A stretch of DNA of 54,128 nt from an uncultured Candidatus Saccharibacteria bacterium. GTDB lineage: Bacteria > Patescibacteriota > Saccharimonadia > Saccharimonadales > EFPC-124. Shown piece after piece: positions 1 through 54,128 of this stretch. Within the stretch, counting starts at the first letter, position 1; the number at the start of each line of letters is the position of its first letter. Position numbers and translations under genes: made by a program. The notes beneath the pieces were generated by a model. The model did no database searches. It was given only the letters and a program-made list of their open reading frames with translations, and had not been told where the DNA came from. The stretch is from contig CAYOML010000006.1 of assembly GCA_964405095.1 (NCBI GenBank), positions 1 through 54,128 on the forward strand, written 5' to 3'.

Positions 1-230
1 CACGACCAATCCTGCCTGACGAATTAAAGCTCTACAGGGGTAAAAGCGCATTGCTACACAGTGTCAAATCCGGCGTTACCGGTTTATGGCAGGTTTCCGG
101 GCGTAGCGACTTACCGTTCGATAAACGAGTCGAGCTAGAATTATACTACGCCCAAAACTGGAGCTTCTGGCTAGATGTTAGGATTCTTCTAAAAACCATT
201 CCAGCACTCCTGAGGAAAGGCGCCCGGTAG
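1..230 (+). CDS. C-terminal end of a bacterial sugar transferase (polyprenyl-phosphate glycosyl-1-phosphate transferase, WbaP/PglC/EpsL type); 5' end outside window
   Basis: Frame from nt 3 reads ...SVKSGVTGLWQVSGRSDLPFDKRVELELYYAQNWSFWLDVRILLKTIPALLRKGAR*, the conserved C-terminal block of initiating sugar transferases. Stop TAG 228-230 overlaps the GTG of the next gene by 1 nt. Confidence 0.8.
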   Translation, partial: RPILPDELKLYRGKSALLHSVKSGVTGLWQVSGRSDLPFDKRVELELYYAQNWSFWLDVRILLKTIPALLRKGAR

Positions 231-1339
231 TGGCTGCAGTGCCTAAAGTTGCGATTGTTTGCGATTGGCTAACCAACATGGGTGGCGCCGAGCGGGTTGT
301 ACTGAGTGTACGCAAGGCATTCCCTGAGGCACCAATTTACACTTCGGTCTTTGACCCAGAAGGCTGCCCACAATTCAAAGGTTTAGATGTCAGAACTACA
401 TGGTTGCAACATCTGCCGCGTATTTTGCGTCGGCGCCACCAGCTATTCCCAGTATTCCGCGCCCACGCTTTTCGCAAGCTCGATCTTAGCGCCTACGATA
501 CGGTTATCTCGATCAGCAGCGCCGAGGCCAAAGCTGTGATTACTCGGCCAGGCGCGCGCCATATTTGCTATTGCCTCACCCCGACTCGCTATTACTGGAG
601 TCATTACGAAGATTATAAAAAACAGCCAGGCTTTGGATGGTTAAACCCTCTAGTTCGCCTACTAATCCCGCCCTTCGTAGCCTGGATGCGCCACTTAGAT
701 CTAAGGGCAGTAGAGGGAGTGACAGAATTCGTCGCCATTTCATCGGCGATTGCCGAAAGAATCAAGCAATATTACGATCGCGAATCACTCATAATATACC
801 CGCCAGTCGATATGCAACGCTTTCGTGACCTGACTATCACTGGCCCGCGCTCCGGTTTTATAGCTCTGGGCAGACAGGTGGCATACAAACGCATGGATCT
901 CGCCATCCAAGTCTGCAATGTTCTGAACTTGCCACTGACGGTCTATGGGAATGGCCCAGAGCACAAGCGTTTAGTGACAATGGCTGGGCCAACCATTAAG
1001 TTTGTTGTCGGCGCGACCGATGCAGAAGTAACCAAAGCACTGACCCAAGCCGAGGCGCTAACCTTCCCCCAAGACGAAGACTTTGGCATAGTCCAGCTCG
1101 AGGCCATGGCCGCCGGCTGCCCAGTAATAGCTCATGCTAAGGGCGGAGCATTGGACGTAGTTGTCGGCGGTAAAACCGGGCTATTCTTTAACGAACAAAC
1201 CGTCGAGAGCTTACGAGAAGCCCTAGTCCGATTTGCGTCAACGCGTTTTATACCCAAAGTTTTACAAATGCACGCTGAAGAATTTAGCGAAGAACGGTTC
1301 GTTAGACAAATGCATCAGCTCGTCGAAGCCGAGGTTTGA
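230..1339 (+). CDS. GT4-family (GT-B fold) glycosyltransferase
   Basis: 369-aa ORF with the C-terminal motif EDFGIVQLEAMAAGCPVIAHAKGGALDVV typical of group 1 glycosyltransferases; coupled to the upstream transferase. Confidence 0.8.
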   Translation: MAAVPKVAIVCDWLTNMGGAERVVLSVRKAFPEAPIYTSVFDPEGCPQFKGLDVRTTWLQHLPRILRRRHQLFPVFRAHAFRKLDLSAYDTVISISSAEAKAVITRPGARHICYCLTPTRYYWSHYEDYKKQPGFGWLNPLVRLLIPPFVAWMRHLDLRAVEGVTEFVAISSAIAERIKQYYDRESLIIYPPVDMQRFRDLTITGPRSGFIALGRQVAYKRMDLAIQVCNVLNLPLTVYGNGPEHKRLVTMAGPTIKFVVGATDAEVTKALTQAEALTFPQDEDFGIVQLEAMAAGCPVIAHAKGGALDVVVGGKTGLFFNEQTVESLREALVRFASTRFIPKVLQMHAEEFSEERFVRQMHQLVEAEV

Positions 1340-1345
1340 ACGGGG

Positions 1346-3166
1346 CTATAGCCCACCGTAACCCCCACCATAGTATAGGTAGGAGTCTGGCTTGTGATAG
1401 TCAGTGATTTTCAGTGGTTTTGTAACTGTACTATTGGGGAGTATATACAGTTCGCTACCACTTTTGGATACCAGTAGATAATCATCGGTAAACCAACCAT
1501 ATTGTCTGTACTCACTTAACTCTGCTATGGGCTTACCGTTGGAACCCGCCTTATCACCAACAATCAGAGTGTTTTTACCATCGCGACTTTCTGACCAGAA
1601 GGTTGCTTGGCCAGACGGAGACACAAGGTACGTGGGGTAAGTTGCGTAAAAGACTTTGTCGCTGATATCTTTATCCTTTATCTTCCCCTCACTATATTCG
1701 TAACCTTTGAGCATTCCACCGTCTTGCCACACCCGAAAGAATATATCTGTAGGTGTATACTGCCGACTCTCTATGTATCCATCAGGTGCATTGGAAAACT
1801 CTTTGACAATTTTCTTACTGGTACCGTCAGTCTGGGCGCTAAGAATAGCCTTCTTTTTGCCTATGAGTCTACCTGGGTTGTAATAACCTGTACCCCACAC
1901 CTTGGTGTAAACTACTTCGCTACCAAGAAGCGTTGCATTGGAAATTTGTTCGCGAGCATAATCAGTCGTTCCCGTGCCTTCCCCGGCAGTTTCATCGAGA
2001 GTCGTCAGTTTGCCTCGCTCAGCATCAAAACTTTTCAAGGCCGACTGCTTTGGTTGCCACGACTGAACAGTATTGCGAAAGACTGTGTAAACCAATCTAT
2101 GCTCAGCCCATCCGGACAGTGTAAACTCAGCGTCGCCTTCGTCCGCCACGACCACTGAGTCCTTGGCAGTGTCAATTATATAAATTTTAGCCTTATCGCT
2201 ATCTCGGCTGGCTTTCAGAACCAGGTACTTCCAATCACGCGAAGCGAGCAGAATGGTATCTGTATCTGCCTCCTTTCCCGTACCTGCCAGCACTACCTGC
2301 TGGTTAGCACCGTCAAGATCACTCTTCATAACGTTAATTTTGCCGGTGCGCTTGCTCAAGAAGTAAACCTTTCCATAAGGTGTCATAGCAAAAGTATTAC
2401 CGTCTATGGCTTGTTCGGTAACGGTTAAATTAATCTTAAGTTCGTTGTAGCCAACAATTCTGATCTTGCCGGCTTGTGTAGTCTTACCGACAGGTAAAAC
2501 AACCGTGGCCTCGCCCTTGGAGTCTGTGATGGCCGTTGCATCGAGAGCGGTGATGGCCACCTTTTCAATAGGTTCGCCACTAATCCGATTAATGACTTTT
2601 ACGGGCACCTGGCGGCCAGTTGCTTCTAGGCTCAGGCTAGCAGGCTCAGACGACTTAGTTAGCCACACATCCACTATTACGTCGATTTCTTTGTAATACT
2701 TTTTAGCAATAGTAATATGCTGTGGTCCTACTGGCACTCCGTGAAATGTTATATTACCCTGACTGTCCGACTTCGCGCTCTGGCCAGCCACTCTAGCTTC
2801 AGCATCGGTCACCGGTTTTTTAGTCTGCGAATCGGTTAACGTCAGGGTAACATCTTTTTTAATAACCAGCCCAAGTATGCCGTAGCGAGTTGTTGGCACT
2901 GCAAACAACACACCCAATACCAAAACAACACCGGCAACTGCTAGCAGTATGCGACCCTTTGTGGTGGCCGACAATACCTTTACACCCTTGAGTAAGGTGG
3001 GTGGCTCAGCTGCAATTTTAGGTGTTTGTTGTTCATCGTGTTCGGTGCCGCCTGGTGGCTCTTCGGGCCTTTCAATATCAGACTCGTGCTTTACTGCTGT
3101 TTCACCATCCGACTGCTCAGTGGGTTGAACACCACTATGCTCTTCGGGGTCCTTTTCGTCTGCCAT
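1346..3166 (-). CDS. Membrane-anchored surface protein: acidic N-terminus, one TM helix, beta-sandwich segments, TolB/PD40-like beta-propeller-like C-terminal region
   Basis: 606-aa ORF with TM segment ILLAVAGVVLVLGVLFAV. Segments such as VTLTLTDSQTKKPVTDAEARVAGQSAKSDSQGNITFHGVPVG resemble carboxypeptidase-regulatory-like folds. SPSGQATFWSESRDGKNTLIVGD resembles PD40 repeats. Domain calls are tentative. Confidence 0.45.
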   Translation of the reverse strand: MADEKDPEEHSGVQPTEQSDGETAVKHESDIERPEEPPGGTEHDEQQTPKIAAEPPTLLKGVKVLSATTKGRILLAVAGVVLVLGVLFAVPTTRYGILGLVIKKDVTLTLTDSQTKKPVTDAEARVAGQSAKSDSQGNITFHGVPVGPQHITIAKKYYKEIDVIVDVWLTKSSEPASLSLEATGRQVPVKVINRISGEPIEKVAITALDATAITDSKGEATVVLPVGKTTQAGKIRIVGYNELKINLTVTEQAIDGNTFAMTPYGKVYFLSKRTGKINVMKSDLDGANQQVVLAGTGKEADTDTILLASRDWKYLVLKASRDSDKAKIYIIDTAKDSVVVADEGDAEFTLSGWAEHRLVYTVFRNTVQSWQPKQSALKSFDAERGKLTTLDETAGEGTGTTDYAREQISNATLLGSEVVYTKVWGTGYYNPGRLIGKKKAILSAQTDGTSKKIVKEFSNAPDGYIESRQYTPTDIFFRVWQDGGMLKGYEYSEGKIKDKDISDKVFYATYPTYLVSPSGQATFWSESRDGKNTLIVGDKAGSNGKPIAELSEYRQYGWFTDDYLLVSKSGSELYILPNSTVTKPLKITDYHKPDSYLYYGGGYGGL

Positions 3167-3222
3167 ACCGAACGTGCTCCTTTAAGCATAAGAGTATCTC
3201 GACCGCACATTTAATACAACGG

Positions 3223-4257
3223 TTAGTCTTGCAGTTTCTGAATGACTTCTTTGACCTTTTGGGCCATATCTTTGCGAGCGACTAAAACACCGTTGGGGGT
3301 ATTTACAACGACGACATTGTCTAGGCCAATAACCGCTACTGCTTTGTTAGTTTCGGAGTTATGGATAAACGAATTACCGACTTCCTCTACGCCAACCCGA
3401 CCATACAGGTGGTTACCTGATTCATCGCTCTCGACAGCTTCGTGTGCATCTTTAAACGAACCAACATCCATCCAGTCGAACGAAGCTGGCACGACCTGCA
3501 GATTGTCGTGGGGCTCCATCAACACATAGTCGATGGCTTCGTTACGGAACGACAGATAGGCATCATGGTAAGTCTTGGCAGTCTTAGATTTTACCAACTG
3601 GTCGAAGTAACCCTTCCATTCGGGCGAATATTTAGCAAAGTCGCGCACGAAAACACTGATCGGCGCCACAAAGTAGCCGCAGTTCCATAAGTAACGACCA
3701 CTTTGCATGTAATCTCTGGCAACTTCGTAAGCCGGTTTTTCTTTGAAACCGTCTACTTTGTAGATCAACCCGCCGTCATGTATGGTTTGGCCTTTTTGTA
3801 TATAGCCAAAGCCAGTTGCGGGGTAGGTTGGTTCGATGCCAATCAGCGTTAGGCGTTGGTTCTTGACCGAGTTCTCACCGGCAACGCCCAGAGAATATGC
3901 AAAGCCTTCGGTGTCACGTATAACATGGTCGGCATGAATGAAGGCCAGTGCGTCCCTGTGGTCGTGGCGAGATTGGACTTTGTGCAAGCCCGCAATTATG
4001 GCACAGGCCGTACCGCGCCTGGCTGGTTCAACCACAAAATGGTCTTTATCCATTTTAGGCAGTTGGGCGTGCACATGGTCGGCATGGCTACCCTCAGTTA
4101 CTACGTACACATCTTTCGCCACCCGCCCGGCACGCCGGTAGGCGTTCTGCAAAAGTGTCTCTCCACCCGTTAGGCTTAGTAAATGTTTCGGGTAATCTGG
4201 TGTCGAAAGGGGCCAAAGGCGGGTACCCGACCCGCCAGCAATGATGACTACTATCAT
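3223..4257 (-). CDS. manC: Mannose-1-phosphate guanylyltransferase (GDP-mannose pyrophosphorylase, short form without a PMI domain)
   Basis: 344 aa; N-terminal MIVVIIAGGSGTRLWPLS nucleotidyltransferase signature and overall ManC/CpsB-like sequence. Confidence 0.85.
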   Translation of the reverse strand: MIVVIIAGGSGTRLWPLSTPDYPKHLLSLTGGETLLQNAYRRAGRVAKDVYVVTEGSHADHVHAQLPKMDKDHFVVEPARRGTACAIIAGLHKVQSRHDHRDALAFIHADHVIRDTEGFAYSLGVAGENSVKNQRLTLIGIEPTYPATGFGYIQKGQTIHDGGLIYKVDGFKEKPAYEVARDYMQSGRYLWNCGYFVAPISVFVRDFAKYSPEWKGYFDQLVKSKTAKTYHDAYLSFRNEAIDYVLMEPHDNLQVVPASFDWMDVGSFKDAHEAVESDESGNHLYGRVGVEEVGNSFIHNSETNKAVAVIGLDNVVVVNTPNGVLVARKDMAQKVKEVIQKLQD

Positions 4258-4293
4258 GTAAAGAGTATAGCAAAACTTGGTGCAACGTGGTTT

Positions 4294-5505
4294 TTATACC
4301 TTGTTCTTGGTGAATATAAACGAACGCATAATAACAAAGTTCCAAACAGCAATTGTTGCCACCGTCAGGCATTTAGCAAGAAAGGCTGCGCCGATAAGCT
4401 GCGCATAAAGCCCAATCAACCCATTCGATAGCAAAAGATTGAAGGCATACAGCACAGCCATTTTTGCGCCTTGCCGGTTTATAGAATCGTCACGACCGGC
4501 TTTAAACACCCAGTAACGAAGCAATGTGAAGTTAAAAACAATCGTCAAAATATAGCTCACCGAATTAGCAATGTATAGTTGTAAACCGAAGATCGAATGT
4601 AACACATAAAATAACCCCGTCTCGACGACAAGGCTAAGCACACCACTCACTACGTAGCGTAAAGCTTCGCCGTGGATCTGTTTATTCTGGCCAAACATTT
4701 TAGCGGCTGTCATTAAACTCTGACCGAACTCAAGAATACGAGTGCTCTTTTTTAGGGCCTTGCGATTACTGATAATTTGTTCGGCAATTGAGCCGGCATT
4801 TCGGGCAGTCCCCTTATACCACACCTTAACTGTATCGAGGCCAGAACGCGCAAAGACCTTTTGTAGTGTCTCGGGGCTAAAGTAATAAACGTGAGTCGGG
4901 GGATGTATCATGCGCCACTTACCGCCTCGGGCCCGCGCGATAAGTGCCGATACGTCACCGGTAGTCAGAGCAAGGTAGCCGCCTGGTTTTAAAATACGAT
5001 TTATCTTCTCTATATATTTATCGGGGTGGGTCAGGTGTTCAGCTACATCCCACATGCAAACCAAATCTACCGAACTATCTTTAATTGGGTAATCTAGAAA
5101 GTCTTTTGTGGTCGCATTATGACCGCGGCTTTTTGATTCTTTTATGCCTTCTTCGCTGACATCAAAACCGATATATTTTCCGGCAATCGGCTTCAGCAAA
5201 TCTAAGAAATATCCATAGGCCGAACCAAGTTCAACTACATTGTCACCCTGTTTCAAGGCGCCAATTCTCTTTAGTCTGGCAATTCGCCTTTTGAAGTTAT
5301 GCTCGAGCGCCGGTCGATCGGCTACATAGTCTGCATATTCCATGCCAAAAAAGTAGTCTTGCTGATACAAGTCGTGTAACTCCTTACCAGTTGGGATTTC
5401 TTTTGCGACCACCATGCCGCATTTTTTGCACTTAATCACACCAGGGCAATATGGCTCAAATCTTTTACCGCTGCAGGCAATACAAACAGTCACGGGTTCT
5501 GCCAT
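4294..5505 (-). CDS. Fusion protein: zinc-ribbon plus class I SAM-dependent methyltransferase (N-terminal) and GtrA-like 4-TM domain (C-terminal)
   Basis: N-terminal CIACSGKRF..CKKCG and motif I VVELGSAYGYFLD, then LKPGGYLALTTG. The C-terminal ~130 aa (LRYVVSGVLSLVVETGLFYVL...IAVWNFVIMRSFIFTK) match the GtrA-like pattern. Confidence 0.7.
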   Translation of the reverse strand: MAEPVTVCIACSGKRFEPYCPGVIKCKKCGMVVAKEIPTGKELHDLYQQDYFFGMEYADYVADRPALEHNFKRRIARLKRIGALKQGDNVVELGSAYGYFLDLLKPIAGKYIGFDVSEEGIKESKSRGHNATTKDFLDYPIKDSSVDLVCMWDVAEHLTHPDKYIEKINRILKPGGYLALTTGDVSALIARARGGKWRMIHPPTHVYYFSPETLQKVFARSGLDTVKVWYKGTARNAGSIAEQIISNRKALKKSTRILEFGQSLMTAAKMFGQNKQIHGEALRYVVSGVLSLVVETGLFYVLHSIFGLQLYIANSVSYILTIVFNFTLLRYWVFKAGRDDSINRQGAKMAVLYAFNLLLSNGLIGLYAQLIGAAFLAKCLTVATIAVWNFVIMRSFIFTKNKV

Positions 5506-5559
5506 GGGTGCACTCCATTTATTTCTTTGTTAATTATAGACCGAAACGGGACTTTTATC

Positions 5560-6411
5560 TCAAAACGGGCGTACTGTCGGGTCTGGCTGAAAGCCTAGTT
5601 CTGTTTGTGCCTTGTGTATGTCTGCCCAGCTGTAGCTCGGCGGAGATTCCTTAACATTATAGTGTACCTCTCGGCCTCGCGCCTCGAGTGCGGCGATAAG
5701 TGTCGCGTTATTGGTTGATACGCCACTAGCTACGTTATAGACCACACAAGACTCAGTTTGTTTATCCGTTTCAAGCCTGCTCAAAACCTTCACCACATCG
5801 TCAATATGAATGTAGTCACGATAAAAGGTATCGAGACCATTTAGTATTACTGGTGAGTCTGGTGTAGAATGCGCGAGCTTATAGACCAGTGAATTTGTAA
5901 ATTCAGGACCATAAATATTAAAGGGTCTGAGAATAGTTACAAGCAAATTCGAGCTTACGGCAATTTTGCCCAGAGCTTGCTCGGCGGCCAGTTTGGTTTT
6001 GCCGTAGACCGATTGCGGGTCGATGTTGCTCTGTTCATCGGTCGGCGAATGATCTAACTGGTTATATACTGCCGCTGATGAAGTGAAGATAAATCGTGCC
6101 ACACCATACTTGGCACTTAGCCGAGCTAGTTGCTTAGTTGCCTCGACATTAACTTGCTCGGCCATATGCGGGTCGTCCTCGCATGCCCCCCCTATCATCG
6201 CCGCAAGATGAATAACAATGTCTGGCCGTTCTTTGGTTATGATATCCGACAAACCGGCTGTATCGGCGAGGTCGGTATAGTACATCGAACCATCGGGCAA
6301 ATCGTTAGTTTGGCTGCGGCTTAAAAGAACAAGTTCATGCCCAGCCTTAGCTAAAGCCTTGCTGACTTCCCTGCCCACATTACCCGAGGCTCCGGTAATA
6401 AAAACTTTCAT
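5560..6411 (-). CDS. NAD-dependent epimerase/dehydratase (extended SDR)
   Basis: MKVFITGASGNVGREV Rossmann motif and YGKTKLAAEQ catalytic YxxxK. Confidence 0.8.
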   Translation of the reverse strand: MKVFITGASGNVGREVSKALAKAGHELVLLSRSQTNDLPDGSMYYTDLADTAGLSDIITKERPDIVIHLAAMIGGACEDDPHMAEQVNVEATKQLARLSAKYGVARFIFTSSAAVYNQLDHSPTDEQSNIDPQSVYGKTKLAAEQALGKIAVSSNLLVTILRPFNIYGPEFTNSLVYKLAHSTPDSPVILNGLDTFYRDYIHIDDVVKVLSRLETDKQTESCVVYNVASGVSTNNATLIAALEARGREVHYNVKESPPSYSWADIHKAQTELGFQPDPTVRPF

Positions 6412-6422
6412 ATTGTCTTACA

Positions 6423-7796
6423 CTATTCCTTTATCCTAAAGCCAATTGTCCTCAACTTAACAATAAAGTCTTCGGGCGCAAGTTCGTATTTTAAACTCTT
6501 GTCTATGAGCCTATCGATCGCATCAATGAACTCTTTGTGTCTGAAAGGTTTCTCGCCCTTAACTACAAACACTTTGTTATTAGGCGTTTTCTCGACCTTA
6601 TTAGGGTCATAAATAAGCTCTTCGAACATCTTTTCGCCAGGCCTCAGCCCGATAGTTTCGATCTTGATCGGTTTATTCAGTAATTTCACTAGGCTTTTGG
6701 CTAGATCCATAATCTTAACTTGCTCGCCCATGTCTAAAACAAATATTTCACCATTCTTGCCAAGTACTGTGGAGTGAACAATCAGTTGGGCTGCTTCCTC
6801 GACAGTCATAAAGAACCGGGTAACATCTTTATCGGTTACGGTGAGTGACCGCCCTTGATCAATTTGTTTCTTGAAAATATTGACTACACTACCGTTGCTT
6901 TGTATGACATTTCCAAAGCGCACAGCATTAAACTTGGTGACACCCCCGCGGCCCGCCAAAACTTCCATCAGCATCTCGCCCAAGCGCTTAGTGGCACCCA
7001 TAACATTTACAGGGTTGACCGCTTTATCTGTCGACACGTAGACAAAATTCTTAACCCCATGGCTAACTGCCTGGCGCATAAGATTTAATGAACCCCACAC
7101 ATTGTTATTGAATGCTTCTATAGGATTATCTTGCATTAGCGGCACGTGTTTATAAGCTGCGGCATGAAACACAATGTCTGGCTTGTACTCAGTGAAAATC
7201 TTATTAATAACGTATGGGTTTTTTATATCTGCAATCTTATAAATAAAATTCTTCTTGTGGCCCATTTCGTGCTGTAAATAAAATATGCCGTTTTCCCACC
7301 AATCGACACACACCACAGATTCTGGCTCCATACTGGCTAAGAGGCTTACCACCTTAGACCCAATAGAGCCCGCGGCGCCAGTTACGACTATCTTTTTACC
7401 CTTTATGAATTTCCTGGTCTCCAACAAGTCATGTTTTACCGGTTGCCGGCCAACTAATTGCAGGATGTCGACGTCGGTCAGGTCGTGAACGTTAACAGTA
7501 TTTTTTGAAAGAATCTTAAACGAACGCGGGATGATTGATATCTTAACTTTTTCGTCCTCGACCCCAAGCAGGAAGTCGCGCACCACTTTGGCTGGTGAGG
7601 AGGGGATCGCAAAATAAATGTCGGTGATCTTGTGTTTCTTGATAATTCGGTTAACTTCGGCAAGCGTGCCTAGCACTTCGCCGTTCATAGCCACGTCATC
7701 AAGGTAGCCAGCAATCGGCTGATTGTTGCGCTTCAAACTACGAGCCAAACTCCGGCCCGCAGTACCATAGCCAACAATTAGTATTTTTTTCGCCAC
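6423..7796 (-). CDS. CapD/PglF/WbpM-like nucleotide-sugar 4,6-dehydratase (soluble form, no TM domains)
   Basis: KKIVVTGAAGSIGSKV and YVSTDKAVNPVNVMGATKRLGE motifs typical of the polysaccharide biosynthesis protein CapD family. Confidence 0.8.
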   Translation of the reverse strand: MAKKILIVGYGTAGRSLARSLKRNNQPIAGYLDDVAMNGEVLGTLAEVNRIIKKHKITDIYFAIPSSPAKVVRDFLLGVEDEKVKISIIPRSFKILSKNTVNVHDLTDVDILQLVGRQPVKHDLLETRKFIKGKKIVVTGAAGSIGSKVVSLLASMEPESVVCVDWWENGIFYLQHEMGHKKNFIYKIADIKNPYVINKIFTEYKPDIVFHAAAYKHVPLMQDNPIEAFNNNVWGSLNLMRQAVSHGVKNFVYVSTDKAVNPVNVMGATKRLGEMLMEVLAGRGGVTKFNAVRFGNVIQSNGSVVNIFKKQIDQGRSLTVTDKDVTRFFMTVEEAAQLIVHSTVLGKNGEIFVLDMGEQVKIMDLAKSLVKLLNKPIKIETIGLRPGEKMFEELIYDPNKVEKTPNNKVFVVKGEKPFRHKEFIDAIDRLIDKSLKYELAPEDFIVKLRTIGFRIKE

Positions 7797-7835
7797 TAAA
7801 ACCCCTAAAGACCTATTGCTAAAGACTTATCCTGA

Positions 7836-8792
7836 TTATACAGCAGGCAGCTTCTCTTTCATCACGACAAACTCTGGGCGCTGTTTCTGGATATCTATTG
7901 AGTGCGCAAGGTATGTCCCAATTATGCCAAGCAAAATGAAGTTAACACCAAAGCAAAACAACACAATCACCATGAGCGAAGTCCAACCGCTTATAACTTG
8001 GGACCCAAGAAAGTATTGGATCGTCAGCACGACGCCATAAAGGAACGAACTGAGTGCGAATATAATGCCAAGTACCATCGCCATACGCAACGGCTTCTCG
8101 CTAAACTGCAGGATCCCTCGGTAAGCTAAATCAAGTAACTTACGCAAACTGTATTTACTAACGCCGGCTATGCGTTTGTTGGGTTGATAGGCGATTGTTA
8201 CACGCGACATCGGTAGCCAAGAAAAATACCCGCGCAGAAACAGGTTGTTCTCTCGGCTTTTAACCACCGTTTGAGTAACAACTTTATCAATCAGACGAAA
8301 GTCCGATGCGCCATACTCCAAGTGCAGGTCGCTCATCCAATTAAGGAATCGGTAGTAGAGTTTTGAGGTCCCGTACTTGAGAGTTCCGACATCTTCAGCG
8401 CTATCTTCGCGCGTCATTTGTACAATTTTGGCACCCTTCTCCCATTCTTCGATCATTTTCGGTATTAGTTCTGGGGGGTGCTGCATATCGGCATCCATCA
8501 TAATAGTTGCATCGTAATCAACCGAGGCGTTCAGCCCAGCCCTCAGTGCCGATTGATGCCCGGCATTGTGGGCAAACTGACGGTAATAAATGTAGTCATG
8601 TTCGTGGGCGGCCTTTTCTATGACCTGCTGGGTGTCATCGGCACTCCCATCGTTCACAAACATAATATCAAGCTGGTACTTAGCAGCTAGCTTCTCGCGA
8701 ACCTTAGATAGCGCATCTATGGTATACAGCAGCGCTTCGCCTTCGTTGTAACAAGGAAGAACAATAATCAGTTTCTTCTTGGGTTCCATCAA
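7836..8792 (-). CDS. GT2 polyprenyl-phosphate glycosyltransferase (GtrB/CsbB/DPM1-like) with two C-terminal TM helices
   Basis: LPCYNEGEAL, VNDGSADDT and MDADMQHPPE (DXD) motifs; C-terminal hydrophobic segments MVLGIIFALSSFLYGVVL and LMVIVLFCFGVNFILLGIIG. Confidence 0.8.
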   Translation of the reverse strand: MMEPKKKLIIVLPCYNEGEALLYTIDALSKVREKLAAKYQLDIMFVNDGSADDTQQVIEKAAHEHDYIYYRQFAHNAGHQSALRAGLNASVDYDATIMMDADMQHPPELIPKMIEEWEKGAKIVQMTREDSAEDVGTLKYGTSKLYYRFLNWMSDLHLEYGASDFRLIDKVVTQTVVKSRENNLFLRGYFSWLPMSRVTIAYQPNKRIAGVSKYSLRKLLDLAYRGILQFSEKPLRMAMVLGIIFALSSFLYGVVLTIQYFLGSQVISGWTSLMVIVLFCFGVNFILLGIIGTYLAHSIDIQKQRPEFVVMKEKLPAV

Positions 8793-8825
8793 TGATGCCT
8801 CGTTATCCGACCACTACTAAAAGTA

Positions 8826-10679
8826 TTGTACAATATTCCAGTAATGAATCAGATTTTCGCGGCGGCATGGGTAGGTTCTACGAAAACTGCTCTCGTCAGT
8901 GCCGCCAAGCTTAAAAACAAATATGTAAACATCTTTCTTCTCGCGCTGCCAATACTCGCTTTCAGTGCTGGGCTTGTTGCTTCCGGGGACAAGATTATCC
9001 CGGGCGATACCGATTACTACTTCCAAACATACGAGGCATTTCGTCGTAGCATACTTGAGTTCGGCCAGTTCCCCTTTTGGAACCCATGGATGGACGGCGG
9101 TATACCACTCTTCGCTAATATTCAGTTTGGGCTCATCAGCCTGCAGTCGCCCTTTATTCTTCTTTTCGGATCTGTCATAGGAATGAAAATAGCCATTGTG
9201 CTATATCAATTGGTCGGCTTCTTCGGCTTCAGAAAACTTTTCCGAGACGGTTTCAAAACCGATGCTGTGCGGTCAATCTTGTTAGCCTACATACCAATTT
9301 TCGGCAGTTTTTTTGTTTTGCGGACAATCGCCGGGCATTTTACTTTCTTACTGATCGCTTTCGTGCCATGGCTCATATATTTCTTCATTGGGCGTGACAA
9401 AAAGTATAGTTGGCTGTGGTTTGCACTAATTTATAGCTTTATGATCTGGTCAACACCCCACTACACAACCATTATGTCGCTAATGGTTGTTGGGGTCTGG
9501 TTCTTATACGAGGTTATTAACCGGCTGATAACCGCTAGGCGTAGCCAAGCCTGGAAAGAGTTCTTAGAAAAAACCAAGAAAGACCTTTTCTTCTTTATGA
9601 AAGCTGGCGGTCTTATCTTAGTATTTTGCGCTTATCGCTTGTTCTTCGTGGTCCAATATCTTAAGGATTTCCCCCGCCTTGAGTCGGCCAAAGATGAGCC
9701 ATTTACCGGCCTTTACCAGGGGCTCTACTCAATTTGGGGACCCGACCAATACCGCTCGCCGCCCTTACTGCCATCCAATTACGGCTGGGTTGAGACCGCA
9801 ACCTACATAGGTATCGGTACTTTGGTATGCCTGCTTTTGGTGGCAGGGGTCTATGGTGCCAGCCGGTTTATAAGAAAGCATAAAGACGCCGCCCAAAAGC
9901 TCTTTGCCTATCCTGTGTTCCTGCTTGGCGCCCTTTTTTCAACCTTCTTTGTTTTGGGCATGGGTAATTTTGGTGAGCTTTCCCCCTACCGCCTGCTTAA
10001 TCACTTACCAGTTTTTGACTCAATGCGCGTGCCCACCCGTTGGCTTTTATGGTCGGCTTTGTTCGCACTTTTCATCTTGGCGGTATACAAAGGCGCTAAA
10101 TTCAAAAAAGCTATCAACATCATTTTGTTCCTAACAGTTATTGAACTATTCATGACAGGTTCACACATTATGGGTAAAGCTTTTTTTGTAAGAATCGACC
10201 AATACCGCTCACCACAAGCCGCGTTCAACCAGGTTTACCTGTACCGAATTCCAAGGCCAGCCTACCTGCCCGACAAGAACTTTCAGACCGTCTACTGGTA
10301 CGATGAAAACTTGACCGAAACCACACGCAATAACCTGGGCCAGGTGATTGCCGGCGACTCTTTAGTTGACACTCGTATTCCTGGCAGCACCATTCGCTGT
10401 GGTTCGAACCAAATCAACTGTCGGTTTACGAGCGAAAACGTCAAAATGACTTATTGGTCACCCAATAAGATTGTCTTGGAGCGCACAGCGCCTGGGTCTG
10501 TGAATATCAACATGAACCCCGGGCGCGGTTGGAAGGTGAACGGAAAGTATATATTTGCTGGTTATAAAGTAACCGACCCTCATGGTGAGTTCATAATCGA
10601 TGACCCCGCCCAAACCATCACCTTGGAATATGCCCCTAGCCTGTCGCCAAAATGGATTTTCGATAAACTGCCATTCTAG
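8826..10679 (+). CDS. Polytopic membrane protein with a C-terminal soluble domain; candidate GT-C-fold glycosyltransferase (GtrC/YfhO-type role)
   Basis: 617-aa ORF with more than 10 hydrophobic helices followed by a ~170-aa hydrophilic tail; divergent from the GtrB-like gene. The start may be the ATG at 8844. The function is inferred from context only. Confidence 0.4.
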   Translation: MYNIPVMNQIFAAAWVGSTKTALVSAAKLKNKYVNIFLLALPILAFSAGLVASGDKIIPGDTDYYFQTYEAFRRSILEFGQFPFWNPWMDGGIPLFANIQFGLISLQSPFILLFGSVIGMKIAIVLYQLVGFFGFRKLFRDGFKTDAVRSILLAYIPIFGSFFVLRTIAGHFTFLLIAFVPWLIYFFIGRDKKYSWLWFALIYSFMIWSTPHYTTIMSLMVVGVWFLYEVINRLITARRSQAWKEFLEKTKKDLFFFMKAGGLILVFCAYRLFFVVQYLKDFPRLESAKDEPFTGLYQGLYSIWGPDQYRSPPLLPSNYGWVETATYIGIGTLVCLLLVAGVYGASRFIRKHKDAAQKLFAYPVFLLGALFSTFFVLGMGNFGELSPYRLLNHLPVFDSMRVPTRWLLWSALFALFILAVYKGAKFKKAINIILFLTVIELFMTGSHIMGKAFFVRIDQYRSPQAAFNQVYLYRIPRPAYLPDKNFQTVYWYDENLTETTRNNLGQVIAGDSLVDTRIPGSTIRCGSNQINCRFTSENVKMTYWSPNKIVLERTAPGSVNINMNPGRGWKVNGKYIFAGYKVTDPHGEFIIDDPAQTITLEYAPSLSPKWIFDKLPF

Positions 10680-10754
10680 GCCTCAATTAGGTTAAATTAC
10701 AACGCTTACGCTATTTACTCAAAGGTATATTGATGGTATAGTGTATATGTTGAT

Positions 10755-11297
10755 ATGAGATCATTTACTAAACACAAAAACAACAAAAAGCTGGCTGTCC
10801 TAACCCTTGTCGTCGCCGGAGTAGCGGTTTTAGGTGTGGTTTATCTACTAATTGCTAAACCCTTTGCGCACACCCCGGCCGGGCAGACGGAATTACGCCC
10901 GTCTAATGAAATTAACTACTCCCCAGCTACCCCGCAAGAAAAAAAGGATTCCGACCAAGCTAAAACGAATATCGTGAATCAGGATACTTCTCCAACCAAC
11001 ACCAGCCAGACCATTGCTGTAACTATCTCGCGCGCTTCGCAAGTAGGCCAAGCCGTCAGTGTCCGAACATTTGTTACTGGTGCAACAGCCGGCGAATGCA
11101 ATCTTACTTTTACCCAAGGGGCCCAAACTATAAGCAAGCATATTCCTATCGCCTTAGACGCCAACTCATACATTTGTAACACCGACATAGCCATCGACGA
11201 GTTCGCAGCTAGTGGCGATTGGAATTTAACCGTCGTCGCCAAGAGTGGTAACTCAACCTCGCCGGCCGCAAAACAAACCGTCACGATAACTAAATAA
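10755..11297 (+). CDS. Small membrane-anchored or secreted hypothetical protein
   Basis: 180 aa with N-terminal KKLAVLTLVVAGVAVLGVVYLLIA anchor; Ser/Thr/Gln-rich linker, beta-rich C-terminus with two Cys. Confidence 0.6.
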   Translation: MRSFTKHKNNKKLAVLTLVVAGVAVLGVVYLLIAKPFAHTPAGQTELRPSNEINYSPATPQEKKDSDQAKTNIVNQDTSPTNTSQTIAVTISRASQVGQAVSVRTFVTGATAGECNLTFTQGAQTISKHIPIALDANSYICNTDIAIDEFAASGDWNLTVVAKSGNSTSPAAKQTVTITK

Positions 11298-11298
11298 T

Positions 11299-13797
11299 AT
11301 GCGACGCTCACGACTAATCTTACTTGCCCTGACAATAGCCACTCTAGCTCCATTTATGACGAGTACGGCAGCCATGGCAGCAACCGGCGCTGACTACAAC
11401 GCTGGCTATATTATTGACGATCTAGTCTTTAACAATAAGGCCGCAATGTCCGTACAGCAGATACAGGATTTCTTAAATGCTAAGGTCCCCGTTTGCGACA
11501 ACTGGGGTACCCAGCCCTACGCCGGTACAACCCGCCGGGCCTACTCTGAAGCCCGAGGCGAGATCTTCCCCCTAATATGTGTTAAAGAATATTACGAAAA
11601 CACCACAACCAAAGAGAACAACCTACAAGGTCATCCCATCCCGGCCGGTGCAATAAGCGCTGCCCAGATCATTTGGAATGCCTCTCAGGCTTACAACATC
11701 AACCCTCAGGTCCTTATTGTATTGCTCCAAAAAGAACAAGGCCTAATTACCGACGATTGGCCGTGGTACCGCCAATACCGCAGCGCTACGGGTTACGGGT
11801 GCCCCGACAGTGCACCTTGCGACGCTCAATATTATGGCTTTTACAACCAGGTTACCAAAGCTGCGTGGCAGTTCAGACAATATGCTAATAACCCAAATAA
11901 CTACAACCACATCCCTAACCAGAACAACTTCATACGTTGGAGCCCGGATCCTTCCTGTGGAGGTAGCACCGTCTTTATCAGAAACCAAGCTACTGCGTCG
12001 CTTTACAATTACACGCCTTACCAACCTAATCAGGCAGCTCTTAACAATATGTATGGCTCAGGTGATAGCTGTTCGTCCTATGGCAACCGGAATTTCCTCC
12101 GTTATTTTATTGATTGGTTCGGCTCACCATATGTTCTTTACTCATGGACTACTGTCAGCCAATACGCCTATTACGATAACACCAAACAGCTGCCAGCAAG
12201 TCTGGGAGCACTTGGCCCGGGACAGCGTTATTACCTCGTTGTGAATATAAGAAATACCGGTAATGTCACCTGGCAGAACAGTGGGCCGAACCCAGTTAAC
12301 TTAGGTACAGCCAACCCTCAAGATCGTGCTAGTCCGTTTTGCGACAGCACTTGGATCGGTCCAGCACCTGGCTGTAACCGAACAGTTGCTTTGGGCGAAA
12401 GCAGTGTTGCGCCTGGGCAAGTAGGTTCCTTCTCGTTCTGGGTTAAGACCCCCTCAACCCCAGGCAAATATAACGAGCTTTACACGCCGGTCACAGAAGG
12501 TGTTGCCTGGATGAGCAATAGCACCATAAGCTTCCCAATGGCCGTTAATCCTCCCACATTCAGCTGGAAAACCACCGGGCAATACGCGTATACCGACAGC
12601 ACTAAAACATCGACCGCCTTTGATCTTGCCCATCTTACGCCCGGACAACGCTATTATTTGGGTGTCAAGGTAAAAAACACCGGGGATATGGCCTGGCGAA
12701 ATGTTGGTAGCCAAATTACTAAGTTGGGGAGCACGAGCCCCAAAGATCGCACCAGCCCGTTTTGCGACAGCACCTGGGAGAGTTGTACGCGGGCGGCCAT
12801 GCTTAAAGAGGCAGTGATTTACCCCGGTCAAATTGGCTCATTCGAGTTTTGGATCACGGCACCAAGCACGGGCAACTACAAAGAGTACTTAGCACCTGTG
12901 GTCGAGACTAGCGGCGGTAACACCTGGATGTCCGGCCAACTTATTACCTTTAAAATGGGCATCAACCCATACACCTGGGCAGCCGGTCCTATACGCTTCT
13001 TCACAAACAACACTAAACAAACCGCGGCCGACCCGACGAGGCTGGATCCTGGGCAGCGCTACTACATGACAGTTGGTATTCAAAACACCGGTGCGTCAAC
13101 ATGGCATAATACTGGTTCCAATCCCGTAGCACTTGGTACGGCCAACAGCACCGACCATAGTAGCAAATACTGTGATCCGACTTGGCTTGGTTGTAATCGC
13201 CCCGCGCGTCTCCACGAAAATACTATAGGCCCGGGTCAAATCAGCTACGCCGGTTCTGTTGGCTCATTCGAGTTCTGGATCACAGCGCCAGCCAACCCGG
13301 GTAACTACGTAGAAAGTTTCACTCCACTTGTTGAAGGCCTTACCTGGATGGGGACCAGTACCATCGACGTACCTGTAAAAGTCAGTGCTCGCAACTTTAG
13401 CTGGACACTTATCAACCAATACGCCTTCACCTCCTCCGACAAAACCACCTCTGTTAACCTTGGTGATCTTCAGCCAGGTCAGCGGTATTACCTGACAATG
13501 GCCCTCCGCAACGATGGGAACTTTACATGGTACAAGACTGGCCCCAACCCTATGCGTTTAGGCACCGCTAGCCCCGAAGACCGCGTAAGCCCCTTCTGCG
13601 ATTCAACCTGGCTTGGCTGTAACCGTCCGACTGCTATCCATGAATACACCATTTCCCCGCGTCAGATCGGCTCATTCGAGTTCTGGATCACGGCGCCAGC
13701 TACCAAGGCCAGCTACAACGAGATATACGCGCCGGTCATGGAAGGTGTGTCGTGGCTGGATAGCCACACAGTGAGTTTCCCGATGATTGTTCGTTAA
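11299..13797 (+). CDS. Secreted protein: N-terminal domain with a LLQKEQGLI motif (possible wall-hydrolase-like) plus four tandem ~133-140-aa NBR1-like Ig repeats
   Basis: Signal peptide MRRSRLILLALTIATLAPFMTSTAAMA. There are four repeats of GQRYYL..NTG..TW.N.G.NP..LGTA.P.DR.SPFCDSTW.GCNR......PGQIGSFEFWITAP...Y.E...PV.EG..WM. Confidence 0.7.
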   Translation: MRRSRLILLALTIATLAPFMTSTAAMAATGADYNAGYIIDDLVFNNKAAMSVQQIQDFLNAKVPVCDNWGTQPYAGTTRRAYSEARGEIFPLICVKEYYENTTTKENNLQGHPIPAGAISAAQIIWNASQAYNINPQVLIVLLQKEQGLITDDWPWYRQYRSATGYGCPDSAPCDAQYYGFYNQVTKAAWQFRQYANNPNNYNHIPNQNNFIRWSPDPSCGGSTVFIRNQATASLYNYTPYQPNQAALNNMYGSGDSCSSYGNRNFLRYFIDWFGSPYVLYSWTTVSQYAYYDNTKQLPASLGALGPGQRYYLVVNIRNTGNVTWQNSGPNPVNLGTANPQDRASPFCDSTWIGPAPGCNRTVALGESSVAPGQVGSFSFWVKTPSTPGKYNELYTPVTEGVAWMSNSTISFPMAVNPPTFSWKTTGQYAYTDSTKTSTAFDLAHLTPGQRYYLGVKVKNTGDMAWRNVGSQITKLGSTSPKDRTSPFCDSTWESCTRAAMLKEAVIYPGQIGSFEFWITAPSTGNYKEYLAPVVETSGGNTWMSGQLITFKMGINPYTWAAGPIRFFTNNTKQTAADPTRLDPGQRYYMTVGIQNTGASTWHNTGSNPVALGTANSTDHSSKYCDPTWLGCNRPARLHENTIGPGQISYAGSVGSFEFWITAPANPGNYVESFTPLVEGLTWMGTSTIDVPVKVSARNFSWTLINQYAFTSSDKTTSVNLGDLQPGQRYYLTMALRNDGNFTWYKTGPNPMRLGTASPEDRVSPFCDSTWLGCNRPTAIHEYTISPRQIGSFEFWITAPATKASYNEIYAPVMEGVSWLDSHTVSFPMIVR
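12139..13794 (+). repeat. Four in-frame tandem domain repeats (12139-12558, 12559-12975, 12976-13395, 13396-13794)
   Basis: Boundaries were read from the repeated (Y/F)SW..xQYA start motif. The nucleotide block ggctcattcgagtt(c/t)tggatcac recurs at about 12835, 13261 and 13669. Confidence 0.8.
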
Positions 13798-13800
13798 GCC

Positions 13801-15087
13801 CTAAACCTTTTCTACAAACTTCTTTACCGCAACAAACGCATCGTCCCAGCTGGTTGGTCTATATTTAGTTTTGATGGCTGCTTCTTTTTGCTTTAAAAGT
13901 CCAGGGTCATTCTGGTATAGTTGGACCTTTTCCAACATAGCTATAGGATCATTAGGCGAGAAATAATCTATAAGCTTGCCGGCGATCTCGGGCATCGATG
14001 AGGTGTTTGATGATAAACAAAACTTGCCATAAAATAACGATTCTGAAACCATCAGCCCCCAACCCTCGTAAAACGAAGGGAAAACTGTAAAGTTGCAGTT
14101 CCTATACAGCCAAGCCAACTCTTGGTCATTGCAGTTAGTAAAAAGAAACTTTTTAGAAAGCACCGGATCGTTTTGGATCAGATACAAAAAATCGTTAGCA
14201 AGCCATCCATGGCGGCCAACTAGAACGACAGTTGGGAAGTCTTCACCGCGGTGTATAGCCTCGCGGGCAGCATAATACAAAAGCATATGATTTTTGCGTG
14301 CTTCGATTGTGCAAACACATAAAACATATTTGCCATTTTGAACCGGTAGATCTGGTTTGACCGGTTTTTGTTCCATAAAATCGTCGCCAAGTCGGAAGAC
14401 ATGCACCGCTACTGGTGATTGACTGCGGGCTTTCATAAACGCCTGCACATCGCGTCGGGTGGATTCTGAAATGGTCAGCACACCATCAGCAATACTAAAC
14501 ATCTTCTCCATATAACGAGAAAATTGACCGGGCATGTCTGGTACAAAGTAGCCCGGGAAAAATGCGGGCAGCATGTCGTACACAATCTGAACAATCTTAA
14601 AATGAGTCTTGGCGCGGCGCCTAGCAATAAGGTTTGCGAAAGTATTATCGGACCAGTCGCCACTCAAAATGAGCAGTGTGTCTTCTGACTTAAAAATAAC
14701 AGGGGTGTCTGGTTCGGCAATGTGGCTGCGGAGGTGTCGCAAGCGATGATACTGCCTGCGCAGATACGCCCTACTAGCTGGCGGTAAAACTGGTTTCACG
14801 ATATGTTTTGCACTCAGTAAAATCTGTCTAACAAAACTGTCTGTGCCAACTTCAGTTATAGTATCTCTTGCCTTGTGCTGTAACTCCTTTATGCGGCGGT
14901 CAATATGCCCAAAATCAAATTCGGTAAATAGCTGTCTATCCTTGTGAAAGACAAAAAATTTAACCTTTTCTTGATCGGCATAGCGTTTGGCAAGGTTATA
15001 TTCGACACGCTGGATACCGGTAAGATGGCCAGACCAGTTAATTAGCATTGTTACGTCAATCCAGAGTGTGCCTTGTGTTTGCTTCAT
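13801..15087 (-). CDS. GT4-family glycosyltransferase
   Basis: 428 aa; C-terminal FPSFYEGWGLMVSESLFYGKFCLSSNTSSMPEIAG matches the E-x7-E GT4 motif region. Confidence 0.75.
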   Translation of the reverse strand: MKQTQGTLWIDVTMLINWSGHLTGIQRVEYNLAKRYADQEKVKFFVFHKDRQLFTEFDFGHIDRRIKELQHKARDTITEVGTDSFVRQILLSAKHIVKPVLPPASRAYLRRQYHRLRHLRSHIAEPDTPVIFKSEDTLLILSGDWSDNTFANLIARRRAKTHFKIVQIVYDMLPAFFPGYFVPDMPGQFSRYMEKMFSIADGVLTISESTRRDVQAFMKARSQSPVAVHVFRLGDDFMEQKPVKPDLPVQNGKYVLCVCTIEARKNHMLLYYAAREAIHRGEDFPTVVLVGRHGWLANDFLYLIQNDPVLSKKFLFTNCNDQELAWLYRNCNFTVFPSFYEGWGLMVSESLFYGKFCLSSNTSSMPEIAGKLIDYFSPNDPIAMLEKVQLYQNDPGLLKQKEAAIKTKYRPTSWDDAFVAVKKFVEKV

Positions 15088-15089
15088 AT

Positions 15090-17474
15090 TCAGTCCCTAA
15101 ATGTGTTTTTATATAGTTCGATTAGTTGATCAGCGCTGGCAGCGATTCTTGCCGCCTCAGAGCGCTTCCCGATCGGTCTAGCTGATGCTTGCCTGATTAC
15201 AGTGTCTACTAGTTGGCTGTACGCCTCTGGGCTATGCTGATTAGAAATGTATTTCTTGGCAGCCATGCCTATGCGGTTGCGCTCCGCAGAAGATGTCACA
15301 AGTCGTTTAACAGCTTTTAGCAGCTCGTCTTCACTGGTGACTTTTGCAACACAGTCATCGGGCAACTCAGAAAACCAACCTAGCTTGCCGTTGACCAAAA
15401 CAACACAGCCATAACGCATCGCCTCGAGTACTGCTAATGACGTCTCTCCGCGGTAGCTCGAACGGTAGTTAACGAGTATGTCCAAGTCACTCAAATGTGA
15501 TTGGTACTCTAGGTCCGACAGGTTGGTGGTGAGTCGAATATTATCGTGACTCTTGAGCTTTGATACTGCCCCAGGGTCAACATTCCCAAAACCAAAAACG
15601 TGCAGCATGATTTTGTCTGTGAGCGACTCGTCACGAGCAAGCTCCTCTATTATACCAAGCCCTTTGTGACTGCTCAAAATACCGGCCAGGCCAACGTGCA
15701 CAATACTCCTATGCTGCGTCTGAACATTCTGTTTGGACATAGCTACGGGTAAGCCGCCCTCGATGATTACTGGCCCATCTGGCTGAACTAGTTTTTCTAG
15801 AGCATTCTTGGCATATCGTGAGTGGGCTATGCCGGCAATCTGATTATTTACAACTGACGTTAATAAAGCTGAGTCGGTGGCACCGACCATTTCATCTAGT
15901 TTAAGCTCAGCTTCAACACGTTCGGGTAGAATAAGACCCAATCGGGCCATCTCACCAAAGGCTTCGCTTAAAACCATATCGTGGAGAATCGCCACACCGG
16001 GTAGGTATAGCGCGTTAAGAATCGTCAAAAAATGATATTCACTGTTGCCTATGTGGTACAAGACTGCGTCGTAGCCGCGGTAGGCCAGGGCGCTAAAATC
16101 TTCGGCAGCAAAAGATGGCACCAAATATTTTAGATAATTCGGCCTGATCTGCATTGATGGTTCTTCTTTGCGATCCTCAAAGTAATAGTTGATGTCAAAA
16201 TGTTTGGCTATTGAGTAATGCAGTTCTTGTACCACCTTGCCGATGGCTGAATATCCATCTGGAGTAGGTGCCAAAATGGCTATTTTGGGCTTCTCAATAC
16301 GCGCAGCCGGGGAAATCGCCGTACGTTCCAGAGTCGCACGAACCAAACCAGCCGTGCGAGCCCAGGTGTAGTGCTCATTAATAGTGGCGTACAATTTTTC
16401 TTTTTGCGCCCAACCGTCACCGTTAACGGCCCGGCGCAGTTTTTCGGCTATGTCGTTTATGTCTTGAGGATCAAAAAAGTAAAAAGCGTCTTCTGAGATC
16501 TCTCGAAACACCGGGATATTTGAACATGCCACCTTCTTACCTATGTGCACAGCTTCTAGGATCGGTAGGCCCAAACCTTCATATTCTGACGCAAACAAAA
16601 CGGCCTGGGAGTGTTGATACAGCCATGCCAGTTCTACTTCGGATACGTTATCGGTAAAAATAATATTGTCAGCCAGACCCAAAAGCGTCTCGCGTTGATC
16701 AGTTGGGAAGGTAGAGGTGATAATTAAATGGTAGTCGTCGCCAACACTAGCCCGAAACTTGGCGAATGCCTCGATAGCTTTCTCGTTATTTTTACGCACG
16801 TCGTTGCTAGTAGAAAAAAGTATGTAACGTTTTGGCACATCGAACGCCGGCTGTTTAAATTCTTCAAACATGCCCTCGATGCACGCGCCATCGATGTTGA
16901 TAACCGGCTGGCCATCGTCTTTCATACCATAGTACACAGCCAGGTCGTCGGCTACAGTCTGGGAAATCGCAAAAATCTTGTCAGCTTCATAGAGCGTGAC
17001 GTGACGCTGCATATAATTTTCATAGTTCCAGGCGAGCATGTAGCGTTCAAGGTACAGCAGAGGAATAGAATCGTAATAAATCAGGCACTTAGCAATCGAG
17101 TCAGGGAAAACACAAGCCGTTGGCTCTTGGAACAGACAAGGAATCATAAACCAATTGGTGGTGTGCCCAGCTTTCTGTGTAGCCAGATAGTCATTCAGGA
17201 TTTGCTTGTTAATCTTAGCAGCCTCGGTATAACTGAGCTCCAGAGTTGGCAGCAAATCAAGTTCAACAATGGTTGCCTTGGAGCATTTAGACATTATCAC
17301 CTGCACGGCAGCGATGTTTTTGGGTAGGTGAGTCGAGAATATCAGAACAAACGAGGTATCGTCGCTGAGGTCGTAAAGTGTTTTTAGTAGTGATAACGCA
17401 TAACGCCCCATTCCTCTATCCCAGGCTGGTGTCTGAAAAAACTGACAGTCAACGTATATCACCTTCTTATCCAT
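15090..17474 (-). CDS. Dual-domain GT4 glycosyltransferase (WbdA-like two-module polymerizing transferase)
   Basis: Two GT4 halves: FASEYEGLGLPILEAVHIGKKVACSNIPVFREI near mid-protein and RGETSLAVLEAMRYGCVVLVN near the C-terminus. Start placed at ATG 17474 (MDKKVIYVD), which overlaps the upstream stop by 8 nt, rather than the ORF-track 17543. Confidence 0.7.
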   Translation of the reverse strand: MDKKVIYVDCQFFQTPAWDRGMGRYALSLLKTLYDLSDDTSFVLIFSTHLPKNIAAVQVIMSKCSKATIVELDLLPTLELSYTEAAKINKQILNDYLATQKAGHTTNWFMIPCLFQEPTACVFPDSIAKCLIYYDSIPLLYLERYMLAWNYENYMQRHVTLYEADKIFAISQTVADDLAVYYGMKDDGQPVINIDGACIEGMFEEFKQPAFDVPKRYILFSTSNDVRKNNEKAIEAFAKFRASVGDDYHLIITSTFPTDQRETLLGLADNIIFTDNVSEVELAWLYQHSQAVLFASEYEGLGLPILEAVHIGKKVACSNIPVFREISEDAFYFFDPQDINDIAEKLRRAVNGDGWAQKEKLYATINEHYTWARTAGLVRATLERTAISPAARIEKPKIAILAPTPDGYSAIGKVVQELHYSIAKHFDINYYFEDRKEEPSMQIRPNYLKYLVPSFAAEDFSALAYRGYDAVLYHIGNSEYHFLTILNALYLPGVAILHDMVLSEAFGEMARLGLILPERVEAELKLDEMVGATDSALLTSVVNNQIAGIAHSRYAKNALEKLVQPDGPVIIEGGLPVAMSKQNVQTQHRSIVHVGLAGILSSHKGLGIIEELARDESLTDKIMLHVFGFGNVDPGAVSKLKSHDNIRLTTNLSDLEYQSHLSDLDILVNYRSSYRGETSLAVLEAMRYGCVVLVNGKLGWFSELPDDCVAKVTSEDELLKAVKRLVTSSAERNRIGMAAKKYISNQHSPEAYSQLVDTVIRQASARPIGKRSEAARIAASADQLIELYKNTFRD

Positions 17475-25960: not shown

Positions 25961-26965
25961 TCAGATTATTTCTGCTTGCTTCTTTTTGCGCTCTTCAATC
26001 TTGAGGTCGTTCTGAACCATCATTTTGATTAGTTCTTCGAACGTGACCTTAGGCTGCCAGCCTAGTTTCTCTTTAGCCTTGGTTGAATCGCCGAGTAGCA
26101 TGTCGACTTCGGCCGGGCGTTCAAATTTAGGGTCGGTCTTCACGTAAGGGGCCCAGTCATCAATACCAATTTCTTTGAAAGCAATACTAAGTAGATCGCG
26201 GATACTGTGTGTTTGGCCGGTTGCCAGCACGTAATCGTCTGGTTCATCCTGCTGTAGCATGAGCCACATGCCTTCTACGTAATCACCAGCAAAGCCCCAG
26301 TCGCGTTTGGCGTCCAAGTTGCCGAGCACAATGTCTTTTTGCAGACCAAGCTTGATGCGAGCCACGGCTTGCGTCACCTTACGGGTTACAAACTCATAGC
26401 CCCGACGCGGTGATTCGTGATTGAACAGCGTGCCGGTACAGTTAAACATGTCGTAGCTTTCACGGTAGTTGATAGTTGTGTAGTGAGCAAAGGCCTTAGC
26501 GTTACCATAGGGGCTGCGAGGGTGTAGGAAAGTGGTTTCTTTTTGCGGGACTTCATGGACTTTACCAAACATCTCGCTTGTCGAGGCCTGGTAAAAACGG
26601 GTCTTTTTTGTGCGGCCCGTAATGCGTATGGCCTCCAAAAGGTTCAAAACTCCAACACCCGATACTTGAGCAGTAAGCACAGGCTCCTCAAAAGAACCTT
26701 TCACGAAACTCCAGGCACCAAGGTTGTAGACCTCGTGCGGGTCAGAAACCTCGAGAGCGTGTACTAAAGATACAAAATCGGTTAGGTCAGCCTCTACTAA
26801 TTTGACATCAGGCAGTTCTGCCTCGATAATCGCTCGTTTGGGGTTAAATTGCCCCCGCAACAAGCCGAATACTTCGTAGTTCTTAGATAGCAGGAGTTCT
26901 GCCAAATACATGCCGTCTTGGCCAGTAATACCAGTAACCAAGGCGCGTTTTTGAGTGTCAGCCAT
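25961..26965 (-). CDS. gmd: GDP-mannose 4,6-dehydratase
   Basis: [42 protein letters not shown] and HESPRRG motifs characteristic of Gmd. Confidence 0.9.
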
Positions 26966-27044
26966 AATAAGTTATGTACCCCTTGTATGTTGGTTATTTG
27001 TCACTCCATTATACAATAGGTGACAGGTTAGACCTGCCCCTCAT

Positions 27045-28136
27045 ATGAGAATCGCCATCGATGCCCGCATAATTCGTTCCGGTACCGGCCGCTATGTTGA
27101 GCGGTTATTACACTATTTGGAAGAAATAGACCATGACAACCAATATCTCGTTTTAGTGCGGCATGAAGACCTGGATTATTACCGACCGACCAACCCCAAT
27201 TTCAATATTGTTGAAGCCGAGTATGCTAACTATAGTTTTGGTGAGCAATTAGGCTTTGCTAGGCTACTTTATTCGCTCAAAGTCGACTTGGTACACTTTT
27301 GTATGCCAAATCAGCCCTTGCTGTACACCAAGCCGGCAGTTACCTCAATCCTAGATCTCAATCTGCTGCGTATTAAGAGCAATGACGATATGAAGCCGGC
27401 AGAACTGCTCATAAAACAGATGATTTTTCGGTTCTTACTCAAGGTTGTGGCGCGCCGCAGCAAGCACATAATCACTATAAGTAACTATAGTAAAAACGAT
27501 ATCGTTAAATTTTCTCATATCTCACCCGACAAGATTACGGTTGCATACCCGGCTGCCGAAAAACTGCCTTCACTGCCTGTCCCAGTTACCAGTCTGCAAG
27601 ACAAGGACTTTATCATGTATGTTGGCCGGGCCGAGACGTACAAGAACAACAGGGGGCTAATCCAGGCCCATCAACAACTACTAACAAGTAACCCTGACTT
27701 ATGGCTAGTGATTGTTGGCAGTAAAGATGCTCTGCGCGAGGCTGACATGAGGTGGGTGAGTAGGCAGCGCTACAAAAACATCGCCTTCTTGGGCTTTGTA
27801 CCCGATGATCAACTCGCCTGGCTTTACCAGAACTGCCGGGCCTATGTGTTTCCGTCATTTATGGAAGGTTTCGGGCTGCCAGGGCTCGAGGCTATGGTCT
27901 ACGGCGCACCGGTGGCCGCAAGCAATGCTAGTTGCATACCAGAAATCCTAGGTGACGCTGCAGTATACTTTGACCCGGGTAATCCAGAAGAAATGACGCG
28001 CGTTATACGTGAACTAATTAACAACAACCAACTGCGCTCAGATTTAGCTTCTAAAGGATTAGCGCAGGCAGGGAAGTATTCATGGAAGCGCATGGCCGAA
28101 CAAACATTGGCAGTTTACAAACAGGCCCGTCAGTAA
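27045..28136 (+). CDS. GT4-family glycosyltransferase
   Basis: VFPSFMEGFGLPGLEAMVYGAPVAASNASCIPEILGDAAVYFDP. Confidence 0.8.
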   Translation: MRIAIDARIIRSGTGRYVERLLHYLEEIDHDNQYLVLVRHEDLDYYRPTNPNFNIVEAEYANYSFGEQLGFARLLYSLKVDLVHFCMPNQPLLYTKPAVTSILDLNLLRIKSNDDMKPAELLIKQMIFRFLLKVVARRSKHIITISNYSKNDIVKFSHISPDKITVAYPAAEKLPSLPVPVTSLQDKDFIMYVGRAETYKNNRGLIQAHQQLLTSNPDLWLVIVGSKDALREADMRWVSRQRYKNIAFLGFVPDDQLAWLYQNCRAYVFPSFMEGFGLPGLEAMVYGAPVAASNASCIPEILGDAAVYFDPGNPEEMTRVIRELINNNQLRSDLASKGLAQAGKYSWKRMAEQTLAVYKQARQ

Positions 28137-28253
28137 CAGCCAGTACCTCTGTGAATCGAATTGGCGCTCTCCCCTGCTTATTTGCTTTTTATAGCTTAGG
28201 TTTCAGAATATGTATTTTGCGATCGGGCTGTTTTTTTTGAGGACCTACATCCC

Positions 28254-28724
28254 CTACTCTGCCTTCTTGTTGATCACCAGATGCCTGTCCCTACCTTCGC
28301 CCTCGGAATGGCTTTCAAGTTGCCCAAACTCCGCAACTACGCGGTGGGCGGTACGGCGATCGGCTGGGCTAGTTGGCGCCAGGTGCATGTCTTCCCCACT
28401 GTCCATCACCTGTTTGCACCAGTCGCGAACTTGGTCGGCGATGCGTTCGGCGCGGTGGCGCTTGTAGTTGGCAACGTCGATGTTGACACGGTTGAGCATC
28501 GCCTCTTGGTTCTTAAGAGCCATAGACAACAAAAATTGCAGACTGCGCAGTGTCTCACCACGTTGACCAATTAAAAAGCCATTGAGGTGAGTAGAGGGGA
28601 TGGTTAGTTCAATCACCTCTTCTTCGTCATCACAATGGGCGCTAATGGTAGTGTTAAGACCGAAAAACGATAATAGGTCCTCTAGGTATTTTTGGGCAAA
28701 ATCAATTGATGCACTACGGTCCAT
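28254..28724 (-). CDS. jag: Jag/KhpB-type RNA-binding protein (KH plus R3H domains)
   Basis: LIGQRGETLRSLQFLL (KH GXXG) and PTSPADRRTAHRVV (R3H); located downstream of yidC as in most bacteria. Confidence 0.85.
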   Translation of the reverse strand: MDRSASIDFAQKYLEDLLSFFGLNTTISAHCDDEEEVIELTIPSTHLNGFLIGQRGETLRSLQFLLSMALKNQEAMLNRVNIDVANYKRHRAERIADQVRDWCKQVMDSGEDMHLAPTSPADRRTAHRVVAEFGQLESHSEGEGRDRHLVINKKAE

Positions 28725-28726
28725 GC

Positions 28727-29662
28727 TCAGCTCCTTTTCTTTTTACGCTGTTTGCCACCTTTCTTATTGGGGGCGACCACGACCTCGGCCTCTTTCGCCC
28801 TGGCTACTTTGGTTTTGGTTTTTTCGCTGAGCTTTTCGAGCTCTGTTTCATCTTTCTTGAGTACAGTGTTTTGTTGAATGACGGCCACAATGCTGGTAGT
28901 CAACAGGTACAAGACTAATGCGCCAGCCAGGTAAATCGAAACCATGAAAGTTAGGATTGGGAACAGCCAAACCATTTTGCCGGTCATCAGGGCGCTCATT
29001 TCGCCTTGGTCAACCTGTTTGCCGGCAGCCTGATCCTTAAGCATGTCACGTAACTTGCGCTTTTCTTTTGGCTGTGGCAATAGTTGCTTGGATTGGACAA
29101 ATTGCAAACCACCGGCAACTACAGCCATGATCAGAAGTGGCCAATAGGTGTCGGACCCGGGAGCTGTGGCGTGCCTGGTCAGATCGATGATCCCGAACAG
29201 ATGATGGCTAAAGTTGCCAGCGATTGCGTCTGGTATACCCGGCAGCTGCTCCAAAAAGTCGTAAGTGTACTTGGCGATGGTGGGACCGCCTTCAGTAATC
29301 AGTCGAACGACGGCAAACAAGGCTATAAATACCGGCAACTGGACAAGTAGCAAACCAATCGAACTGAAGGGGTTAACACCACGTTCGCGATAAAGTTCCA
29401 TCATCAGTTGGGCCTCGACCTGCTTGTTGCCTTTAGCGCGTTGCTTGATCTTGGCCAGCTCGGGTTGTATCTGGCGCATAACCTTAGTTTGGCGAAGCTG
29501 TTTTTTGACTAGTGGCCACATTGCAAAACGCACCAGAATCGTAAAGACAATTAGCGCGACCCCAAAGTCGTGACCAGGGATGAGGCTGTAGATTGCAACC
29601 AGCGCATTAAAGATGGGCTGAATTAAAATAAGATCGAAAAAACTCATACTGCCATCTAGCAT
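28727..29662 (-). CDS. yidC: Membrane protein insertase YidC (short, Gram-positive-like form)
   Basis: IQPIFNALVAIY..GVALIVFTILVRFAMWPLVKKQLRQTKVMRQIQPELAKIK and NPFSSIGLLLVQLPVFIALF; lysine-rich C-terminal tail. Confidence 0.9.
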   Translation of the reverse strand: MLDGSMSFFDLILIQPIFNALVAIYSLIPGHDFGVALIVFTILVRFAMWPLVKKQLRQTKVMRQIQPELAKIKQRAKGNKQVEAQLMMELYRERGVNPFSSIGLLLVQLPVFIALFAVVRLITEGGPTIAKYTYDFLEQLPGIPDAIAGNFSHHLFGIIDLTRHATAPGSDTYWPLLIMAVVAGGLQFVQSKQLLPQPKEKRKLRDMLKDQAAGKQVDQGEMSALMTGKMVWLFPILTFMVSIYLAGALVLYLLTTSIVAVIQQNTVLKKDETELEKLSEKTKTKVARAKEAEVVVAPNKKGGKQRKKKRS

Positions 29663-29711
29663 ATCAGATTACGGAAGATCTGTAAGGTGTAAAGTTGCTG
29701 AAAGCAATAAT

Positions 29712-29801
29712 AATGGGGTGGCGCACGGTGGGGCCGCCCCAGGTTTTACTTTTTCTGTACCCAGAAAAATAAAACTAGGGGCAAACTGCGTGACAGGACC
29801 C
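29712..29801. repeat. Copy L of a ~90-nt hairpin-forming element between yidC and rnpA
   Basis: aatggggtggcgcacggtggggccgcccc...ggggcaaactgcgtgacaggaccc; reverse-complementary to 30208-30297. Confidence 0.85.
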
Positions 29802-29814
29802 GGCGACTCAGTGT

Positions 29815-30168
29815 TTATTTCTCCATCCAGATACCAGCGCGCTTCAAGGCCTCGATAATCTCCGCCTCGAGTGGAGCATATTCCATATCCCAAACCGTCG
29901 GGTCGTAAACCGTAATAATAACATCGTGACTACCCTTAATGTGATCCCAGTGAGTACGCAACACCTCGTAAACACGCCGGCGAACGCGGTTGCGTTTGGG
30001 TGAAGCCTTGATAACTTTTTTACTAATCACCACTGCCACACGGCTATGGGTACGGCGCGGGTTTGGTGCCACTCGCAAAGAAAGCAGCTTAAAACGGAAG
30101 GTCTTGCCATGACCAAACAAAAACCGCAACGCACCATAGCCGTGAAAACGGAATTTACTAGATAGCAT
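29815..30168 (-). CDS. rnpA: Ribonuclease P protein component
   Basis: 117 aa, basic, with VAVVISKKVIKASPKRNRVRRRVYEVLR (RNR motif); lies between rpmH and yidC. Confidence 0.9.
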   Translation of the reverse strand: MLSSKFRFHGYGALRFLFGHGKTFRFKLLSLRVAPNPRRTHSRVAVVISKKVIKASPKRNRVRRRVYEVLRTHWDHIKGSHDVIITVYDPTVWDMEYAPLEAEIIEALKRAGIWMEK

Positions 30169-30207
30169 AATGTGATTATATCTGATAATTAGAACCTTTA
30201 TAAGGAA

Positions 30208-30297
30208 GGGGTCCTGTCACACGGTTTGCCCCTAAAATATTTTTCTGGAGATACAGAAAAAGTATTTTGGGGCGGCCCCACCGCGCGCCACCCCATT
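30208..30297. repeat. Copy R of the ~90-nt element (inverted relative to copy L) between rnpA and rpmH
   Basis: The reverse complement reads aatggggtggcgcgcggtggggccgcccc...ggggcaaaccgtgtgacaggaccc. It is nested inside the 15-nt inverted arms 30182-30196 and 30304-30318. Confidence 0.85.
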
Positions 30298-30314
30298 TAA
30301 TTAGGTTCTGATTA

Positions 30315-30452
30315 TCAGGCGGTTAAGCGGGCGCGGCCCTTAGCGCGGCGACTTTTCACAACTTCTTGGCCGCCTTTTGTCCCCATTCGGGCGCGGAAAC
30401 CGAGCCGGCGGGCGCGGCGAATCACTTTGGGTTGGTGAGTTCGTTTCGGCAT
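30315..30452 (-). CDS. rpmH: 50S ribosomal protein L34
   Basis: [45 protein letters not shown] (45 aa). Start set at ATG 30452 rather than the longer track ORF. Confidence 0.95.
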
Positions 30453-30495
30453 ATCTATTTTTTCCTTTATGAATCTTCCCACTATACTGACAGAT

Positions 30496-30610
30496 TTATC
30501 CACATCAGACAAGTACTTTTCCACATATTAACAGATTATGGGACCACGTGTGTACAACTCGCACACCTAACAGGTCCGTGAAAAGTTTGCTGATTAGAGG
30601 TTGTGGAAAA
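30496..30610. promoter_or_regulatory. DnaA-box cluster upstream of dnaA
   Basis: TTATCCACA at 30496-30504 (perfect consensus), TTTTCCACA at 30517-30525, TGTGGAAAA (inverted) at 30602-30610. The last overlaps a possible -35 (ttgtgg-18-tatgat, 30601-30630). Confidence 0.65.
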
Positions 30611-30656
30611 CCGGAAAACCGCGCTATGATGAAGGGTAGTTAGTCTCGAAAAGAAA

Positions 30657-32024
30657 GTGGAGGGAATGAAAAACGCACTGTGGCAAACCGTGTTGGGTGA
30701 GATTGAACTCAGCGTTTCAAGGGCTAGTTTTATGACTTGGTTTAAAAACACTGAGTTACTCGAACAAGATGGTGACCATATTACCGTGGGTGTTCCTAAT
30801 GTTTTTGCTAAACAACAATTCGAAGTTAAGTTTAACGAGCAGGTTGTGCAGACCTTGCGCCGTAACGGCGTAACAGTCGAGCGTGTTACCTACACAATAA
30901 ACTCCAATAACAAGAAGCTGCGCCCAGGTAACGACGCCATCCCTCTCACCGCTTCGGCACAACTCGACAATCCTGAAACTAACTCTCATACTGCGCGTAT
31001 CAATAGTCAGTCCGGTCTGAACCCTAAATATACTCTCGAAAGTTTTATCGTTGGCTCTAGCAACGAACTCGCCTATTCGGCCTGCATGGCCGTTGCTAAA
31101 GACCCCGGCACAAAATACAACCCCTTGTTTTTATATGGCGGTGTAGGCCTCGGCAAAACTCACCTTATTCAGGCGGTCGGTAGCGAAATTGGCCGTCGGA
31201 AACCCGATTCGCACATCTTATACATCTCATGTGAGACTTTTGTGAACGATTTTCTAGATCACATCCGATTCAAAAAGAAAGGTTTTGCCAATCGTTACCG
31301 CAACGTCGACGTATTAATTGTTGATGATATGCAGTTTATTGCCGGCAAGGAAAAAACTCAGGAAGAATTTTTCCACACCTTTAACGCCCTGCATCAGGCC
31401 AATAAACAGATCATTTTAAGCTCTGATAAACCACCAAAAGCTATTCCAACACTCGAGGAGCGTTTGCGTAGTCGGTTTGAGTGGGGTATGGCCATCGACA
31501 TCCAATCTCCGGACTTTGAGACCCGCTGCGCCATTTTGCAAACCAAGGCCCACCAGACAGGTATATCCTTGCCTCGCGATACGGTTGAGTACTTAGCCAG
31601 CACCGTTCAAACCAACATCCGCGAGCTTGAGGGCGTTCTGAACCAATTACTAGCACTTTGCGAGATGCGTGGCATGGAACCAGATCTACCGACCGCGCAG
31701 GCCATGCTTGGTAACGTTCGGGTTAGCCGACCACATCACCTAAACCCCAGGCAAGTTATAGAGAAGACGGCCAAACATTTCCAGCTCGAGACAGTCGACA
31801 TCACTAGCCCCAAACGCGATAAACACATTGTGGTGCCACGTCAGATTGCCATGTATCTACTAAGGAGCGAATTACACCTGAGTTTCCCTAAAATTGCCGT
31901 TGAATTGGGCCGCAAGGACCACACTACCGCAATCCACTCAGTCGAAAAGATCGAAAAAGCCATCAAACTCGACTACATCGTCCGTCAGCAAATAACCGAG
32001 ATTCGGGATAAACTCTATGTATAG
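30657..32024 (+). CDS. dnaA: Chromosomal replication initiator DnaA
   Basis: Walker A GGVGLGKTHL, VLIVDDMQF, C-terminal HTH RQIAMYLLRSEL...GRKDHTTAIHSVEKI. The start is GTG 30657 or, more likely, ATG 30666 (MKNALWQTVL). Confidence 0.95.
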   Translation: MEGMKNALWQTVLGEIELSVSRASFMTWFKNTELLEQDGDHITVGVPNVFAKQQFEVKFNEQVVQTLRRNGVTVERVTYTINSNNKKLRPGNDAIPLTASAQLDNPETNSHTARINSQSGLNPKYTLESFIVGSSNELAYSACMAVAKDPGTKYNPLFLYGGVGLGKTHLIQAVGSEIGRRKPDSHILYISCETFVNDFLDHIRFKKKGFANRYRNVDVLIVDDMQFIAGKEKTQEEFFHTFNALHQANKQIILSSDKPPKAIPTLEERLRSRFEWGMAIDIQSPDFETRCAILQTKAHQTGISLPRDTVEYLASTVQTNIRELEGVLNQLLALCEMRGMEPDLPTAQAMLGNVRVSRPHHLNPRQVIEKTAKHFQLETVDITSPKRDKHIVVPRQIAMYLLRSELHLSFPKIAVELGRKDHTTAIHSVEKIEKAIKLDYIVRQQITEIRDKLYV

Positions 32025-32304
32025 CCGGTACCTAGGCATAACGTGTGCACAAGTTGTGCTCAGACGGTGGCTAGGTAGTGGTTCTATCTTCCACACTTTC
32101 CACAACTCGGACAGCCGCCACATTGTTGCCACGAAAGTTTCCACCATTCCATCCACTCTTGTTGCCGCTAGCCGCACACAAATTGTGCACAGCCTGGTCA
32201 GAAAAATAACAGAGACGATGCGGCACTTATTCGCTTCTTCCACACCACCTACTACTATTACTACTATTTAAGATATAAATATAATACTAAGAGAGGATAA
32301 ACTC
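32025..32304. other. Candidate oriC segment (dnaA-dnaN spacer): DnaA-box-like 9-mers plus an AT-rich unwinding stretch
   Basis: tcttccaca at 32087-32095 and again at 32236-32244, ctttccaca at 32096-32104, gtttccacc at 32137-32145. AT-rich actactattactactatttaagatataaatataatactaa lies at about 32251-32290. Confidence 0.6.
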
Positions 32305-33399
32305 ATGAAGCTAACAGTCACCCAGGAAAATCTCAACCGCGCCCTGCAAGTTGTTGGACGTGTAGCTTCCGGAAAAACTCCCCTGCCGATTCTGAATAAC
32401 ATATTATTCCGAACCGACAAAAACCGCCTGTTACTTGCTGCCACCAACCTCGAACTAGCAATCACGCAGCACGTGGGTAGTAAGATCGAACAAGAAGGCA
32501 GTATTACAATCCCCGCCCGTTTGACCAGTGAGTTTATAGCCAACTTACCAAAAGGTAATGTCGAGTTGCAGGTTGAGGGCACCAAGATGCATATTAAATG
32601 TGGTGCTTACACCTCAACAATCAACGGTATGGCGCCCGACGAGTTCCCGGAACTGCCGGCAATTGTTGAAAAACAGGTGGTAACAATCCCGGTGCCAGAT
32701 ATTAAGCGGGCCATTCAACAAACGGTGGTGGTGGCCTCGGGTGATGATACGCGTCCAGTGCTAACGGGTGTTTATTGCCACAGCTTCGAAGGCAACCTCT
32801 ATTTTGCAGCTACCGATGGTTATCGTCTGGCCGAACGCAAGCTTGTACCCACAAAACAGAACGTGAGCGCAATTATACCGGTTACCGCCCTAAATGATGT
32901 GCTCCGAGTGGTCCATGACGAACTGGCCGAAGTTAAACTGGTGTTTGATGACAACCAGGTGCGCATCTTGCTTGATGACATAGAAATAACCTCGCGCCTG
33001 ATCGACGGAACCTTCCCCGACTACCGCACGCTTATCCCTAAGCAAAGCGAAATTGCCGTTACCCTACCGAAAGACGAATTTGCCCGAATTACCAAAGTAG
33101 CTAGCCTGTTCGCCCGCGAGTCTGGCGGCAGTGTAACACTCAAGGCTGGAGCAAAAAGCGGTAAATTAAGTATTCACTCTGTGGCCTCGCAACTTGGTGA
33201 AAACACATCTGAGGCCGACGCTGAAATAACCGCCGATGGCCAAGTAACTCTCAATTCGCGCTATCTGCTCGAGGCGTTGGGTTGTCTGGATAGCAAACAA
33301 GTAACCTTCCATTTTAGCGGTAAGCTCTCGCCCTGTGTGTTGACGGCAGCTGGTGACCAACCAGACTACCAGCACATTATTATGCCGCTCAAGAGTTGA
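32305..33399 (+). CDS. dnaN: DNA polymerase III beta sliding clamp
   Basis: 364 aa, MKLTVTQENLNRALQVVGRVASGKTPLPILNNILF; position after dnaA. Confidence 0.95.
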   Translation: MKLTVTQENLNRALQVVGRVASGKTPLPILNNILFRTDKNRLLLAATNLELAITQHVGSKIEQEGSITIPARLTSEFIANLPKGNVELQVEGTKMHIKCGAYTSTINGMAPDEFPELPAIVEKQVVTIPVPDIKRAIQQTVVVASGDDTRPVLTGVYCHSFEGNLYFAATDGYRLAERKLVPTKQNVSAIIPVTALNDVLRVVHDELAEVKLVFDDNQVRILLDDIEITSRLIDGTFPDYRTLIPKQSEIAVTLPKDEFARITKVASLFARESGGSVTLKAGAKSGKLSIHSVASQLGENTSEADAEITADGQVTLNSRYLLEALGCLDSKQVTFHFSGKLSPCVLTAAGDQPDYQHIIMPLKS

Positions 33400-34481
33400 T
33401 GTACACCTCGCTGCGTCTTCATAATTTCCGCTCCTACGCCGATTATGCCGCTGAGTTTGAGCCTGGCGTTAATATTATTGTTGGCCCCAATGGCAGCGGC
33501 AAGACTAACTTACTCGAGGCGCTCTACGCTATTTCGACCGGTGGGTCGTTCCGGGCTGCCGACCGCGAGTTAATACGTCATGGAACCAGTGGTTTTCGAC
33601 TGGAAGGCTGGTATGGCGACCAACAGCGGATTTTTTCTTATCAAACCCAAGAAGAAGCTGTCGAAAAACAGTTTAGCCTAGACGGCACAAAAAGGGCTCG
33701 TCTAACCCACGAACAGCAGGTACCGGTCGTGTTATTCGAACCCGACCATTTGCGCTTGCTGCGTGAGTCGCCCAGCATGCGCCGCGAATATCTAGACAGT
33801 TTGCTCAGCAGATTGCAACCCGATTTTGCCTGGTTAAAACATCAGTTTGAAAGAGTTTTAACCCAACGCAACGCCATGTTAAAACGTCGCCTACCACCTG
33901 CCCAGCTCGAGGACCAGTTGTTTGTCTGGGATATTAAGTTCGCTGAACTTGCCGAGCAGATCGTTGCCCGTCGCCGCGACCTCATTACCCACCTACAAGC
34001 CAGCCTGGCGGACGTTTACTCCACAATAGCCCATCAACCCCACCACGCCGCCATAACTTACCACAGCAGCGTTGCTGGCGATAATTACCATGCCAATCTT
34101 CTGCGATTATTGAGTTCGGGTCTGGCACGCGACGTTGAGCGCGGTTTTACCAGTGTTGGCCCGCAACGGGACGATTTTAGTATCGACCTGGATGACGCAC
34201 CGGCGGCCGTGGCGGCCTCACGCGGTGAGGTGCGAACATTATTATTGGCACTCAAGATTATAGAGTTGCGCTTGGTGGCCGCCCAACAAGACCTTGCCCC
34301 GCTGTTGCTGCTTGACGATGTGTTTAGTGAACTCGATACCTCTCGCCGCCAGGCCCTAGCCATACTAGCCAAAAGCTACCAAACTCTCATCACAACGACT
34401 GACGCCGATGCCATCATCGAGCACTTTTTAGATGGTTATCGAATCATCGCCACCGACAAGCCCGCAAGTAGCGGCCTATAA
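33399..34481 (+). CDS. recF: DNA replication and repair protein RecF
   Basis: LRLHNFRSY, Walker A GPNGSGKTNLLEA, LLLDDVFSELD. ATG 33399 shares one base with the dnaN TGA; the track ORF starts at TTG 33396. Confidence 0.9.
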   Translation: MYTSLRLHNFRSYADYAAEFEPGVNIIVGPNGSGKTNLLEALYAISTGGSFRAADRELIRHGTSGFRLEGWYGDQQRIFSYQTQEEAVEKQFSLDGTKRARLTHEQQVPVVLFEPDHLRLLRESPSMRREYLDSLLSRLQPDFAWLKHQFERVLTQRNAMLKRRLPPAQLEDQLFVWDIKFAELAEQIVARRRDLITHLQASLADVYSTIAHQPHHAAITYHSSVAGDNYHANLLRLLSSGLARDVERGFTSVGPQRDDFSIDLDDAPAAVAASRGEVRTLLLALKIIELRLVAAQQDLAPLLLLDDVFSELDTSRRQALAILAKSYQTLITTTDADAIIEHFLDGYRIIATDKPASSGL

Positions 34482-35129
34482 ACTGCTGGCTTCGGTCGGG
34501 TCGTACTCAACCTTGTAATCAGACAAGTTAATATTGTTTTGGCTGAGCCACTGTTTAGCTTCTTCTTTAAAGTCACGCAGTTGTTGGTTGTAAACGTCCG
34601 TGTTTGACTTGAGTGCATAGGGATAGAGAGTGATTTTGAAGCTTAGCGTACTGTCGGCACCAAGGCCATAGTCAACGCGGAAGTCCAGCGATTCATGCGG
34701 TAGCTGGTTGAGAATTGGGTATTTCTTATTCAATTCTTCTTGTTTAGCTACTGCATCGGCAGCTCCGGCTTTTTCGCGCAGCTCTTGTATCTCGGGGTGC
34801 GCCTCGAGGTACTTGAGGGCTGCCTCGGACTCTGGTCTGGGCATCATGTAGATGATCTGGTTCGATTTAAGATCGTTGGTATGAACAGTTTTAGTGACAT
34901 CGGCAAAATCGGTCCTGGCGACCTTAAGTTCATGGCTGCCGGTATTCAGAAAAATTCTTCCCGGGGCCGTCGGCTTCCCATCGATTGTCAGTGTCGAATC
35001 TTCCGGTATGAGCACAATTTTAACGGCGACTGTTCCAGGTGGTTGGTAGACAAATAGCAGCCACAAGACTAGAAGCACTAAGCCGATGCCACCGCCGATA
35101 ATGAGGGCTAGTTTTCGATTTCGACTCAT
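34476..35129 (-). CDS. Membrane-anchored protein with a PEGA-like beta domain; last gene of the T4SS-like operon
   Basis: N-terminal anchor LALIIGGGIGLVLLVLWLLFV, then VKIVLIPEDSTLTIDGKPTAPGRIFLNTGSHELKVARTDF (PEGA-like). Confidence 0.45.
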   Translation of the reverse strand: MSRNRKLALIIGGGIGLVLLVLWLLFVYQPPGTVAVKIVLIPEDSTLTIDGKPTAPGRIFLNTGSHELKVARTDFADVTKTVHTNDLKSNQIIYMMPRPESEAALKYLEAHPEIQELREKAGAADAVAKQEELNKKYPILNQLPHESLDFRVDYGLGADSTLSFKITLYPYALKSNTDVYNQQLRDFKEEAKQWLSQNNINLSDYKVEYDPTEASSL

Positions 35130-35151
35130 ACGCGTTCCCCTCGTAGTTTTA

Positions 35152-36444
35152 TCATTTCAACCTGTACCATGTCTCACCAATATCGTAGGCATTGCTGGCC
35201 ATTGGTGCCCGTTCTTCAAACGATGCCGAGGCAGAATTGCGGCTAAAGCCATCGTTGGCACCAACATACATGTAGGTGTGAGTCATGCCGGAGTTGATCC
35301 ATATATCTCCACCATGAAGGGTGTCTGTAGTCTTAACACCGGTAATCTTGATATACTTTCCAGCCTTTACCTGGTCCTCTAGGTATCGGTGCTGCTCTGT
35401 AACACGGCCCTGATACTTGTTGTATTCGGGGTCGGCCTTGCTATCCCGCATAACTCTTGTTACAAAGCCACCACAATCAACTCCCGGGTATGCGCCTCCG
35501 CCTATATATTCGCAGCCCGGAGTGCCTGTAGGGTAGCAACCAGGGGGATGCGCGGTATTGAGCGCTTGGGCATAGGCTGGTTTTAGGGCTCGGGCGTAAG
35601 TAGCATTGACATCCGGGTCGCGGTATTTTGGCCAGGAGTAGTTGATTGCTGTTTTGACAGCATCTCCGAGAACCGCGCTGCCTGTGCATAGGCCGGCAGC
35701 CGCGCCGCTGGTTGGTCCACCTAGTAGGACATAGATTGTGAAGGCACCAAAGCGTTTGTCTATCCCATCCAGACCGCCAAAGTCTTTGGTTATGATCTTC
35801 ATGTCGGTGTGGGCTGCATCGTAACGGCTCATGACATACGGCGAGCCTTCGTAAGGTTGTTTTACCGGGTCAAAGCCCAGGGAAGCAGCCTGATCGACGT
35901 AGACGCCCGCTCGCCCGTTGTAGCCAAACAAGGCGTCTTTAATAAGTTCGCTATCTATAGCTGCGGCGTTAATGTTCTTGCCGAATATGCCAGCCACAGC
36001 CTTAGATTGAAGTTCCTTACCGGCAATGATCACCGACTCTTCAAAGGTTGAAGGGTAGCCATATCTGGCATAACTGGTGGACGCTTGCTTATATGGCCCG
36101 CCGATCGGGTTACCGGCTTGCAAGTCCTTGGATGTATTCATGTTGCTTTCACGGTAGTGGATGCCGGCAAGCACCTCCCATGGCAGGTTGGTTTTACGCG
36201 CCGCCGACTCGTAAATCGACTTGTTCTTGTTTACGGCATCGATAAAGTCTTTTGGCAGTGACGCGTCGACGGTTCCGAGGGTACCGGCAGCGCATGTATC
36301 GCCAGGGATGTAATATGGTATGCCATTGCTGATGAGTTCTTCCAGGCCCTCGGCGTAAACAGGTATTATGGGTTGCAAACTCAAAACGAGAATTGACAGT
36401 ATTAAGACCGAGAACCGCCGTAAGTTTTTAAGGTTGTTTTTCAT
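35152..36444 (-). CDS. Secreted bifunctional cell-wall hydrolase (lysozyme/transglycosylase-like N-domain plus NlpC/P60- or CHAP-like C-domain), CwlT/PrgK-type
   Basis: Start set at ATG 36444 (MKNNLKNLRRFSVLILSILVLSL signal peptide). LPWEVLAGIHYRESNMN is a glycosidase-like Glu motif. VDCGGFVTRVM plus THTYMYVG is a Cys/His peptidase pattern. Overlaps the upstream gene by 17 nt. Confidence 0.55.
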   Translation of the reverse strand: MKNNLKNLRRFSVLILSILVLSLQPIIPVYAEGLEELISNGIPYYIPGDTCAAGTLGTVDASLPKDFIDAVNKNKSIYESAARKTNLPWEVLAGIHYRESNMNTSKDLQAGNPIGGPYKQASTSYARYGYPSTFEESVIIAGKELQSKAVAGIFGKNINAAAIDSELIKDALFGYNGRAGVYVDQAASLGFDPVKQPYEGSPYVMSRYDAAHTDMKIITKDFGGLDGIDKRFGAFTIYVLLGGPTSGAAAGLCTGSAVLGDAVKTAINYSWPKYRDPDVNATYARALKPAYAQALNTAHPPGCYPTGTPGCEYIGGGAYPGVDCGGFVTRVMRDSKADPEYNKYQGRVTEQHRYLEDQVKAGKYIKITGVKTTDTLHGGDIWINSGMTHTYMYVGANDGFSRNSASASFEERAPMASNAYDIGETWYRLK

Positions 36445-38983
36445 GACTACTACCTTCCGGATTATGGGTGTATCTGGCGTATAGCGCATCAACCGTCGAG
36501 AAGTCGGCGGTGCATATATTTGTCTGACCCGTCGGGGTAGTCTTACAATCGCCTGAGTCATCAAATAACTCTGGCGACAGAGGTGTTGTTTGCAGTGTCT
36601 GCAGAGGTATGCCCATGTGTTCGATCCCATCGATTGCCGAACTATCGGCACTGGCAGCCATTGCTGGTTGGGCGGCCATGGCTGCAATGCTCCTGGGGGT
36701 AGACCAAACTGCCGCGAATATCCCCTGAATGGCTGTGGCCAGATTGTCGCCAACACTAACAGCCACAGGTGATTTGAGTGCGGCGACGTTAATAAACGAA
36801 CCTGGTTGCATGCGATCGAACAAGCGTTTTTCGAGTGGTAAGTTAGCAACAGTGGCAGCGTTGCTACTTTGGCTGGCATATTTAAGCTCATTCTCCTGGG
36901 CCAGCGTGACTGGGCCACAGCCAAAGCGTGCACAGGCAAAGTTAGCCAGGGCATGGGCGCCAGTTCCCATACAGTTAAAGAAGTTAAAATTCTTTTCGGC
37001 GGGGTCGCAGATGGGCAGGAGTACTTTAGACGGTAACTTAAAGATGTTGTCGATATAGTCACCTAGCGCGGTGTTCTTAAGAGCGCCGAAAAACCTGGTA
37101 GAGAAAAAAGTAGCTAATGGTTGAGATGCGAAGACCATAATGACTGGTTCAGCAATCGAACGTATTTTGTACCATATTTCCATCGCCAATTTGAGTGGCG
37201 CAAATGCAATAAGCGACGCAAAGGATTTAAAGTAGGTTGACATTGGATTGGGCAACATACTGTTAACCTTCTCGTCCTCACCCATCGGCTTGCCGCGACT
37301 AGTATCGTCGTAGGCCACATAGTTGTAAGCCTGTGATTCTTCTATGTTGGCGTAGTTCCTAAAAATGAGCGAACTGCTTGGAGAGCTAGCGTCACCAGCA
37401 CCACTTTGGTTTACAGCGCTCAGGTTCCACAAGAAGAGTGCCCCAGCTTGTTTGCTGCGCAGGTCAGAAGTTACGTGGCTGTAAGCCGGGTCATCTTTCC
37501 CTTTGTAGATAGTCGTTGCCATGTCTAACCATCCAAGCATTACAATAGCTGGGCTGTTTTTAGAAAAGGCCTCGGTTATTTTTTGTCCTGCTGTGTCCCC
37601 TAGTTTTGATGTCGTGTAATTGTTCTCAGGCGTTATCGCCCCCATATTTTCATCGTAGGCTTTGTCGCTGGCGTTTTGGATCGACGATTCCGTTTTATCT
37701 TGGTATGCAGACTCGGCCGTCACACTGGCCGTCACGCTCGAATCTTGTGAGCAACCCTGGCCCGACAAGAAGCAGCTTAACGCCCAATGCAGACCATCAA
37801 TGCCAGGTCTCAGAATGGTCCCTATCTGTGATTTGACAACGTCGGTTAATTGCTCTGGTGACGTAGCATCCTCGGCACCAGGGATGGCCAGGCCCGGTAT
37901 ACTAAATGCTGCCTTGGCTGGCCGGCCAATTTGAGTGTGTTGCGCCCAATCCCATCCCCTCATCTCCTCATCCATTAGGCGTCTGAGGTCGGTGAATTTA
38001 TCGCGCAGAATCTTTTCGGCTTGAGCAGCATCATGGACTGTACCTAGGTCATTGCCGTTTTGCACAATTTGTACACCACCACCCGCACCGTTCGATCGGA
38101 ACTCCAAGCCAAAATTCTTTTTAATACGCTGCTCGAAACCATCTTTTTTCATGGCGTCGTAAAGTAATTTAAGTGACCCGTTTGTCACTGGGCCATCTGT
38201 GGTTACGCCCAGCACGTGCCCCGAGCTAGATTCGACTGCCGCCACATCCGCTGATTGGCCAGCGTCGCTAACTGCCGAGGCACCGCCGGTCACAAAACGC
38301 GACAATATAGATATGCCGCGGTTGTCGACAATCTGCTGAACTGGCGCCAGATACTTAGTGGCGGCCGAAAGGGTCGAAGCAATAGGTCGCAGGGCGTTTA
38401 AGAACAGCAATCCTCCAACTACAACGGTCAAAACACCAATAAAAGCTACGACTGCGACTTGGACTTTGTGTTTTAGAGCATAAGCTCCGACTAGAGCTAA
38501 CCCGGCTACTGCAGCACCAACGACAGCACCAGCACCGGCAGTTTCGGGGGCAGTTGCAGCACCCGCTGCGCCAGCCGCGCCAGCAATGCCAGTGGCACCG
38601 GCTGTGCCTGCGGCACCAGCTGCACCGGCTCCAGCTGCGCCAGCGGCGGCGGCACCTTCGGCACCAGCTGCTCCAGCTCCAGCCGCAGCTCCTGTGGCGC
38701 CTGTACCGGCTCCTGCTCCTAAGCCACTCTGAGCAGCTGATTCCCCGAGTTGCTGGCCGCCCCTTTTGGCACCTTCTCTAACCGCGCCTTTCGCGTGTTC
38801 CTTGGCTTTGCCTACGGCGTGCTCAACAGCCTGGTCCCTAAGAGTTTTTTCTGCTTCTTCTTGGGGCTTATGCTCAATCTCATGCTCGACTTCGTGTTCC
38901 ATTCCGTGCCCCGCATCAAAATGGGGGTGGGGATGTTCTTCTTGATCGCGCAAATGTTCTAAGGGGTCGTGTTGGTCAGGCAT
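36428..38983 (-). CDS. Large T4SS-associated membrane protein: His/Glu-rich N-terminus, Ala/Gly low-complexity tract, two TM helices, ~640-aa extracytoplasmic region
   Basis: 851 aa; HPHPHFDAGHGMEHEVEHEIEH; GAGAGTGATGAAAGAGAAGAEGAAAAGAAGAGAAGAAG...; TM segments AVVGAAVAGLALVGAYAL and VAVVAFIGVLTVVVGGLLFL. I recognise no family. Confidence 0.5.
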   Translation of the reverse strand: MPDQHDPLEHLRDQEEHPHPHFDAGHGMEHEVEHEIEHKPQEEAEKTLRDQAVEHAVGKAKEHAKGAVREGAKRGGQQLGESAAQSGLGAGAGTGATGAAAGAGAAGAEGAAAAGAAGAGAAGAAGTAGATGIAGAAGAAGAATAPETAGAGAVVGAAVAGLALVGAYALKHKVQVAVVAFIGVLTVVVGGLLFLNALRPIASTLSAATKYLAPVQQIVDNRGISILSRFVTGGASAVSDAGQSADVAAVESSSGHVLGVTTDGPVTNGSLKLLYDAMKKDGFEQRIKKNFGLEFRSNGAGGGVQIVQNGNDLGTVHDAAQAEKILRDKFTDLRRLMDEEMRGWDWAQHTQIGRPAKAAFSIPGLAIPGAEDATSPEQLTDVVKSQIGTILRPGIDGLHWALSCFLSGQGCSQDSSVTASVTAESAYQDKTESSIQNASDKAYDENMGAITPENNYTTSKLGDTAGQKITEAFSKNSPAIVMLGWLDMATTIYKGKDDPAYSHVTSDLRSKQAGALFLWNLSAVNQSGAGDASSPSSSLIFRNYANIEESQAYNYVAYDDTSRGKPMGEDEKVNSMLPNPMSTYFKSFASLIAFAPLKLAMEIWYKIRSIAEPVIMVFASQPLATFFSTRFFGALKNTALGDYIDNIFKLPSKVLLPICDPAEKNFNFFNCMGTGAHALANFACARFGCGPVTLAQENELKYASQSSNAATVANLPLEKRLFDRMQPGSFINVAALKSPVAVSVGDNLATAIQGIFAAVWSTPRSIAAMAAQPAMAASADSSAIDGIEHMGIPLQTLQTTPLSPELFDDSGDCKTTPTGQTNICTADFSTVDALYARYTHNPEGSSHEKQP

Positions 38984-38991
38984 AGTTTTCC

Positions 38992-40872
38992 CTAAGTTAT
39001 TGGCCCTTGCTCGTTAGTTTGCTGCTGGGAGTTAAAAAGCGTCTGTATTTGTTGTATCTGTTGGGGGTTGGTCGTGATAAGTGATGTCTCTGTAGGGCTG
39101 GCAATGACTTGGATGTGTACGTGATTAGAGCCAGCAAAAAACAATCCTTGGCCCACCGGGAACTGTGCCAGACGTTTTTTCTCCTCTTCGGTCAGTTTGA
39201 AAACGTCGGCTAGAACATCTACTGCCGAGGTAGATTGCTTAAGTAGCATCTGCATACTGGCGTTAGCCACAATCGCCCGCCCCATTTTGCTGCCCATAAA
39301 GTCTTCTACATCCTGAGTGATAGCCGTTAGTCCCAAGAAGTATTTGCGCGCCCGTTTGGCTAGGCTGAATAAAAAGTTGGCTGAATCATCATATTTCATA
39401 AGCTGCCATGCCTCGTCGACGATTAACAAGCGTTTTTTCTGTTCGCTGCGTGTCTTATTCCAAATATAGCTCAACACAATGTACATGGCTACAGGCCGCA
39501 GTTCGTCCTCGAGGTCGCGGATGCTAAACACCACCATCTTATTGTTTATGTTGACGTTAGATTGTTGGCTAAAGATGCCTGCAAAGGTGCCTGTTGTGTA
39601 TTTGCGCAGTCGCTGGGCTAGCTGCGGGCCGCTGCCACCCATGTGCAGCAAAGTCTCGTACAGGTCACCGATGGTTGGCGGCGGGCTGTTATGAGTTAAC
39701 GGGTCGCTGGTAATCCCGGCTCGGGCGTAGGTGTCGATTAAGGCTTGGTCGAGGTCGGCCTCTTCGGCTGGGTTGAGGGCCGGCAGTGACACGCCACCGG
39801 GCAGCATCTGAGCGCCACCCATCATTAGGCGCAGCAGCCCATGCAGAGTAATTAGGTTGGCACGCAAGGCGTCCTGGGCTTCGTCGTTTTCGATCACCCG
39901 TGGCAGATCAAAGGGGTTAATGCGGGTTGCGGAATTAAGACTGAGGGCAATGTAGGTGCCGCCAACTGCGTCGCATAACCGCTGATACTCGTTTTCTGGG
40001 TCTACAATAATAATTTCGGCGCCCATCATCATGCTGCGCATGGCTTCAAGTTTGACGGTAAACGATTTACCGGCACCAGATTTAGCAAAAACCACCATGT
40101 TGGCATTTTCTAGCGAGAACCGGTCGAATATTACCAGCCCGTTGTTGTGCATGTTAATGCCATACAAAACACCCTTCTCTTGCGTCAGATCGGCACTGGT
40201 AAATGGAAAACTGGTGCTCAGCGCGCCGGTGTTCATATTGTGCCTTATTTGCAACTGGTCACTGAGTTGTGGAATGGTGCTGTTTAGCCCCTGTTCCATC
40301 TGGCTGGAGGCGACTTTGCTGAACACTAACTGCTGCCCAAGAATAGTTTCGATCTTATGTTGTATAAATTGCAACTCGTCGAGGCTATCGGCATACATCG
40401 TAATATATAGGCCAAATCGGAAGAAACGTTCGGCGCCAACCTGCAACTTATCGCGCAGCTCCTCGGCATCCTGGATGGCAGCTTCCAACCCGGGGTCACG
40501 TACCTTACCCCGTTCGGAATTAATCGAGATGCTAGCCTCTAGCTGCCCGACTTTTTTACGCAGGTTATTGAGCACCACCTGGCTCTCAACCGGATAAATA
40601 AACATATTAACGTCGATGACTTCATCGATGTTAATAATTGGGCTCAGCCAACCAGTGTAAATCTGCCTTGGGTAGCCGTAAACGTACATTGTCCGGGCGT
40701 ACCTAGTACCAAGCCGGAAATAGCCAGCCTGAATTTCCAGCGAACTGGGCGCGATCACATCGCGCAGCGTGGTAATGCCCTTTAAGAACTCCTGCTCAAT
40801 CTCTTGCTGCTCACGCTGGCGCTGAGCCTGGGCTATATCAACCGGATCAACCTTTTTCTTGCCGAACGCCAT
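38992..40872 (-). CDS. virB4: VirB4-family T4SS ATPase (middle and ATPase domains)
   Basis: Walker A VVFAKSGAGKSFTVKLE, Walker B RLLIVDEAWQLM. The N-terminal part DVIAPSSLEIQAGYFRLGTRYARTMYVYGYPRQIYTGWL is typical of Gram-positive VirB4 homologs. Confidence 0.85.
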   Translation of the reverse strand: MAFGKKKVDPVDIAQAQRQREQQEIEQEFLKGITTLRDVIAPSSLEIQAGYFRLGTRYARTMYVYGYPRQIYTGWLSPIINIDEVIDVNMFIYPVESQVVLNNLRKKVGQLEASISINSERGKVRDPGLEAAIQDAEELRDKLQVGAERFFRFGLYITMYADSLDELQFIQHKIETILGQQLVFSKVASSQMEQGLNSTIPQLSDQLQIRHNMNTGALSTSFPFTSADLTQEKGVLYGINMHNNGLVIFDRFSLENANMVVFAKSGAGKSFTVKLEAMRSMMMGAEIIIVDPENEYQRLCDAVGGTYIALSLNSATRINPFDLPRVIENDEAQDALRANLITLHGLLRLMMGGAQMLPGGVSLPALNPAEEADLDQALIDTYARAGITSDPLTHNSPPPTIGDLYETLLHMGGSGPQLAQRLRKYTTGTFAGIFSQQSNVNINNKMVVFSIRDLEDELRPVAMYIVLSYIWNKTRSEQKKRLLIVDEAWQLMKYDDSANFLFSLAKRARKYFLGLTAITQDVEDFMGSKMGRAIVANASMQMLLKQSTSAVDVLADVFKLTEEEKKRLAQFPVGQGLFFAGSNHVHIQVIASPTETSLITTNPQQIQQIQTLFNSQQQTNEQGPIT

Positions 40873-40873
40873 G

Positions 40874-41812
40874 CTAGATGAGCTCCTTATCCAGATGTGG
40901 TTGAGGGGCTTTGCCCTCGCCCTTGGTGGTGACGGGTGCCGCTAGATCCTCAAAATTACCTAACGGTTCGCGCACCGCGGTATCCGGGTTGTAAACATTG
41001 TAATAGAGCTCTCCTAGCTCCTTGGTAGCCAGCTGTGCACAGCGGATCCCGATCTGTAACAAACCATTAGTAACCGCACCGACGCGGTTAGTCAGTTCAC
41101 TCTTGGCTTTGGTAAAAGTTGCCTCGTCGATGCGGATATGCTGTTGTTTTTGCGGTGCAAACAGATTGGCCAGGAAATTTTTGCTGCTATTAACGGCCGT
41201 CGACATATCCCCCGCCGGATAGTACGGGATTACGATAAAGAAGCTCTTTTCCATAATATTAGTCTCTTGAGCCAAGACCGATATAAAGCTTATGTAGTCG
41301 TCCATTAACACACCGAGAAGCATGTTGTCTTGGTCGCGGCGGATCTTGTCTAGGCGATCCAGGTAAGGTCCGATGTCGACTTTTTGCGAACGAATAAATA
41401 TTTGTACCGGAAAATACAGCGAGTTAAGAAACTGTTGGTACGAATATTCCACAGCTTCTTGCTCCCGCTCGCTCATAAGATCGAAATTTATCGAACGGCA
41501 GGCCACTATAGCGCGCATAGTGCCATCATTCATAACTACTAAATTATCGCGAATTTCAGAAATAATCAGTGCATTTTGGGTGCTGTTTGGGTTGCCGCGA
41601 ACTGGCGGGTTGTCTGACTTAGCCTGGACATTGCCAGCGACGGTCCTGCCAGCAATTGGGCTAGTCAAAGGGTTGGGGACGGGGTTGACCGGTATGTTGC
41701 CAAGCGGTGGCAGTGGTATCTGCGGCTGACCACCAAAAGCACCCCCGGCTGCCTGCGGGTCGACTGGTTGCTGATTAGCGTTTTGGTTGTCGTATGGAGG
41801 CATGTTACCCAC
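40874..41812 (-). CDS. Separate ORF resembling the N-terminal domain of Gram-positive-type VirB4, preceded by a Pro/Gln/Asn-rich segment
   Basis: IISEIRDNLVVMNDGTMRAIVACRSINFDLMSEREQEAVEYSYQQFLNSLYFPVQIFIRSQKVD ... ELGELYYNVYNP resembles, from memory, the first ~200 aa of TcpF/ConE/PrgJ-type ATPases. Stop TAG 40874-40876 lies 1 nt from the virB4 ATG. Confidence 0.5.
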   Translation of the reverse strand: MGNMPPYDNQNANQQPVDPQAAGGAFGGQPQIPLPPLGNIPVNPVPNPLTSPIAGRTVAGNVQAKSDNPPVRGNPNSTQNALIISEIRDNLVVMNDGTMRAIVACRSINFDLMSEREQEAVEYSYQQFLNSLYFPVQIFIRSQKVDIGPYLDRLDKIRRDQDNMLLGVLMDDYISFISVLAQETNIMEKSFFIVIPYYPAGDMSTAVNSSKNFLANLFAPQKQQHIRIDEATFTKAKSELTNRVGAVTNGLLQIGIRCAQLATKELGELYYNVYNPDTAVREPLGNFEDLAAPVTTKGEGKAPQPHLDKELI

Positions 41813-41845
41813 CCCCCTGGGTAGTGTGTGTTGTCTCAGGTGACC

Positions 41846-42754
41846 TTAACGTAGCTTGATCACCACTTCTTCTTCGCCGCCCAGCCTATGGGCCTCGTGA
41901 GCAATCGCGCTGATTGTCAAATCATCGTTGCTGGCTAGCCTGATTATATCAGGCGAAACTGCTTTCGGTACAGGCGGCGGCGCTGTGGGGGTTGGCGGGA
42001 TCACGGCTGCCGGCGCAGTAGCTTTAGCCGCCGGAGGTGGTACAGATTGTGCGGCTGGGGCAGCCTGGGCAGCGTGGCTGGCATCCATTGGCTGGATCAC
42101 CCTTTGGTGCATCGAAGCCGGATATGGATTGAACTGCGGCACCGGACCATCGCCGCTAGGTTTAGCGGCGTGTTGCATCTGCGCCACAACGGTCTGTCGG
42201 CGTTCTTCATCCTTTTTGGCAATCATACCGGCGAGCGACTGCGACAGCGAGGCGCCCTCGTCGAAAACATCAACAGCACTTTGGGCTTCGGCCACAACAT
42301 CGGTAACTAGACTGGCACCGGGGGCTGCCGTGCCCTTTAAAGCCCAGCCACGGCTATCCATAACTCGTGCCAAATAATCGAGACGCTCGCTGGCCGCCTC
42401 TGCACCGTACTCTTTTGCCAGATTTTGTTGAACAAGTTTAGGTGCCACAATCTCGACATAACTAATGGTGCCGTCTGGATTCCAAAGCCGCATCTTGGGC
42501 TTAAGGTAAAACCGCGCCAGCGCCAGTAGGTAAGTTTCCATTGGCTGCTCTTTGCGTAGCGGCAGAGCCAAGACTATGAAGAACAATACTCCAGGCAGTG
42601 GGATTATAATCAGAAACAGCGAAATCTGCAGCAAAACATAGGCCACGAAACCCAAACCGGCGGCAATACCAAGATAAATAAACTGCCGGAACCCAAACGG
42701 CCCAACCAGTTTGTCCTCTGCCTCCACATCTTGTGGCACTGTGTACGCTGCCAT
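41846..42754 (-). CDS. PrgI-family (VirB3-like) T4SS membrane protein with an Ala/Pro-rich C-terminal half
   Basis: MAAYTVPQDVEAEDKLVGPFGFRQFIYLGIAAGLGFVAYVLLQISLFLIIIPLPGVLFFIVLAL matches the PrgI-family N-terminal pattern. Confidence 0.65.
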   Translation of the reverse strand: MAAYTVPQDVEAEDKLVGPFGFRQFIYLGIAAGLGFVAYVLLQISLFLIIIPLPGVLFFIVLALPLRKEQPMETYLLALARFYLKPKMRLWNPDGTISYVEIVAPKLVQQNLAKEYGAEAASERLDYLARVMDSRGWALKGTAAPGASLVTDVVAEAQSAVDVFDEGASLSQSLAGMIAKKDEERRQTVVAQMQHAAKPSGDGPVPQFNPYPASMHQRVIQPMDASHAAQAAPAAQSVPPPAAKATAPAAVIPPTPTAPPPVPKAVSPDIIRLASNDDLTISAIAHEAHRLGGEEEVVIKLR

Positions 42755-42872
42755 ATGGATAATTATAACCGGTATTGGTTATTTTGGCCTGCTTTTTAAG
42801 ATATGCACGAATTCGGTCACCCTCTTTTAGAGGACGTACCTCTACAGGTGTAAAAACGCGATAGTTTGAGTG

Positions 42873-43487
42873 CTAATGATCAGCCAGGTAGTGCTTAAGG
42901 TGCTCCATCGTCCTTTGTTGTTTTTCGTAATCAGCGACAAAGTCTAGATACTGACTGCTGCTCTCAAACATAGCCAGTATTTTTGCTGGGTGTAACCACT
43001 CGGGCCGATTACCATTCCTGTAGTAACGCAAGCTTGAGTAACGGTAAGTTTGCCAGAATCTTGGGTTAAGGTGAATATAGCGGCTGATGTGCTCTAAATA
43101 TGATTGTTCGTCAACCAAAACTGCCTTATAGCGACTCTCAAACAGCGGGCCGGTGCGTCTGTGGCGCAGGTTGAAGTAGCGACTATAGCTTGTCATAACA
43201 CTCCTCATAAGTTTTTCCATCGAACTAGCTCTGATTTGATACAAGAGTAGATGGAAATGGTTCTGCATCAAGCAATAAGCAAGCAGCTCGACCTGCCCCA
43301 AGTAATGTGGGTAAGGCGTACCTAAGCTGTCAAAAGCTGGATCTTTAGCTAGGTATCGCCCAAAAAGCCCCTCGAAGTGACGATAGTCCTGATTGTCTGC
43401 AAAGATTTTCTGCTTGTTCGCTCCCCTGGCGTAGATATGATAATAAGCAAGCTCGGCATTAGGCTTGAAAACATTCCGTGAAGGCAT
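42873..43487 (-). CDS. REP-associated tyrosine transposase-like protein (IS200/IS605 Y1 HUH family, COG1943 type)
   Basis: YHIYARGANKQKIF, AYCLMQNHFHLLLYQ (HUH = HFH), GPLFESRYKAVLV, RYIHLNP (catalytic Tyr region). Confidence 0.8.
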   Translation of the reverse strand: MPSRNVFKPNAELAYYHIYARGANKQKIFADNQDYRHFEGLFGRYLAKDPAFDSLGTPYPHYLGQVELLAYCLMQNHFHLLLYQIRASSMEKLMRSVMTSYSRYFNLRHRRTGPLFESRYKAVLVDEQSYLEHISRYIHLNPRFWQTYRYSSLRYYRNGNRPEWLHPAKILAMFESSSQYLDFVADYEKQQRTMEHLKHYLADH

Positions 43488-43511
43488 GCGCGTACTCTAC
43501 TACAACTTGGC

Positions 43512-43594
43512 TCAAAGTAGAACTAACAAGAAATAACAGTGGTAGAGGTACGTCCTCTTTGTGACGCTCTTTGTGACGACGTCCTCTTAGCCCC
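43512..43594 (+). repeat. REP-like unit B (long form, with internal tandem ctctttgtgacg duplication)
   Basis: tcaaagtagaactaacaagaaataacagtggtagaggtacgtcctctttgtgacgctctttgtgacgacgtcctcttagcccc; hairpin agagg-tacgt-cctct. Confidence 0.75.
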
Positions 43595-43596
43595 TG

Positions 43597-43995
43597 CTAC
43601 GAGTTTTTGTTTAGGGTTAAAAATTCGCTTGGGTTTTTGCAGAAGCTCAAAAGGCTTGCTACGCCGAAGGCAACCTCTTGTCGGCCTTCTGCTAAACGCC
43701 GTTCCGTTTCCGCCTGATGAACATTGCGCTGTCGCCCACGACTTACGGAGTAATATCCAGTTAGCCGGCCGTCTGGGGCAGTAGCAACAATGGCTCCCAA
43801 AGAGGCATAACCCATATGATGTCTAATATTTTCTAGAGCACTCGGGTCCAGGGGAGGCACCGTCTCTACACGTTGCGATAAACTGACAAATTCATTACCG
43901 GTCTGCTCCGGTTCAAAAACTGTACATTCGTAACCACCCGTTTGCATCGGTTCACCTAATGTATACTCGCTCATTCCAAACTCCCTTAGTTTCAA
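43597..43995 (-). CDS. Hypothetical protein (ORFan, 132 aa)
   Basis: ORF with SD aagggag 7 nt upstream of the ATG and a near-consensus promoter upstream. I recognise no motif. Confidence 0.6.
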   Translation of the reverse strand: MKLREFGMSEYTLGEPMQTGGYECTVFEPEQTGNEFVSLSQRVETVPPLDPSALENIRHHMGYASLGAIVATAPDGRLTGYYSVSRGRQRNVHQAETERRLAEGRQEVAFGVASLLSFCKNPSEFLTLNKNS

Positions 43996-44001
43996 AGTTG
44001 T

Positions 44002-44030
44002 ATTATATCATACTAAGTCAATACTAACAA
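44002..44030 (-). promoter_or_regulatory. Near-consensus promoter TTGTTA-17-(TGa)TATAAT for the 132-aa gene
   Basis: The minus strand reads cttgttagtattgacttagtatgatataat. TATAAT is the complement of 44002-44007, the extended -10 TG is present, and TTGTTA is the complement of 44025-44030. Confidence 0.45.
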
Positions 44031-44040
44031 GCTCGGACGT

Positions 44041-44135
44041 TGGTGGTAGAGGTACGTCCTCTTTGTGCTCCAAACTAGAACTGACAAGGAATAACACTGG
44101 TAGAGGTACGTCCTTTGTGGTCTTTGTGGTCCCCT
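44041..44135 (+). repeat. REP-like units C (short, 44041-44068) and D (long, 44069-44135)
   Basis: tagaggtacgtcctct at 44047-44062 and tagaggtacgtcct at 44101-44114. Unit D (ccaaactagaactgacaaggaataacactggtagaggtacgtcctttgtggtctttgtgg) aligns along ~55 nt with unit B, with few mismatches. Confidence 0.75.
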
Positions 44136-44722
44136 TATACGCCAAAGTAGTTGTCGCCCTCCCACCAGTGCCTCTTTCGGAATCGCCTTGCGTCTCGTTT
44201 TTGGATTCGTCTCGTTATTGCTGCGTAGTCCAGCACGTCAGGCAACGACCATGATGGATGCCTGTCGGGGCTCTGACCGAGCTTGAGGACTCTTTCTGTA
44301 GCCTGCACAAGGTAGGCATGGTCAATTATCTCAACCCGGCCTTCGAGGCCATAAAAACTCATACCCTCTTCATAGAGGCCCCAATTAGAATAAGTGAACA
44401 GTTCGCCATCTTCACGAACTAAGATACCCGGTATCGGGACCGGCTGAGGGTACTCTCCGCCAGTCGCTCCCGTACTTGTGGGTATGATTACCCAGCCAGC
44501 GCCACAACGCCTGTAAAGGCCGGAACTCTGGACTTCCTCGTACAGAGGGACAAGCGGTACATTGTGCCGTTCAATCAACCCCAAAAACTCTTGTACTTCA
44601 GCACGTGTTCGTGCCTTCTGGGCGGCATACAGCAAGGCTTCTTCAGCTAGCTTTTGTTGATAGGCCTCCTCAGTTGCCTCTTGCTGTCTAATACCCTCCC
44701 GGGCTTCATCTTCGAGACTCAT
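44135..44722 (-). CDS. Hypothetical protein (ORFan, 195 aa; acidic coiled-coil-like N-terminus)
   Basis: ORF with SD aaggag upstream of the ATG. I recognise no motif. Confidence 0.55.
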   Translation of the reverse strand: MSLEDEAREGIRQQEATEEAYQQKLAEEALLYAAQKARTRAEVQEFLGLIERHNVPLVPLYEEVQSSGLYRRCGAGWVIIPTSTGATGGEYPQPVPIPGILVREDGELFTYSNWGLYEEGMSFYGLEGRVEIIDHAYLVQATERVLKLGQSPDRHPSWSLPDVLDYAAITRRIQKRDARRFRKRHWWEGDNYFGV

Positions 44723-44896
44723 ATATAACGCTCCTTACAATGCTGGGTGGTGCTTTCGGTAGCAATCATATTATGGCATGATTCGTAGCTATGCGAAAGT
44801 CCGGAGTAGGTATTTACATATGTTAGAGTCGTTGTAAAATAACCATGTCAACCGAATTTCGGTGGATGTGGCAATGCGTATGTTAGGGAGGAGACC

Positions 44897-45031
44897 GTGA
44901 GCGATGGCCGAAAAGCCATTTTGGCGGTGGTGAAGGTAGTAACCATCGTCTGGGGAGTAGCAGCCATAATTGCGCTGATACTCTGCTGTTGTGGCGTCAG
45001 GTTTCTTGGCGTCGATGTCCCGAGCAACTAA
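44897..45031 (+). CDS. Candidate small hydrophobic peptide gene (44 codons), below the ORF-track length cutoff
   Basis: SD gggaggag (44886-44893), GTG at 44897, product (M)SDGRKAILAVVKVVTIVWGVAAIIALILCCCGVRFLGVDVPSN, TAA at 45029-45031. Possible promoter tttaca-16-taaaat at 44813-44840; strong hairpin 9 nt downstream. Confidence 0.3.
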   Translation: MSDGRKAILAVVKVVTIVWGVAAIIALILCCCGVRFLGVDVPSN

Positions 45032-45040
45032 CATTGTCGC

Positions 45041-45093
45041 GTGGCGGCAAGCAGGCCTGGGGCACCTCCGCCCCTTCGCCTGCTTGCCGCCAC
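45041..45093 (+). terminator. Strong stem-loop (15-bp perfect stem) downstream of the small ORF; possible terminator or RNA structure
   Basis: gtggcggcaagcagg (45041-45055) pairs with cctgcttgccgccac (45079-45093). The loop contains a further ggggc/gcccc pair. There is no immediate T-run (atcctaaatgtttt follows). Confidence 0.35.
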
Positions 45094-45155
45094 ATCCTAA
45101 ATGTTTTAAAAGAGCGGATCGATAAGGCCTCTCGAAAGTCTTGTCTACGCATTTG

Positions 45156-47639
45156 TTAACCACGAGACCTGATTCTGTCGACCTCCGCCCTGAATCCTGG
45201 TGCTATCTTCTCTGCCTCTTCCACGACAAACAATAATTCATCGCGGTGCTTGATCTTTGGATTGCGCAATGCCTGGCCAATTTTGGTGGCAGTTAGATCG
45301 CGTATGCTAGGATCTCCGGCATCTTCAAGTAGAGCCTTACCAAGAAAACCTAGCCCCGATACCTTGTTGGGGTCTGACGGATCCTTATATTCACCAAGCT
45401 GGCCCTTTTCCATTGCCTCGATCGTTATACTCCCAATAACCGAACGGGCTGCAGCTGTCTCTGTGGCGGTAGTGGCAGGTTTGCCTCCAAGCTTAATGGC
45501 AACAGGACTAAATTTACCAGCGGGGTCTAAGCCTGCATAACCTAGCCCCTGGAAGCCATTGGCTTTGGCGCTTTTTGCAACAGTTTCTATCATTACGTTG
45601 TTTGCGGCGAATACAGAGCCCTTCTCTTCCCTGAGTGCTTCAGCTGTAGCCCTCGTAGCTTCCATAACCTGGTCGTAATCCGATCCAGAGGCGTGTGCAG
45701 CCATCAACGCCGACATTCTAAAATCCGCAGTACCTATTCGGGTGCCAAACCTCGATTGAAGACTTTCCATTTCCTTTCTCTGTTCCTGGGAAAATCCGTA
45801 TGCTGGATTACCAGATGCATCTTTATGTCTTACCTTGGAGGCACCGCCGTTCTCGACCTCGGCGCGCTTAATATAGTCATCAATGCTCTCTCCAGCATTC
45901 ATGCGTGATAAGTGTGCCGACAAGGGCGAGCCACCCAAGCGTCCAATCGCAGTCGCTGTTGTTCCTAATTGGCTCTCTCGCAACTTTTCAGCTGCGGACA
46001 GGGTCTGCTCGGTTATGGCACCTCGTGCACCCTTAGGCAGGAAGCGAGAGCCACCTCTCAGTAATCTTGCCTGTACTCCCTTACCTTCAAGAAATCGTTT
46101 CTGTCTATATTGTTCCCAACCACCTTTAAGGGCTTGGCCAGCTTTACTGTTGACGGCTCGTTTCTTGGCGAACTGACCTGTTCTATTCCTGTAATCCTGT
46201 GCCTTGGAATACACCTGGTGCATGGCGCCACCTGCCAACTTAAAGGCAAACGGTATAGCTAGCAAAGGCAGCAAGAAGGCCATGAAGCTGATCAATGCAA
46301 TCACAAAGTCGGATACTCCTGCGCTTTCGCCAGCCACACTCCCAACCTGAGATAATACCGAACTGGCAATTTTACCGGCTGCGAACAGCAACACGATAAT
46401 GGGGTACATGGCTAACAGGCGTATGAACATTTCACCCCACTTGCGGAAGAGGCTTTGCGTGTTTGGCAGTAGCCCTGCAACAAAAGCCAGGGGGGCCACA
46501 ATAAACAAGAAGATAAGGAAAACCTGCCGAACAATAAGTGTTGCTGCGGCTATCAGCACAACTATTAGAGCAAAGATAAAGAACACAAAGACGCCAAATA
46601 TGATCCCCGGGGCCAGAGCTGCTATACCCAGTGCCATACCTCCGTTCGCAAACAGGTTCGCAGTGCTTATTGCGCTGAGGTCTATACTCGGTTGTCCATT
46701 CAGCACTGTAGATATTACTAGCGAAGCTGCCCCTGCACCCAGAACATTGAATATGTCTACCAGGATTGCACAGATAAAGAACGATAGATTGGTAGCGACT
46801 GCCACTATAATCAGACGCGGTAATAAGCGTTTTATGCCGTAGTTAGTAATACCTGCCGAGGTGGCTTGCGAGAAGATAATCACAAAGAACACTAAAATGA
46901 AGGCAATATTGGCTATGTTCCTTACGTTGTTCCAAACAGTGTAAAGAATAGTCTCTTGACCACTAGCATCGGTGACGGTCAGAGGGTTAACGCTCAGGAA
47001 AGGCTTTATGAGGTGCTCGAAGATAAAGTCTAGCGCGCCAAATAGGACCTCGAGTGTTGGGCACACAATCCAGGTCATTATTATGCCCTTGCCAGAACAA
47101 TCGATAACCGGCGTGCCGTCTTTGCCTACTTGGTTGGCAGTACCAAGCACACGTTCGGTGCTGGCATCGCTGCCGTCCAGATAAGTTATCGTATTATTAG
47201 TGACGACAACATTGGCATATGTCTTGGTTGCCGAGTAATAAGTGTCGCCGAGGTCGGTTTTTGAACAGAATGCACTAAGAAGGGGTGTCTTGTTAATGAT
47301 AGAAGTGAACCAGTTTTTTTTGCAGCCTTCACTGGTAAACTTGAAGTCCAACTTAATGGTATATGTCCCCGGTTTGACGTTGCTAAGAACAACTTTGCCG
47401 CCACTTACAGATATATTCACACCCCCCGGATCGGGCGAAATTGTGACCTTAGTATTGTCACCTTCCGCCGTAATCTTGGTGCCTTCAACCTCAACAACGT
47501 ACTTACCACCCTGGATCTCGCCGGTAGTTGCTGAAGGCGCGGCGAATGCCGGATGGGCCAATAAAAACAGGCCGGCAATAACCAGTAAACCGCCAGCAAA
47601 CCATGCCCATACCCGTTTTAGACCCACGAAAGTAAGCAT
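45156..47639 (-). CDS. VirB6/TrbL/PrgH-like polytopic T4SS channel protein with an N-terminal secreted beta domain and a ~350-aa hydrophilic C-terminal region
   Basis: 827 aa; signal peptide WAWFAGGLLVIAGLFLLAHPAFA; ~7-8 hydrophobic helices across residues ~190-470; position upstream of the PrgI-like and VirB4 genes. Family call rests on topology and synteny. Confidence 0.5.
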   Translation of the reverse strand: MLTFVGLKRVWAWFAGGLLVIAGLFLLAHPAFAAPSATTGEIQGGKYVVEVEGTKITAEGDNTKVTISPDPGGVNISVSGGKVVLSNVKPGTYTIKLDFKFTSEGCKKNWFTSIINKTPLLSAFCSKTDLGDTYYSATKTYANVVVTNNTITYLDGSDASTERVLGTANQVGKDGTPVIDCSGKGIIMTWIVCPTLEVLFGALDFIFEHLIKPFLSVNPLTVTDASGQETILYTVWNNVRNIANIAFILVFFVIIFSQATSAGITNYGIKRLLPRLIIVAVATNLSFFICAILVDIFNVLGAGAASLVISTVLNGQPSIDLSAISTANLFANGGMALGIAALAPGIIFGVFVFFIFALIVVLIAAATLIVRQVFLIFLFIVAPLAFVAGLLPNTQSLFRKWGEMFIRLLAMYPIIVLLFAAGKIASSVLSQVGSVAGESAGVSDFVIALISFMAFLLPLLAIPFAFKLAGGAMHQVYSKAQDYRNRTGQFAKKRAVNSKAGQALKGGWEQYRQKRFLEGKGVQARLLRGGSRFLPKGARGAITEQTLSAAEKLRESQLGTTATAIGRLGGSPLSAHLSRMNAGESIDDYIKRAEVENGGASKVRHKDASGNPAYGFSQEQRKEMESLQSRFGTRIGTADFRMSALMAAHASGSDYDQVMEATRATAEALREEKGSVFAANNVMIETVAKSAKANGFQGLGYAGLDPAGKFSPVAIKLGGKPATTATETAAARSVIGSITIEAMEKGQLGEYKDPSDPNKVSGLGFLGKALLEDAGDPSIRDLTATKIGQALRNPKIKHRDELLFVVEEAEKIAPGFRAEVDRIRSRG

Positions 47640-47689
47640 TACCTACAATATTACAGCATACCGGAGTCCGAGACTATATTTAGCCCGAG

Positions 47690-48772
47690 CTATTTAGGGT
47701 CGCCGGTGATCATGCCAAAGCCCCAGGGGCCCAATACTCGCACGTCGTCGGATGTTTTTTCTAACGGGACAATACGCAACGGACCCCTTGTTGCACTCGT
47801 ATTTTGCCTTTGGTCATCTATCATGGCGTTCACCTTGTAGTATCTATATCTGAGGGTATAGGTTCTTGGTGTATCACCCATTTCATCTGTCACCTGTACG
47901 CTGATCTCCCACACATCCGGGCTGATCTGTTTAACTTGGCTCGTACCCTCCACAGGTTTTATAAACCTGGGTTGCTCCCCACTCCATGAATCAAAAGACT
48001 GACCATCAGCCACTGGATGGTTTTTCGCAAGCCTTTCGACTTGGGCGTATGTTGCTGAGTTCTTGGATAATGATGCCCCACAAAGAGCTTTAAATAAGGG
48101 CTCATCCAAGTGCCCGGCGTTTGATAGCAAATAAGCCGCCTGTTGGATACACATCTCGTAGGTGTGAGCCTTCCCCTCAACAGTGCCGGCAATACTATCT
48201 GGATCGTTTATACCTCTTAAAAGCTCATATAAAGGATCAGTAGAACCCTCTGGGATTTTCAGACTGGAGTTAAAAAAGCTGAGCGGCATTGCATCTGCCT
48301 GTAAACCAACAAAGCTTACAAAATCATCTTCAGGGTAGAAGGCCATCCATGCTGCTTGGTCGGCCGGTGACAATCGATTGATCTGCTCAACCGACATCGC
48401 ACGCAATTTCACTAACTCTGATTCCTGTTGTGAGGGTGTTGCCTCGATAAAGGCGGCCACAATGTTGCCGTTGGCACCAACATTTACCTCTCCTGGTGCG
48501 ACTGCTACCCGCCCATCACCTGCACCTGTAGGAGTGTTACCCGGGCCACAGCCTGCCACTGCCAGTGCTGTCGACAGGCTAAGACCTGACGCCATCAAGG
48601 CCAGAACCCGTGCTACCCTGCTGTCGCGCAGTCTTTCGGCTAGACTTGGCCTCACCTCGTTGTTTGTGTTAAACTCAAATTCGCGACTTTCGGCTGGGCC
48701 GAGAGTGGACGGGTCTACTATTCCTACACTCTCACCAGTCGGATTTGCTGACATAATGCCTGGCATATCCAT
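47690..48772 (-). CDS. Putative lipoprotein, first gene of the T4SS-like operon
   Basis: Lipobox-like LSTALAVAGCGPGN about 70 aa into the ORF; the true start is probably downstream of 48772. Confidence 0.5.
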   Translation of the reverse strand: MDMPGIMSANPTGESVGIVDPSTLGPAESREFEFNTNNEVRPSLAERLRDSRVARVLALMASGLSLSTALAVAGCGPGNTPTGAGDGRVAVAPGEVNVGANGNIVAAFIEATPSQQESELVKLRAMSVEQINRLSPADQAAWMAFYPEDDFVSFVGLQADAMPLSFFNSSLKIPEGSTDPLYELLRGINDPDSIAGTVEGKAHTYEMCIQQAAYLLSNAGHLDEPLFKALCGASLSKNSATYAQVERLAKNHPVADGQSFDSWSGEQPRFIKPVEGTSQVKQISPDVWEISVQVTDEMGDTPRTYTLRYRYYKVNAMIDDQRQNTSATRGPLRIVPLEKTSDDVRVLGPWGFGMITGDPK

Positions 48773-48946
48773 CCTCCTTGTTAATTACCTTCTATCGCAA
48801 TCTATTGCAGCTCTATTGGTAATAATACGATAAATACGACAAAAGTTGAAAATAGTTACATAACGCCTACACACCTTTTATAAAGGTTTACCTTGTAGCC
48901 GGGGCGTGGTATAACCAAAGCAGGGTTATATCGAGAAACAAATACC

Positions 48947-49384
48947 GTGCAAGTACAAACTTCATTAAACAAACTATCATCCCTGCTGTGGGGCATGGTT
49001 CTTGCTGCCGTTATTATCTTTTTTGCATCTTATCCGGCATCTGCTGCCACTGGCGGCGCCAACTGCACTATAGGTGGTCAGCCAGGTGTGCAAGTATCGG
49101 TAGGTGTAGAAGGTTCAAAATGTATACCTCTGGGGGCTACACCCGACACCAACCCCATAATTGTTTTTATGAAGGACTTACTTAAAGTGATAAGTGGATT
49201 GGTCGGGTTAGCCACGGTCGGCGGTATTATCTGGGGCGGTATGCTGTATGTGACTGCTCGGGCTAATGCCGGCCAAGTCGAAAAAGCCAAAATTGTAATT
49301 ATTAATTCGATAATAGGCCTAGTATTATTTATTTTTATGTTTGCAATACTGCAATTCTTAATACCAGGAGGGATATTTTCGTGA
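48947..49384 (+). CDS. VirB2/TrbC-like T4SS pilin paralog 1
   Basis: Signal peptide, Cys pair (ANCTIGG...GSKCIP), two-TM hairpin GLATVGGIIWGGMLYVTARANAGQVEKAKIVIINSIIGLVLFIF. GTG start. Confidence 0.65.
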   Translation: MQVQTSLNKLSSLLWGMVLAAVIIFFASYPASAATGGANCTIGGQPGVQVSVGVEGSKCIPLGATPDTNPIIVFMKDLLKVISGLVGLATVGGIIWGGMLYVTARANAGQVEKAKIVIINSIIGLVLFIFMFAILQFLIPGGIFS

Positions 49385-49803
49385 TGAAACGCTGGTTTGC
49401 AATATTGGGAGTAGGACTGCTGCTAGCCGTATCCCAGGGTCTGCCAGCGGCGGCAAAGCCATATGAGGGTGATGGGGATAGGTCATGCCGCAGTAGTTTT
49501 GGCCAATTCTTGGGCTTTAACTCCTGGGATTCGTGTTTGTACCATGCTTCCAGCGGCGCCCCAATTCTTAAGGGTATAGCCGACATCTGGTATATAGCCA
49601 TAGTGGTGATAGATGACTTCCTTAAGGCTGGAGTTTACGCTTCTATCGGCTTTATTATCTGGGGCGGCGTGAAGTATCTTAAAAGTCAGGGCGATCCTGG
49701 CGAGACAACTCAGGCCCGCCAGATTATCCACAATGCCCTTTTTGGTCTGGTGATTACTATTATTTCTGTTGCGATTGTTAACTTTGTAGCGAGTACATTC
49801 TAA
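49381..49803 (+). CDS. VirB2/TrbC-like T4SS pilin paralog 2
   Basis: Signal peptide, Cys pair (RSCRSS...WDSCLY), IGFIIWGGVKYLKSQGDPGETTQARQIIHNALFGLVITII. 4-nt ATGA overlap with paralog 1. Confidence 0.65.
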   Translation: MMKRWFAILGVGLLLAVSQGLPAAAKPYEGDGDRSCRSSFGQFLGFNSWDSCLYHASSGAPILKGIADIWYIAIVVIDDFLKAGVYASIGFIIWGGVKYLKSQGDPGETTQARQIIHNALFGLVITIISVAIVNFVASTF

Positions 49804-49804
49804 T

Positions 49805-50116
49805 ATGTTGAAAGATTTATTAAGCAACCTAGCCGCGCCCATAAATGTAGCACCAAATGATATTGGTATACCCCAAGTGCCACTCGATAATTCAGCGCTA
49901 GCCAATGCTTTGAGTGCGGTCTTTATGCTGCTTGGTGGAATGGCAGTCTTGTTTATGCTGGTTGGAGCCGTGCGTTACATAACTAGTGCGGGTGACCCAA
50001 AGAACATCAAAACGGCCAAAGACACGATTTTATATGCGCTCGTTGGTCTCGTAATTTCCATGTCGGCTTTCACCGTAGTACAATTTACGTTAGGTAAACT
50101 TGGCGGCAGTATATGA
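49805..50116 (+). CDS. VirB2/TrbC-like pilin paralog 3 (no signal peptide, no Cys pair)
   Basis: MAVLFMLVGAVRYITSAGDPKNIKTAKDTILYALVGLVISM core only. Confidence 0.6.
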   Translation: MLKDLLSNLAAPINVAPNDIGIPQVPLDNSALANALSAVFMLLGGMAVLFMLVGAVRYITSAGDPKNIKTAKDTILYALVGLVISMSAFTVVQFTLGKLGGSI

Positions 50117-50484
50117 TAAAAAAAATCGCGGCAGTAGTTGTGGCAGTAGTTATTATGGCTTTGGGTGTTGTCTCTCAGGCGCAGGCCGTTGATATTTTCC
50201 CAAAATGCGCAACTAATGACCCAGGGTCAACAGTCTGCACTGCCACTCAAGATAAGTTACTTGGCCCGGGTAGTTTGTGGAACAGAATCCTCGAGACATT
50301 CACGTTTATTATTGGCGCCGTGTCTGTACTGATGATTATTATTGGCGGCATTCGCTATGTAACGTCCGGAGGTGACCAAGCCAATATTAAGGCTGCCAAA
50401 GATACGATTCTCTACGCTGTAGTTGGTGTTGTTGTAGCTATGCTTGCTTACTCTATTGTTCACTTTGTAATATCTACCATATGA
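50113..50484 (+). CDS. VirB2/TrbC-like T4SS pilin paralog 4
   Basis: Signal peptide ...VSQAQA, Cys pair (PKCATNDPGSTVCTA), IIGGIRYVTSGGDQANIKAAKDTILYAVVGVVVA. Confidence 0.75.
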   Translation: MIKKIAAVVVAVVIMALGVVSQAQAVDIFPKCATNDPGSTVCTATQDKLLGPGSLWNRILETFTFIIGAVSVLMIIIGGIRYVTSGGDQANIKAAKDTILYAVVGVVVAMLAYSIVHFVISTI

Positions 50485-50882
50485 ACACACAACGAATAGC
50501 CTTACTGGTCGCGAATCTGGTGGTTGCCCTAGGCCTGGTTGCCGCTGTTGTGACGCCTGTAGCCGTCCAAGCTGCTGATCCCGCAACATCTAAAGCACTC
50601 TGCGAAGGCTCAGGCGGCACGTGGAACGGCAGTGCATGTACTAAGGCCGGTGAAGAATCGATACCAAGTGTATTTGGCACGATTACCAATGTTTTGTTAT
50701 TTGTGATTGGGGCAGTTAGCGTTATTGTTATCATCATTGGTGCTATCCGCTATGTGACATCGGGCGGTGAGCAGGCCAATATTAAGGCCGCAAAAGACAC
50801 GATATTATATGCAATCATCGGTCTTGTAGTAGCCTTCCTGGCATATGCTGTCGTCAACTTTGTAACGACACAGTTTAAGTAA
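50481..50882 (+). CDS. VirB2/TrbC-like T4SS pilin paralog 5
   Basis: Signal peptide ...VAVQAA, Cys pair (ALCEGSGGTWNGSACT), IIGAIRYVTSGGEQANIKAAKDTILYAIIGLVVA. Confidence 0.75.
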   Translation: MNTQRIALLVANLVVALGLVAAVVTPVAVQAADPATSKALCEGSGGTWNGSACTKAGEESIPSVFGTITNVLLFVIGAVSVIVIIIGAIRYVTSGGEQANIKAAKDTILYAIIGLVVAFLAYAVVNFVTTQFK

Positions 50883-50939
50883 GTCTATGCAAACACCGTC
50901 TGAGTGGTACAATAAAAAGCATAAGGAGAATAACTTAAG

Positions 50940-51356
50940 ATGAAATCATTCATGAGCGCAGTTACCAGAGCGTTGGCGATACCTCTGCTGACATTGAGCT
51001 TGGGTCTAGCTATGCCAGCTGCGACCTACGCCGTAGATTGCACAACCAATAACCCAGACATTACTACTGGCCCGAGCGGCGGCGCAGCTTGTGCTAAGCC
51101 AGCTAGCGGCGCTACAGATCTATTTGGCCCTGGCGGTATCTTTATTACGATTACCAACATCCTGCTGTTCGTGATTGGTGCCATTGCTGTGATCATGTTG
51201 ATCGTCGGCGGTATTCGTTACGTCATCTCATCGGGCGACCAAACGGCAGTTACCAATGCTAAAAACACGATTCTTTACGCGATCATTGGTATTGTGGTGG
51301 CCTTCCTGGCCTTTGCCGCAGTCAACTTCCTGACCGGGCAGCTGACTCCTAAGTAG
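50940..51356 (+). CDS. VirB2/TrbC-like T4SS pilin paralog 6
   Basis: Own SD (aaggag), signal peptide ...PAATYA, Cys pair (VDCTTNN...GAACAK), IVGGIRYVISSGDQTAVTNAKNTILYAIIGIVVA. Confidence 0.75.
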   Translation: MKSFMSAVTRALAIPLLTLSLGLAMPAATYAVDCTTNNPDITTGPSGGAACAKPASGATDLFGPGGIFITITNILLFVIGAIAVIMLIVGGIRYVISSGDQTAVTNAKNTILYAIIGIVVAFLAFAAVNFLTGQLTPK

Positions 51357-51375
51357 GTAATACTTCCTGTGAAGT

Positions 51376-51405
51376 AAAAACAACCCGCATATGCGGGTTG
51401 TTTTT
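51376..51405. terminator. Bidirectional intrinsic terminator between the pilin array and hsp20
   Basis: Perfect 30-nt palindrome aaaaacaacccgcat/atgcgggttgttttt with A-run and T-run flanks. Confidence 0.8.
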
Positions 51406-51422
51406 ATATTTAGAGCGAATGT

Positions 51423-51899
51423 CTACATGATCTCGATCTTGCGGGCTTGTTCTTGCTTAACCTTTACAAAGCTGATGGTGAGCACACCGTCCTTCAAAAC
51501 GGCCTCAACCTCTTCTTCCTTCACCTGTGCAGGCAAGGCAATGGTGCGAGAGAACTCACCCCAGTAACATTCCTGCAGGTGCCATTGCTCAACCTCTTCC
51601 TCACCACTCGTCAATGTACCGCTAATAGTTAGGATGCCGTCGGAAATGCTTACATCCAGGTCTTGTTTGTTGACGCCAGCAGTGCGGGCTTTTACAACCA
51701 GCTTCTCGCGGGTCTCGTATACATCGACTGCTAGTTGACCAACAGGTTGTTCTTCTTCCCAGTTTTCGTCGGCAGATGCAGCGGCTACATTTGAATCGTC
51801 AGCCGGAGCAGCATTGTCGTCGTCACCCAAAAAGGCGGCAGCCAGTTCGTCTTCCATCAGTAAGTCGTCATTTTGCTTCTGTCCACGTGCCATCGACAC
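51423..51899 (-). CDS. Hsp20/alpha-crystallin small heat-shock protein
   Basis: LAVDVYETREKLVVKARTAGVNKQDLDVSISDGILTISG...FSRTIALP...GVLTISF. Candidate promoter TTGCCA-18-TATAAT on the minus strand at 51947-51976. Confidence 0.85.
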   Translation of the reverse strand: MSMARGQKQNDDLLMEDELAAAFLGDDDNAAPADDSNVAAASADENWEEEQPVGQLAVDVYETREKLVVKARTAGVNKQDLDVSISDGILTISGTLTSGEEEVEQWHLQECYWGEFSRTIALPAQVKEEEVEAVLKDGVLTISFVKVKQEQARKIEIM

Positions 51900-51969
51900 A
51901 CCTCCCTCTCTTGCTTTGTCCCTATAATTGAGGTTCTTGTAGGTTCATTATAGCGGAACCAGTCAAACT

Positions 51970-52716
51970 ATGGCAATATTATACTTCATGGAAGTAAAAA
52001 TGACATCGCTGATCGAGAAAATCGTTGCGATAGTCGCTCCGCATCGCTGTCTGGTGTGTGGTATCGAAGACAACATCCTATGTACTGGTTGCTATGCTTC
52101 TTGTATTGTTCGGCCTGATGCCTTTTGCGCGTTGTGCGGAAAACCGAGCAAAGATTGGCGTTTGTGCCGGGCTTGCAGCTTACAGTCTGACTTAGGTTAC
52201 GTTTGGGTTGGCGCCGAATACCAGGGTCTACCCGAGAAGCTTATTAAGGCTTTTAAATTCGAAAGAGTTCGTGAGGCCTACCGACCACTGTCTCAGCTGT
52301 TGGTTGATAGCCTCCCCTACGAAGATTGGCAGATTATACCGATACCTACAGCTCCAAGCCGTGTCCGGCAACGCGGTTACGATCAAACATTGTTATTGGC
52401 ATCTGCTCTGGCCGCCCAGCGCAATCTACGACTGACTCCCCTACTGCGTCGGGCACATGACGGGCAACAGGTCGGCTCAAGCCGCCAAAAGCGTCTGCAA
52501 CAAGCTCAGAATGCGTTGTACCTGACAAAACCTCAACAGATTAGGGGCGGGCGCATTGTCTTGGTTGATGATGTCTGCACAACTGGCGCAACCCTTATGT
52601 CAGCCGCAAGTTTGCTCAAACAGGCTGGAGCGCATGAAATTAACGCTGTGGTTTGTGCCTGGCAGGCACCAGCCGTACAATTGGCGTATGGGCAAAGACA
52701 ACAAATCAATCGTTAA
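51970..52716 (+). CDS. comF: ComF-family protein (ComFC-like phosphoribosyltransferase-fold competence protein)
   Basis: N-terminal Cys clusters CLVCG...CTGC...CALCG...CRAC, RGYDQTLLLA, PRTase motif IVLVDDVCTTGATL. The likely start is ATG 52000 (MTSLIEK). Confidence 0.8.
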   Translation: MAILYFMEVKMTSLIEKIVAIVAPHRCLVCGIEDNILCTGCYASCIVRPDAFCALCGKPSKDWRLCRACSLQSDLGYVWVGAEYQGLPEKLIKAFKFERVREAYRPLSQLLVDSLPYEDWQIIPIPTAPSRVRQRGYDQTLLLASALAAQRNLRLTPLLRRAHDGQQVGSSRQKRLQQAQNALYLTKPQQIRGGRIVLVDDVCTTGATLMSAASLLKQAGAHEINAVVCAWQAPAVQLAYGQRQQINR

Positions 52717-53296
52717 CTTTCTGTTTGAGGTTGGGATTCTGGCCAAAACTCCTCGTTCCGGCTTTCATTTCTTGGGTAGCGGCTCGCAATCGGTTGCCGA
52801 GCACATCCATAGAGTTGTTTACTTTGGCTACGTGTTGGCCATGCTCGATGACAGCGTCGATACCGCCAAGGTTATGAAAATGTGTTTATTACATGATTTG
52901 GCCGAAGCCCGCACCAGCGACCTTAATTACGTACATCAAAAGTACACTACATCTGACGAATTAGCCGCTGTGAAGGATCTGGCCAAGACTTTGCCATTTG
53001 GCGCCGACATGGTTAAAACCCTTAACGAACTTAAAGCCAAAAAGACCAAAGAGGCGCTGCTAGTTAAAGACGCCGACCAACTTGAGTTTTTGATGTCACT
53101 CAAGGAGCAAGCCGACATCGGCAACAGCCGAGCCCTGACGTGGATTCCGCCTGCGGTCAAGCGACTTAAAACTGACGCTGCCAAGGATTTGGCCAAGAAA
53201 ATAATAACTACAGACTCAGATGAATGGTGGTACGCAGATAAGGACAGTGACTGGTGGGTCAAACGCAGCGGTAAGCCTATGGGTAAGCGCTTTTAA
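52688..53296 (+). CDS. HD-domain phosphohydrolase (YfbR-like 5'-nucleotidase type)
   Basis: Start set at ATG 52688 (MGKDNKSIVNFLFEVGILAKTPRSGF). SVAEHIHRV ... LLHDLAEARTSDL metal-binding H/HD/D pattern. Overlaps the comF end by 29 nt. Confidence 0.75.
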   Translation: MGKDNKSIVNFLFEVGILAKTPRSGFHFLGSGSQSVAEHIHRVVYFGYVLAMLDDSVDTAKVMKMCLLHDLAEARTSDLNYVHQKYTTSDELAAVKDLAKTLPFGADMVKTLNELKAKKTKEALLVKDADQLEFLMSLKEQADIGNSRALTWIPPAVKRLKTDAAKDLAKKIITTDSDEWWYADKDSDWWVKRSGKPMGKRF

Positions 53297-53323
53297 GCTA
53301 TAATTATTCAAGAAGGAGATTAT

Positions 53324-53947
53324 ATGGGTAAACCGTTTATGAGTTTAAAACAGCACATGATATACCATATGCTAATCGTACTTGGTATTGGTGTGATTGT
53401 TGGGCTACTTGTTGGCTATTATGGCAGCCCAAAGTCACATATTGATCCTAGGTTTACACCGGCAAGCCAGGCCGAAATAGCCAAGGCATTGGCCGACGTA
53501 ACTCAGCAATTCGAAGCTAAAAGCTCAACCGAGTGTAAAGACACTACCGATCCCATAAAACCACAAGATCGAGTTGCAGTGTTTAAAAAATACCTAAAGG
53601 TTAATCGTTTCGCAAACCGGGCTGTAATACGCGGCTGTAACGATATTGACGGTTTGCTTGCCAAGGGTGTTGACGGAAAGTGGTTCCGCACAACTGTAAA
53701 TGTTTCGCTGGATAAGCGCGCCGCAAAACTCTGGCAGGCAGAGTGTCTAATAGATGATATTACTGTTGCCGATGACAAAGTGCGCCCCGAAAACACCACA
53801 ATAGACGTCTTTAACTTGGTGTATTGCCGCAAACTCAGTGAGCAAGAGCTAGTTACTCAATATTTGCATCAGGCCTATGACAGCCAGGGTCTCAAGGTAG
53901 ACAAGAATATGGTGGATGAATTCCTCAAGGGCGCGGAACGACTATAA
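53324..53947 (+). CDS. Membrane-anchored hypothetical protein
   Basis: 207 aa with SD aaggag and N-terminal TM MLIVLGIGVIVGLLVGYY; four Cys in the soluble part. Confidence 0.6.
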   Translation: MGKPFMSLKQHMIYHMLIVLGIGVIVGLLVGYYGSPKSHIDPRFTPASQAEIAKALADVTQQFEAKSSTECKDTTDPIKPQDRVAVFKKYLKVNRFANRAVIRGCNDIDGLLAKGVDGKWFRTTVNVSLDKRAAKLWQAECLIDDITVADDKVRPENTTIDVFNLVYCRKLSEQELVTQYLHQAYDSQGLKVDKNMVDEFLKGAERL

Positions 53948-53950
53948 AAA

Positions 53951-53975
53951 AATAACGACCACAAGAGTCGTTATT
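53951..53975. terminator. Bidirectional terminator hairpin between the hypothetical gene and tRNA-Ser
   Basis: aataacgac-cacaaga-gtcgttatt (9-bp stem), flanked by aaaaaa on one side and ctttctt on the other. Confidence 0.65.
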
Positions 53976-53981
53976 CTTTCT

Positions 53982-54074
53982 TGGCGGAGGAGGAGAGATT
54001 CGAACTCTCGCACCAGGTTGCCCCAGTCTAATGATTTAGCAAACCATCCCCTTCAACCACTTGGGTACTCCTCC
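53982..54074 (-). tRNA. tRNA-Ser (anticodon GCU), type II with a long variable arm, CCA encoded
   Basis: The minus strand folds as ggaggag-ta-ccc-aagtggttgaa-ggg-g-atggt-ttGCTaa-atcat-(21-nt variable arm)-gagag-ttcgaat-ctctc-ctcctcc-g-cca. Confidence 0.9.
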
Positions 54075-54128
54075 ACGTATGTTGCGAGTACCGGCTCATT
54101 GTACCAAAAACACATCTGTTAGGCGAGA

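Follow-up and report, generated by a model that had tools for sequence, protein, structure and literature searches.

The question raised by this locus is why rnpA, the gene of the RNase P protein, is bracketed by two inverted copies of a hairpin element in a tight operon, and whether that element has any tie to the gene that it encloses. Saccharimonadales are episymbionts with reduced genomes and tightly packed genes. In the window (the whole stretch of 54,128 nucleotides that was analysed), the operon runs on the minus strand in the order rpmH (30315-30452; ribosomal protein L34, 45 aa), rnpA (29815-30168; 117 aa), yidC (28727-29662; 311 aa) and jag (28254-28724), divergent from dnaA, dnaN and recF on the plus strand. 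The translation of rpmH, the first gene, ends in KGRARLTA within an ORF spanning 30315-30524, and PF00468 was found on the corresponding neighbours in relatives; rnpA is an ORF with homologues that bear PF00825 and the name ribonuclease P protein component, and these RnpA homologues place the source in Saccharimonadales; the yidC ORF has orthologous neighbours in relatives with PF02096 (60KD_IMP), and jag was identified as an ORF. The earlier note had described unusually long spacers on both sides of rnpA, and ORF coordinates confirmed these to be 152 nt (29663-29814) and 146 nt (30169-30314). Each is explained by a copy of an element of approximately 90 nt, here termed L and R respectively, with no yidD-like ORF between rnpA and yidC in the ORF list.

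The two copies were reproduced as an inverted pair, L (29712-29801, plus strand) and the reverse complement of R (30208-30297) matching at 29 of the first 30 nt and 22 of the last 24 nt, as had been noted. A repeat search likewise returned their arms as inverted repeats, near-identical over 30 nt and 26 nt and lying 407-466 nt apart. With a covariance model of the family (R1, described below), L was placed at 29713-29803 on the plus strand over the full model length (82.9 bits, E=2.3e-17) and R at 30207-30296 on the minus strand (83.1 bits, E=2.1e-17). The consensus orientation of L is thus antisense to the rpmH-rnpA-yidC operon, with the rnpA stop codon 12 nt away and the yidC start 51 nt further on, while that of R is sense to the operon, 18 nt past the rpmH stop and 39 nt ahead of the rnpA start. 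A 26-nt core (GGGGTGGCGCRCGGTGGGGCCGCCCC) was found twice in the 54-kb window at up to three mismatches, compared to 0.00 occurrences expected from shuffles, and no third copy was found in the window with blastn or nhmmer. GC skew gave no position for the replication origin with respect to the two copies.

Both copies were predicted to fold as one long hairpin (-36 to -42 kcal/mol, z-scores -2.8 to -4.4), with R at -40.4 to -41.6 kcal/mol. Their middle stems differ on both strands, being GGUUUUA/UAAAACU in L and AAAAUA/UAUUUU in R. Furthermore, R is enclosed by an outer inverted repeat identified by repeat search (94% complementary), of which the 16-nt proximal arm (30182-30197) stops 14 nt short of the rnpA start codon and the distal arm (30303-30318) overlaps the region of the rpmH stop codon; these outer 16-nt arms pair in the fold computed with flanks. 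Features seen only in L and R in the family alignment, namely a GGGGTGG start, CGCRCGG and GTGACAGG, are absent from all other members, and the pair therefore represents a subfamily specific to the source genome.

The rnpA flanks of relatives, which the earlier note had proposed to check for the element, were found to be empty on checking spacer lengths and scanning with R1. Compared were eight relatives with RnpA identities of 69-75% and a ninth (P0241) that falls inside the 90% RnpA cluster and is represented by its gene table. The eight share the gene order rpmH-(GDSL lipase)-rnpA-yidC-jag and leave 17-67 nt downstream of rpmH and 27-60 nt upstream of yidC, and no copy was detected by R1 in 47 kb from the five relatives with DNA. 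In P0241, the rpmH-rnpA spacer is only 67 nt and so has no room for R, while the 529 nt that separate rnpA from yidC, where a 36-aa ORF is called on the opposite strand, could hide a copy resembling L. Room for R is thus lacking in nine relatives and room for L in eight. In three of the relatives, a terminator-like hairpin of ordinary type followed by a T-run was read by eye downstream of rpmH, at the position occupied by R, and in all nine rnpA points the same way as rpmH and yidC.

Outside this operon, the element proved to be dispersed. The earlier note had called for further copies to be sought with blastn or a covariance model, and 20 or more unrelated intergenic sites were identified in other contigs of Saccharimonadales. 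Exact-pattern scans gave true copies in two genome contigs (one genome per species being scanned) and 15 metagenome contigs. The covariance model R1, built on 18 copies, recovered all of these at 83-107 bits and added more diverged ones at 3069-3159 of contig L013 and 4928-5018 of contig L003. Taken together, pattern scans and model yielded 20 distinct full-length copies from genome and metagenome contigs, spanning 52-107 bits, along with a 43-nt deletion derivative that lacks P3 and P4 (L011, 6141-6183; found with R1) and a solo 3’ arm recovered by an arm search (L017, 4541-4560). From three to four extra copies in approximately 140 kb of fetched DNA, and two in the 54-kb window, a copy density of about one per 30-40 kb can be roughly extrapolated.

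Genes neighbouring these copies include comEC, yebC, der, pnp, ruvC, folA (DHFR) and those for an ABC-F protein, an alpha/beta hydrolase and an FtsJ/TlyA-like methyltransferase, with glyS/rnhA-like, rpmH, UDG (uracil-DNA glycosylase)-like and RNase J-like ORFs named by eye from translations. On the genome contig of an uncultured bin (L002) the copy lies between a glyS-like and an RNase H-like ORF, and on that of a Candidatus Saccharimonas MAG (L003) a copy stands right after rpmH but in reversed orientation, and rnpA is missing at this place. Convergent, divergent and tandem gene pairs were all found to flank the element, in both orientations, and many copies have a stop or start codon at a distance of 8-40 nt. 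By our own count, some 12 copies have the sense and 8 the antisense orientation relative to a flanking gene, and 5 are sense and 6 antisense to a gene that abuts the element by its 3’ end. Where two elements lie near each other, they are direct in L007 and L013 and inverted in L003 and L011.

Alignment of the family defined a core of about 90 nt (85-91 nt), which with an outer stem reaches approximately 150 nt in some copies and is reduced to 43 nt in one. Its arms are imperfect inverted repeats, CGGGT-GA-CGTTCGGT and CGGGTCCTGCCGTCCGGT. At the base, stem P1 (CGGGU/ACCCG, in which one C-G pair is replaced by G-C in R) is followed by an asymmetric internal loop, in which G-R lies opposite R-CAGG, and by P2, a stem of seven pairs of which five covary. 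A junction of UGGGGCC opposite AAA then leads to P3 (GCCCC/GGGGC) and to a variable, A/U-rich terminal hairpin usually capped by GUAAUC. Several members are enclosed by an outer stem of the form CAAAACCC ... GGGTTTTG, to which the outer stem of R is unrelated in sequence.

On the model-based alignment of the 20 distinct copies, 96.3% of 652 cells at 33 pairs were found to be paired and 22 of the 33 pairs had changed on both sides, although such an alignment leans toward structure since it is fitted to the model. The covariation score was 0.452, compared to 0.160 for shuffles (reached by none of 500) and at most 0.152 with slid partners. An independent MAFFT alignment gave nearly the same result (96.6% paired, 19 compensatory pairs). 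The compensatory change of the middle stem between L and R had been taken as an argument for selection on local structure; this was correct, and the family alignment greatly strengthens it. Furthermore, G-U or U-G combinations occupied 35 cells, while A-C or C-A combinations occupied four. This excess indicates selection for the fold on the consensus strand, in the form of single-stranded RNA or DNA.

Constraint on the sequence itself was observed at unpaired or basal positions, where GGGUG, GGGGC and CAGGACCC are invariant in 20 of 20 copies. Contigs L008 and L011 are syntenic at 72-81% nucleotide identity (coding identity approximately 75%), and upstream of ruvC, at an orthologous site, 41 of 42 arm positions are identical while the surrounding spacer cannot be aligned. 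The L011 copy at this site is the 43-nt derivative, in which P3 and P4 were lost and P1, the internal loop and P2 are intact. A reading of L008, L010 and L012 as orthologues was discarded, as L008 and L010 belong to the same genome (99.8% identity over 11.6 kb); their matching blocks are therefore paralogues, and the valid orthologous comparison is that of L008 with L011. Within these paralogous blocks, each made up of a long hairpin of 220 nt and, after it, the element, the long hairpin is 84% identical and the element 99%. Such conservation appears to lie far above that of a decaying selfish insertion and, judged from these alignments, points to a function selected at each copy. The alternatives are selection acting on every copy and homogenisation of the copies toward a master that is itself constrained.

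Evidence bearing on mobility was obtained at the comEC-yebC junction, where the two flanks of contigs L007 and L011 agree at 99.3% and 97.3% identity. Immediately past the comEC stop, L007 was found to carry a 150-nt insertion (2024-2173), consisting of the element and an 18-bp outer inverted repeat, that is absent in L011. This difference within a species indicates that the element is dispensable at the comEC-yebC site. Contigs L003 and L015 are syntenic from a UDG-like gene onward, and the element is upstream of this gene in both, in opposite orientations; on its far side the gene is rpmH in L003 and pnp in L015, so that the element coincides with a synteny break. One version of the variable hairpin is common to copies from several contigs, with a second version present in another group. 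The element is thus small, non-coding, present in many copies at unrelated sites and polymorphic for presence at an orthologous site (L007 versus L011), as is characteristic of MITEs. A target-site duplication was not seen at the single clean pair of filled and empty sites (L007 and L011), nor consistently across copies, with GACTATC on both sides of one copy alone (L013, 6822-6909). No common target sequence was seen at the element junctions, and no autonomous partner with the same ends was found in approximately 430 kb of fetched DNA, in which the arm search returned paired arms and the one solo arm.

Taken together, L and R are probably members of a new, non-autonomous mobile family of the MITE/REP-like kind, with a strand-specific fold and an invariant basal module recognised in trans, their pairing around rnpA being incidental. 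As a mechanism, the fold would form on one particular strand as single-stranded nucleic acid and be recognised by a trans-acting protein, either a putative mobilising enzyme or a host factor. Both rnpA spacers would have gained a copy in the source lineage, R probably more recently than L. Any effects on rnpA would then be by-products, for example through stable hairpins in the operon transcript or through looping out of the gene by an R:L duplex. Such a family may also carry a selected function. A MITE/REP-like element that had landed twice was among the suggestions of the earlier note, and it is this suggestion that fits the unrelated sites, the empty flanks of relatives and the within-species polymorphism.

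A serious, though less likely, alternative is that the element is a structured RNA module selected by the host, however it spread, with each copy kept by purifying selection and with P1, the loop and P2 serving as a site of protein binding or cleavage (a processing, stability or termination signal) or the whole acting as a small RNA. This explanation overlaps with that of a mobile family, as REP, ERIC and Correia elements are both mobile and functional. It would account for the invariant motifs, the near-identity of the ruvC-upstream arms despite unalignable flanks, the intact basal portion of the 43-nt derivative and the higher identity of the element than of the adjacent long hairpin in the paralogous blocks. 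An excess of G-U pairs fits a transcribed strand, and the closeness of many copies to stop or start codons is also in its favour. However, a signal acting in cis on mRNA should be sense, and the mixed orientation of the copies argues against this. No promoter-like sequence was found to be common to the upstream flanks, no consistent U-tract follows the full hairpin, a terminator scan of the window region performed no better than shuffles, the neighbouring genes have no common theme and the L007 copy is dispensable. It is considered rather doubtful that the basal module (P1, the G-R/R-CAGG loop and P2) and the invariant GGGGC junction form a new functional single-stranded nucleic-acid motif of Saccharimonadales, which could serve in RNA processing, bind a protein or act as a small catalytic RNA and would be kept by purifying selection at each site. 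Were the basal module to be functional, the element would not be mere selfish DNA, and the rnpA pair would represent two opposite-sense signals around the gene of the RNase P protein.

Explanations specific to rnpA are less probable again. Sense R and antisense L could pair into a duplex of approximately 85 bp that loops out rnpA for RNase III-type processing, or the hairpins could attenuate read-through and so set the dose of RNase P protein; either is improbable. The minimum-free-energy fold of the 671-nt operon RNA does pair R with L (-285.7 kcal/mol, z = -12.7), and the cofold of R and L reaches -154 kcal/mol, compared to -77.5 kcal/mol for the two local hairpins summed, so that the long-range duplex suggested earlier stands as thermodynamically favoured in the full-length transcript; but the same thermodynamics would be given by any 90-nt inverted repeat. 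The local hairpins would probably form first during transcription, and ribosomes on rnpA would be expected to oppose the duplex. The terminator-like hairpins at the position of R in three relatives are in keeping with attenuation, but the pair is present in no relative, nine operons are without room for R, the family is not associated with rnpA and nearby pairs elsewhere are direct as well as inverted. Comparison thus lent no support to the earlier ideas of RNase P dosage control, attenuation or RNase III stems. An invertible or recombinogenic cassette, created from the rnpA segment by the inverted pair through homologous or site-specific recombination, is highly improbable; the near-identical inverted arms and the coincidence of elements with synteny breaks in other genomes would suit it, but rnpA is co-directional with its neighbours in all nine relatives, inversion would uncouple a normally essential gene from its operon and no recombinase gene adjoins. 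An interpretation centred on rnpA is not supported, and the link of the element to this gene is most likely incidental, as unrelated sites together with absence from the rnpA flanks of relatives come near to what the earlier note had named as evidence against it, P0241 being the one relative with a spacer long enough for L.

Searches for a known identity agreed with the earlier statement that no described element matches. With Rfam 15 at gathering thresholds, whose families include riboswitches, self-cleaving ribozymes, SRP, 6S and tmRNA, no match was obtained in the window or in 15 loci of the family, and at E<=10 the element was covered solely by chance hairpin matches to miRNA or CRISPR models. 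ARAGORN reported nothing at the element, blastn gave no match to plasmids and phages, and among the papers searched there was no description of such an element in Saccharibacteria or Patescibacteria, nor of dispersed structured repeats in Saccharimonadales. A phage or plasmid origin was rejected, as besides the blastn result two pattern scans of IMG/VR were without a true copy, with matches of 16 bits or less under R1 compared to 52-107 bits for real copies. A small protein was also rejected, given that ORFs cross both copies but in frames that differ, by inspection, between L and R and with stops in other members, and that differences in the variable part are paired substitutions and indels.

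Identity as an intrinsic terminator was dismissed, the scan of the window region having flagged only a small internal hairpin (GGGGCCGCCCC) with a count not above shuffles. Half of the copies also run antisense to the gene that they abut, and relatives have terminator-like hairpins, read by eye, downstream of rpmH in place of the element. A terminator/anti-terminator switch, conceivable in that the GGGG of the junction and that of P3 both pair with CCCC, has no support, as the U-rich run is inconsistently placed and P3 closes after it. By inspection, a kink-turn in the internal loop was likewise set aside; a G-A pair could form there, but next to it would come a G-G pair, and the copies in the window carry G where a kink-turn needs A.

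Among known systems, the REP/BIME sequences of enterobacteria and pseudomonads share with the element an extragenic, multi-copy, ORF-less and imperfectly palindromic nature, either orientation, frequent placement past stop codons, structure that is conserved more than the whole sequence and a recognition thought to act on one DNA strand. The element differs in having 90 nt and two conserved internal loops, compared to the 20-40 nt of REP, and in lacking the 5’ GTAG of REP at either end of the 20-copy alignment. Correia/CREE of Neisseria, ERIC/IRU and RUP/BOX of pneumococci are MITEs that are co-transcribed and fold in mRNA. Elements of the Correia, ERIC and RUP type and the present family are alike in being non-autonomous, 100-150 nt long, hairpin-forming and located between housekeeping genes, with insertion polymorphism in close strains and lineage-specific subfamilies, and either could give rise to RNase III substrates or affect mRNA stability. 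In contrast to these MITEs, no target-site duplication or matching IS was seen for the element, its unpaired nucleotides are far more conserved and it has a strong G-U strand asymmetry.

The attC sites of integrons resemble it in a conserved fold, a variable terminal hairpin, conserved basal boxes around an unpaired spacer and function on one folded strand. However, its ends (CGGGTGAC ... CAGGACCCG) lack the attC core sites RYYYAAC/GTTRRRY, there are no same-orientation arrays, promoterless cassettes or intI nearby, and the copies stand singly or in mixed orientation, flanked by core housekeeping genes. The RNase III stems of rRNA compare with the window pair alone, in that complementary sequences lie on either side of a gene in one transcript; unlike these stems, the arrangement is absent from nine orthologous operons and each arm is a self-contained hairpin of a dispersed family. 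On the bottom strand, GGGTCCTG|CC may resemble relaxase nic cores or T-DNA borders, with a different geometry.

A dispersed palindromic repeat is of an ordinary kind, but the family itself appears to be undescribed and under unusually strong structural and sequence constraint. It is a candidate for a new mechanism of mobilisation or a new RNA signal, and its insertion polymorphisms and synteny breaks make it a usable marker of recent genome change. Furthermore, a gene-specific regulatory device should not be read into a repeat that occurs genome-wide.

The window has a single transposase-like gene, a RAYT-like Y1_Tnp gene at 42873-43487 (PF01797, E=1.9e-10). A role for it as mobiliser of the element is unsupported, since the hairpins that flank it differ and no 90-nt element was found by R1 beside its homologues in three loci (L031, L032 and L033); with tblastn, no homologue was found in the other loci. 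The flanking hairpins in the window are of 15 nt and unrelated to the element (AGAGGACGTACCTCT). Corresponding hairpins were observed in the loci of the homologues, being near-identical in L031 and L032 and carrying compensatory differences in L033.

In the nearest relative of the window (encoding RnpA P0241; JGI 3300041967, a 27.5-kb contig examined through its gene table), the rnpA-yidC spacer was found to be 529 nt in length, with a 36-aa ORF called within it on the opposite strand, whereas the rpmH-rnpA spacer was just 67 nt. These spacer lengths, together with the ORF, suggest that this relative possesses an L-like copy of the 90-nt element and further inserted DNA, without the R copy. 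Two other relatives were found to carry a GDSL-lipase gene between rpmH and rnpA (L020 9336-10004 and L024 1673-2338), overlapping the start of rnpA in both. The rpmH-rnpA junction is therefore a site of recurrent gene order change within the clade of the window.

A second repeat, of approximately 220 nt, was identified beside the 90-nt element on metagenome contigs L008 (2264-2486), L010 (1228-1452, minus strand) and L012 (12687-12876), with the element situated 16-20 nt 3' of it at all three loci. On a further contig (L019), a 35-nt stub of this repeat (1564-1597) is followed by the 90-nt element. The repeat is predicted to form one very long hairpin of 68 pairs, with compensatory change present in 19 of these when the three copies were compared. 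Searches with Rfam and ARAGORN returned no match to it; it may correspond either to a 6S-like RNA or to a further MITE.

A solo 3' arm of the 90-nt element (AAACCGGACAGCAGGACCTG, two mismatches) was found on metagenome contig L017 (4541-4560, plus strand), contained in a called 83-aa ORF and located 160 nt from a full copy of opposite orientation; this arm is probably what is left of a second copy that has decayed. GTAG-rich tracts (GGTAGGTNGTAGGTAGTAG) were also observed within about 60 nt of the element on two unrelated genome contigs, L002 (6900-6925 and 7018-7050) and L003 (about 2010-2040 on the minus strand, and 4875-4900), and may represent another short repeat family.

The window also encodes a RAYT-like HUH transposase of 204 aa (42873-43487, minus strand; PF01797, motifs HFHLL and YIHLNP), belonging to a very large protein family (3754 matches, almost all of 204 aa, chiefly from Patescibacteria). 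The gene is flanked by its own 15-nt palindromic hairpin, AGAGGACGTACCTCT (gene and hairpins spanning 42829-44116), which occurs four times in 1.3 kb against 0.05 expected. Corresponding hairpins also flank homologs on three other contigs, differing by compensatory changes on one of these (L033).

This transposase gene lies within a block of genes (36428-50882) that has the appearance of a type IV secretion cluster or of a conjugation-like one. The block includes genes for a TraG/VirB4-like P-loop ATPase (38992-40872) and a PrgI-family protein (41846-42754), and after these comes a series of small ORFs of secreted or membrane-like character (48947-51356). Most of the genes in the block are without annotation. 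A TraG-like gene is also located a few kb from recF in the close relative encoding P0241.

The left half of the window (1-27000), judged solely by inspection of ORF translations and from the Pfam tables of relatives, appears to consist mostly of glycosyltransferase, polysaccharide-export and nucleotide-sugar genes. A tRNA-Ser(GCU) gene is located at 53982-54074.

Follow-up and report, generated by a model that had tools for sequence, protein, structure and literature searches.

The gene cluster at positions 34476-51356 of the window, the whole 54,128-nt contig analysed here, is almost certainly the conserved chromosomal type IV secretion system (T4SS) of Saccharibacteria, corresponding to SEML1_0005-0019 of Southlakia epibionticum ML1. 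With equal confidence we place it in the Patescibacteria-clade T4SS descended from the monoderm MPF_FATA conjugation machinery. As a whole, the explanation given below, covering identity, assembly and function, is very probably the best one, and the analysis supports reading the locus as a core, non-conjugative, Gram-positive-type T4SS. Wang et al. (2023, PMC10633639) described SEML1_0005-0019 with the same gene order and found it essential by Tn-seq, the T4SS being essential for growth on host bacteria in one cultured Saccharibacteria species; the ML1 cluster has no coupling protein (T4CP) or relaxase. A survey of Patescibacteria reported the MPF_FATA origin, TrsD, proximity to dnaA, pilin arrays of 2-11 genes and the rarity of relaxases (Quinonero-Coronel, 2025, PMC12102498). 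Publications already cover the system itself, the missing relaxase, the location near dnaA and the pilin array (PMC10633639, PMC12102498), so the novelty implied by the preliminary description does not stand. Our analysis adds that a lineage-specific RAYT-like gene with REP-like hairpins has inserted into the locus, that the six pilins are position-specific orthologues across species, that the lipoprotein is nearly an orphan and that the N-terminal domain of the hydrolase varies between lineages. The features of the locus are as follows.

30496-34481, plus strand: origin context: DnaA-box cluster (30496-30610), then dnaA, dnaN and recF
34476-35129, minus strand: PEGA-like protein, 217 aa, with an N-terminal transmembrane (TM) anchor; last gene of the operon
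35152-36444, minus strand: secreted cell-wall hydrolase, 430 aa, with a C-terminal NlpC/P60-like and an N-terminal 'HYRE' domain
36428-38983, minus strand: 851-aa membrane-anchored protein, counterpart of SEML1_0007 by position and synteny
38992-40872, minus strand: VirB4-family ATPase of the Gram-positive CD1110 type, 626 aa
40874-41812, minus strand: TrsD-like ORF, 312 aa, equal to a separately encoded VirB4 N-terminal domain
41846-42754, minus strand: PrgI/VirB3-like membrane protein, 302 aa, extended at the C-terminus by a long Pro/Ala-rich stretch
42755-45155, minus strand: 2.4-kb insertion with a RAYT-like Y1/HUH transposase gene, orphan ORFs, palindromes and a hairpin
42873-43487: the RAYT-like Y1/HUH transposase gene (Y1_Tnp E 2e-10; REP_Tyr_transpos E 6e-10, below cut-off)
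43597-43995 and 44135-44722: the two orphan ORFs of the insertion
45041-45093: 16-bp perfect hairpin in the insertion
45156-47639, minus strand: extended VirB6/TrbL-like polytopic membrane protein, 827 aa
47690-48772, minus strand: fast-evolving lipoprotein, 360 aa, lipobox LAVAG-C; opens the minus-strand operon
48947-49384, plus strand: pilin 1, VirB2-like, 145 aa (PF18895 E 2e-8), orthologous to array position 1 elsewhere
49381-49803, plus strand: pilin 2, 140 aa (PF18895 25.0 bits, just under the gathering score (GA) of 26.6), with position-2 orthologues elsewhere
49805-50116, plus strand: pilin 3, 103 aa, without an N-terminal signal peptide (PF18895 E 1e-11)
50113-50484, plus strand: pilin 4, 123 aa (PF18895 E 9e-13, TrbC E 4e-4)
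50481-50882, plus strand: pilin 5, 133 aa (PF18895 E 2e-10)
50940-51356, plus strand: pilin 6, 138 aa (PF18895 E 3e-10)
51423-51899, minus strand: Hsp20 gene (PF00011 E 1e-19), adjoining the pilin array

Every ORF of the cluster lies where the preliminary description had placed it, and profile matches and gene positions agree on the Gram-positive-type order VirB6-PrgI-VirB4-hydrolase. PrgI, VirB4, TrbL/VirB6 and five of the six pilins were recovered by the profile searches, whereas NlpC/P60 and PEGA stayed below threshold. The VirB4 ATPase, with Walker A (SGAGKS) and Walker B (LLIVDE) both intact, matches P-loop_TraG (E 1e-30) and AAA_10 (E 4e-12) and reaches 359 bits against NCBIfam conju_CD1110 (cut-off 325); across the best aligned segment it is 80-93% identical in 80 species. 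The 312-aa ORF, whose stop lies 1 nt from the virB4 start, matches NCBIfam TrsD (E 1e-7) and the N-terminal region of VirB4_plasma (E 2e-5), and aligns to profile positions 100-253, the N-terminal part, of a full-length VirB4 model. Since the VirB4 ORF itself covers the CD1110 model only from position 180 to 734, the earlier designation of the 312-aa ORF as a VirB4 N-domain holds. On the closest contig, its homologue has a match to PF26593 TraC-like. The PrgI-like protein (PF12666, 51.9 bits, GA 27, E 1e-13) carries a TM hairpin at residues 24-68. The VirB6-like protein consists of a signal/TM helix, an exposed N-domain of about 170 aa, a TM bundle (185-473) and a hydrophilic C-domain of about 350 aa; it matches TrbL/VirB6 PF04610 over residues 245-455 (26.8 bits, GA 25.9) and also CD3337/EF1877 (E 3e-6). 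Most species have it fused, whereas in some it is divided behind the TM region. We identified no VirB8-like component at the locus.

Among the envelope proteins, the PEGA-like protein (TM helix at residues 4-36) scores 18.4 bits against PEGA PF08308 (E 2e-3), thus below the GA of 20.8. It is the positional orthologue of SEML1_0005, which was annotated as PEGA/Ig-like from structure, and its orthologues at 14 loci share 23-38% identity. The hydrolase gene begins at the ATG at 36444, where there is a GGAAGG ribosome-binding site and the encoded protein has a signal peptide, and not at the start of a long overlapping ORF. Its C-terminal domain shows Cys (VDCGGF) and His (HTYMYVG) motifs and a match to NlpC/P60 below threshold (16.5 bits, E 8.5e-3, GA 23), a weak match that repeats in four of the five orthologues tested. 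The NlpC/P60-like half of the 'bifunctional wall hydrolase' named in the preliminary description stands at this level; the second activity is not borne out for this copy because the N-domain had no PDB or hhalign match and belongs to no family. In other lineages PF18013 occupies that position. The 851-aa protein has an acidic N-terminus, an Ala/Gly-rich tract, a TM region at about 147-205 and a large domain with eight invariant cysteines, and matches nothing in Pfam or NCBIfam. When it was aligned with eight homologues, half of these had an additional peptidase-like domain at the C-terminus, marked by an HxxGxAxDxD motif; the C-terminal DD-peptidase domain of its ML1 counterpart is missing here. 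The lipoprotein is almost an orphan, with a single clear homologue among 5.8 billion clusters and only 4 matches among 1.84 billion representatives, and it shares about 22% identity over 100 aa with the orthologue at the same position in L001. AF2 modelling was unsuccessful for both the 851-aa protein (pLDDT 39) and the lipoprotein (pLDDT 38), so gene position and the ML1 annotation in the literature are the basis for the wall-spanning part of our model.

The facing array of six divergent VirB2-like pilins described beforehand was confirmed as plus-strand T4SS_pilin genes, all except pilin 2 exceeding the GA of PF18895. When paralogues were cross-compared between arrays, the diagonal was the best match in 47 of 60 comparisons, and pilin 3 is exactly as long as SEML1_0016 (312 bp) and as its counterpart on the closest contig. 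The six pilins are old, non-redundant, position-specific orthologues across species and were not recently amplified.

About 4 kb separate the T4SS cluster from the DnaA-box cluster. The operon end and the recF stop overlap by 6 bp, and from prgI to the PEGA gene the genes are tightly coupled, with intergenic gaps between -17 and 33 nt. Pfam matches confirmed dnaA-dnaN-recF, hsp20 and comF as flanking genes. The order comF-hsp20-pilins-lipoprotein-VirB6-PrgI-TrsD-VirB4-large protein-hydrolase-PEGA-recF-dnaN-dnaA is shared by dozens of Saccharimonadales species and the closest contig, and from comF to dnaA it is also that of SEML1_0001-0022 in ML1, including hsp20, comF and tRNA-Ser. This synteny with replication and housekeeping genes upholds the core-chromosome status proposed earlier. 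In 52 of 52 loci VirB4 was more similar in sequence (percent identity) than either DnaA or DnaN, a contrast that is inflated because the compared loci were chosen by VirB4 similarity. In all 14 loci with enough flank hsp20 adjoins the pilin array, and SEML1_0020 (hsp20) is essential in ML1; an association of hsp20 with the T4SS is possible. Neither a relaxase nor a T4CP nor an integrase turned up on the 54-kb contig in a Pfam scan in which 30 other sizeable ORFs were taken as genes, in line with the claimed lack of a DNA-processing module and with the non-conjugative interpretation, an inference also made in the literature (PMC10633639, PMC12102498). Since the search covered this contig, a T4CP homologue may exist elsewhere in the genome; ML1 has one, far from virB4 and non-essential (PMC12102498).

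The ML1 system shares both flanks (dnaA-dnaN-recF on one side, hsp20-comF-tRNA-Ser on the other), the PEGA protein, hydrolase, large envelope protein, VirB4, TrsD-like ORF, PrgI and VirB6, the six pilins with a 103-aa third pilin, and the lack of a relaxase or T4CP in the cluster. It differs in having two VirB6-like genes that flank an NTF2-like lipoprotein, where we found one VirB6-like gene, and in having SEML1_0004, with no equivalent here. Compared with ML1, the large protein here lacks the C-terminal DD-peptidase domain, the hydrolase has a different N-domain and a 2.4-kb RAYT/REP insertion separates virB6 from prgI. Among MPF_FATA systems (pCF10 prgH-prgL; C. difficile CTn CD1110 type), VirB4 here exceeds the CD1110 equivalog cut-off and TrsD is found in pGO1 as well. 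We take the pCF10 order, VirB6(PrgH)-VirB3(PrgI)-VirB4(PrgJ)-hydrolase(PrgK-like), to match the locus. VirB2-like PrgF pili are now reported for MPF_FATA systems as well. Unlike these, the locus has no relaxase, T4CP, oriT or adhesin, is fixed in the chromosome rather than mobile, has six pilin paralogues instead of one, and is essential for growth in ML1.

We propose that VirB6, PrgI, TrsD and VirB4 would form the membrane translocon, that the hydrolase and the 851-aa protein, together a split analogue of pCF10 PrgK, may open the cell wall and form the passage across it, and that the six pilins, powered by VirB4 alone, would build a heteromeric tube or stalk reaching the host bacterium. The whole could be a host-directed conduit importing host-derived macromolecules, most plausibly nucleic acids. 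Import is a tentative choice, held at somewhat less than even confidence and favoured over effector export, the main alternative, because the part list resembles those of the Helicobacter pylori ComB and archaeal Ced import systems, which likewise combine VirB2-like, VirB3, VirB4 and VirB6 parts, with VirB4 as sole ATPase and no relaxase or T4CP. ComB is a diderm DNA-uptake system with VirB7-10, import in Saccharibacteria being a proposal, and the similarity to CedB is partial (47.8 bits, cut-off 700), so the locus is not a Ced member at sequence level. Two further points favour import: in ML1 comEC is dispensable, yet nucleotides must come from outside, and a 2026 preprint reported possible T4SS pili at the host interface and host RNA acquisition.

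That the machine instead works as a protein exporter without a coupling protein, delivering for example toxins, lytic enzymes or host-modulating effectors to the surface or interior of the host, is a somewhat unlikely reading. Wang et al. proposed protein export or another non-DNA role (PMC10633639), and a 2024 perspective, which called the T4SS role 'completely unknown', mentioned speculation on effector delivery. Bordetella Ptl and Brucella VirB are protein exporters without a coupling protein, and the locus appears to encode secreted wall-active enzymes. However, neither a candidate effector nor a secretion signal is known, Ptl-type export depends on an outer-membrane or periplasmic assembly step inapplicable to a monoderm, and the minimal part list suits import systems equally, the features of the window being direction-neutral. 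It is improbable that the system is an attachment organelle only, with pilus biogenesis kept and translocation dropped as proposed for Bartonella Trw, the multiple pilins giving host-range breadth or surface variation. Trw likewise has tandem pilin genes and no T4CP, Trw-like precedents with amplified pilin genes have been cited for Patescibacteria (PMC12102498), and the lipoprotein, PEGA protein and hydrolase N-domain evolve very fast. But Trw belongs to a diderm, and its pilin copies are recent amplifications thought to vary adhesion, whereas those here are ancient and orthologous by position; that each of the six is essential in ML1 speaks for a fixed heteromeric structure, and Saccharibacteria adhesion is already credited to type IV pili (PMC10633639).

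An ordinary integrative conjugative element (ICE) with its relaxase, T4CP and integrase outside the contig, or with the inserted HUH (Y1) enzyme and hairpins as surrogate relaxase and oriT, is largely refuted and extremely unlikely. The contig does end at a tRNA-Ser gene, a classic ICE target, 2.8 kb past the pilin array, and HUH enzymes are related to relaxases, one lying inside the locus with hairpin repeats. Against this, other species and ML1 keep the synteny, tRNA-Ser included, VirB4 surpasses DnaA in conservation, unlike mobile-element genes, and relaxases in Patescibacteria are rare and seldom near virB4 (PMC12102498). No direct repeats flank the cluster, and no att-like repeat was found in the contig. 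The RAYT insertion, moreover, is missing from all relatives examined.

Apart from this small mobile-element insertion, the copy of the locus is ordinary. The insertion parts the lipoprotein gene and virB6 from prgI and the downstream genes; we assume that operon expression in this organism is intact despite it. No homologue was found in 80 loci or on the closest contig, and most species have 0-90 bp between the VirB6 stop and the PrgI start. The insertion is lineage-specific and very probably a selfish passenger, outside the machine. It carries four REP-like palindromes (motif 4x, 0.05 expected), with an inverted pair of REP-like motifs flanking the transposase gene.

The T4SS locus of this uncultured Saccharibacteria does not add a new kind of system; it is a copy, from one more species, of a locus already published. 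The window, 54,128 bp long, is the complete contig as recorded. A T4SS-like gene cluster had been proposed at 34476-51356 in the preliminary description, and ORF calls and profile searches bear it out. Its components are listed below.

Components of the T4SS locus
47690-48772, minus strand: lipoprotein, 360 aa, first in transcription order
45156-47639, minus strand: VirB6/TrbL-like polytopic protein, 827 aa, second, after the lipoprotein
42755-45155, minus strand: insertion of 2.4 kb with three small ORFs, after virB6 and before the gene of the 302-aa protein
42873-43487, in the insertion: Y1/HUH transposase-like gene (Y1_Tnp), RAYT-like, 204 aa
41846-42754, minus strand: PrgI protein, 302 aa
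40874-41812, minus strand: TrsD-like ORF, 312 aa
38992-40872, minus strand: VirB4 ATPase, 626 aa
36428-38983, minus strand: large protein, 851 aa
35152-36444, minus strand: putative hydrolase
34476-35129, minus strand: PEGA-like protein, 217 aa, operon end
48947-51356, plus strand: pilin array of six small ORFs

The counterpart was described in Southlakia epibionticum ML1, whose supplementary tables give dnaA, dnaN and recF as plus-strand genes and, on the minus strand, SEML1_0004, 0005 (PEGA), 0006 (lysozyme-like plus cysteine proteinase), 0007 (C-terminal DD-peptidase), 0008 (VirB4), 0009, 0010 (PrgI), 0011 and 0013 (VirB6-like) and 0012 (NTF2-like); six pilins (0014-0019) and then hsp20, comF and a tRNA-Ser complete the region (Wang et al., 2023, PMC10633639). 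Nearly all these genes scored essential by Tn-seq, and it is for ML1 alone that a requirement of the T4SS for epibiotic growth is known (PMC10633639). The saccharibacterial T4SS is important as one of a small number of machines whose necessity for the CPR epibiotic lifestyle is known. Wang et al. reported that the ML1 system resembles Gram-positive conjugative T4SSs, found its essential pilins unusual, pointed to the missing coupling and relaxase proteins and suggested a role other than DNA transfer (PMC10633639). According to a December 2025 preprint, most Gram-positive T4SSs have VirB2-like PrgF pili, so that pilins in a monoderm T4SS are by themselves no longer an oddity. In a Patescibacteria-wide survey the VirB4 clade of these bacteria is sister to MPF_FATA, TrsD is the commonest partner, PrgI and VirB6 are also reported, VirB2 arrays comprise 2-11 genes with a mean identity of 25%, and relaxases are very few (Quinonero-Coronel et al., 2025, PMC12102498). 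The earlier reading of our locus as a non-conjugative, core T4SS, which is supported by synteny and by the lack of DNA-processing genes on the contig, was already in the literature.

From prgI to the last gene the spacing is -17 to 33 nt, which is consistent with a single translationally coupled operon from prgI on. The convergent recF and the last operon gene share 6 bp at their 3' ends (34476-34481), leaving no space for separate terminators. A promoter and terminator scan gave counts no higher than in shuffled controls. GC content was set aside as a sign of transfer, since the T4SS region (0.50-0.54) is only slightly richer than its flanks.

Pfam scans of the sizeable ORFs of the 54-kb contig found no relaxase, VirD4/TcpA-type ATPase or integrase, in agreement with the lack of a coupling ATPase, relaxase and integrase described before, and no direct repeats flank the cluster. 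The context scan covered 30 other sizeable ORFs taken as genes, four of them without a Pfam match, and only four gene groups were recognized: a glycosyltransferase/ABC-transporter polysaccharide cluster, jag-yidC-rnpA, dnaA-dnaN-recF, and hsp20 with comF. A search of the window with Rfam gave tRNA-Ser alone. VirB4 similarity retrieved 80 loci (80-93% identical in the best-aligned segment), one per GTDB species genome and nearly all titled Saccharibacteria or Saccharimonadales MAGs. In this set and on the closest contig, a metagenomic JGI contig, the order comF-hsp20-pilins-lipoprotein-VirB6-PrgI-TrsD-VirB4-large protein-hydrolase-PEGA-recF-dnaN-dnaA recurs. In all 52 loci compared, VirB4 identity exceeds that of DnaA and of DnaN (medians 83%, 68% and 61%), a contrast somewhat inflated because the loci were picked by VirB4 similarity. 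The T4SS is a fixed chromosomal locus and not an ICE: the same position and flanks across species, together with the missing repeats, uphold the core-chromosome status formerly claimed, and the conserved synteny, the lack of repeats and the lack of DNA-processing genes on the contig speak against an ICE.

Immediately upstream of dnaA, at 30496-30610, three matches to the DnaA box lie together, one of them perfect (TTATCCACA). They probably mark oriC, so that some 4 kb separate the operon end from the likely origin. The proximity of T4SS to dnaA was also noted in the survey, whose authors suggest a possible gain in expression via gene dosage (PMC12102498). A further perfect DnaA box, at 49724-49732 within pilin gene 2, has probably arisen by chance. 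At the other end, hsp20 (51423-51899) is next to the pilin array in all 14 loci whose flanks reach that far, is 93% identical over the portion present in L001, one of the related loci, and scored essential in ML1 (PMC10633639); it is conceivable that Hsp20 acts as a T4SS or pilin chaperone. The window also holds a large polysaccharide cluster (230-28136) of lower GC (0.44-0.48), with many GT1, GT2 and GT4 glycosyltransferases, sugar epimerases and dehydratases, and methyltransferases. Within it lie:

22111-24122: Wzm/Wzt-type ABC exporter
11299-13797: Ig/fn3-like protein, 832 aa
8826-10679: 617-aa ORF with no Pfam match

The translocon core was the best recognized part of the operon. VirB4 scored 359 bits with NF045971, the NCBIfam equivalog of the Gram-positive CD1110 VirB4 (cut-off 325), matched P-loop_TraG (E 1e-30), AAA_10 and DUF87 in Pfam, and has intact Walker A and B motifs. 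Judged from these profiles, it is of the monoderm MPF_FATA/CD1110 type by which T4SSs of the Patescibacteria clade are recognized. The match to the CD1110 model spans positions 180-734 only. The 312-aa ORF, which sits 1 nt upstream of virB4, matches positions 100-253 in the N-terminal region of a full-length VirB4 model; it also resembles TrsD (E 1e-7) with 31.8 bits, under the curated cut-off of 200, and PF26593 (TraC-like) is the recorded family of its homologue in the closest contig. This ORF corresponds to the N-terminus missing from VirB4, and the pair of a VirB4 N-domain ORF and a VirB4 ATPase anticipated in the preliminary description is thereby recovered. Likewise, the 302-aa protein called PrgI/VirB3-like scored 51.9 bits with PrgI PF12666 against a Pfam gathering score (GA) of 27, and the 827-aa protein called VirB6-like scored 26.8 bits with TrbL PF04610 (residues 245-455), just over the GA of 25.9, so both names stand. 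The latter weakly matches the CD3337/EF1877 mobilome membrane family as well. VirB6 is a single fused protein here and in most species; several relatives have it split into two overlapping ORFs just past the TM bundle, with sizes of 435+497 aa in L001 (4293-7093 of that locus) and 439+440 aa on the JGI contig, which reflects either gene fission/fusion or recurrent MAG frameshifts. One VirB6-like gene is found in the present lineage and two in ML1.

The lipoprotein (47690-48772) keeps its position yet is a near-orphan, an extreme rate contrast inside one operon: single-sequence and profile searches alike gave one clear homologue, an exhaustive HMMER search gave four matches among 1.84 billion representatives, and the positional orthologue in L001 shares about 22% identity over 100 residues while VirB4 there shares 92%. 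AlphaFold2 models of the lipoprotein (two sequences, pLDDT 38) and of the 851-aa protein (eight-sequence alignment, mean pLDDT 39) were too poor for fold searches. In the 851-aa protein a TM anchor is combined with eight invariant cysteines. It lacks the C-terminal DD-peptidase-like domain that SEML1_0007 and the longer homologues (four of seven) carry. Ahead of the anchor it has a long low-complexity tract of Ala and Gly (encoded around 38536-38694). The hydrolase starts at an ATG at 36444 preceded by a GGAAGG motif, and it carries a signal peptide. Its C-terminus matches NlpC/P60 below threshold (16.5 bits, GA 23, E 8.5e-3), this weak match was obtained again for 4 of the 5 orthologues examined, and Cys and His motifs can be recognized. 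Its N-domain carries an invariant HYRE motif and has no family match in Pfam; PDB sequence and profile searches returned only spurious matches. Of the bifunctional wall hydrolase proposed earlier, the recurring sub-threshold NlpC/P60 match of the C-terminus remains, and the second activity was deduced from gene position only. In ML1 the orthologous protein carries the annotation lysozyme-like plus cysteine proteinase (PMC10633639). The N-domain changes by lineage (orthologues at the loci L001, L002, L061, L044 and L075) and the C-domain is kept: HYRE, PF18013 phage-tail-lysozyme and at least one other type occur, and hhalign detected no similarity between the N-domain of our hydrolase and the other types. 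The PEGA-like label of the 217-aa protein is partly sustained, as a PEGA match exists (E 2e-3) under the GA.

Six tandem genes with PF18895 (T4SS_pilin) matches agree with the facing array of six divergent VirB2-like pilins reported before: five of the six are over the GA, and pilin 2 scores 25.0 against 26.6. Pilins 2-6 share no more than 22-28% identity with pilin 1. Pilins 1, 2, 4, 5 and 6 have a common plan of signal peptide, variable Cys-containing segment and two-helix hairpin, and pilins 3-6 show the hairpin-loop motif G-G-I-R-Y-V-T-S-x-G-D most clearly. Pilin 3 (49805-50116) has no signal peptide and is 103 aa long here, in ML1 and in the closest contig; its insertion or processing may differ from that of the other five. 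When compared with ten six-gene arrays of other species, the pilin of the same position ranked first in 47 of 60 comparisons, positions 1, 2 and 3 being distinct and positions 4-6 nearer one another. On this basis the six pilins are position-specific orthologues across species, which, along with the constant 103-aa pilin 3, argues for a fixed heteromeric assembly and against variable cassettes.

A possible arrangement has VirB6, PrgI, TrsD and VirB4 as the translocon in the membrane; the wall would be breached and lined by the hydrolase and the 851-aa protein, and the pilins would build a tube directed to the host. The hydrolase and the 851-aa protein together presumably resemble a split PrgK of pCF10. 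Regarding direction, we tentatively favour the import of host macromolecules, because the composition matches that of the ComB uptake system, which works without a T4CP, because the distal T4CP homologue of ML1 is non-essential (PMC12102498), and because a 2026 preprint ties possible T4SS pili to feeding on host RNA in another Patescibacterium. The likeness to ComB and Ced lies in having pilin, VirB3, VirB4 and VirB6 without T4CP or relaxase in the scope of the contig, and it is a functional resemblance only; membership of CedB/CedD or ComB by sequence was not borne out (CedB 47.8 bits against 700, CedD 28.4 against 600). Export of effectors by the same machine is possible but rather unlikely, and a role restricted to adhesion is improbable. 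Conjugation is very unlikely, given that the 54-kb contig carries no relaxase, coupling protein, integrase or flanking repeats and that the locus is fixed in position across species.

A narrower version of import, which we regard as doubtful, is that the six pilins are ancient, position-fixed subunits of one heteromeric tube through which VirB4 alone drives the import of host RNA or DNA; the pilins may then be neither interchangeable nor antigenic variants. If that were true, host specificity would be determined by the lipoprotein, a near-orphan, and by the hydrolase N-domain that is swapped between lineages. The comparative value of the locus lies in the nearly invariant VirB4 and TrsD, in the quickly changing lipoprotein, PEGA protein, hydrolase N-domain and C-terminal peptidase of the large protein, in pilins that behave as position-specific orthologues, and in the mobile element between virB6 and prgI of the present genome; these points can steer experiments in cultivable relatives.

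That insertion is real and lineage-specific. The virB6 stop and the prgI start are 0-90 bp apart in most species, and neither the 80 loci nor the closest contig contain a relative of any inserted ORF, so the insertion pointed out in the preliminary description is absent from all relatives examined. The product of its transposase-like gene scored 41.4 bits with Y1_Tnp (GA 23), shows HFH and YIHLNP motifs, and resembles RAYT under the curated cut-off (NF047646, 39.3 bits against 80). A palindrome-containing motif, GTAGAGGTACGTCCT, has four copies, all within the insertion, where 0.05 would be expected by chance; two of these REP-like copies are inverted around the transposase gene and two more lie at 44046-44116. 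The motif has no copies in the relatives; in metagenomes its 21-mer was not found and its 15-mer gave single matches per stretch only, as chance predicts for the collection size. Two orphan ORFs complete the insertion, and PHROGs and PADLOC returned at most low-complexity matches for the inserted ORFs and the unknown components. A hairpin at 45041-45093 (perfect 16-bp inverted repeat, 21-nt loop), some 60-115 bp past the virB6 stop and inside a doubtful 124-aa ORF (44789-45163), may be a terminator or the end of the inserted element. The element is lodged within an operon whose ML1 counterpart is essential.

Follow-up and report, generated by a model that had tools for sequence, protein, structure and literature searches.

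The closest described counterpart of the locus analyzed here is SEML1_0014-0019 of S. epibionticum ML1, an array of six PF18895 genes on the + strand (Wang et al. 2023, PMC10633639; review PMC12857230). Each of the six is essential by Tn-seq (PMC10633639 supplement), the essentiality data coming from ML1 only. An array of the same locus type, conserved across Saccharibacteria with 4–6 genes, was reported in TM7x as six small Sec-signal proteins and read as Ptx-like secreted effectors (McLean et al. 2020, PMC7427843). Across 383 assemblies, a survey of Patescibacteria counted 441 arrays of 2–11 pilin genes, which abound in Saccharimonadia and have a mean within-array pilin identity of 25%, and proposed that they provide versatility towards host strains (Quinonero-Coronel et al. 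2025, PMC12102498). The literature consulted describes no pilus of such a kind on any Patescibacterium, and T4SSs of the Gram-positive type do not normally form one (PMC10633639, PMC12102498). In the only Saccharibacterium that can be manipulated genetically, epibiotic growth requires the T4SS and its pilin array, a system whose function has been called completely unknown (PMC11665869). Together they are the leading candidate for the device used by these ultrasmall bacteria to draw on their host.

The window (the whole analyzed contig of an uncultured Candidatus Saccharibacteria bacterium, 54,128 nt) carries such an array at 48947–51356, consisting of six intact tandem + strand ORFs of 103–145 aa. 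Arrays of this sort are already published; this one is a further instance of the VirB2 arrays of PMC12102498, and the window adds no new kind of system. We consider it fairly probable that the array is the six-gene VirB2-like pilin operon of a chromosomal, origin-proximal, monoderm-type T4SS of Saccharimonadales, the counterpart of SEML1_0014-0019, and that it forms one heteromeric pilus or conduit. The two arrays come from different organisms and match gene for gene, with a short third gene in both (132, 185, 103, 126, 127 and 138 aa in ML1; 145, 140, 103, 123, 133 and 138 aa in the window). They also share a divergent VirB6-like gene upstream, a convergent Hsp20 gene downstream (SEML1_0020) and a position near dnaA. 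Specific to ML1 is a non-essential convergent seventh copy, SEML1_0024, 3 kb downstream, the counterpart position of which lies beyond the window end. To the published picture we add a fixed six-part kit as opposed to a variable repertoire, heads that are very probably disulfide-bonded, a leaderless type and a conserved promoter for type 6; positional orthology, Cys parity and the internal promoter are absent from PMC12102498. These comparative points turn the role of the six pilins into specific testable assignments.

Pilin type 1 (48947–49384, + strand as for all six; 145 aa, GTG start) has a leader, a head with C40/C59 and a diverged two-helix core. Its start is uncertain and may be GTG at 48947 or ATG at 48995. 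Type 2 (49381–49803; 140 aa, GTG start, with an ATG at 49384 just after it) has a leader ending in AAA before K and a head with C36/C52. Type 3 (49805–50116; 103 aa) has neither leader nor Cys, and its core follows a 30-aa acidic, Pro-rich N-tail. The remaining leaders end in AQA before VD in type 4 (50113–50484; 123 aa; head with C32/C42, canonical core), in VQA before AD in type 5 (50481–50882; 133 aa; C41/C53) and in TYA before VD in type 6 (50940–51356; 138 aa; C34/C51). Five genes thus encode a Sec-type leader together with one Cys pair, and gene 3 encodes neither. A run of eight A residues at 50118–50125 was considered as a slippage switch and rejected; it encodes the KK of the conserved MKK leader start.

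The intergenic gaps are, in order, −4, +1, −4, −4 and +57 nt. An earlier reading made from the sequence alone (the sequence-only reading) had genes 1–5 chained by 4-nt ATGA overlaps or a 1-nt gap. The 1-nt gap and the ATGA overlaps 3/4 and 4/5 are as described, but overlap 1/2 is GTGA. Gene 2 has its own SD, AGGAGGG (49366–49372), within the end of gene 1, and genes 4 and 5 have none. Overlaps or gaps of ≤5 nt also predominate at junctions 1–2, 2–3 and 3–4 across loci, as computed from longest-ORF starts, which biases the values towards overlap. A candidate operon promoter lies at 48887–48915 (+), with a −35 TTTACC (48887–48892), a 17-nt spacer ending in TGg and a −10 TATAAC (48910–48915). It scored 10/13 in a purpose-made scan and was not picked by a generic promoter scan, and across loci the region 5′ of gene 1 did not outscore shuffled sequence.

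Gene 6 has its own SD, AAGGAGA (50923–50929), and is followed by a perfect palindrome, in line with the SD and the perfect terminator of the sequence-only reading. Upstream, an internal promoter for gene 6 was located at 50886–50913 (+), with a −35 TATGCA (50886–50891), a TG at 50905–50906 and a −10 TACAAT (50908–50913). The 5–6 gap is conserved across loci (median 69 nt), with an extended −10 (TG) in 40 of 45 and TTAACA as −35 in 18, and its mean promoter score was 10.5, compared with 8.3 (sd 0.1) in shuffles. The palindrome (51375–51406, no strand assigned) consists of two 16-nt arms with 100% complementarity, flanked by an A-run and a T-run. It was missed by a generic terminator scan and confirmed by the repeat finder and by folding, which gave a 12-bp stem followed by a U-run and, for the 56-nt segment, an energy of −23 kcal/mol (z = −6.1). 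Because of the A-run on its 5′ side, it is likely a bidirectional intrinsic terminator, common to the array and the convergent hsp20.

Pfam and family profiles confirmed six tandem paralogous pilin genes. All six match PF18895 (T4SS_pilin) at E-values of 2e-5 to 9e-13. Genes 1, 3, 4, 5 and 6 score 34.4, 44.7, 48.5, 41.3 and 40.7 bits, above the gathering cutoff of 26.6 bits, and gene 2 falls slightly below it at 25.0 bits. In a family HMM built from 495 relatives, all six match at E-values of 2e-27 (gene 2) to 3e-42, and none of the other window ORFs matches. In addition, 24 of 24 pilin-4 orthologs match PF18895. In all six, hydropathy shows two hydrophobic helices at the C-terminus, paired as a hairpin around a short polar loop, and an AF2 model of pilin 4 has helices at 55–84 and 89–122 with pLDDT >90 and a head at ~53. 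These profiles place the core in the pilin family rather than outside the VirB2/TrbC/T4SS-pilin clan, and the array sits within a T4SS gene cluster, so that the T4SS-pilin assignment of the sequence-only reading holds. The two-helix pilin core speaks for structural subunits, against the Ptx-like effector reading of the TM7x array.

The array shares with canonical VirB2/TrbC pilins (T-pilus VirB2, R388 TrwL; PF04956) a leader, a two-helix hairpin, a short polar loop and a location beside virB3, virB4 and virB6. Canonical diderm systems, however, usually have one pilin gene without a Cys-pair head, whereas the window array has six genes in a monoderm host. Profile comparisons point to a weak link. 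The best PF04956 score in the window is that of gene 4 (21.0 bits, E = 4e-4), which is below the gathering cutoff of 27.9 bits but aligned in register (residues 50–117 to model positions 35–96 of 98). Similarly, 12 of 24 pilin-4 orthologs match PF04956 in register at E ≤0.01 (best 4.6e-6), below threshold. An hhalign comparison of the pilin-4 profile with R388 TrwL gave a probability of 0.3%, TrwL being represented by a single sequence; the plasmid TrwL relatives, only 26 records of little diversity, yielded no deep VirB2 profile. A tblastn search of plasmids with a TrbC-positive ortholog returned nothing meaningful, and a PDB sequence-profile search returned no hits. Foldseek against the PDB found generic helical hairpins only; the best match (E = 1.3) was not significant, the simplicity of a helical hairpin leaving little for a fold comparison to discriminate.

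A second resemblance is to the "Mbov_0395 family pilin-like conjugal transfer protein" of Mycoplasma ICEs (NF045849), also from a monoderm. All six proteins match nearly the whole 80-aa model (22.5–32.9 bits, E = 7e-5 to 4e-8) but none reaches the equivalog cutoff of 40 bits, which suggests homology without membership. The Mycoplasma protein is encoded by a single gene in a conjugative system. In addition, the VirB4 of the window scores 256 bits with the Mycoplasma ICE VirB4 model (Mbov_0397). The pilin-like subunit may go back to the ancestor of the monoderm (MPF-FATA/Mollicutes) T4SS lineage instead of having been acquired from diderm systems.

Genes for VirB6/TrbL, PrgI/VirB3, TrsD and VirB4 lie within 10 kb of the array, all on the − strand. 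The VirB4 ATPase (38992–40872) matches NF045971 (VirB4, CD1110 family) at 359 bits, above the cutoff of 325. Next to it by coordinate lie the genes for a TrsD-like protein (40874–41812; TrsD match, E = 1e-7) and a PrgI/VirB3-like protein (41846–42754; PF12666 PrgI, 51.9 bits; PF19044, E = 1e-30). An extended VirB6/TrbL-like polytopic membrane protein of 827 aa (45156–47639) scores 26.8 bits with PF04610 TrbL (cutoff 25.9) and is below threshold with NF046089 (CD3337/EF1877). Between it and the array, a divergent gene (47690–48772, − strand) encodes a 360-aa protein with no Pfam or NCBIfam match; it is a conserved neighbor, with proteins of 312–353 aa at the equivalent place in related contigs. 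Downstream, the convergent Hsp20 gene (51423–51899, − strand; PF00011, E = 1e-19) keeps the same position in the relatives' loci L001–L003. dnaA, dnaN and recF lie upstream, and the array is ~17 kb from dnaA.

The six proteins are more diverged from one another than had been claimed. The motif RY(V/I)(T/S)SGGD...AK(D/N)TILYA, which the sequence-only reading assigned to all six, is present in genes 3–6 only, with diverged versions in genes 1 and 2 (MLYVTARANAGQVEKAKIVI and VKYLKSQGDPGETTQARQII, respectively), and an alignment of the six paralogs has just 8 invariant columns. The cores of genes 4–6 are 46–63% identical rather than almost identical; those of genes 1 and 2 are indeed more diverged, at 25–34% identity to the rest. 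The short loop between the helices is the most conserved part. Identity between paralogs in the head is 8–27%, and the mature heads are ~30–47 aa long, not 30–60 aa.

The claim of one Cys pair in five of the six heads stands, but the position differences are 19, 16, 10, 12 and 17 (genes 1, 2, 4, 5 and 6), hence 10–19 instead of 11–20. The pair is a real conserved feature: among 276 mature heads from 46 genomes, 190 have an even number of Cys, 3 an odd number and 83 none. Exactly two Cys are present in 46 of 46 type 4 orthologs and a pair in 45 of 46 of type 2; type 5 orthologs have none in 25 cases, two in 19 and four in 2. Type 3, by contrast, lacks Cys in 44 of 46 genomes, and has a median length of 99 aa and a hydrophobic N-segment in 2%. 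The Cys-bearing heads are very probably disulfide-bonded.

Conservation was compared by amino-acid identities, as all loci for which DNA is available are ≤66% identical at pilin 4, too saturated for dN/dS of head against core, and the only close relatives (76–86% identity) are represented by protein sequences alone. By type across arrays, heads evolve faster than cores (mean pairwise identity 15–32% versus 39–65%). Type 1 has the most variable head (15%), and some type 1 heads are greatly enlarged, to 300–440 aa; type 6 is the most conserved (32% head, 65% core). "Hypervariable" does not describe the heads well, even though they outpace the cores: the pilin-4 head is kept at 45–86% identity in orthologs, Cys pair and predicted site of leader cleavage included, and the six types are ancient and in fixed order.

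To compare arrays by position, we matched each full-length protein against 46 other six-gene arrays. At every position, the best match fell at the same array position in 42–45 of the 46, and in 44 of 45 other arrays the gene 1 core alone found its match at position 1. Exactly six genes are present in 41 of 62 complete arrays, and type 5 is most often the one missing from shorter arrays. Of the extra copies in other genomes, 27 of 28 separate ones and 10 of 11 seventh tandem genes belong to type 6. These six stable types in 46 genomes argue against recent lineage-specific duplicates.

We therefore favor one obligate heteromeric pilus or conduit over pilin switching or antigenic variation. Several tandem VirB2-like genes per T4SS locus also occur in Bartonella and Anaplasma, where the copies are believed to provide antigenic variation or a broad host range (cited in PMC12102498). 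By that analogy, the six genes would be interchangeable variants of one pilin, serving phase variation or adaptation to host strains. Such a repertoire would account for the strong divergence within the array (22–28% identity to gene 1; mean 25% in PMC12102498), for heads diverging about twice as fast as cores, and for the differences between genomes in type 1 heads and in the copy number of type 6. It is nonetheless very unlikely: positional orthology is strict across the class with type-specific features conserved, the window copies are fixed non-redundant types, and in S. epibionticum all six are individually essential, with the extra seventh copy dispensable (PMC10633639). Likewise, all six genes are intact, both in the window and in relatives. 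The DNA offers no means of switching either. The longest tracts shared between paralogs are 16–71 nt at 66–88% identity, and none goes beyond 81–88%, which leaves no high-identity stretch for gene conversion; we found no inverted repeats around a promoter, no invertible element and no silent cassette, the only strong inverted repeat being the terminator. Moreover, genes 1–5 are predicted to be co-transcribed and translationally coupled, the opposite of one-at-a-time expression. Of the interpretations offered by the sequence-only reading, the heteropolymeric filament fits best, and phase- or host-specific pilin choice and antigenic diversification are not supported.

The reading proposed for TM7x (PMC7427843), in which six T4SS substrates form a multi-subunit toxin-like complex analogous to ptx/ptl, would explain the Sec-type leaders in five of six and the location inside a T4SS cluster, and the lack of a relaxase and coupling protein makes protein export plausible (PMC10633639). 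We regard it as most improbable, since all six proteins terminate in a pair of long hydrophobic helices with a match to the pilin family, an anatomy foreign to soluble toxin subunits, the mature heads span just ~30–47 aa and type 3 has no leader. More weight, although still on the doubtful side, goes to membrane-resident subunits, with six hairpins forming a fixed heteromeric ring or platform in the cytoplasmic membrane and no extracellular filament. In its favor, pili are not made by monoderm T4SSs (PMC12102498), the tight coupling points to a fixed stoichiometry, and the highly conserved inter-helix loop could offer VirB4 or VirB6 a docking site in the cytoplasm; the sub-threshold similarity to the Mycoplasma ICE protein also comes from an organism without a wall to cross. 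However, type 6 has its own promoter, is more conserved and is duplicated, which better fits a bulk polymer subunit than a 1:1 ring, disulfide-stapled external heads suggest exposure, and the family resemblance is to polymerizing pilins.

For a heteromeric pilus or conduit, the subunits would be made as follows. Signal peptidase I would remove the leaders, leaving a membrane hairpin that, like that of VirB2, has its two termini on the outside and its R/K-rich loop on the inside, and the external heads would be closed by a disulfide. The VirB4/VirB6/VirB3-like machine would then extract the subunits into a single envelope-spanning heteromeric structure, in which the six types would not be interchangeable. 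Type 6 is probably the major, bulk subunit, and types 1–5 would be stoichiometrically coupled minor subunits of a base or tip complex; we infer this assignment solely from gene organization, conservation and the duplication pattern. Type 1, with its most variable and sometimes greatly enlarged head, would be the best candidate for host-cell contact. The full scheme of obligate parts, namely five coupled minors acting in priming, base or tip (type 3 leaderless, type 1 host-facing), a separately promoted major type 6 and disulfide-stapled exported heads, is put forward tentatively, as a possibility short of even odds. Type IV pili and T2SS pseudopili have minor-pilin operons encoding coupled, individually required, type-specific small subunits, together with a separately and strongly expressed major subunit. 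The analogy is one of mechanism only: both the protein family, in which type IV pilins carry a single N-terminal helix with a prepilin peptidase site, and the assembly machine are unrelated to those of the array. To our knowledge, no VirB2-type pilus has been described with such a minor/major division of labor, familiar though it is from type IV pili and T2SS pseudopili.

Scans for close relatives of the locus gave no confirmed relative among species-representative genomes with the VirB6-like protein, and no confirmed relative in metagenomes with pilin 4 alone. A metagenome scan with the pilin-4 alignment yielded 79 loci, all at ≤61% identity and none a close relative; these loci do not enter the comparisons above. 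Other, distant relatives do have the same layout, in which six genes, the third of them short, lie between a divergent VirB6 and a convergent Hsp20. Pilin homologs that carry names are assigned to Saccharimonadales or Saccharibacteria. At the protein level, the nearest listed relatives of pilin 4 are 76–86% identical and come from one soil-type JGI metagenome (sample 3300041967).

Six tandem pilin-family genes were called as ORFs on the + strand at positions 48947-51356, as a sequence-only reading had proposed, and that proposal needed only minor corrections. Genes 1 to 6 occupy 48947-49384, 49381-49803, 49805-50116, 50113-50484, 50481-50882 and 50940-51356, with successive spacings of −4 (GTGA), +1, −4 (ATGA), −4 (ATGA) and +57 nt. 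All six products matched Pfam PF18895 (T4SS_pilin), five of them clearing the curated cutoff of 26.6 bits and gene 2 reaching 25.0, establishing membership of the array in this family and supporting the proposed T4SS pilin assignment. Searching the window with an HMM of the family, based on 495 relatives, gave no further matching ORF.

Hydropathy analysis revealed two C-terminal hydrophobic helices in every product (the core) and an N-terminal leader in the products of genes 1, 2, 4, 5 and 6, with none in that of gene 3. Each leader closes with a motif that fits the (−3, −1) rule (ASA/A, AAA/K, AQA/V, VQA/A and TYA/V, respectively); the motifs were read from the sequence, the slash marking the inferred cleavage site. 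The mature N-terminal heads share 8-27% identity among the six paralogs. Five heads contain exactly two Cys residues, and the gene 3 product has none; the single Cys pair claimed for five of six heads was therefore present, with position differences of 19, 16, 10, 12 and 17 (10-19 rather than 11-20). The shared core motif RYVTSGGD...AKDTILYA is shared by genes 3-6, genes 1-2 having diverged versions, and the cores of genes 4-6, described as almost identical, are 46-63% identical.

The opposite strand encodes a 360-aa protein without a family match, an 827-aa VirB6/TrbL-like protein, PrgI/VirB3-like and TrsD-like proteins, and a VirB4 ATPase that scores 359 bits (cutoff 325) for the monoderm CD1110 family. 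dnaA, dnaN, recF and yidC lie just upstream, the array and the window agree in GC content (46.9% and 48.4%), and pilin 4 has homologs, some named 'pilin' by NCBI, in assemblies of Candidatus Saccharimonadales or Saccharibacteria. These results indicate that the pilin locus is chromosomal and near the origin in a Saccharibacterium.

Arrays of this kind have been described before. McLean et al. 2020 (PMC7427843) reported six small Sec-signal proteins, conserved across Saccharibacteria, in the T4SS region of the Saccharibacterium TM7x, and proposed that they are Ptx-like effectors. The supplementary tables of Wang et al. (PMC10633639) list SEML1_0014-0019 of the related species Southlakia epibionticum on the + strand (399, 558, 312, 381, 384 and 417 nt); all six belong to PF18895, and all were scored essential. 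They are flanked upstream by a VirB6-like gene and downstream by an Hsp20 gene, both on the − strand, and a further pilin gene (the seventh), located 3 kb downstream, was scored non-essential (PMC10633639). In 383 assemblies, Quinonero-Coronel et al. 2025 (PMC12102498) cataloged 441 arrays, each with 2-11 pilin genes, and the mean identity within an array was 25%; drawing a parallel with Bartonella and Anaplasma, they suggested that the arrays serve adaptation to host strains. Since the window array has the gene count, length pattern and flanks of the S. epibionticum array, it is a rediscovery of an already known system. Our additions are that the six types are strictly orthologous, that Cys counts in the heads show parity, that type 3 lacks a leader, that a conserved promoter lies inside the array ahead of type 6, and that the pilins resemble, below threshold, a pilin-like family of Mycoplasma ICE.

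Pilins were identified with an iterated HMM among the ORFs called in 82 loci taken from genomes. Among the 62 arrays uncut by contig ends, 41 had six genes, 12 had seven or eight, 8 had four or five, and one had a single gene. In 46 six-gene arrays, the best full-length BLASTP match in another genome occupied the same position in 45, 42, 43, 44, 44 and 45 cases for positions 1-6, respectively, defining six ortholog types (types 1-6). Arrays of other sizes kept the 1-to-6 order and departed from six genes mainly in that type 6 (more rarely type 1 or 4) was duplicated or type 5 was lost. Separate extra copies within loci were of type 6 in 27 of 28 cases. S. epibionticum and about 25 of 62 related loci also have an extra type-6-like pilin, usually encoded on the opposite strand, at 1.5-5 kb downstream; the equivalent place in the source genome would be beyond the window end (>54128). 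Four Saccharibacteria-type arrays occurred in MAGs labeled Magnetospirillaceae (L010), Verrucomicrobiia (L015), Woesebacteria (L011) and Parcubacteria (L077), of which at least L010 and L015, on short contigs, look like binning contamination.

Cys content was type-specific. Exactly two Cys were present in type 4 (46/46) and type 2 (45/46); types 5 and 6 had two or none (four in two type-5 orthologs); type 1 had 2-12, nearly always an even number; and type 3, leaderless and about 99 aa long, was Cys-free in 44 of 46. Mature heads had an even, non-zero number in 190 proteins and an odd number in 3, where independently placed Cys at the same mean should give more odd than even counts. Such even parity is a classic signature of disulfide bonding, pointing to closed loops in the heads. 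Between genomes, heads evolved faster than cores in all six types: mean pairwise identities over 46 genomes (head, core) were 15% and 44% for type 1, 23% and 43% for type 2, 19% and 39% for type 3, 26% and 52% for type 4, 20% and 57% for type 5, and 32% and 65% for type 6. Constraint was strongest on type 6 and weakest on the type 1 head. Type 1 was duplicated, or was 300-440 aa long instead of about 145 aa, in some genomes (L027, L041, L043, L050, L057 and L064), with up to 12 Cys in its head; this protein may combine a host-contact domain with a pilin core.

Expression signals set gene 6 apart. No recognizable Shine-Dalgarno (SD) sequence precedes genes 3, 4 and 5 in the window, which fits termination-reinitiation. 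As proposed, gene 6 has its own SD (AAGGAGA, 50923-50929) and is followed by a perfect 16+16-nt palindrome (51375-51406), folding as a 12-bp stem between an A-run and a U-run (−23 kcal/mol for a 56-nt segment, z = −6.1); the convergent hsp20 gene probably shares it as a terminator. Across arrays, junctions 1-2, 2-3 and 3-4 had an overlap or a gap of ≤5 nt in 76-93%, and median gaps were 11 nt at junction 4-5 and 69 nt at junction 5-6, figures that use longest-ORF starts and are biased towards overlap. An SD-like sequence preceded gene 6 in 38 of 46 loci, and the 5-6 gap contained an extended −10 TG in 40 of 45 (element consensus TGnTAnAAn; −10 hexamers TATAAA, TATAAC or TACAAT), with a −35 TTAACA in 18 of these 45. 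The mean promoter score of the gap was 10.5, against 8.3 (sd 0.1) in shuffles, and the −10 lay a median of 31 nt from the gene 6 start codon. In the window, the element comprises −35 TATGCA (50886-50891), TG (50905-50906) and −10 TACAAT (50908-50913) on the + strand. Judging from this conserved promoter-like element, which goes unmentioned in PMC7427843, PMC10633639 and PMC12102498, gene 6 is probably transcribed from its own promoter in addition to the operon promoter.

AF2, run on a 24-sequence alignment of pilin-4 orthologs, predicted a helical hairpin (residues 55-84 and 89-122, pLDDT above 90) and a low-confidence head (pLDDT about 53). Foldseek found no significant PDB match to this model (best E = 1.3, all generic hairpins), a profile search of PDB sequences gave 0 hits, and hhalign against R388 TrwL, represented by a single sequence, was negative. 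Pfam TrbC/VirB2 (PF04956) aligned below cutoff yet in register with gene 4 and 12 of 24 orthologs, making homology to canonical VirB2 plausible. All six pilins also matched nearly the full 80-aa model of NF045849, the 'Mbov_0395 family pilin-like conjugal transfer protein' of Mycoplasma ICE, at E 7e-5 to 4e-8 (22-33 bits, below the cutoff of 40), and the window VirB4 scored 256 bits against Mbov_0397, the VirB4 model of Mycoplasma ICE. Together these matches hint that the monoderm (MPF-FATA-type) T4SS lineage may have a pilin-like subunit of its own, contrary to the premise of PMC12102498 that MPF-FATA systems have none; that study left the point undecided.

The array encodes six fixed, intact, type-specific hairpin proteins within a T4SS cluster. 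We consider it probable, on the whole, that they build one heteromeric pilus or conduit. The subunits would be exported by Sec and their leaders cleaved, leaving both termini outside and the R/K-rich loop inside, as suggested by the positive-inside rule and VirB2 analogy. Disulfide-closed heads would face outwards, type 1 being the variable candidate for host contact, and leaderless type 3 would perhaps be inserted by a YidC-type route. The VirB4/VirB6/VirB3-like machine would then extract and assemble the subunits. Gene organization, conservation ranking and duplication pattern tentatively suggest that type 6 is the major subunit, with types 1-5 serving as coupled minor subunits, an assignment that we hold to be possible but less likely than not. 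Such a split would parallel the division into minor and major pilins in type IV pili and the T2SS.

Interchangeable pilin variants for antigenic or host-strain variation, close to the hypervariable heads and the antigenic-diversification option of the sequence-only reading, are an unsupported alternative. Against it stand positional orthology across arrays, individual essentiality of the six genes in S. epibionticum, co-transcription, and the lack of any switch or substrate for recombination. An A8 homopolymer (50118-50125) at codons 2-4 of gene 4 (MIKK) is unlikely to be a phase switch, as it encodes the conserved Lys-rich leader start. A secreted Ptx-like effector complex is disfavored by the two hydrophobic helices of each protein and the tiny heads. 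A purely membrane-resident heteromeric platform that forms no filament seems less likely than the heteromeric pilus or conduit.

Elsewhere in the window, two long − strand ORFs (35152-37062 and 36428-38983; 636 and 851 aa), lacking Pfam or NCBIfam matches, overlap across ~635 nt in distinct frames; one of the starts was probably called too far upstream, and the products are presumably T4SS-associated surface proteins. Within the T4SS cluster, an IS200/Y1-type transposase ORF (42873-43487, −; PF01797, E = 2e-10) separates the PrgI/VirB3-like gene from the small ORFs that precede VirB6. The first 28 kb is a surface-polysaccharide cluster (230-28136) encoding several GT1, GT2 and GT4 glycosyltransferases, GDP-mannose 4,6-dehydratase, epimerases, a GtrA-fused methyltransferase and a Wzm/Wzt-type ABC exporter (22111-24122).
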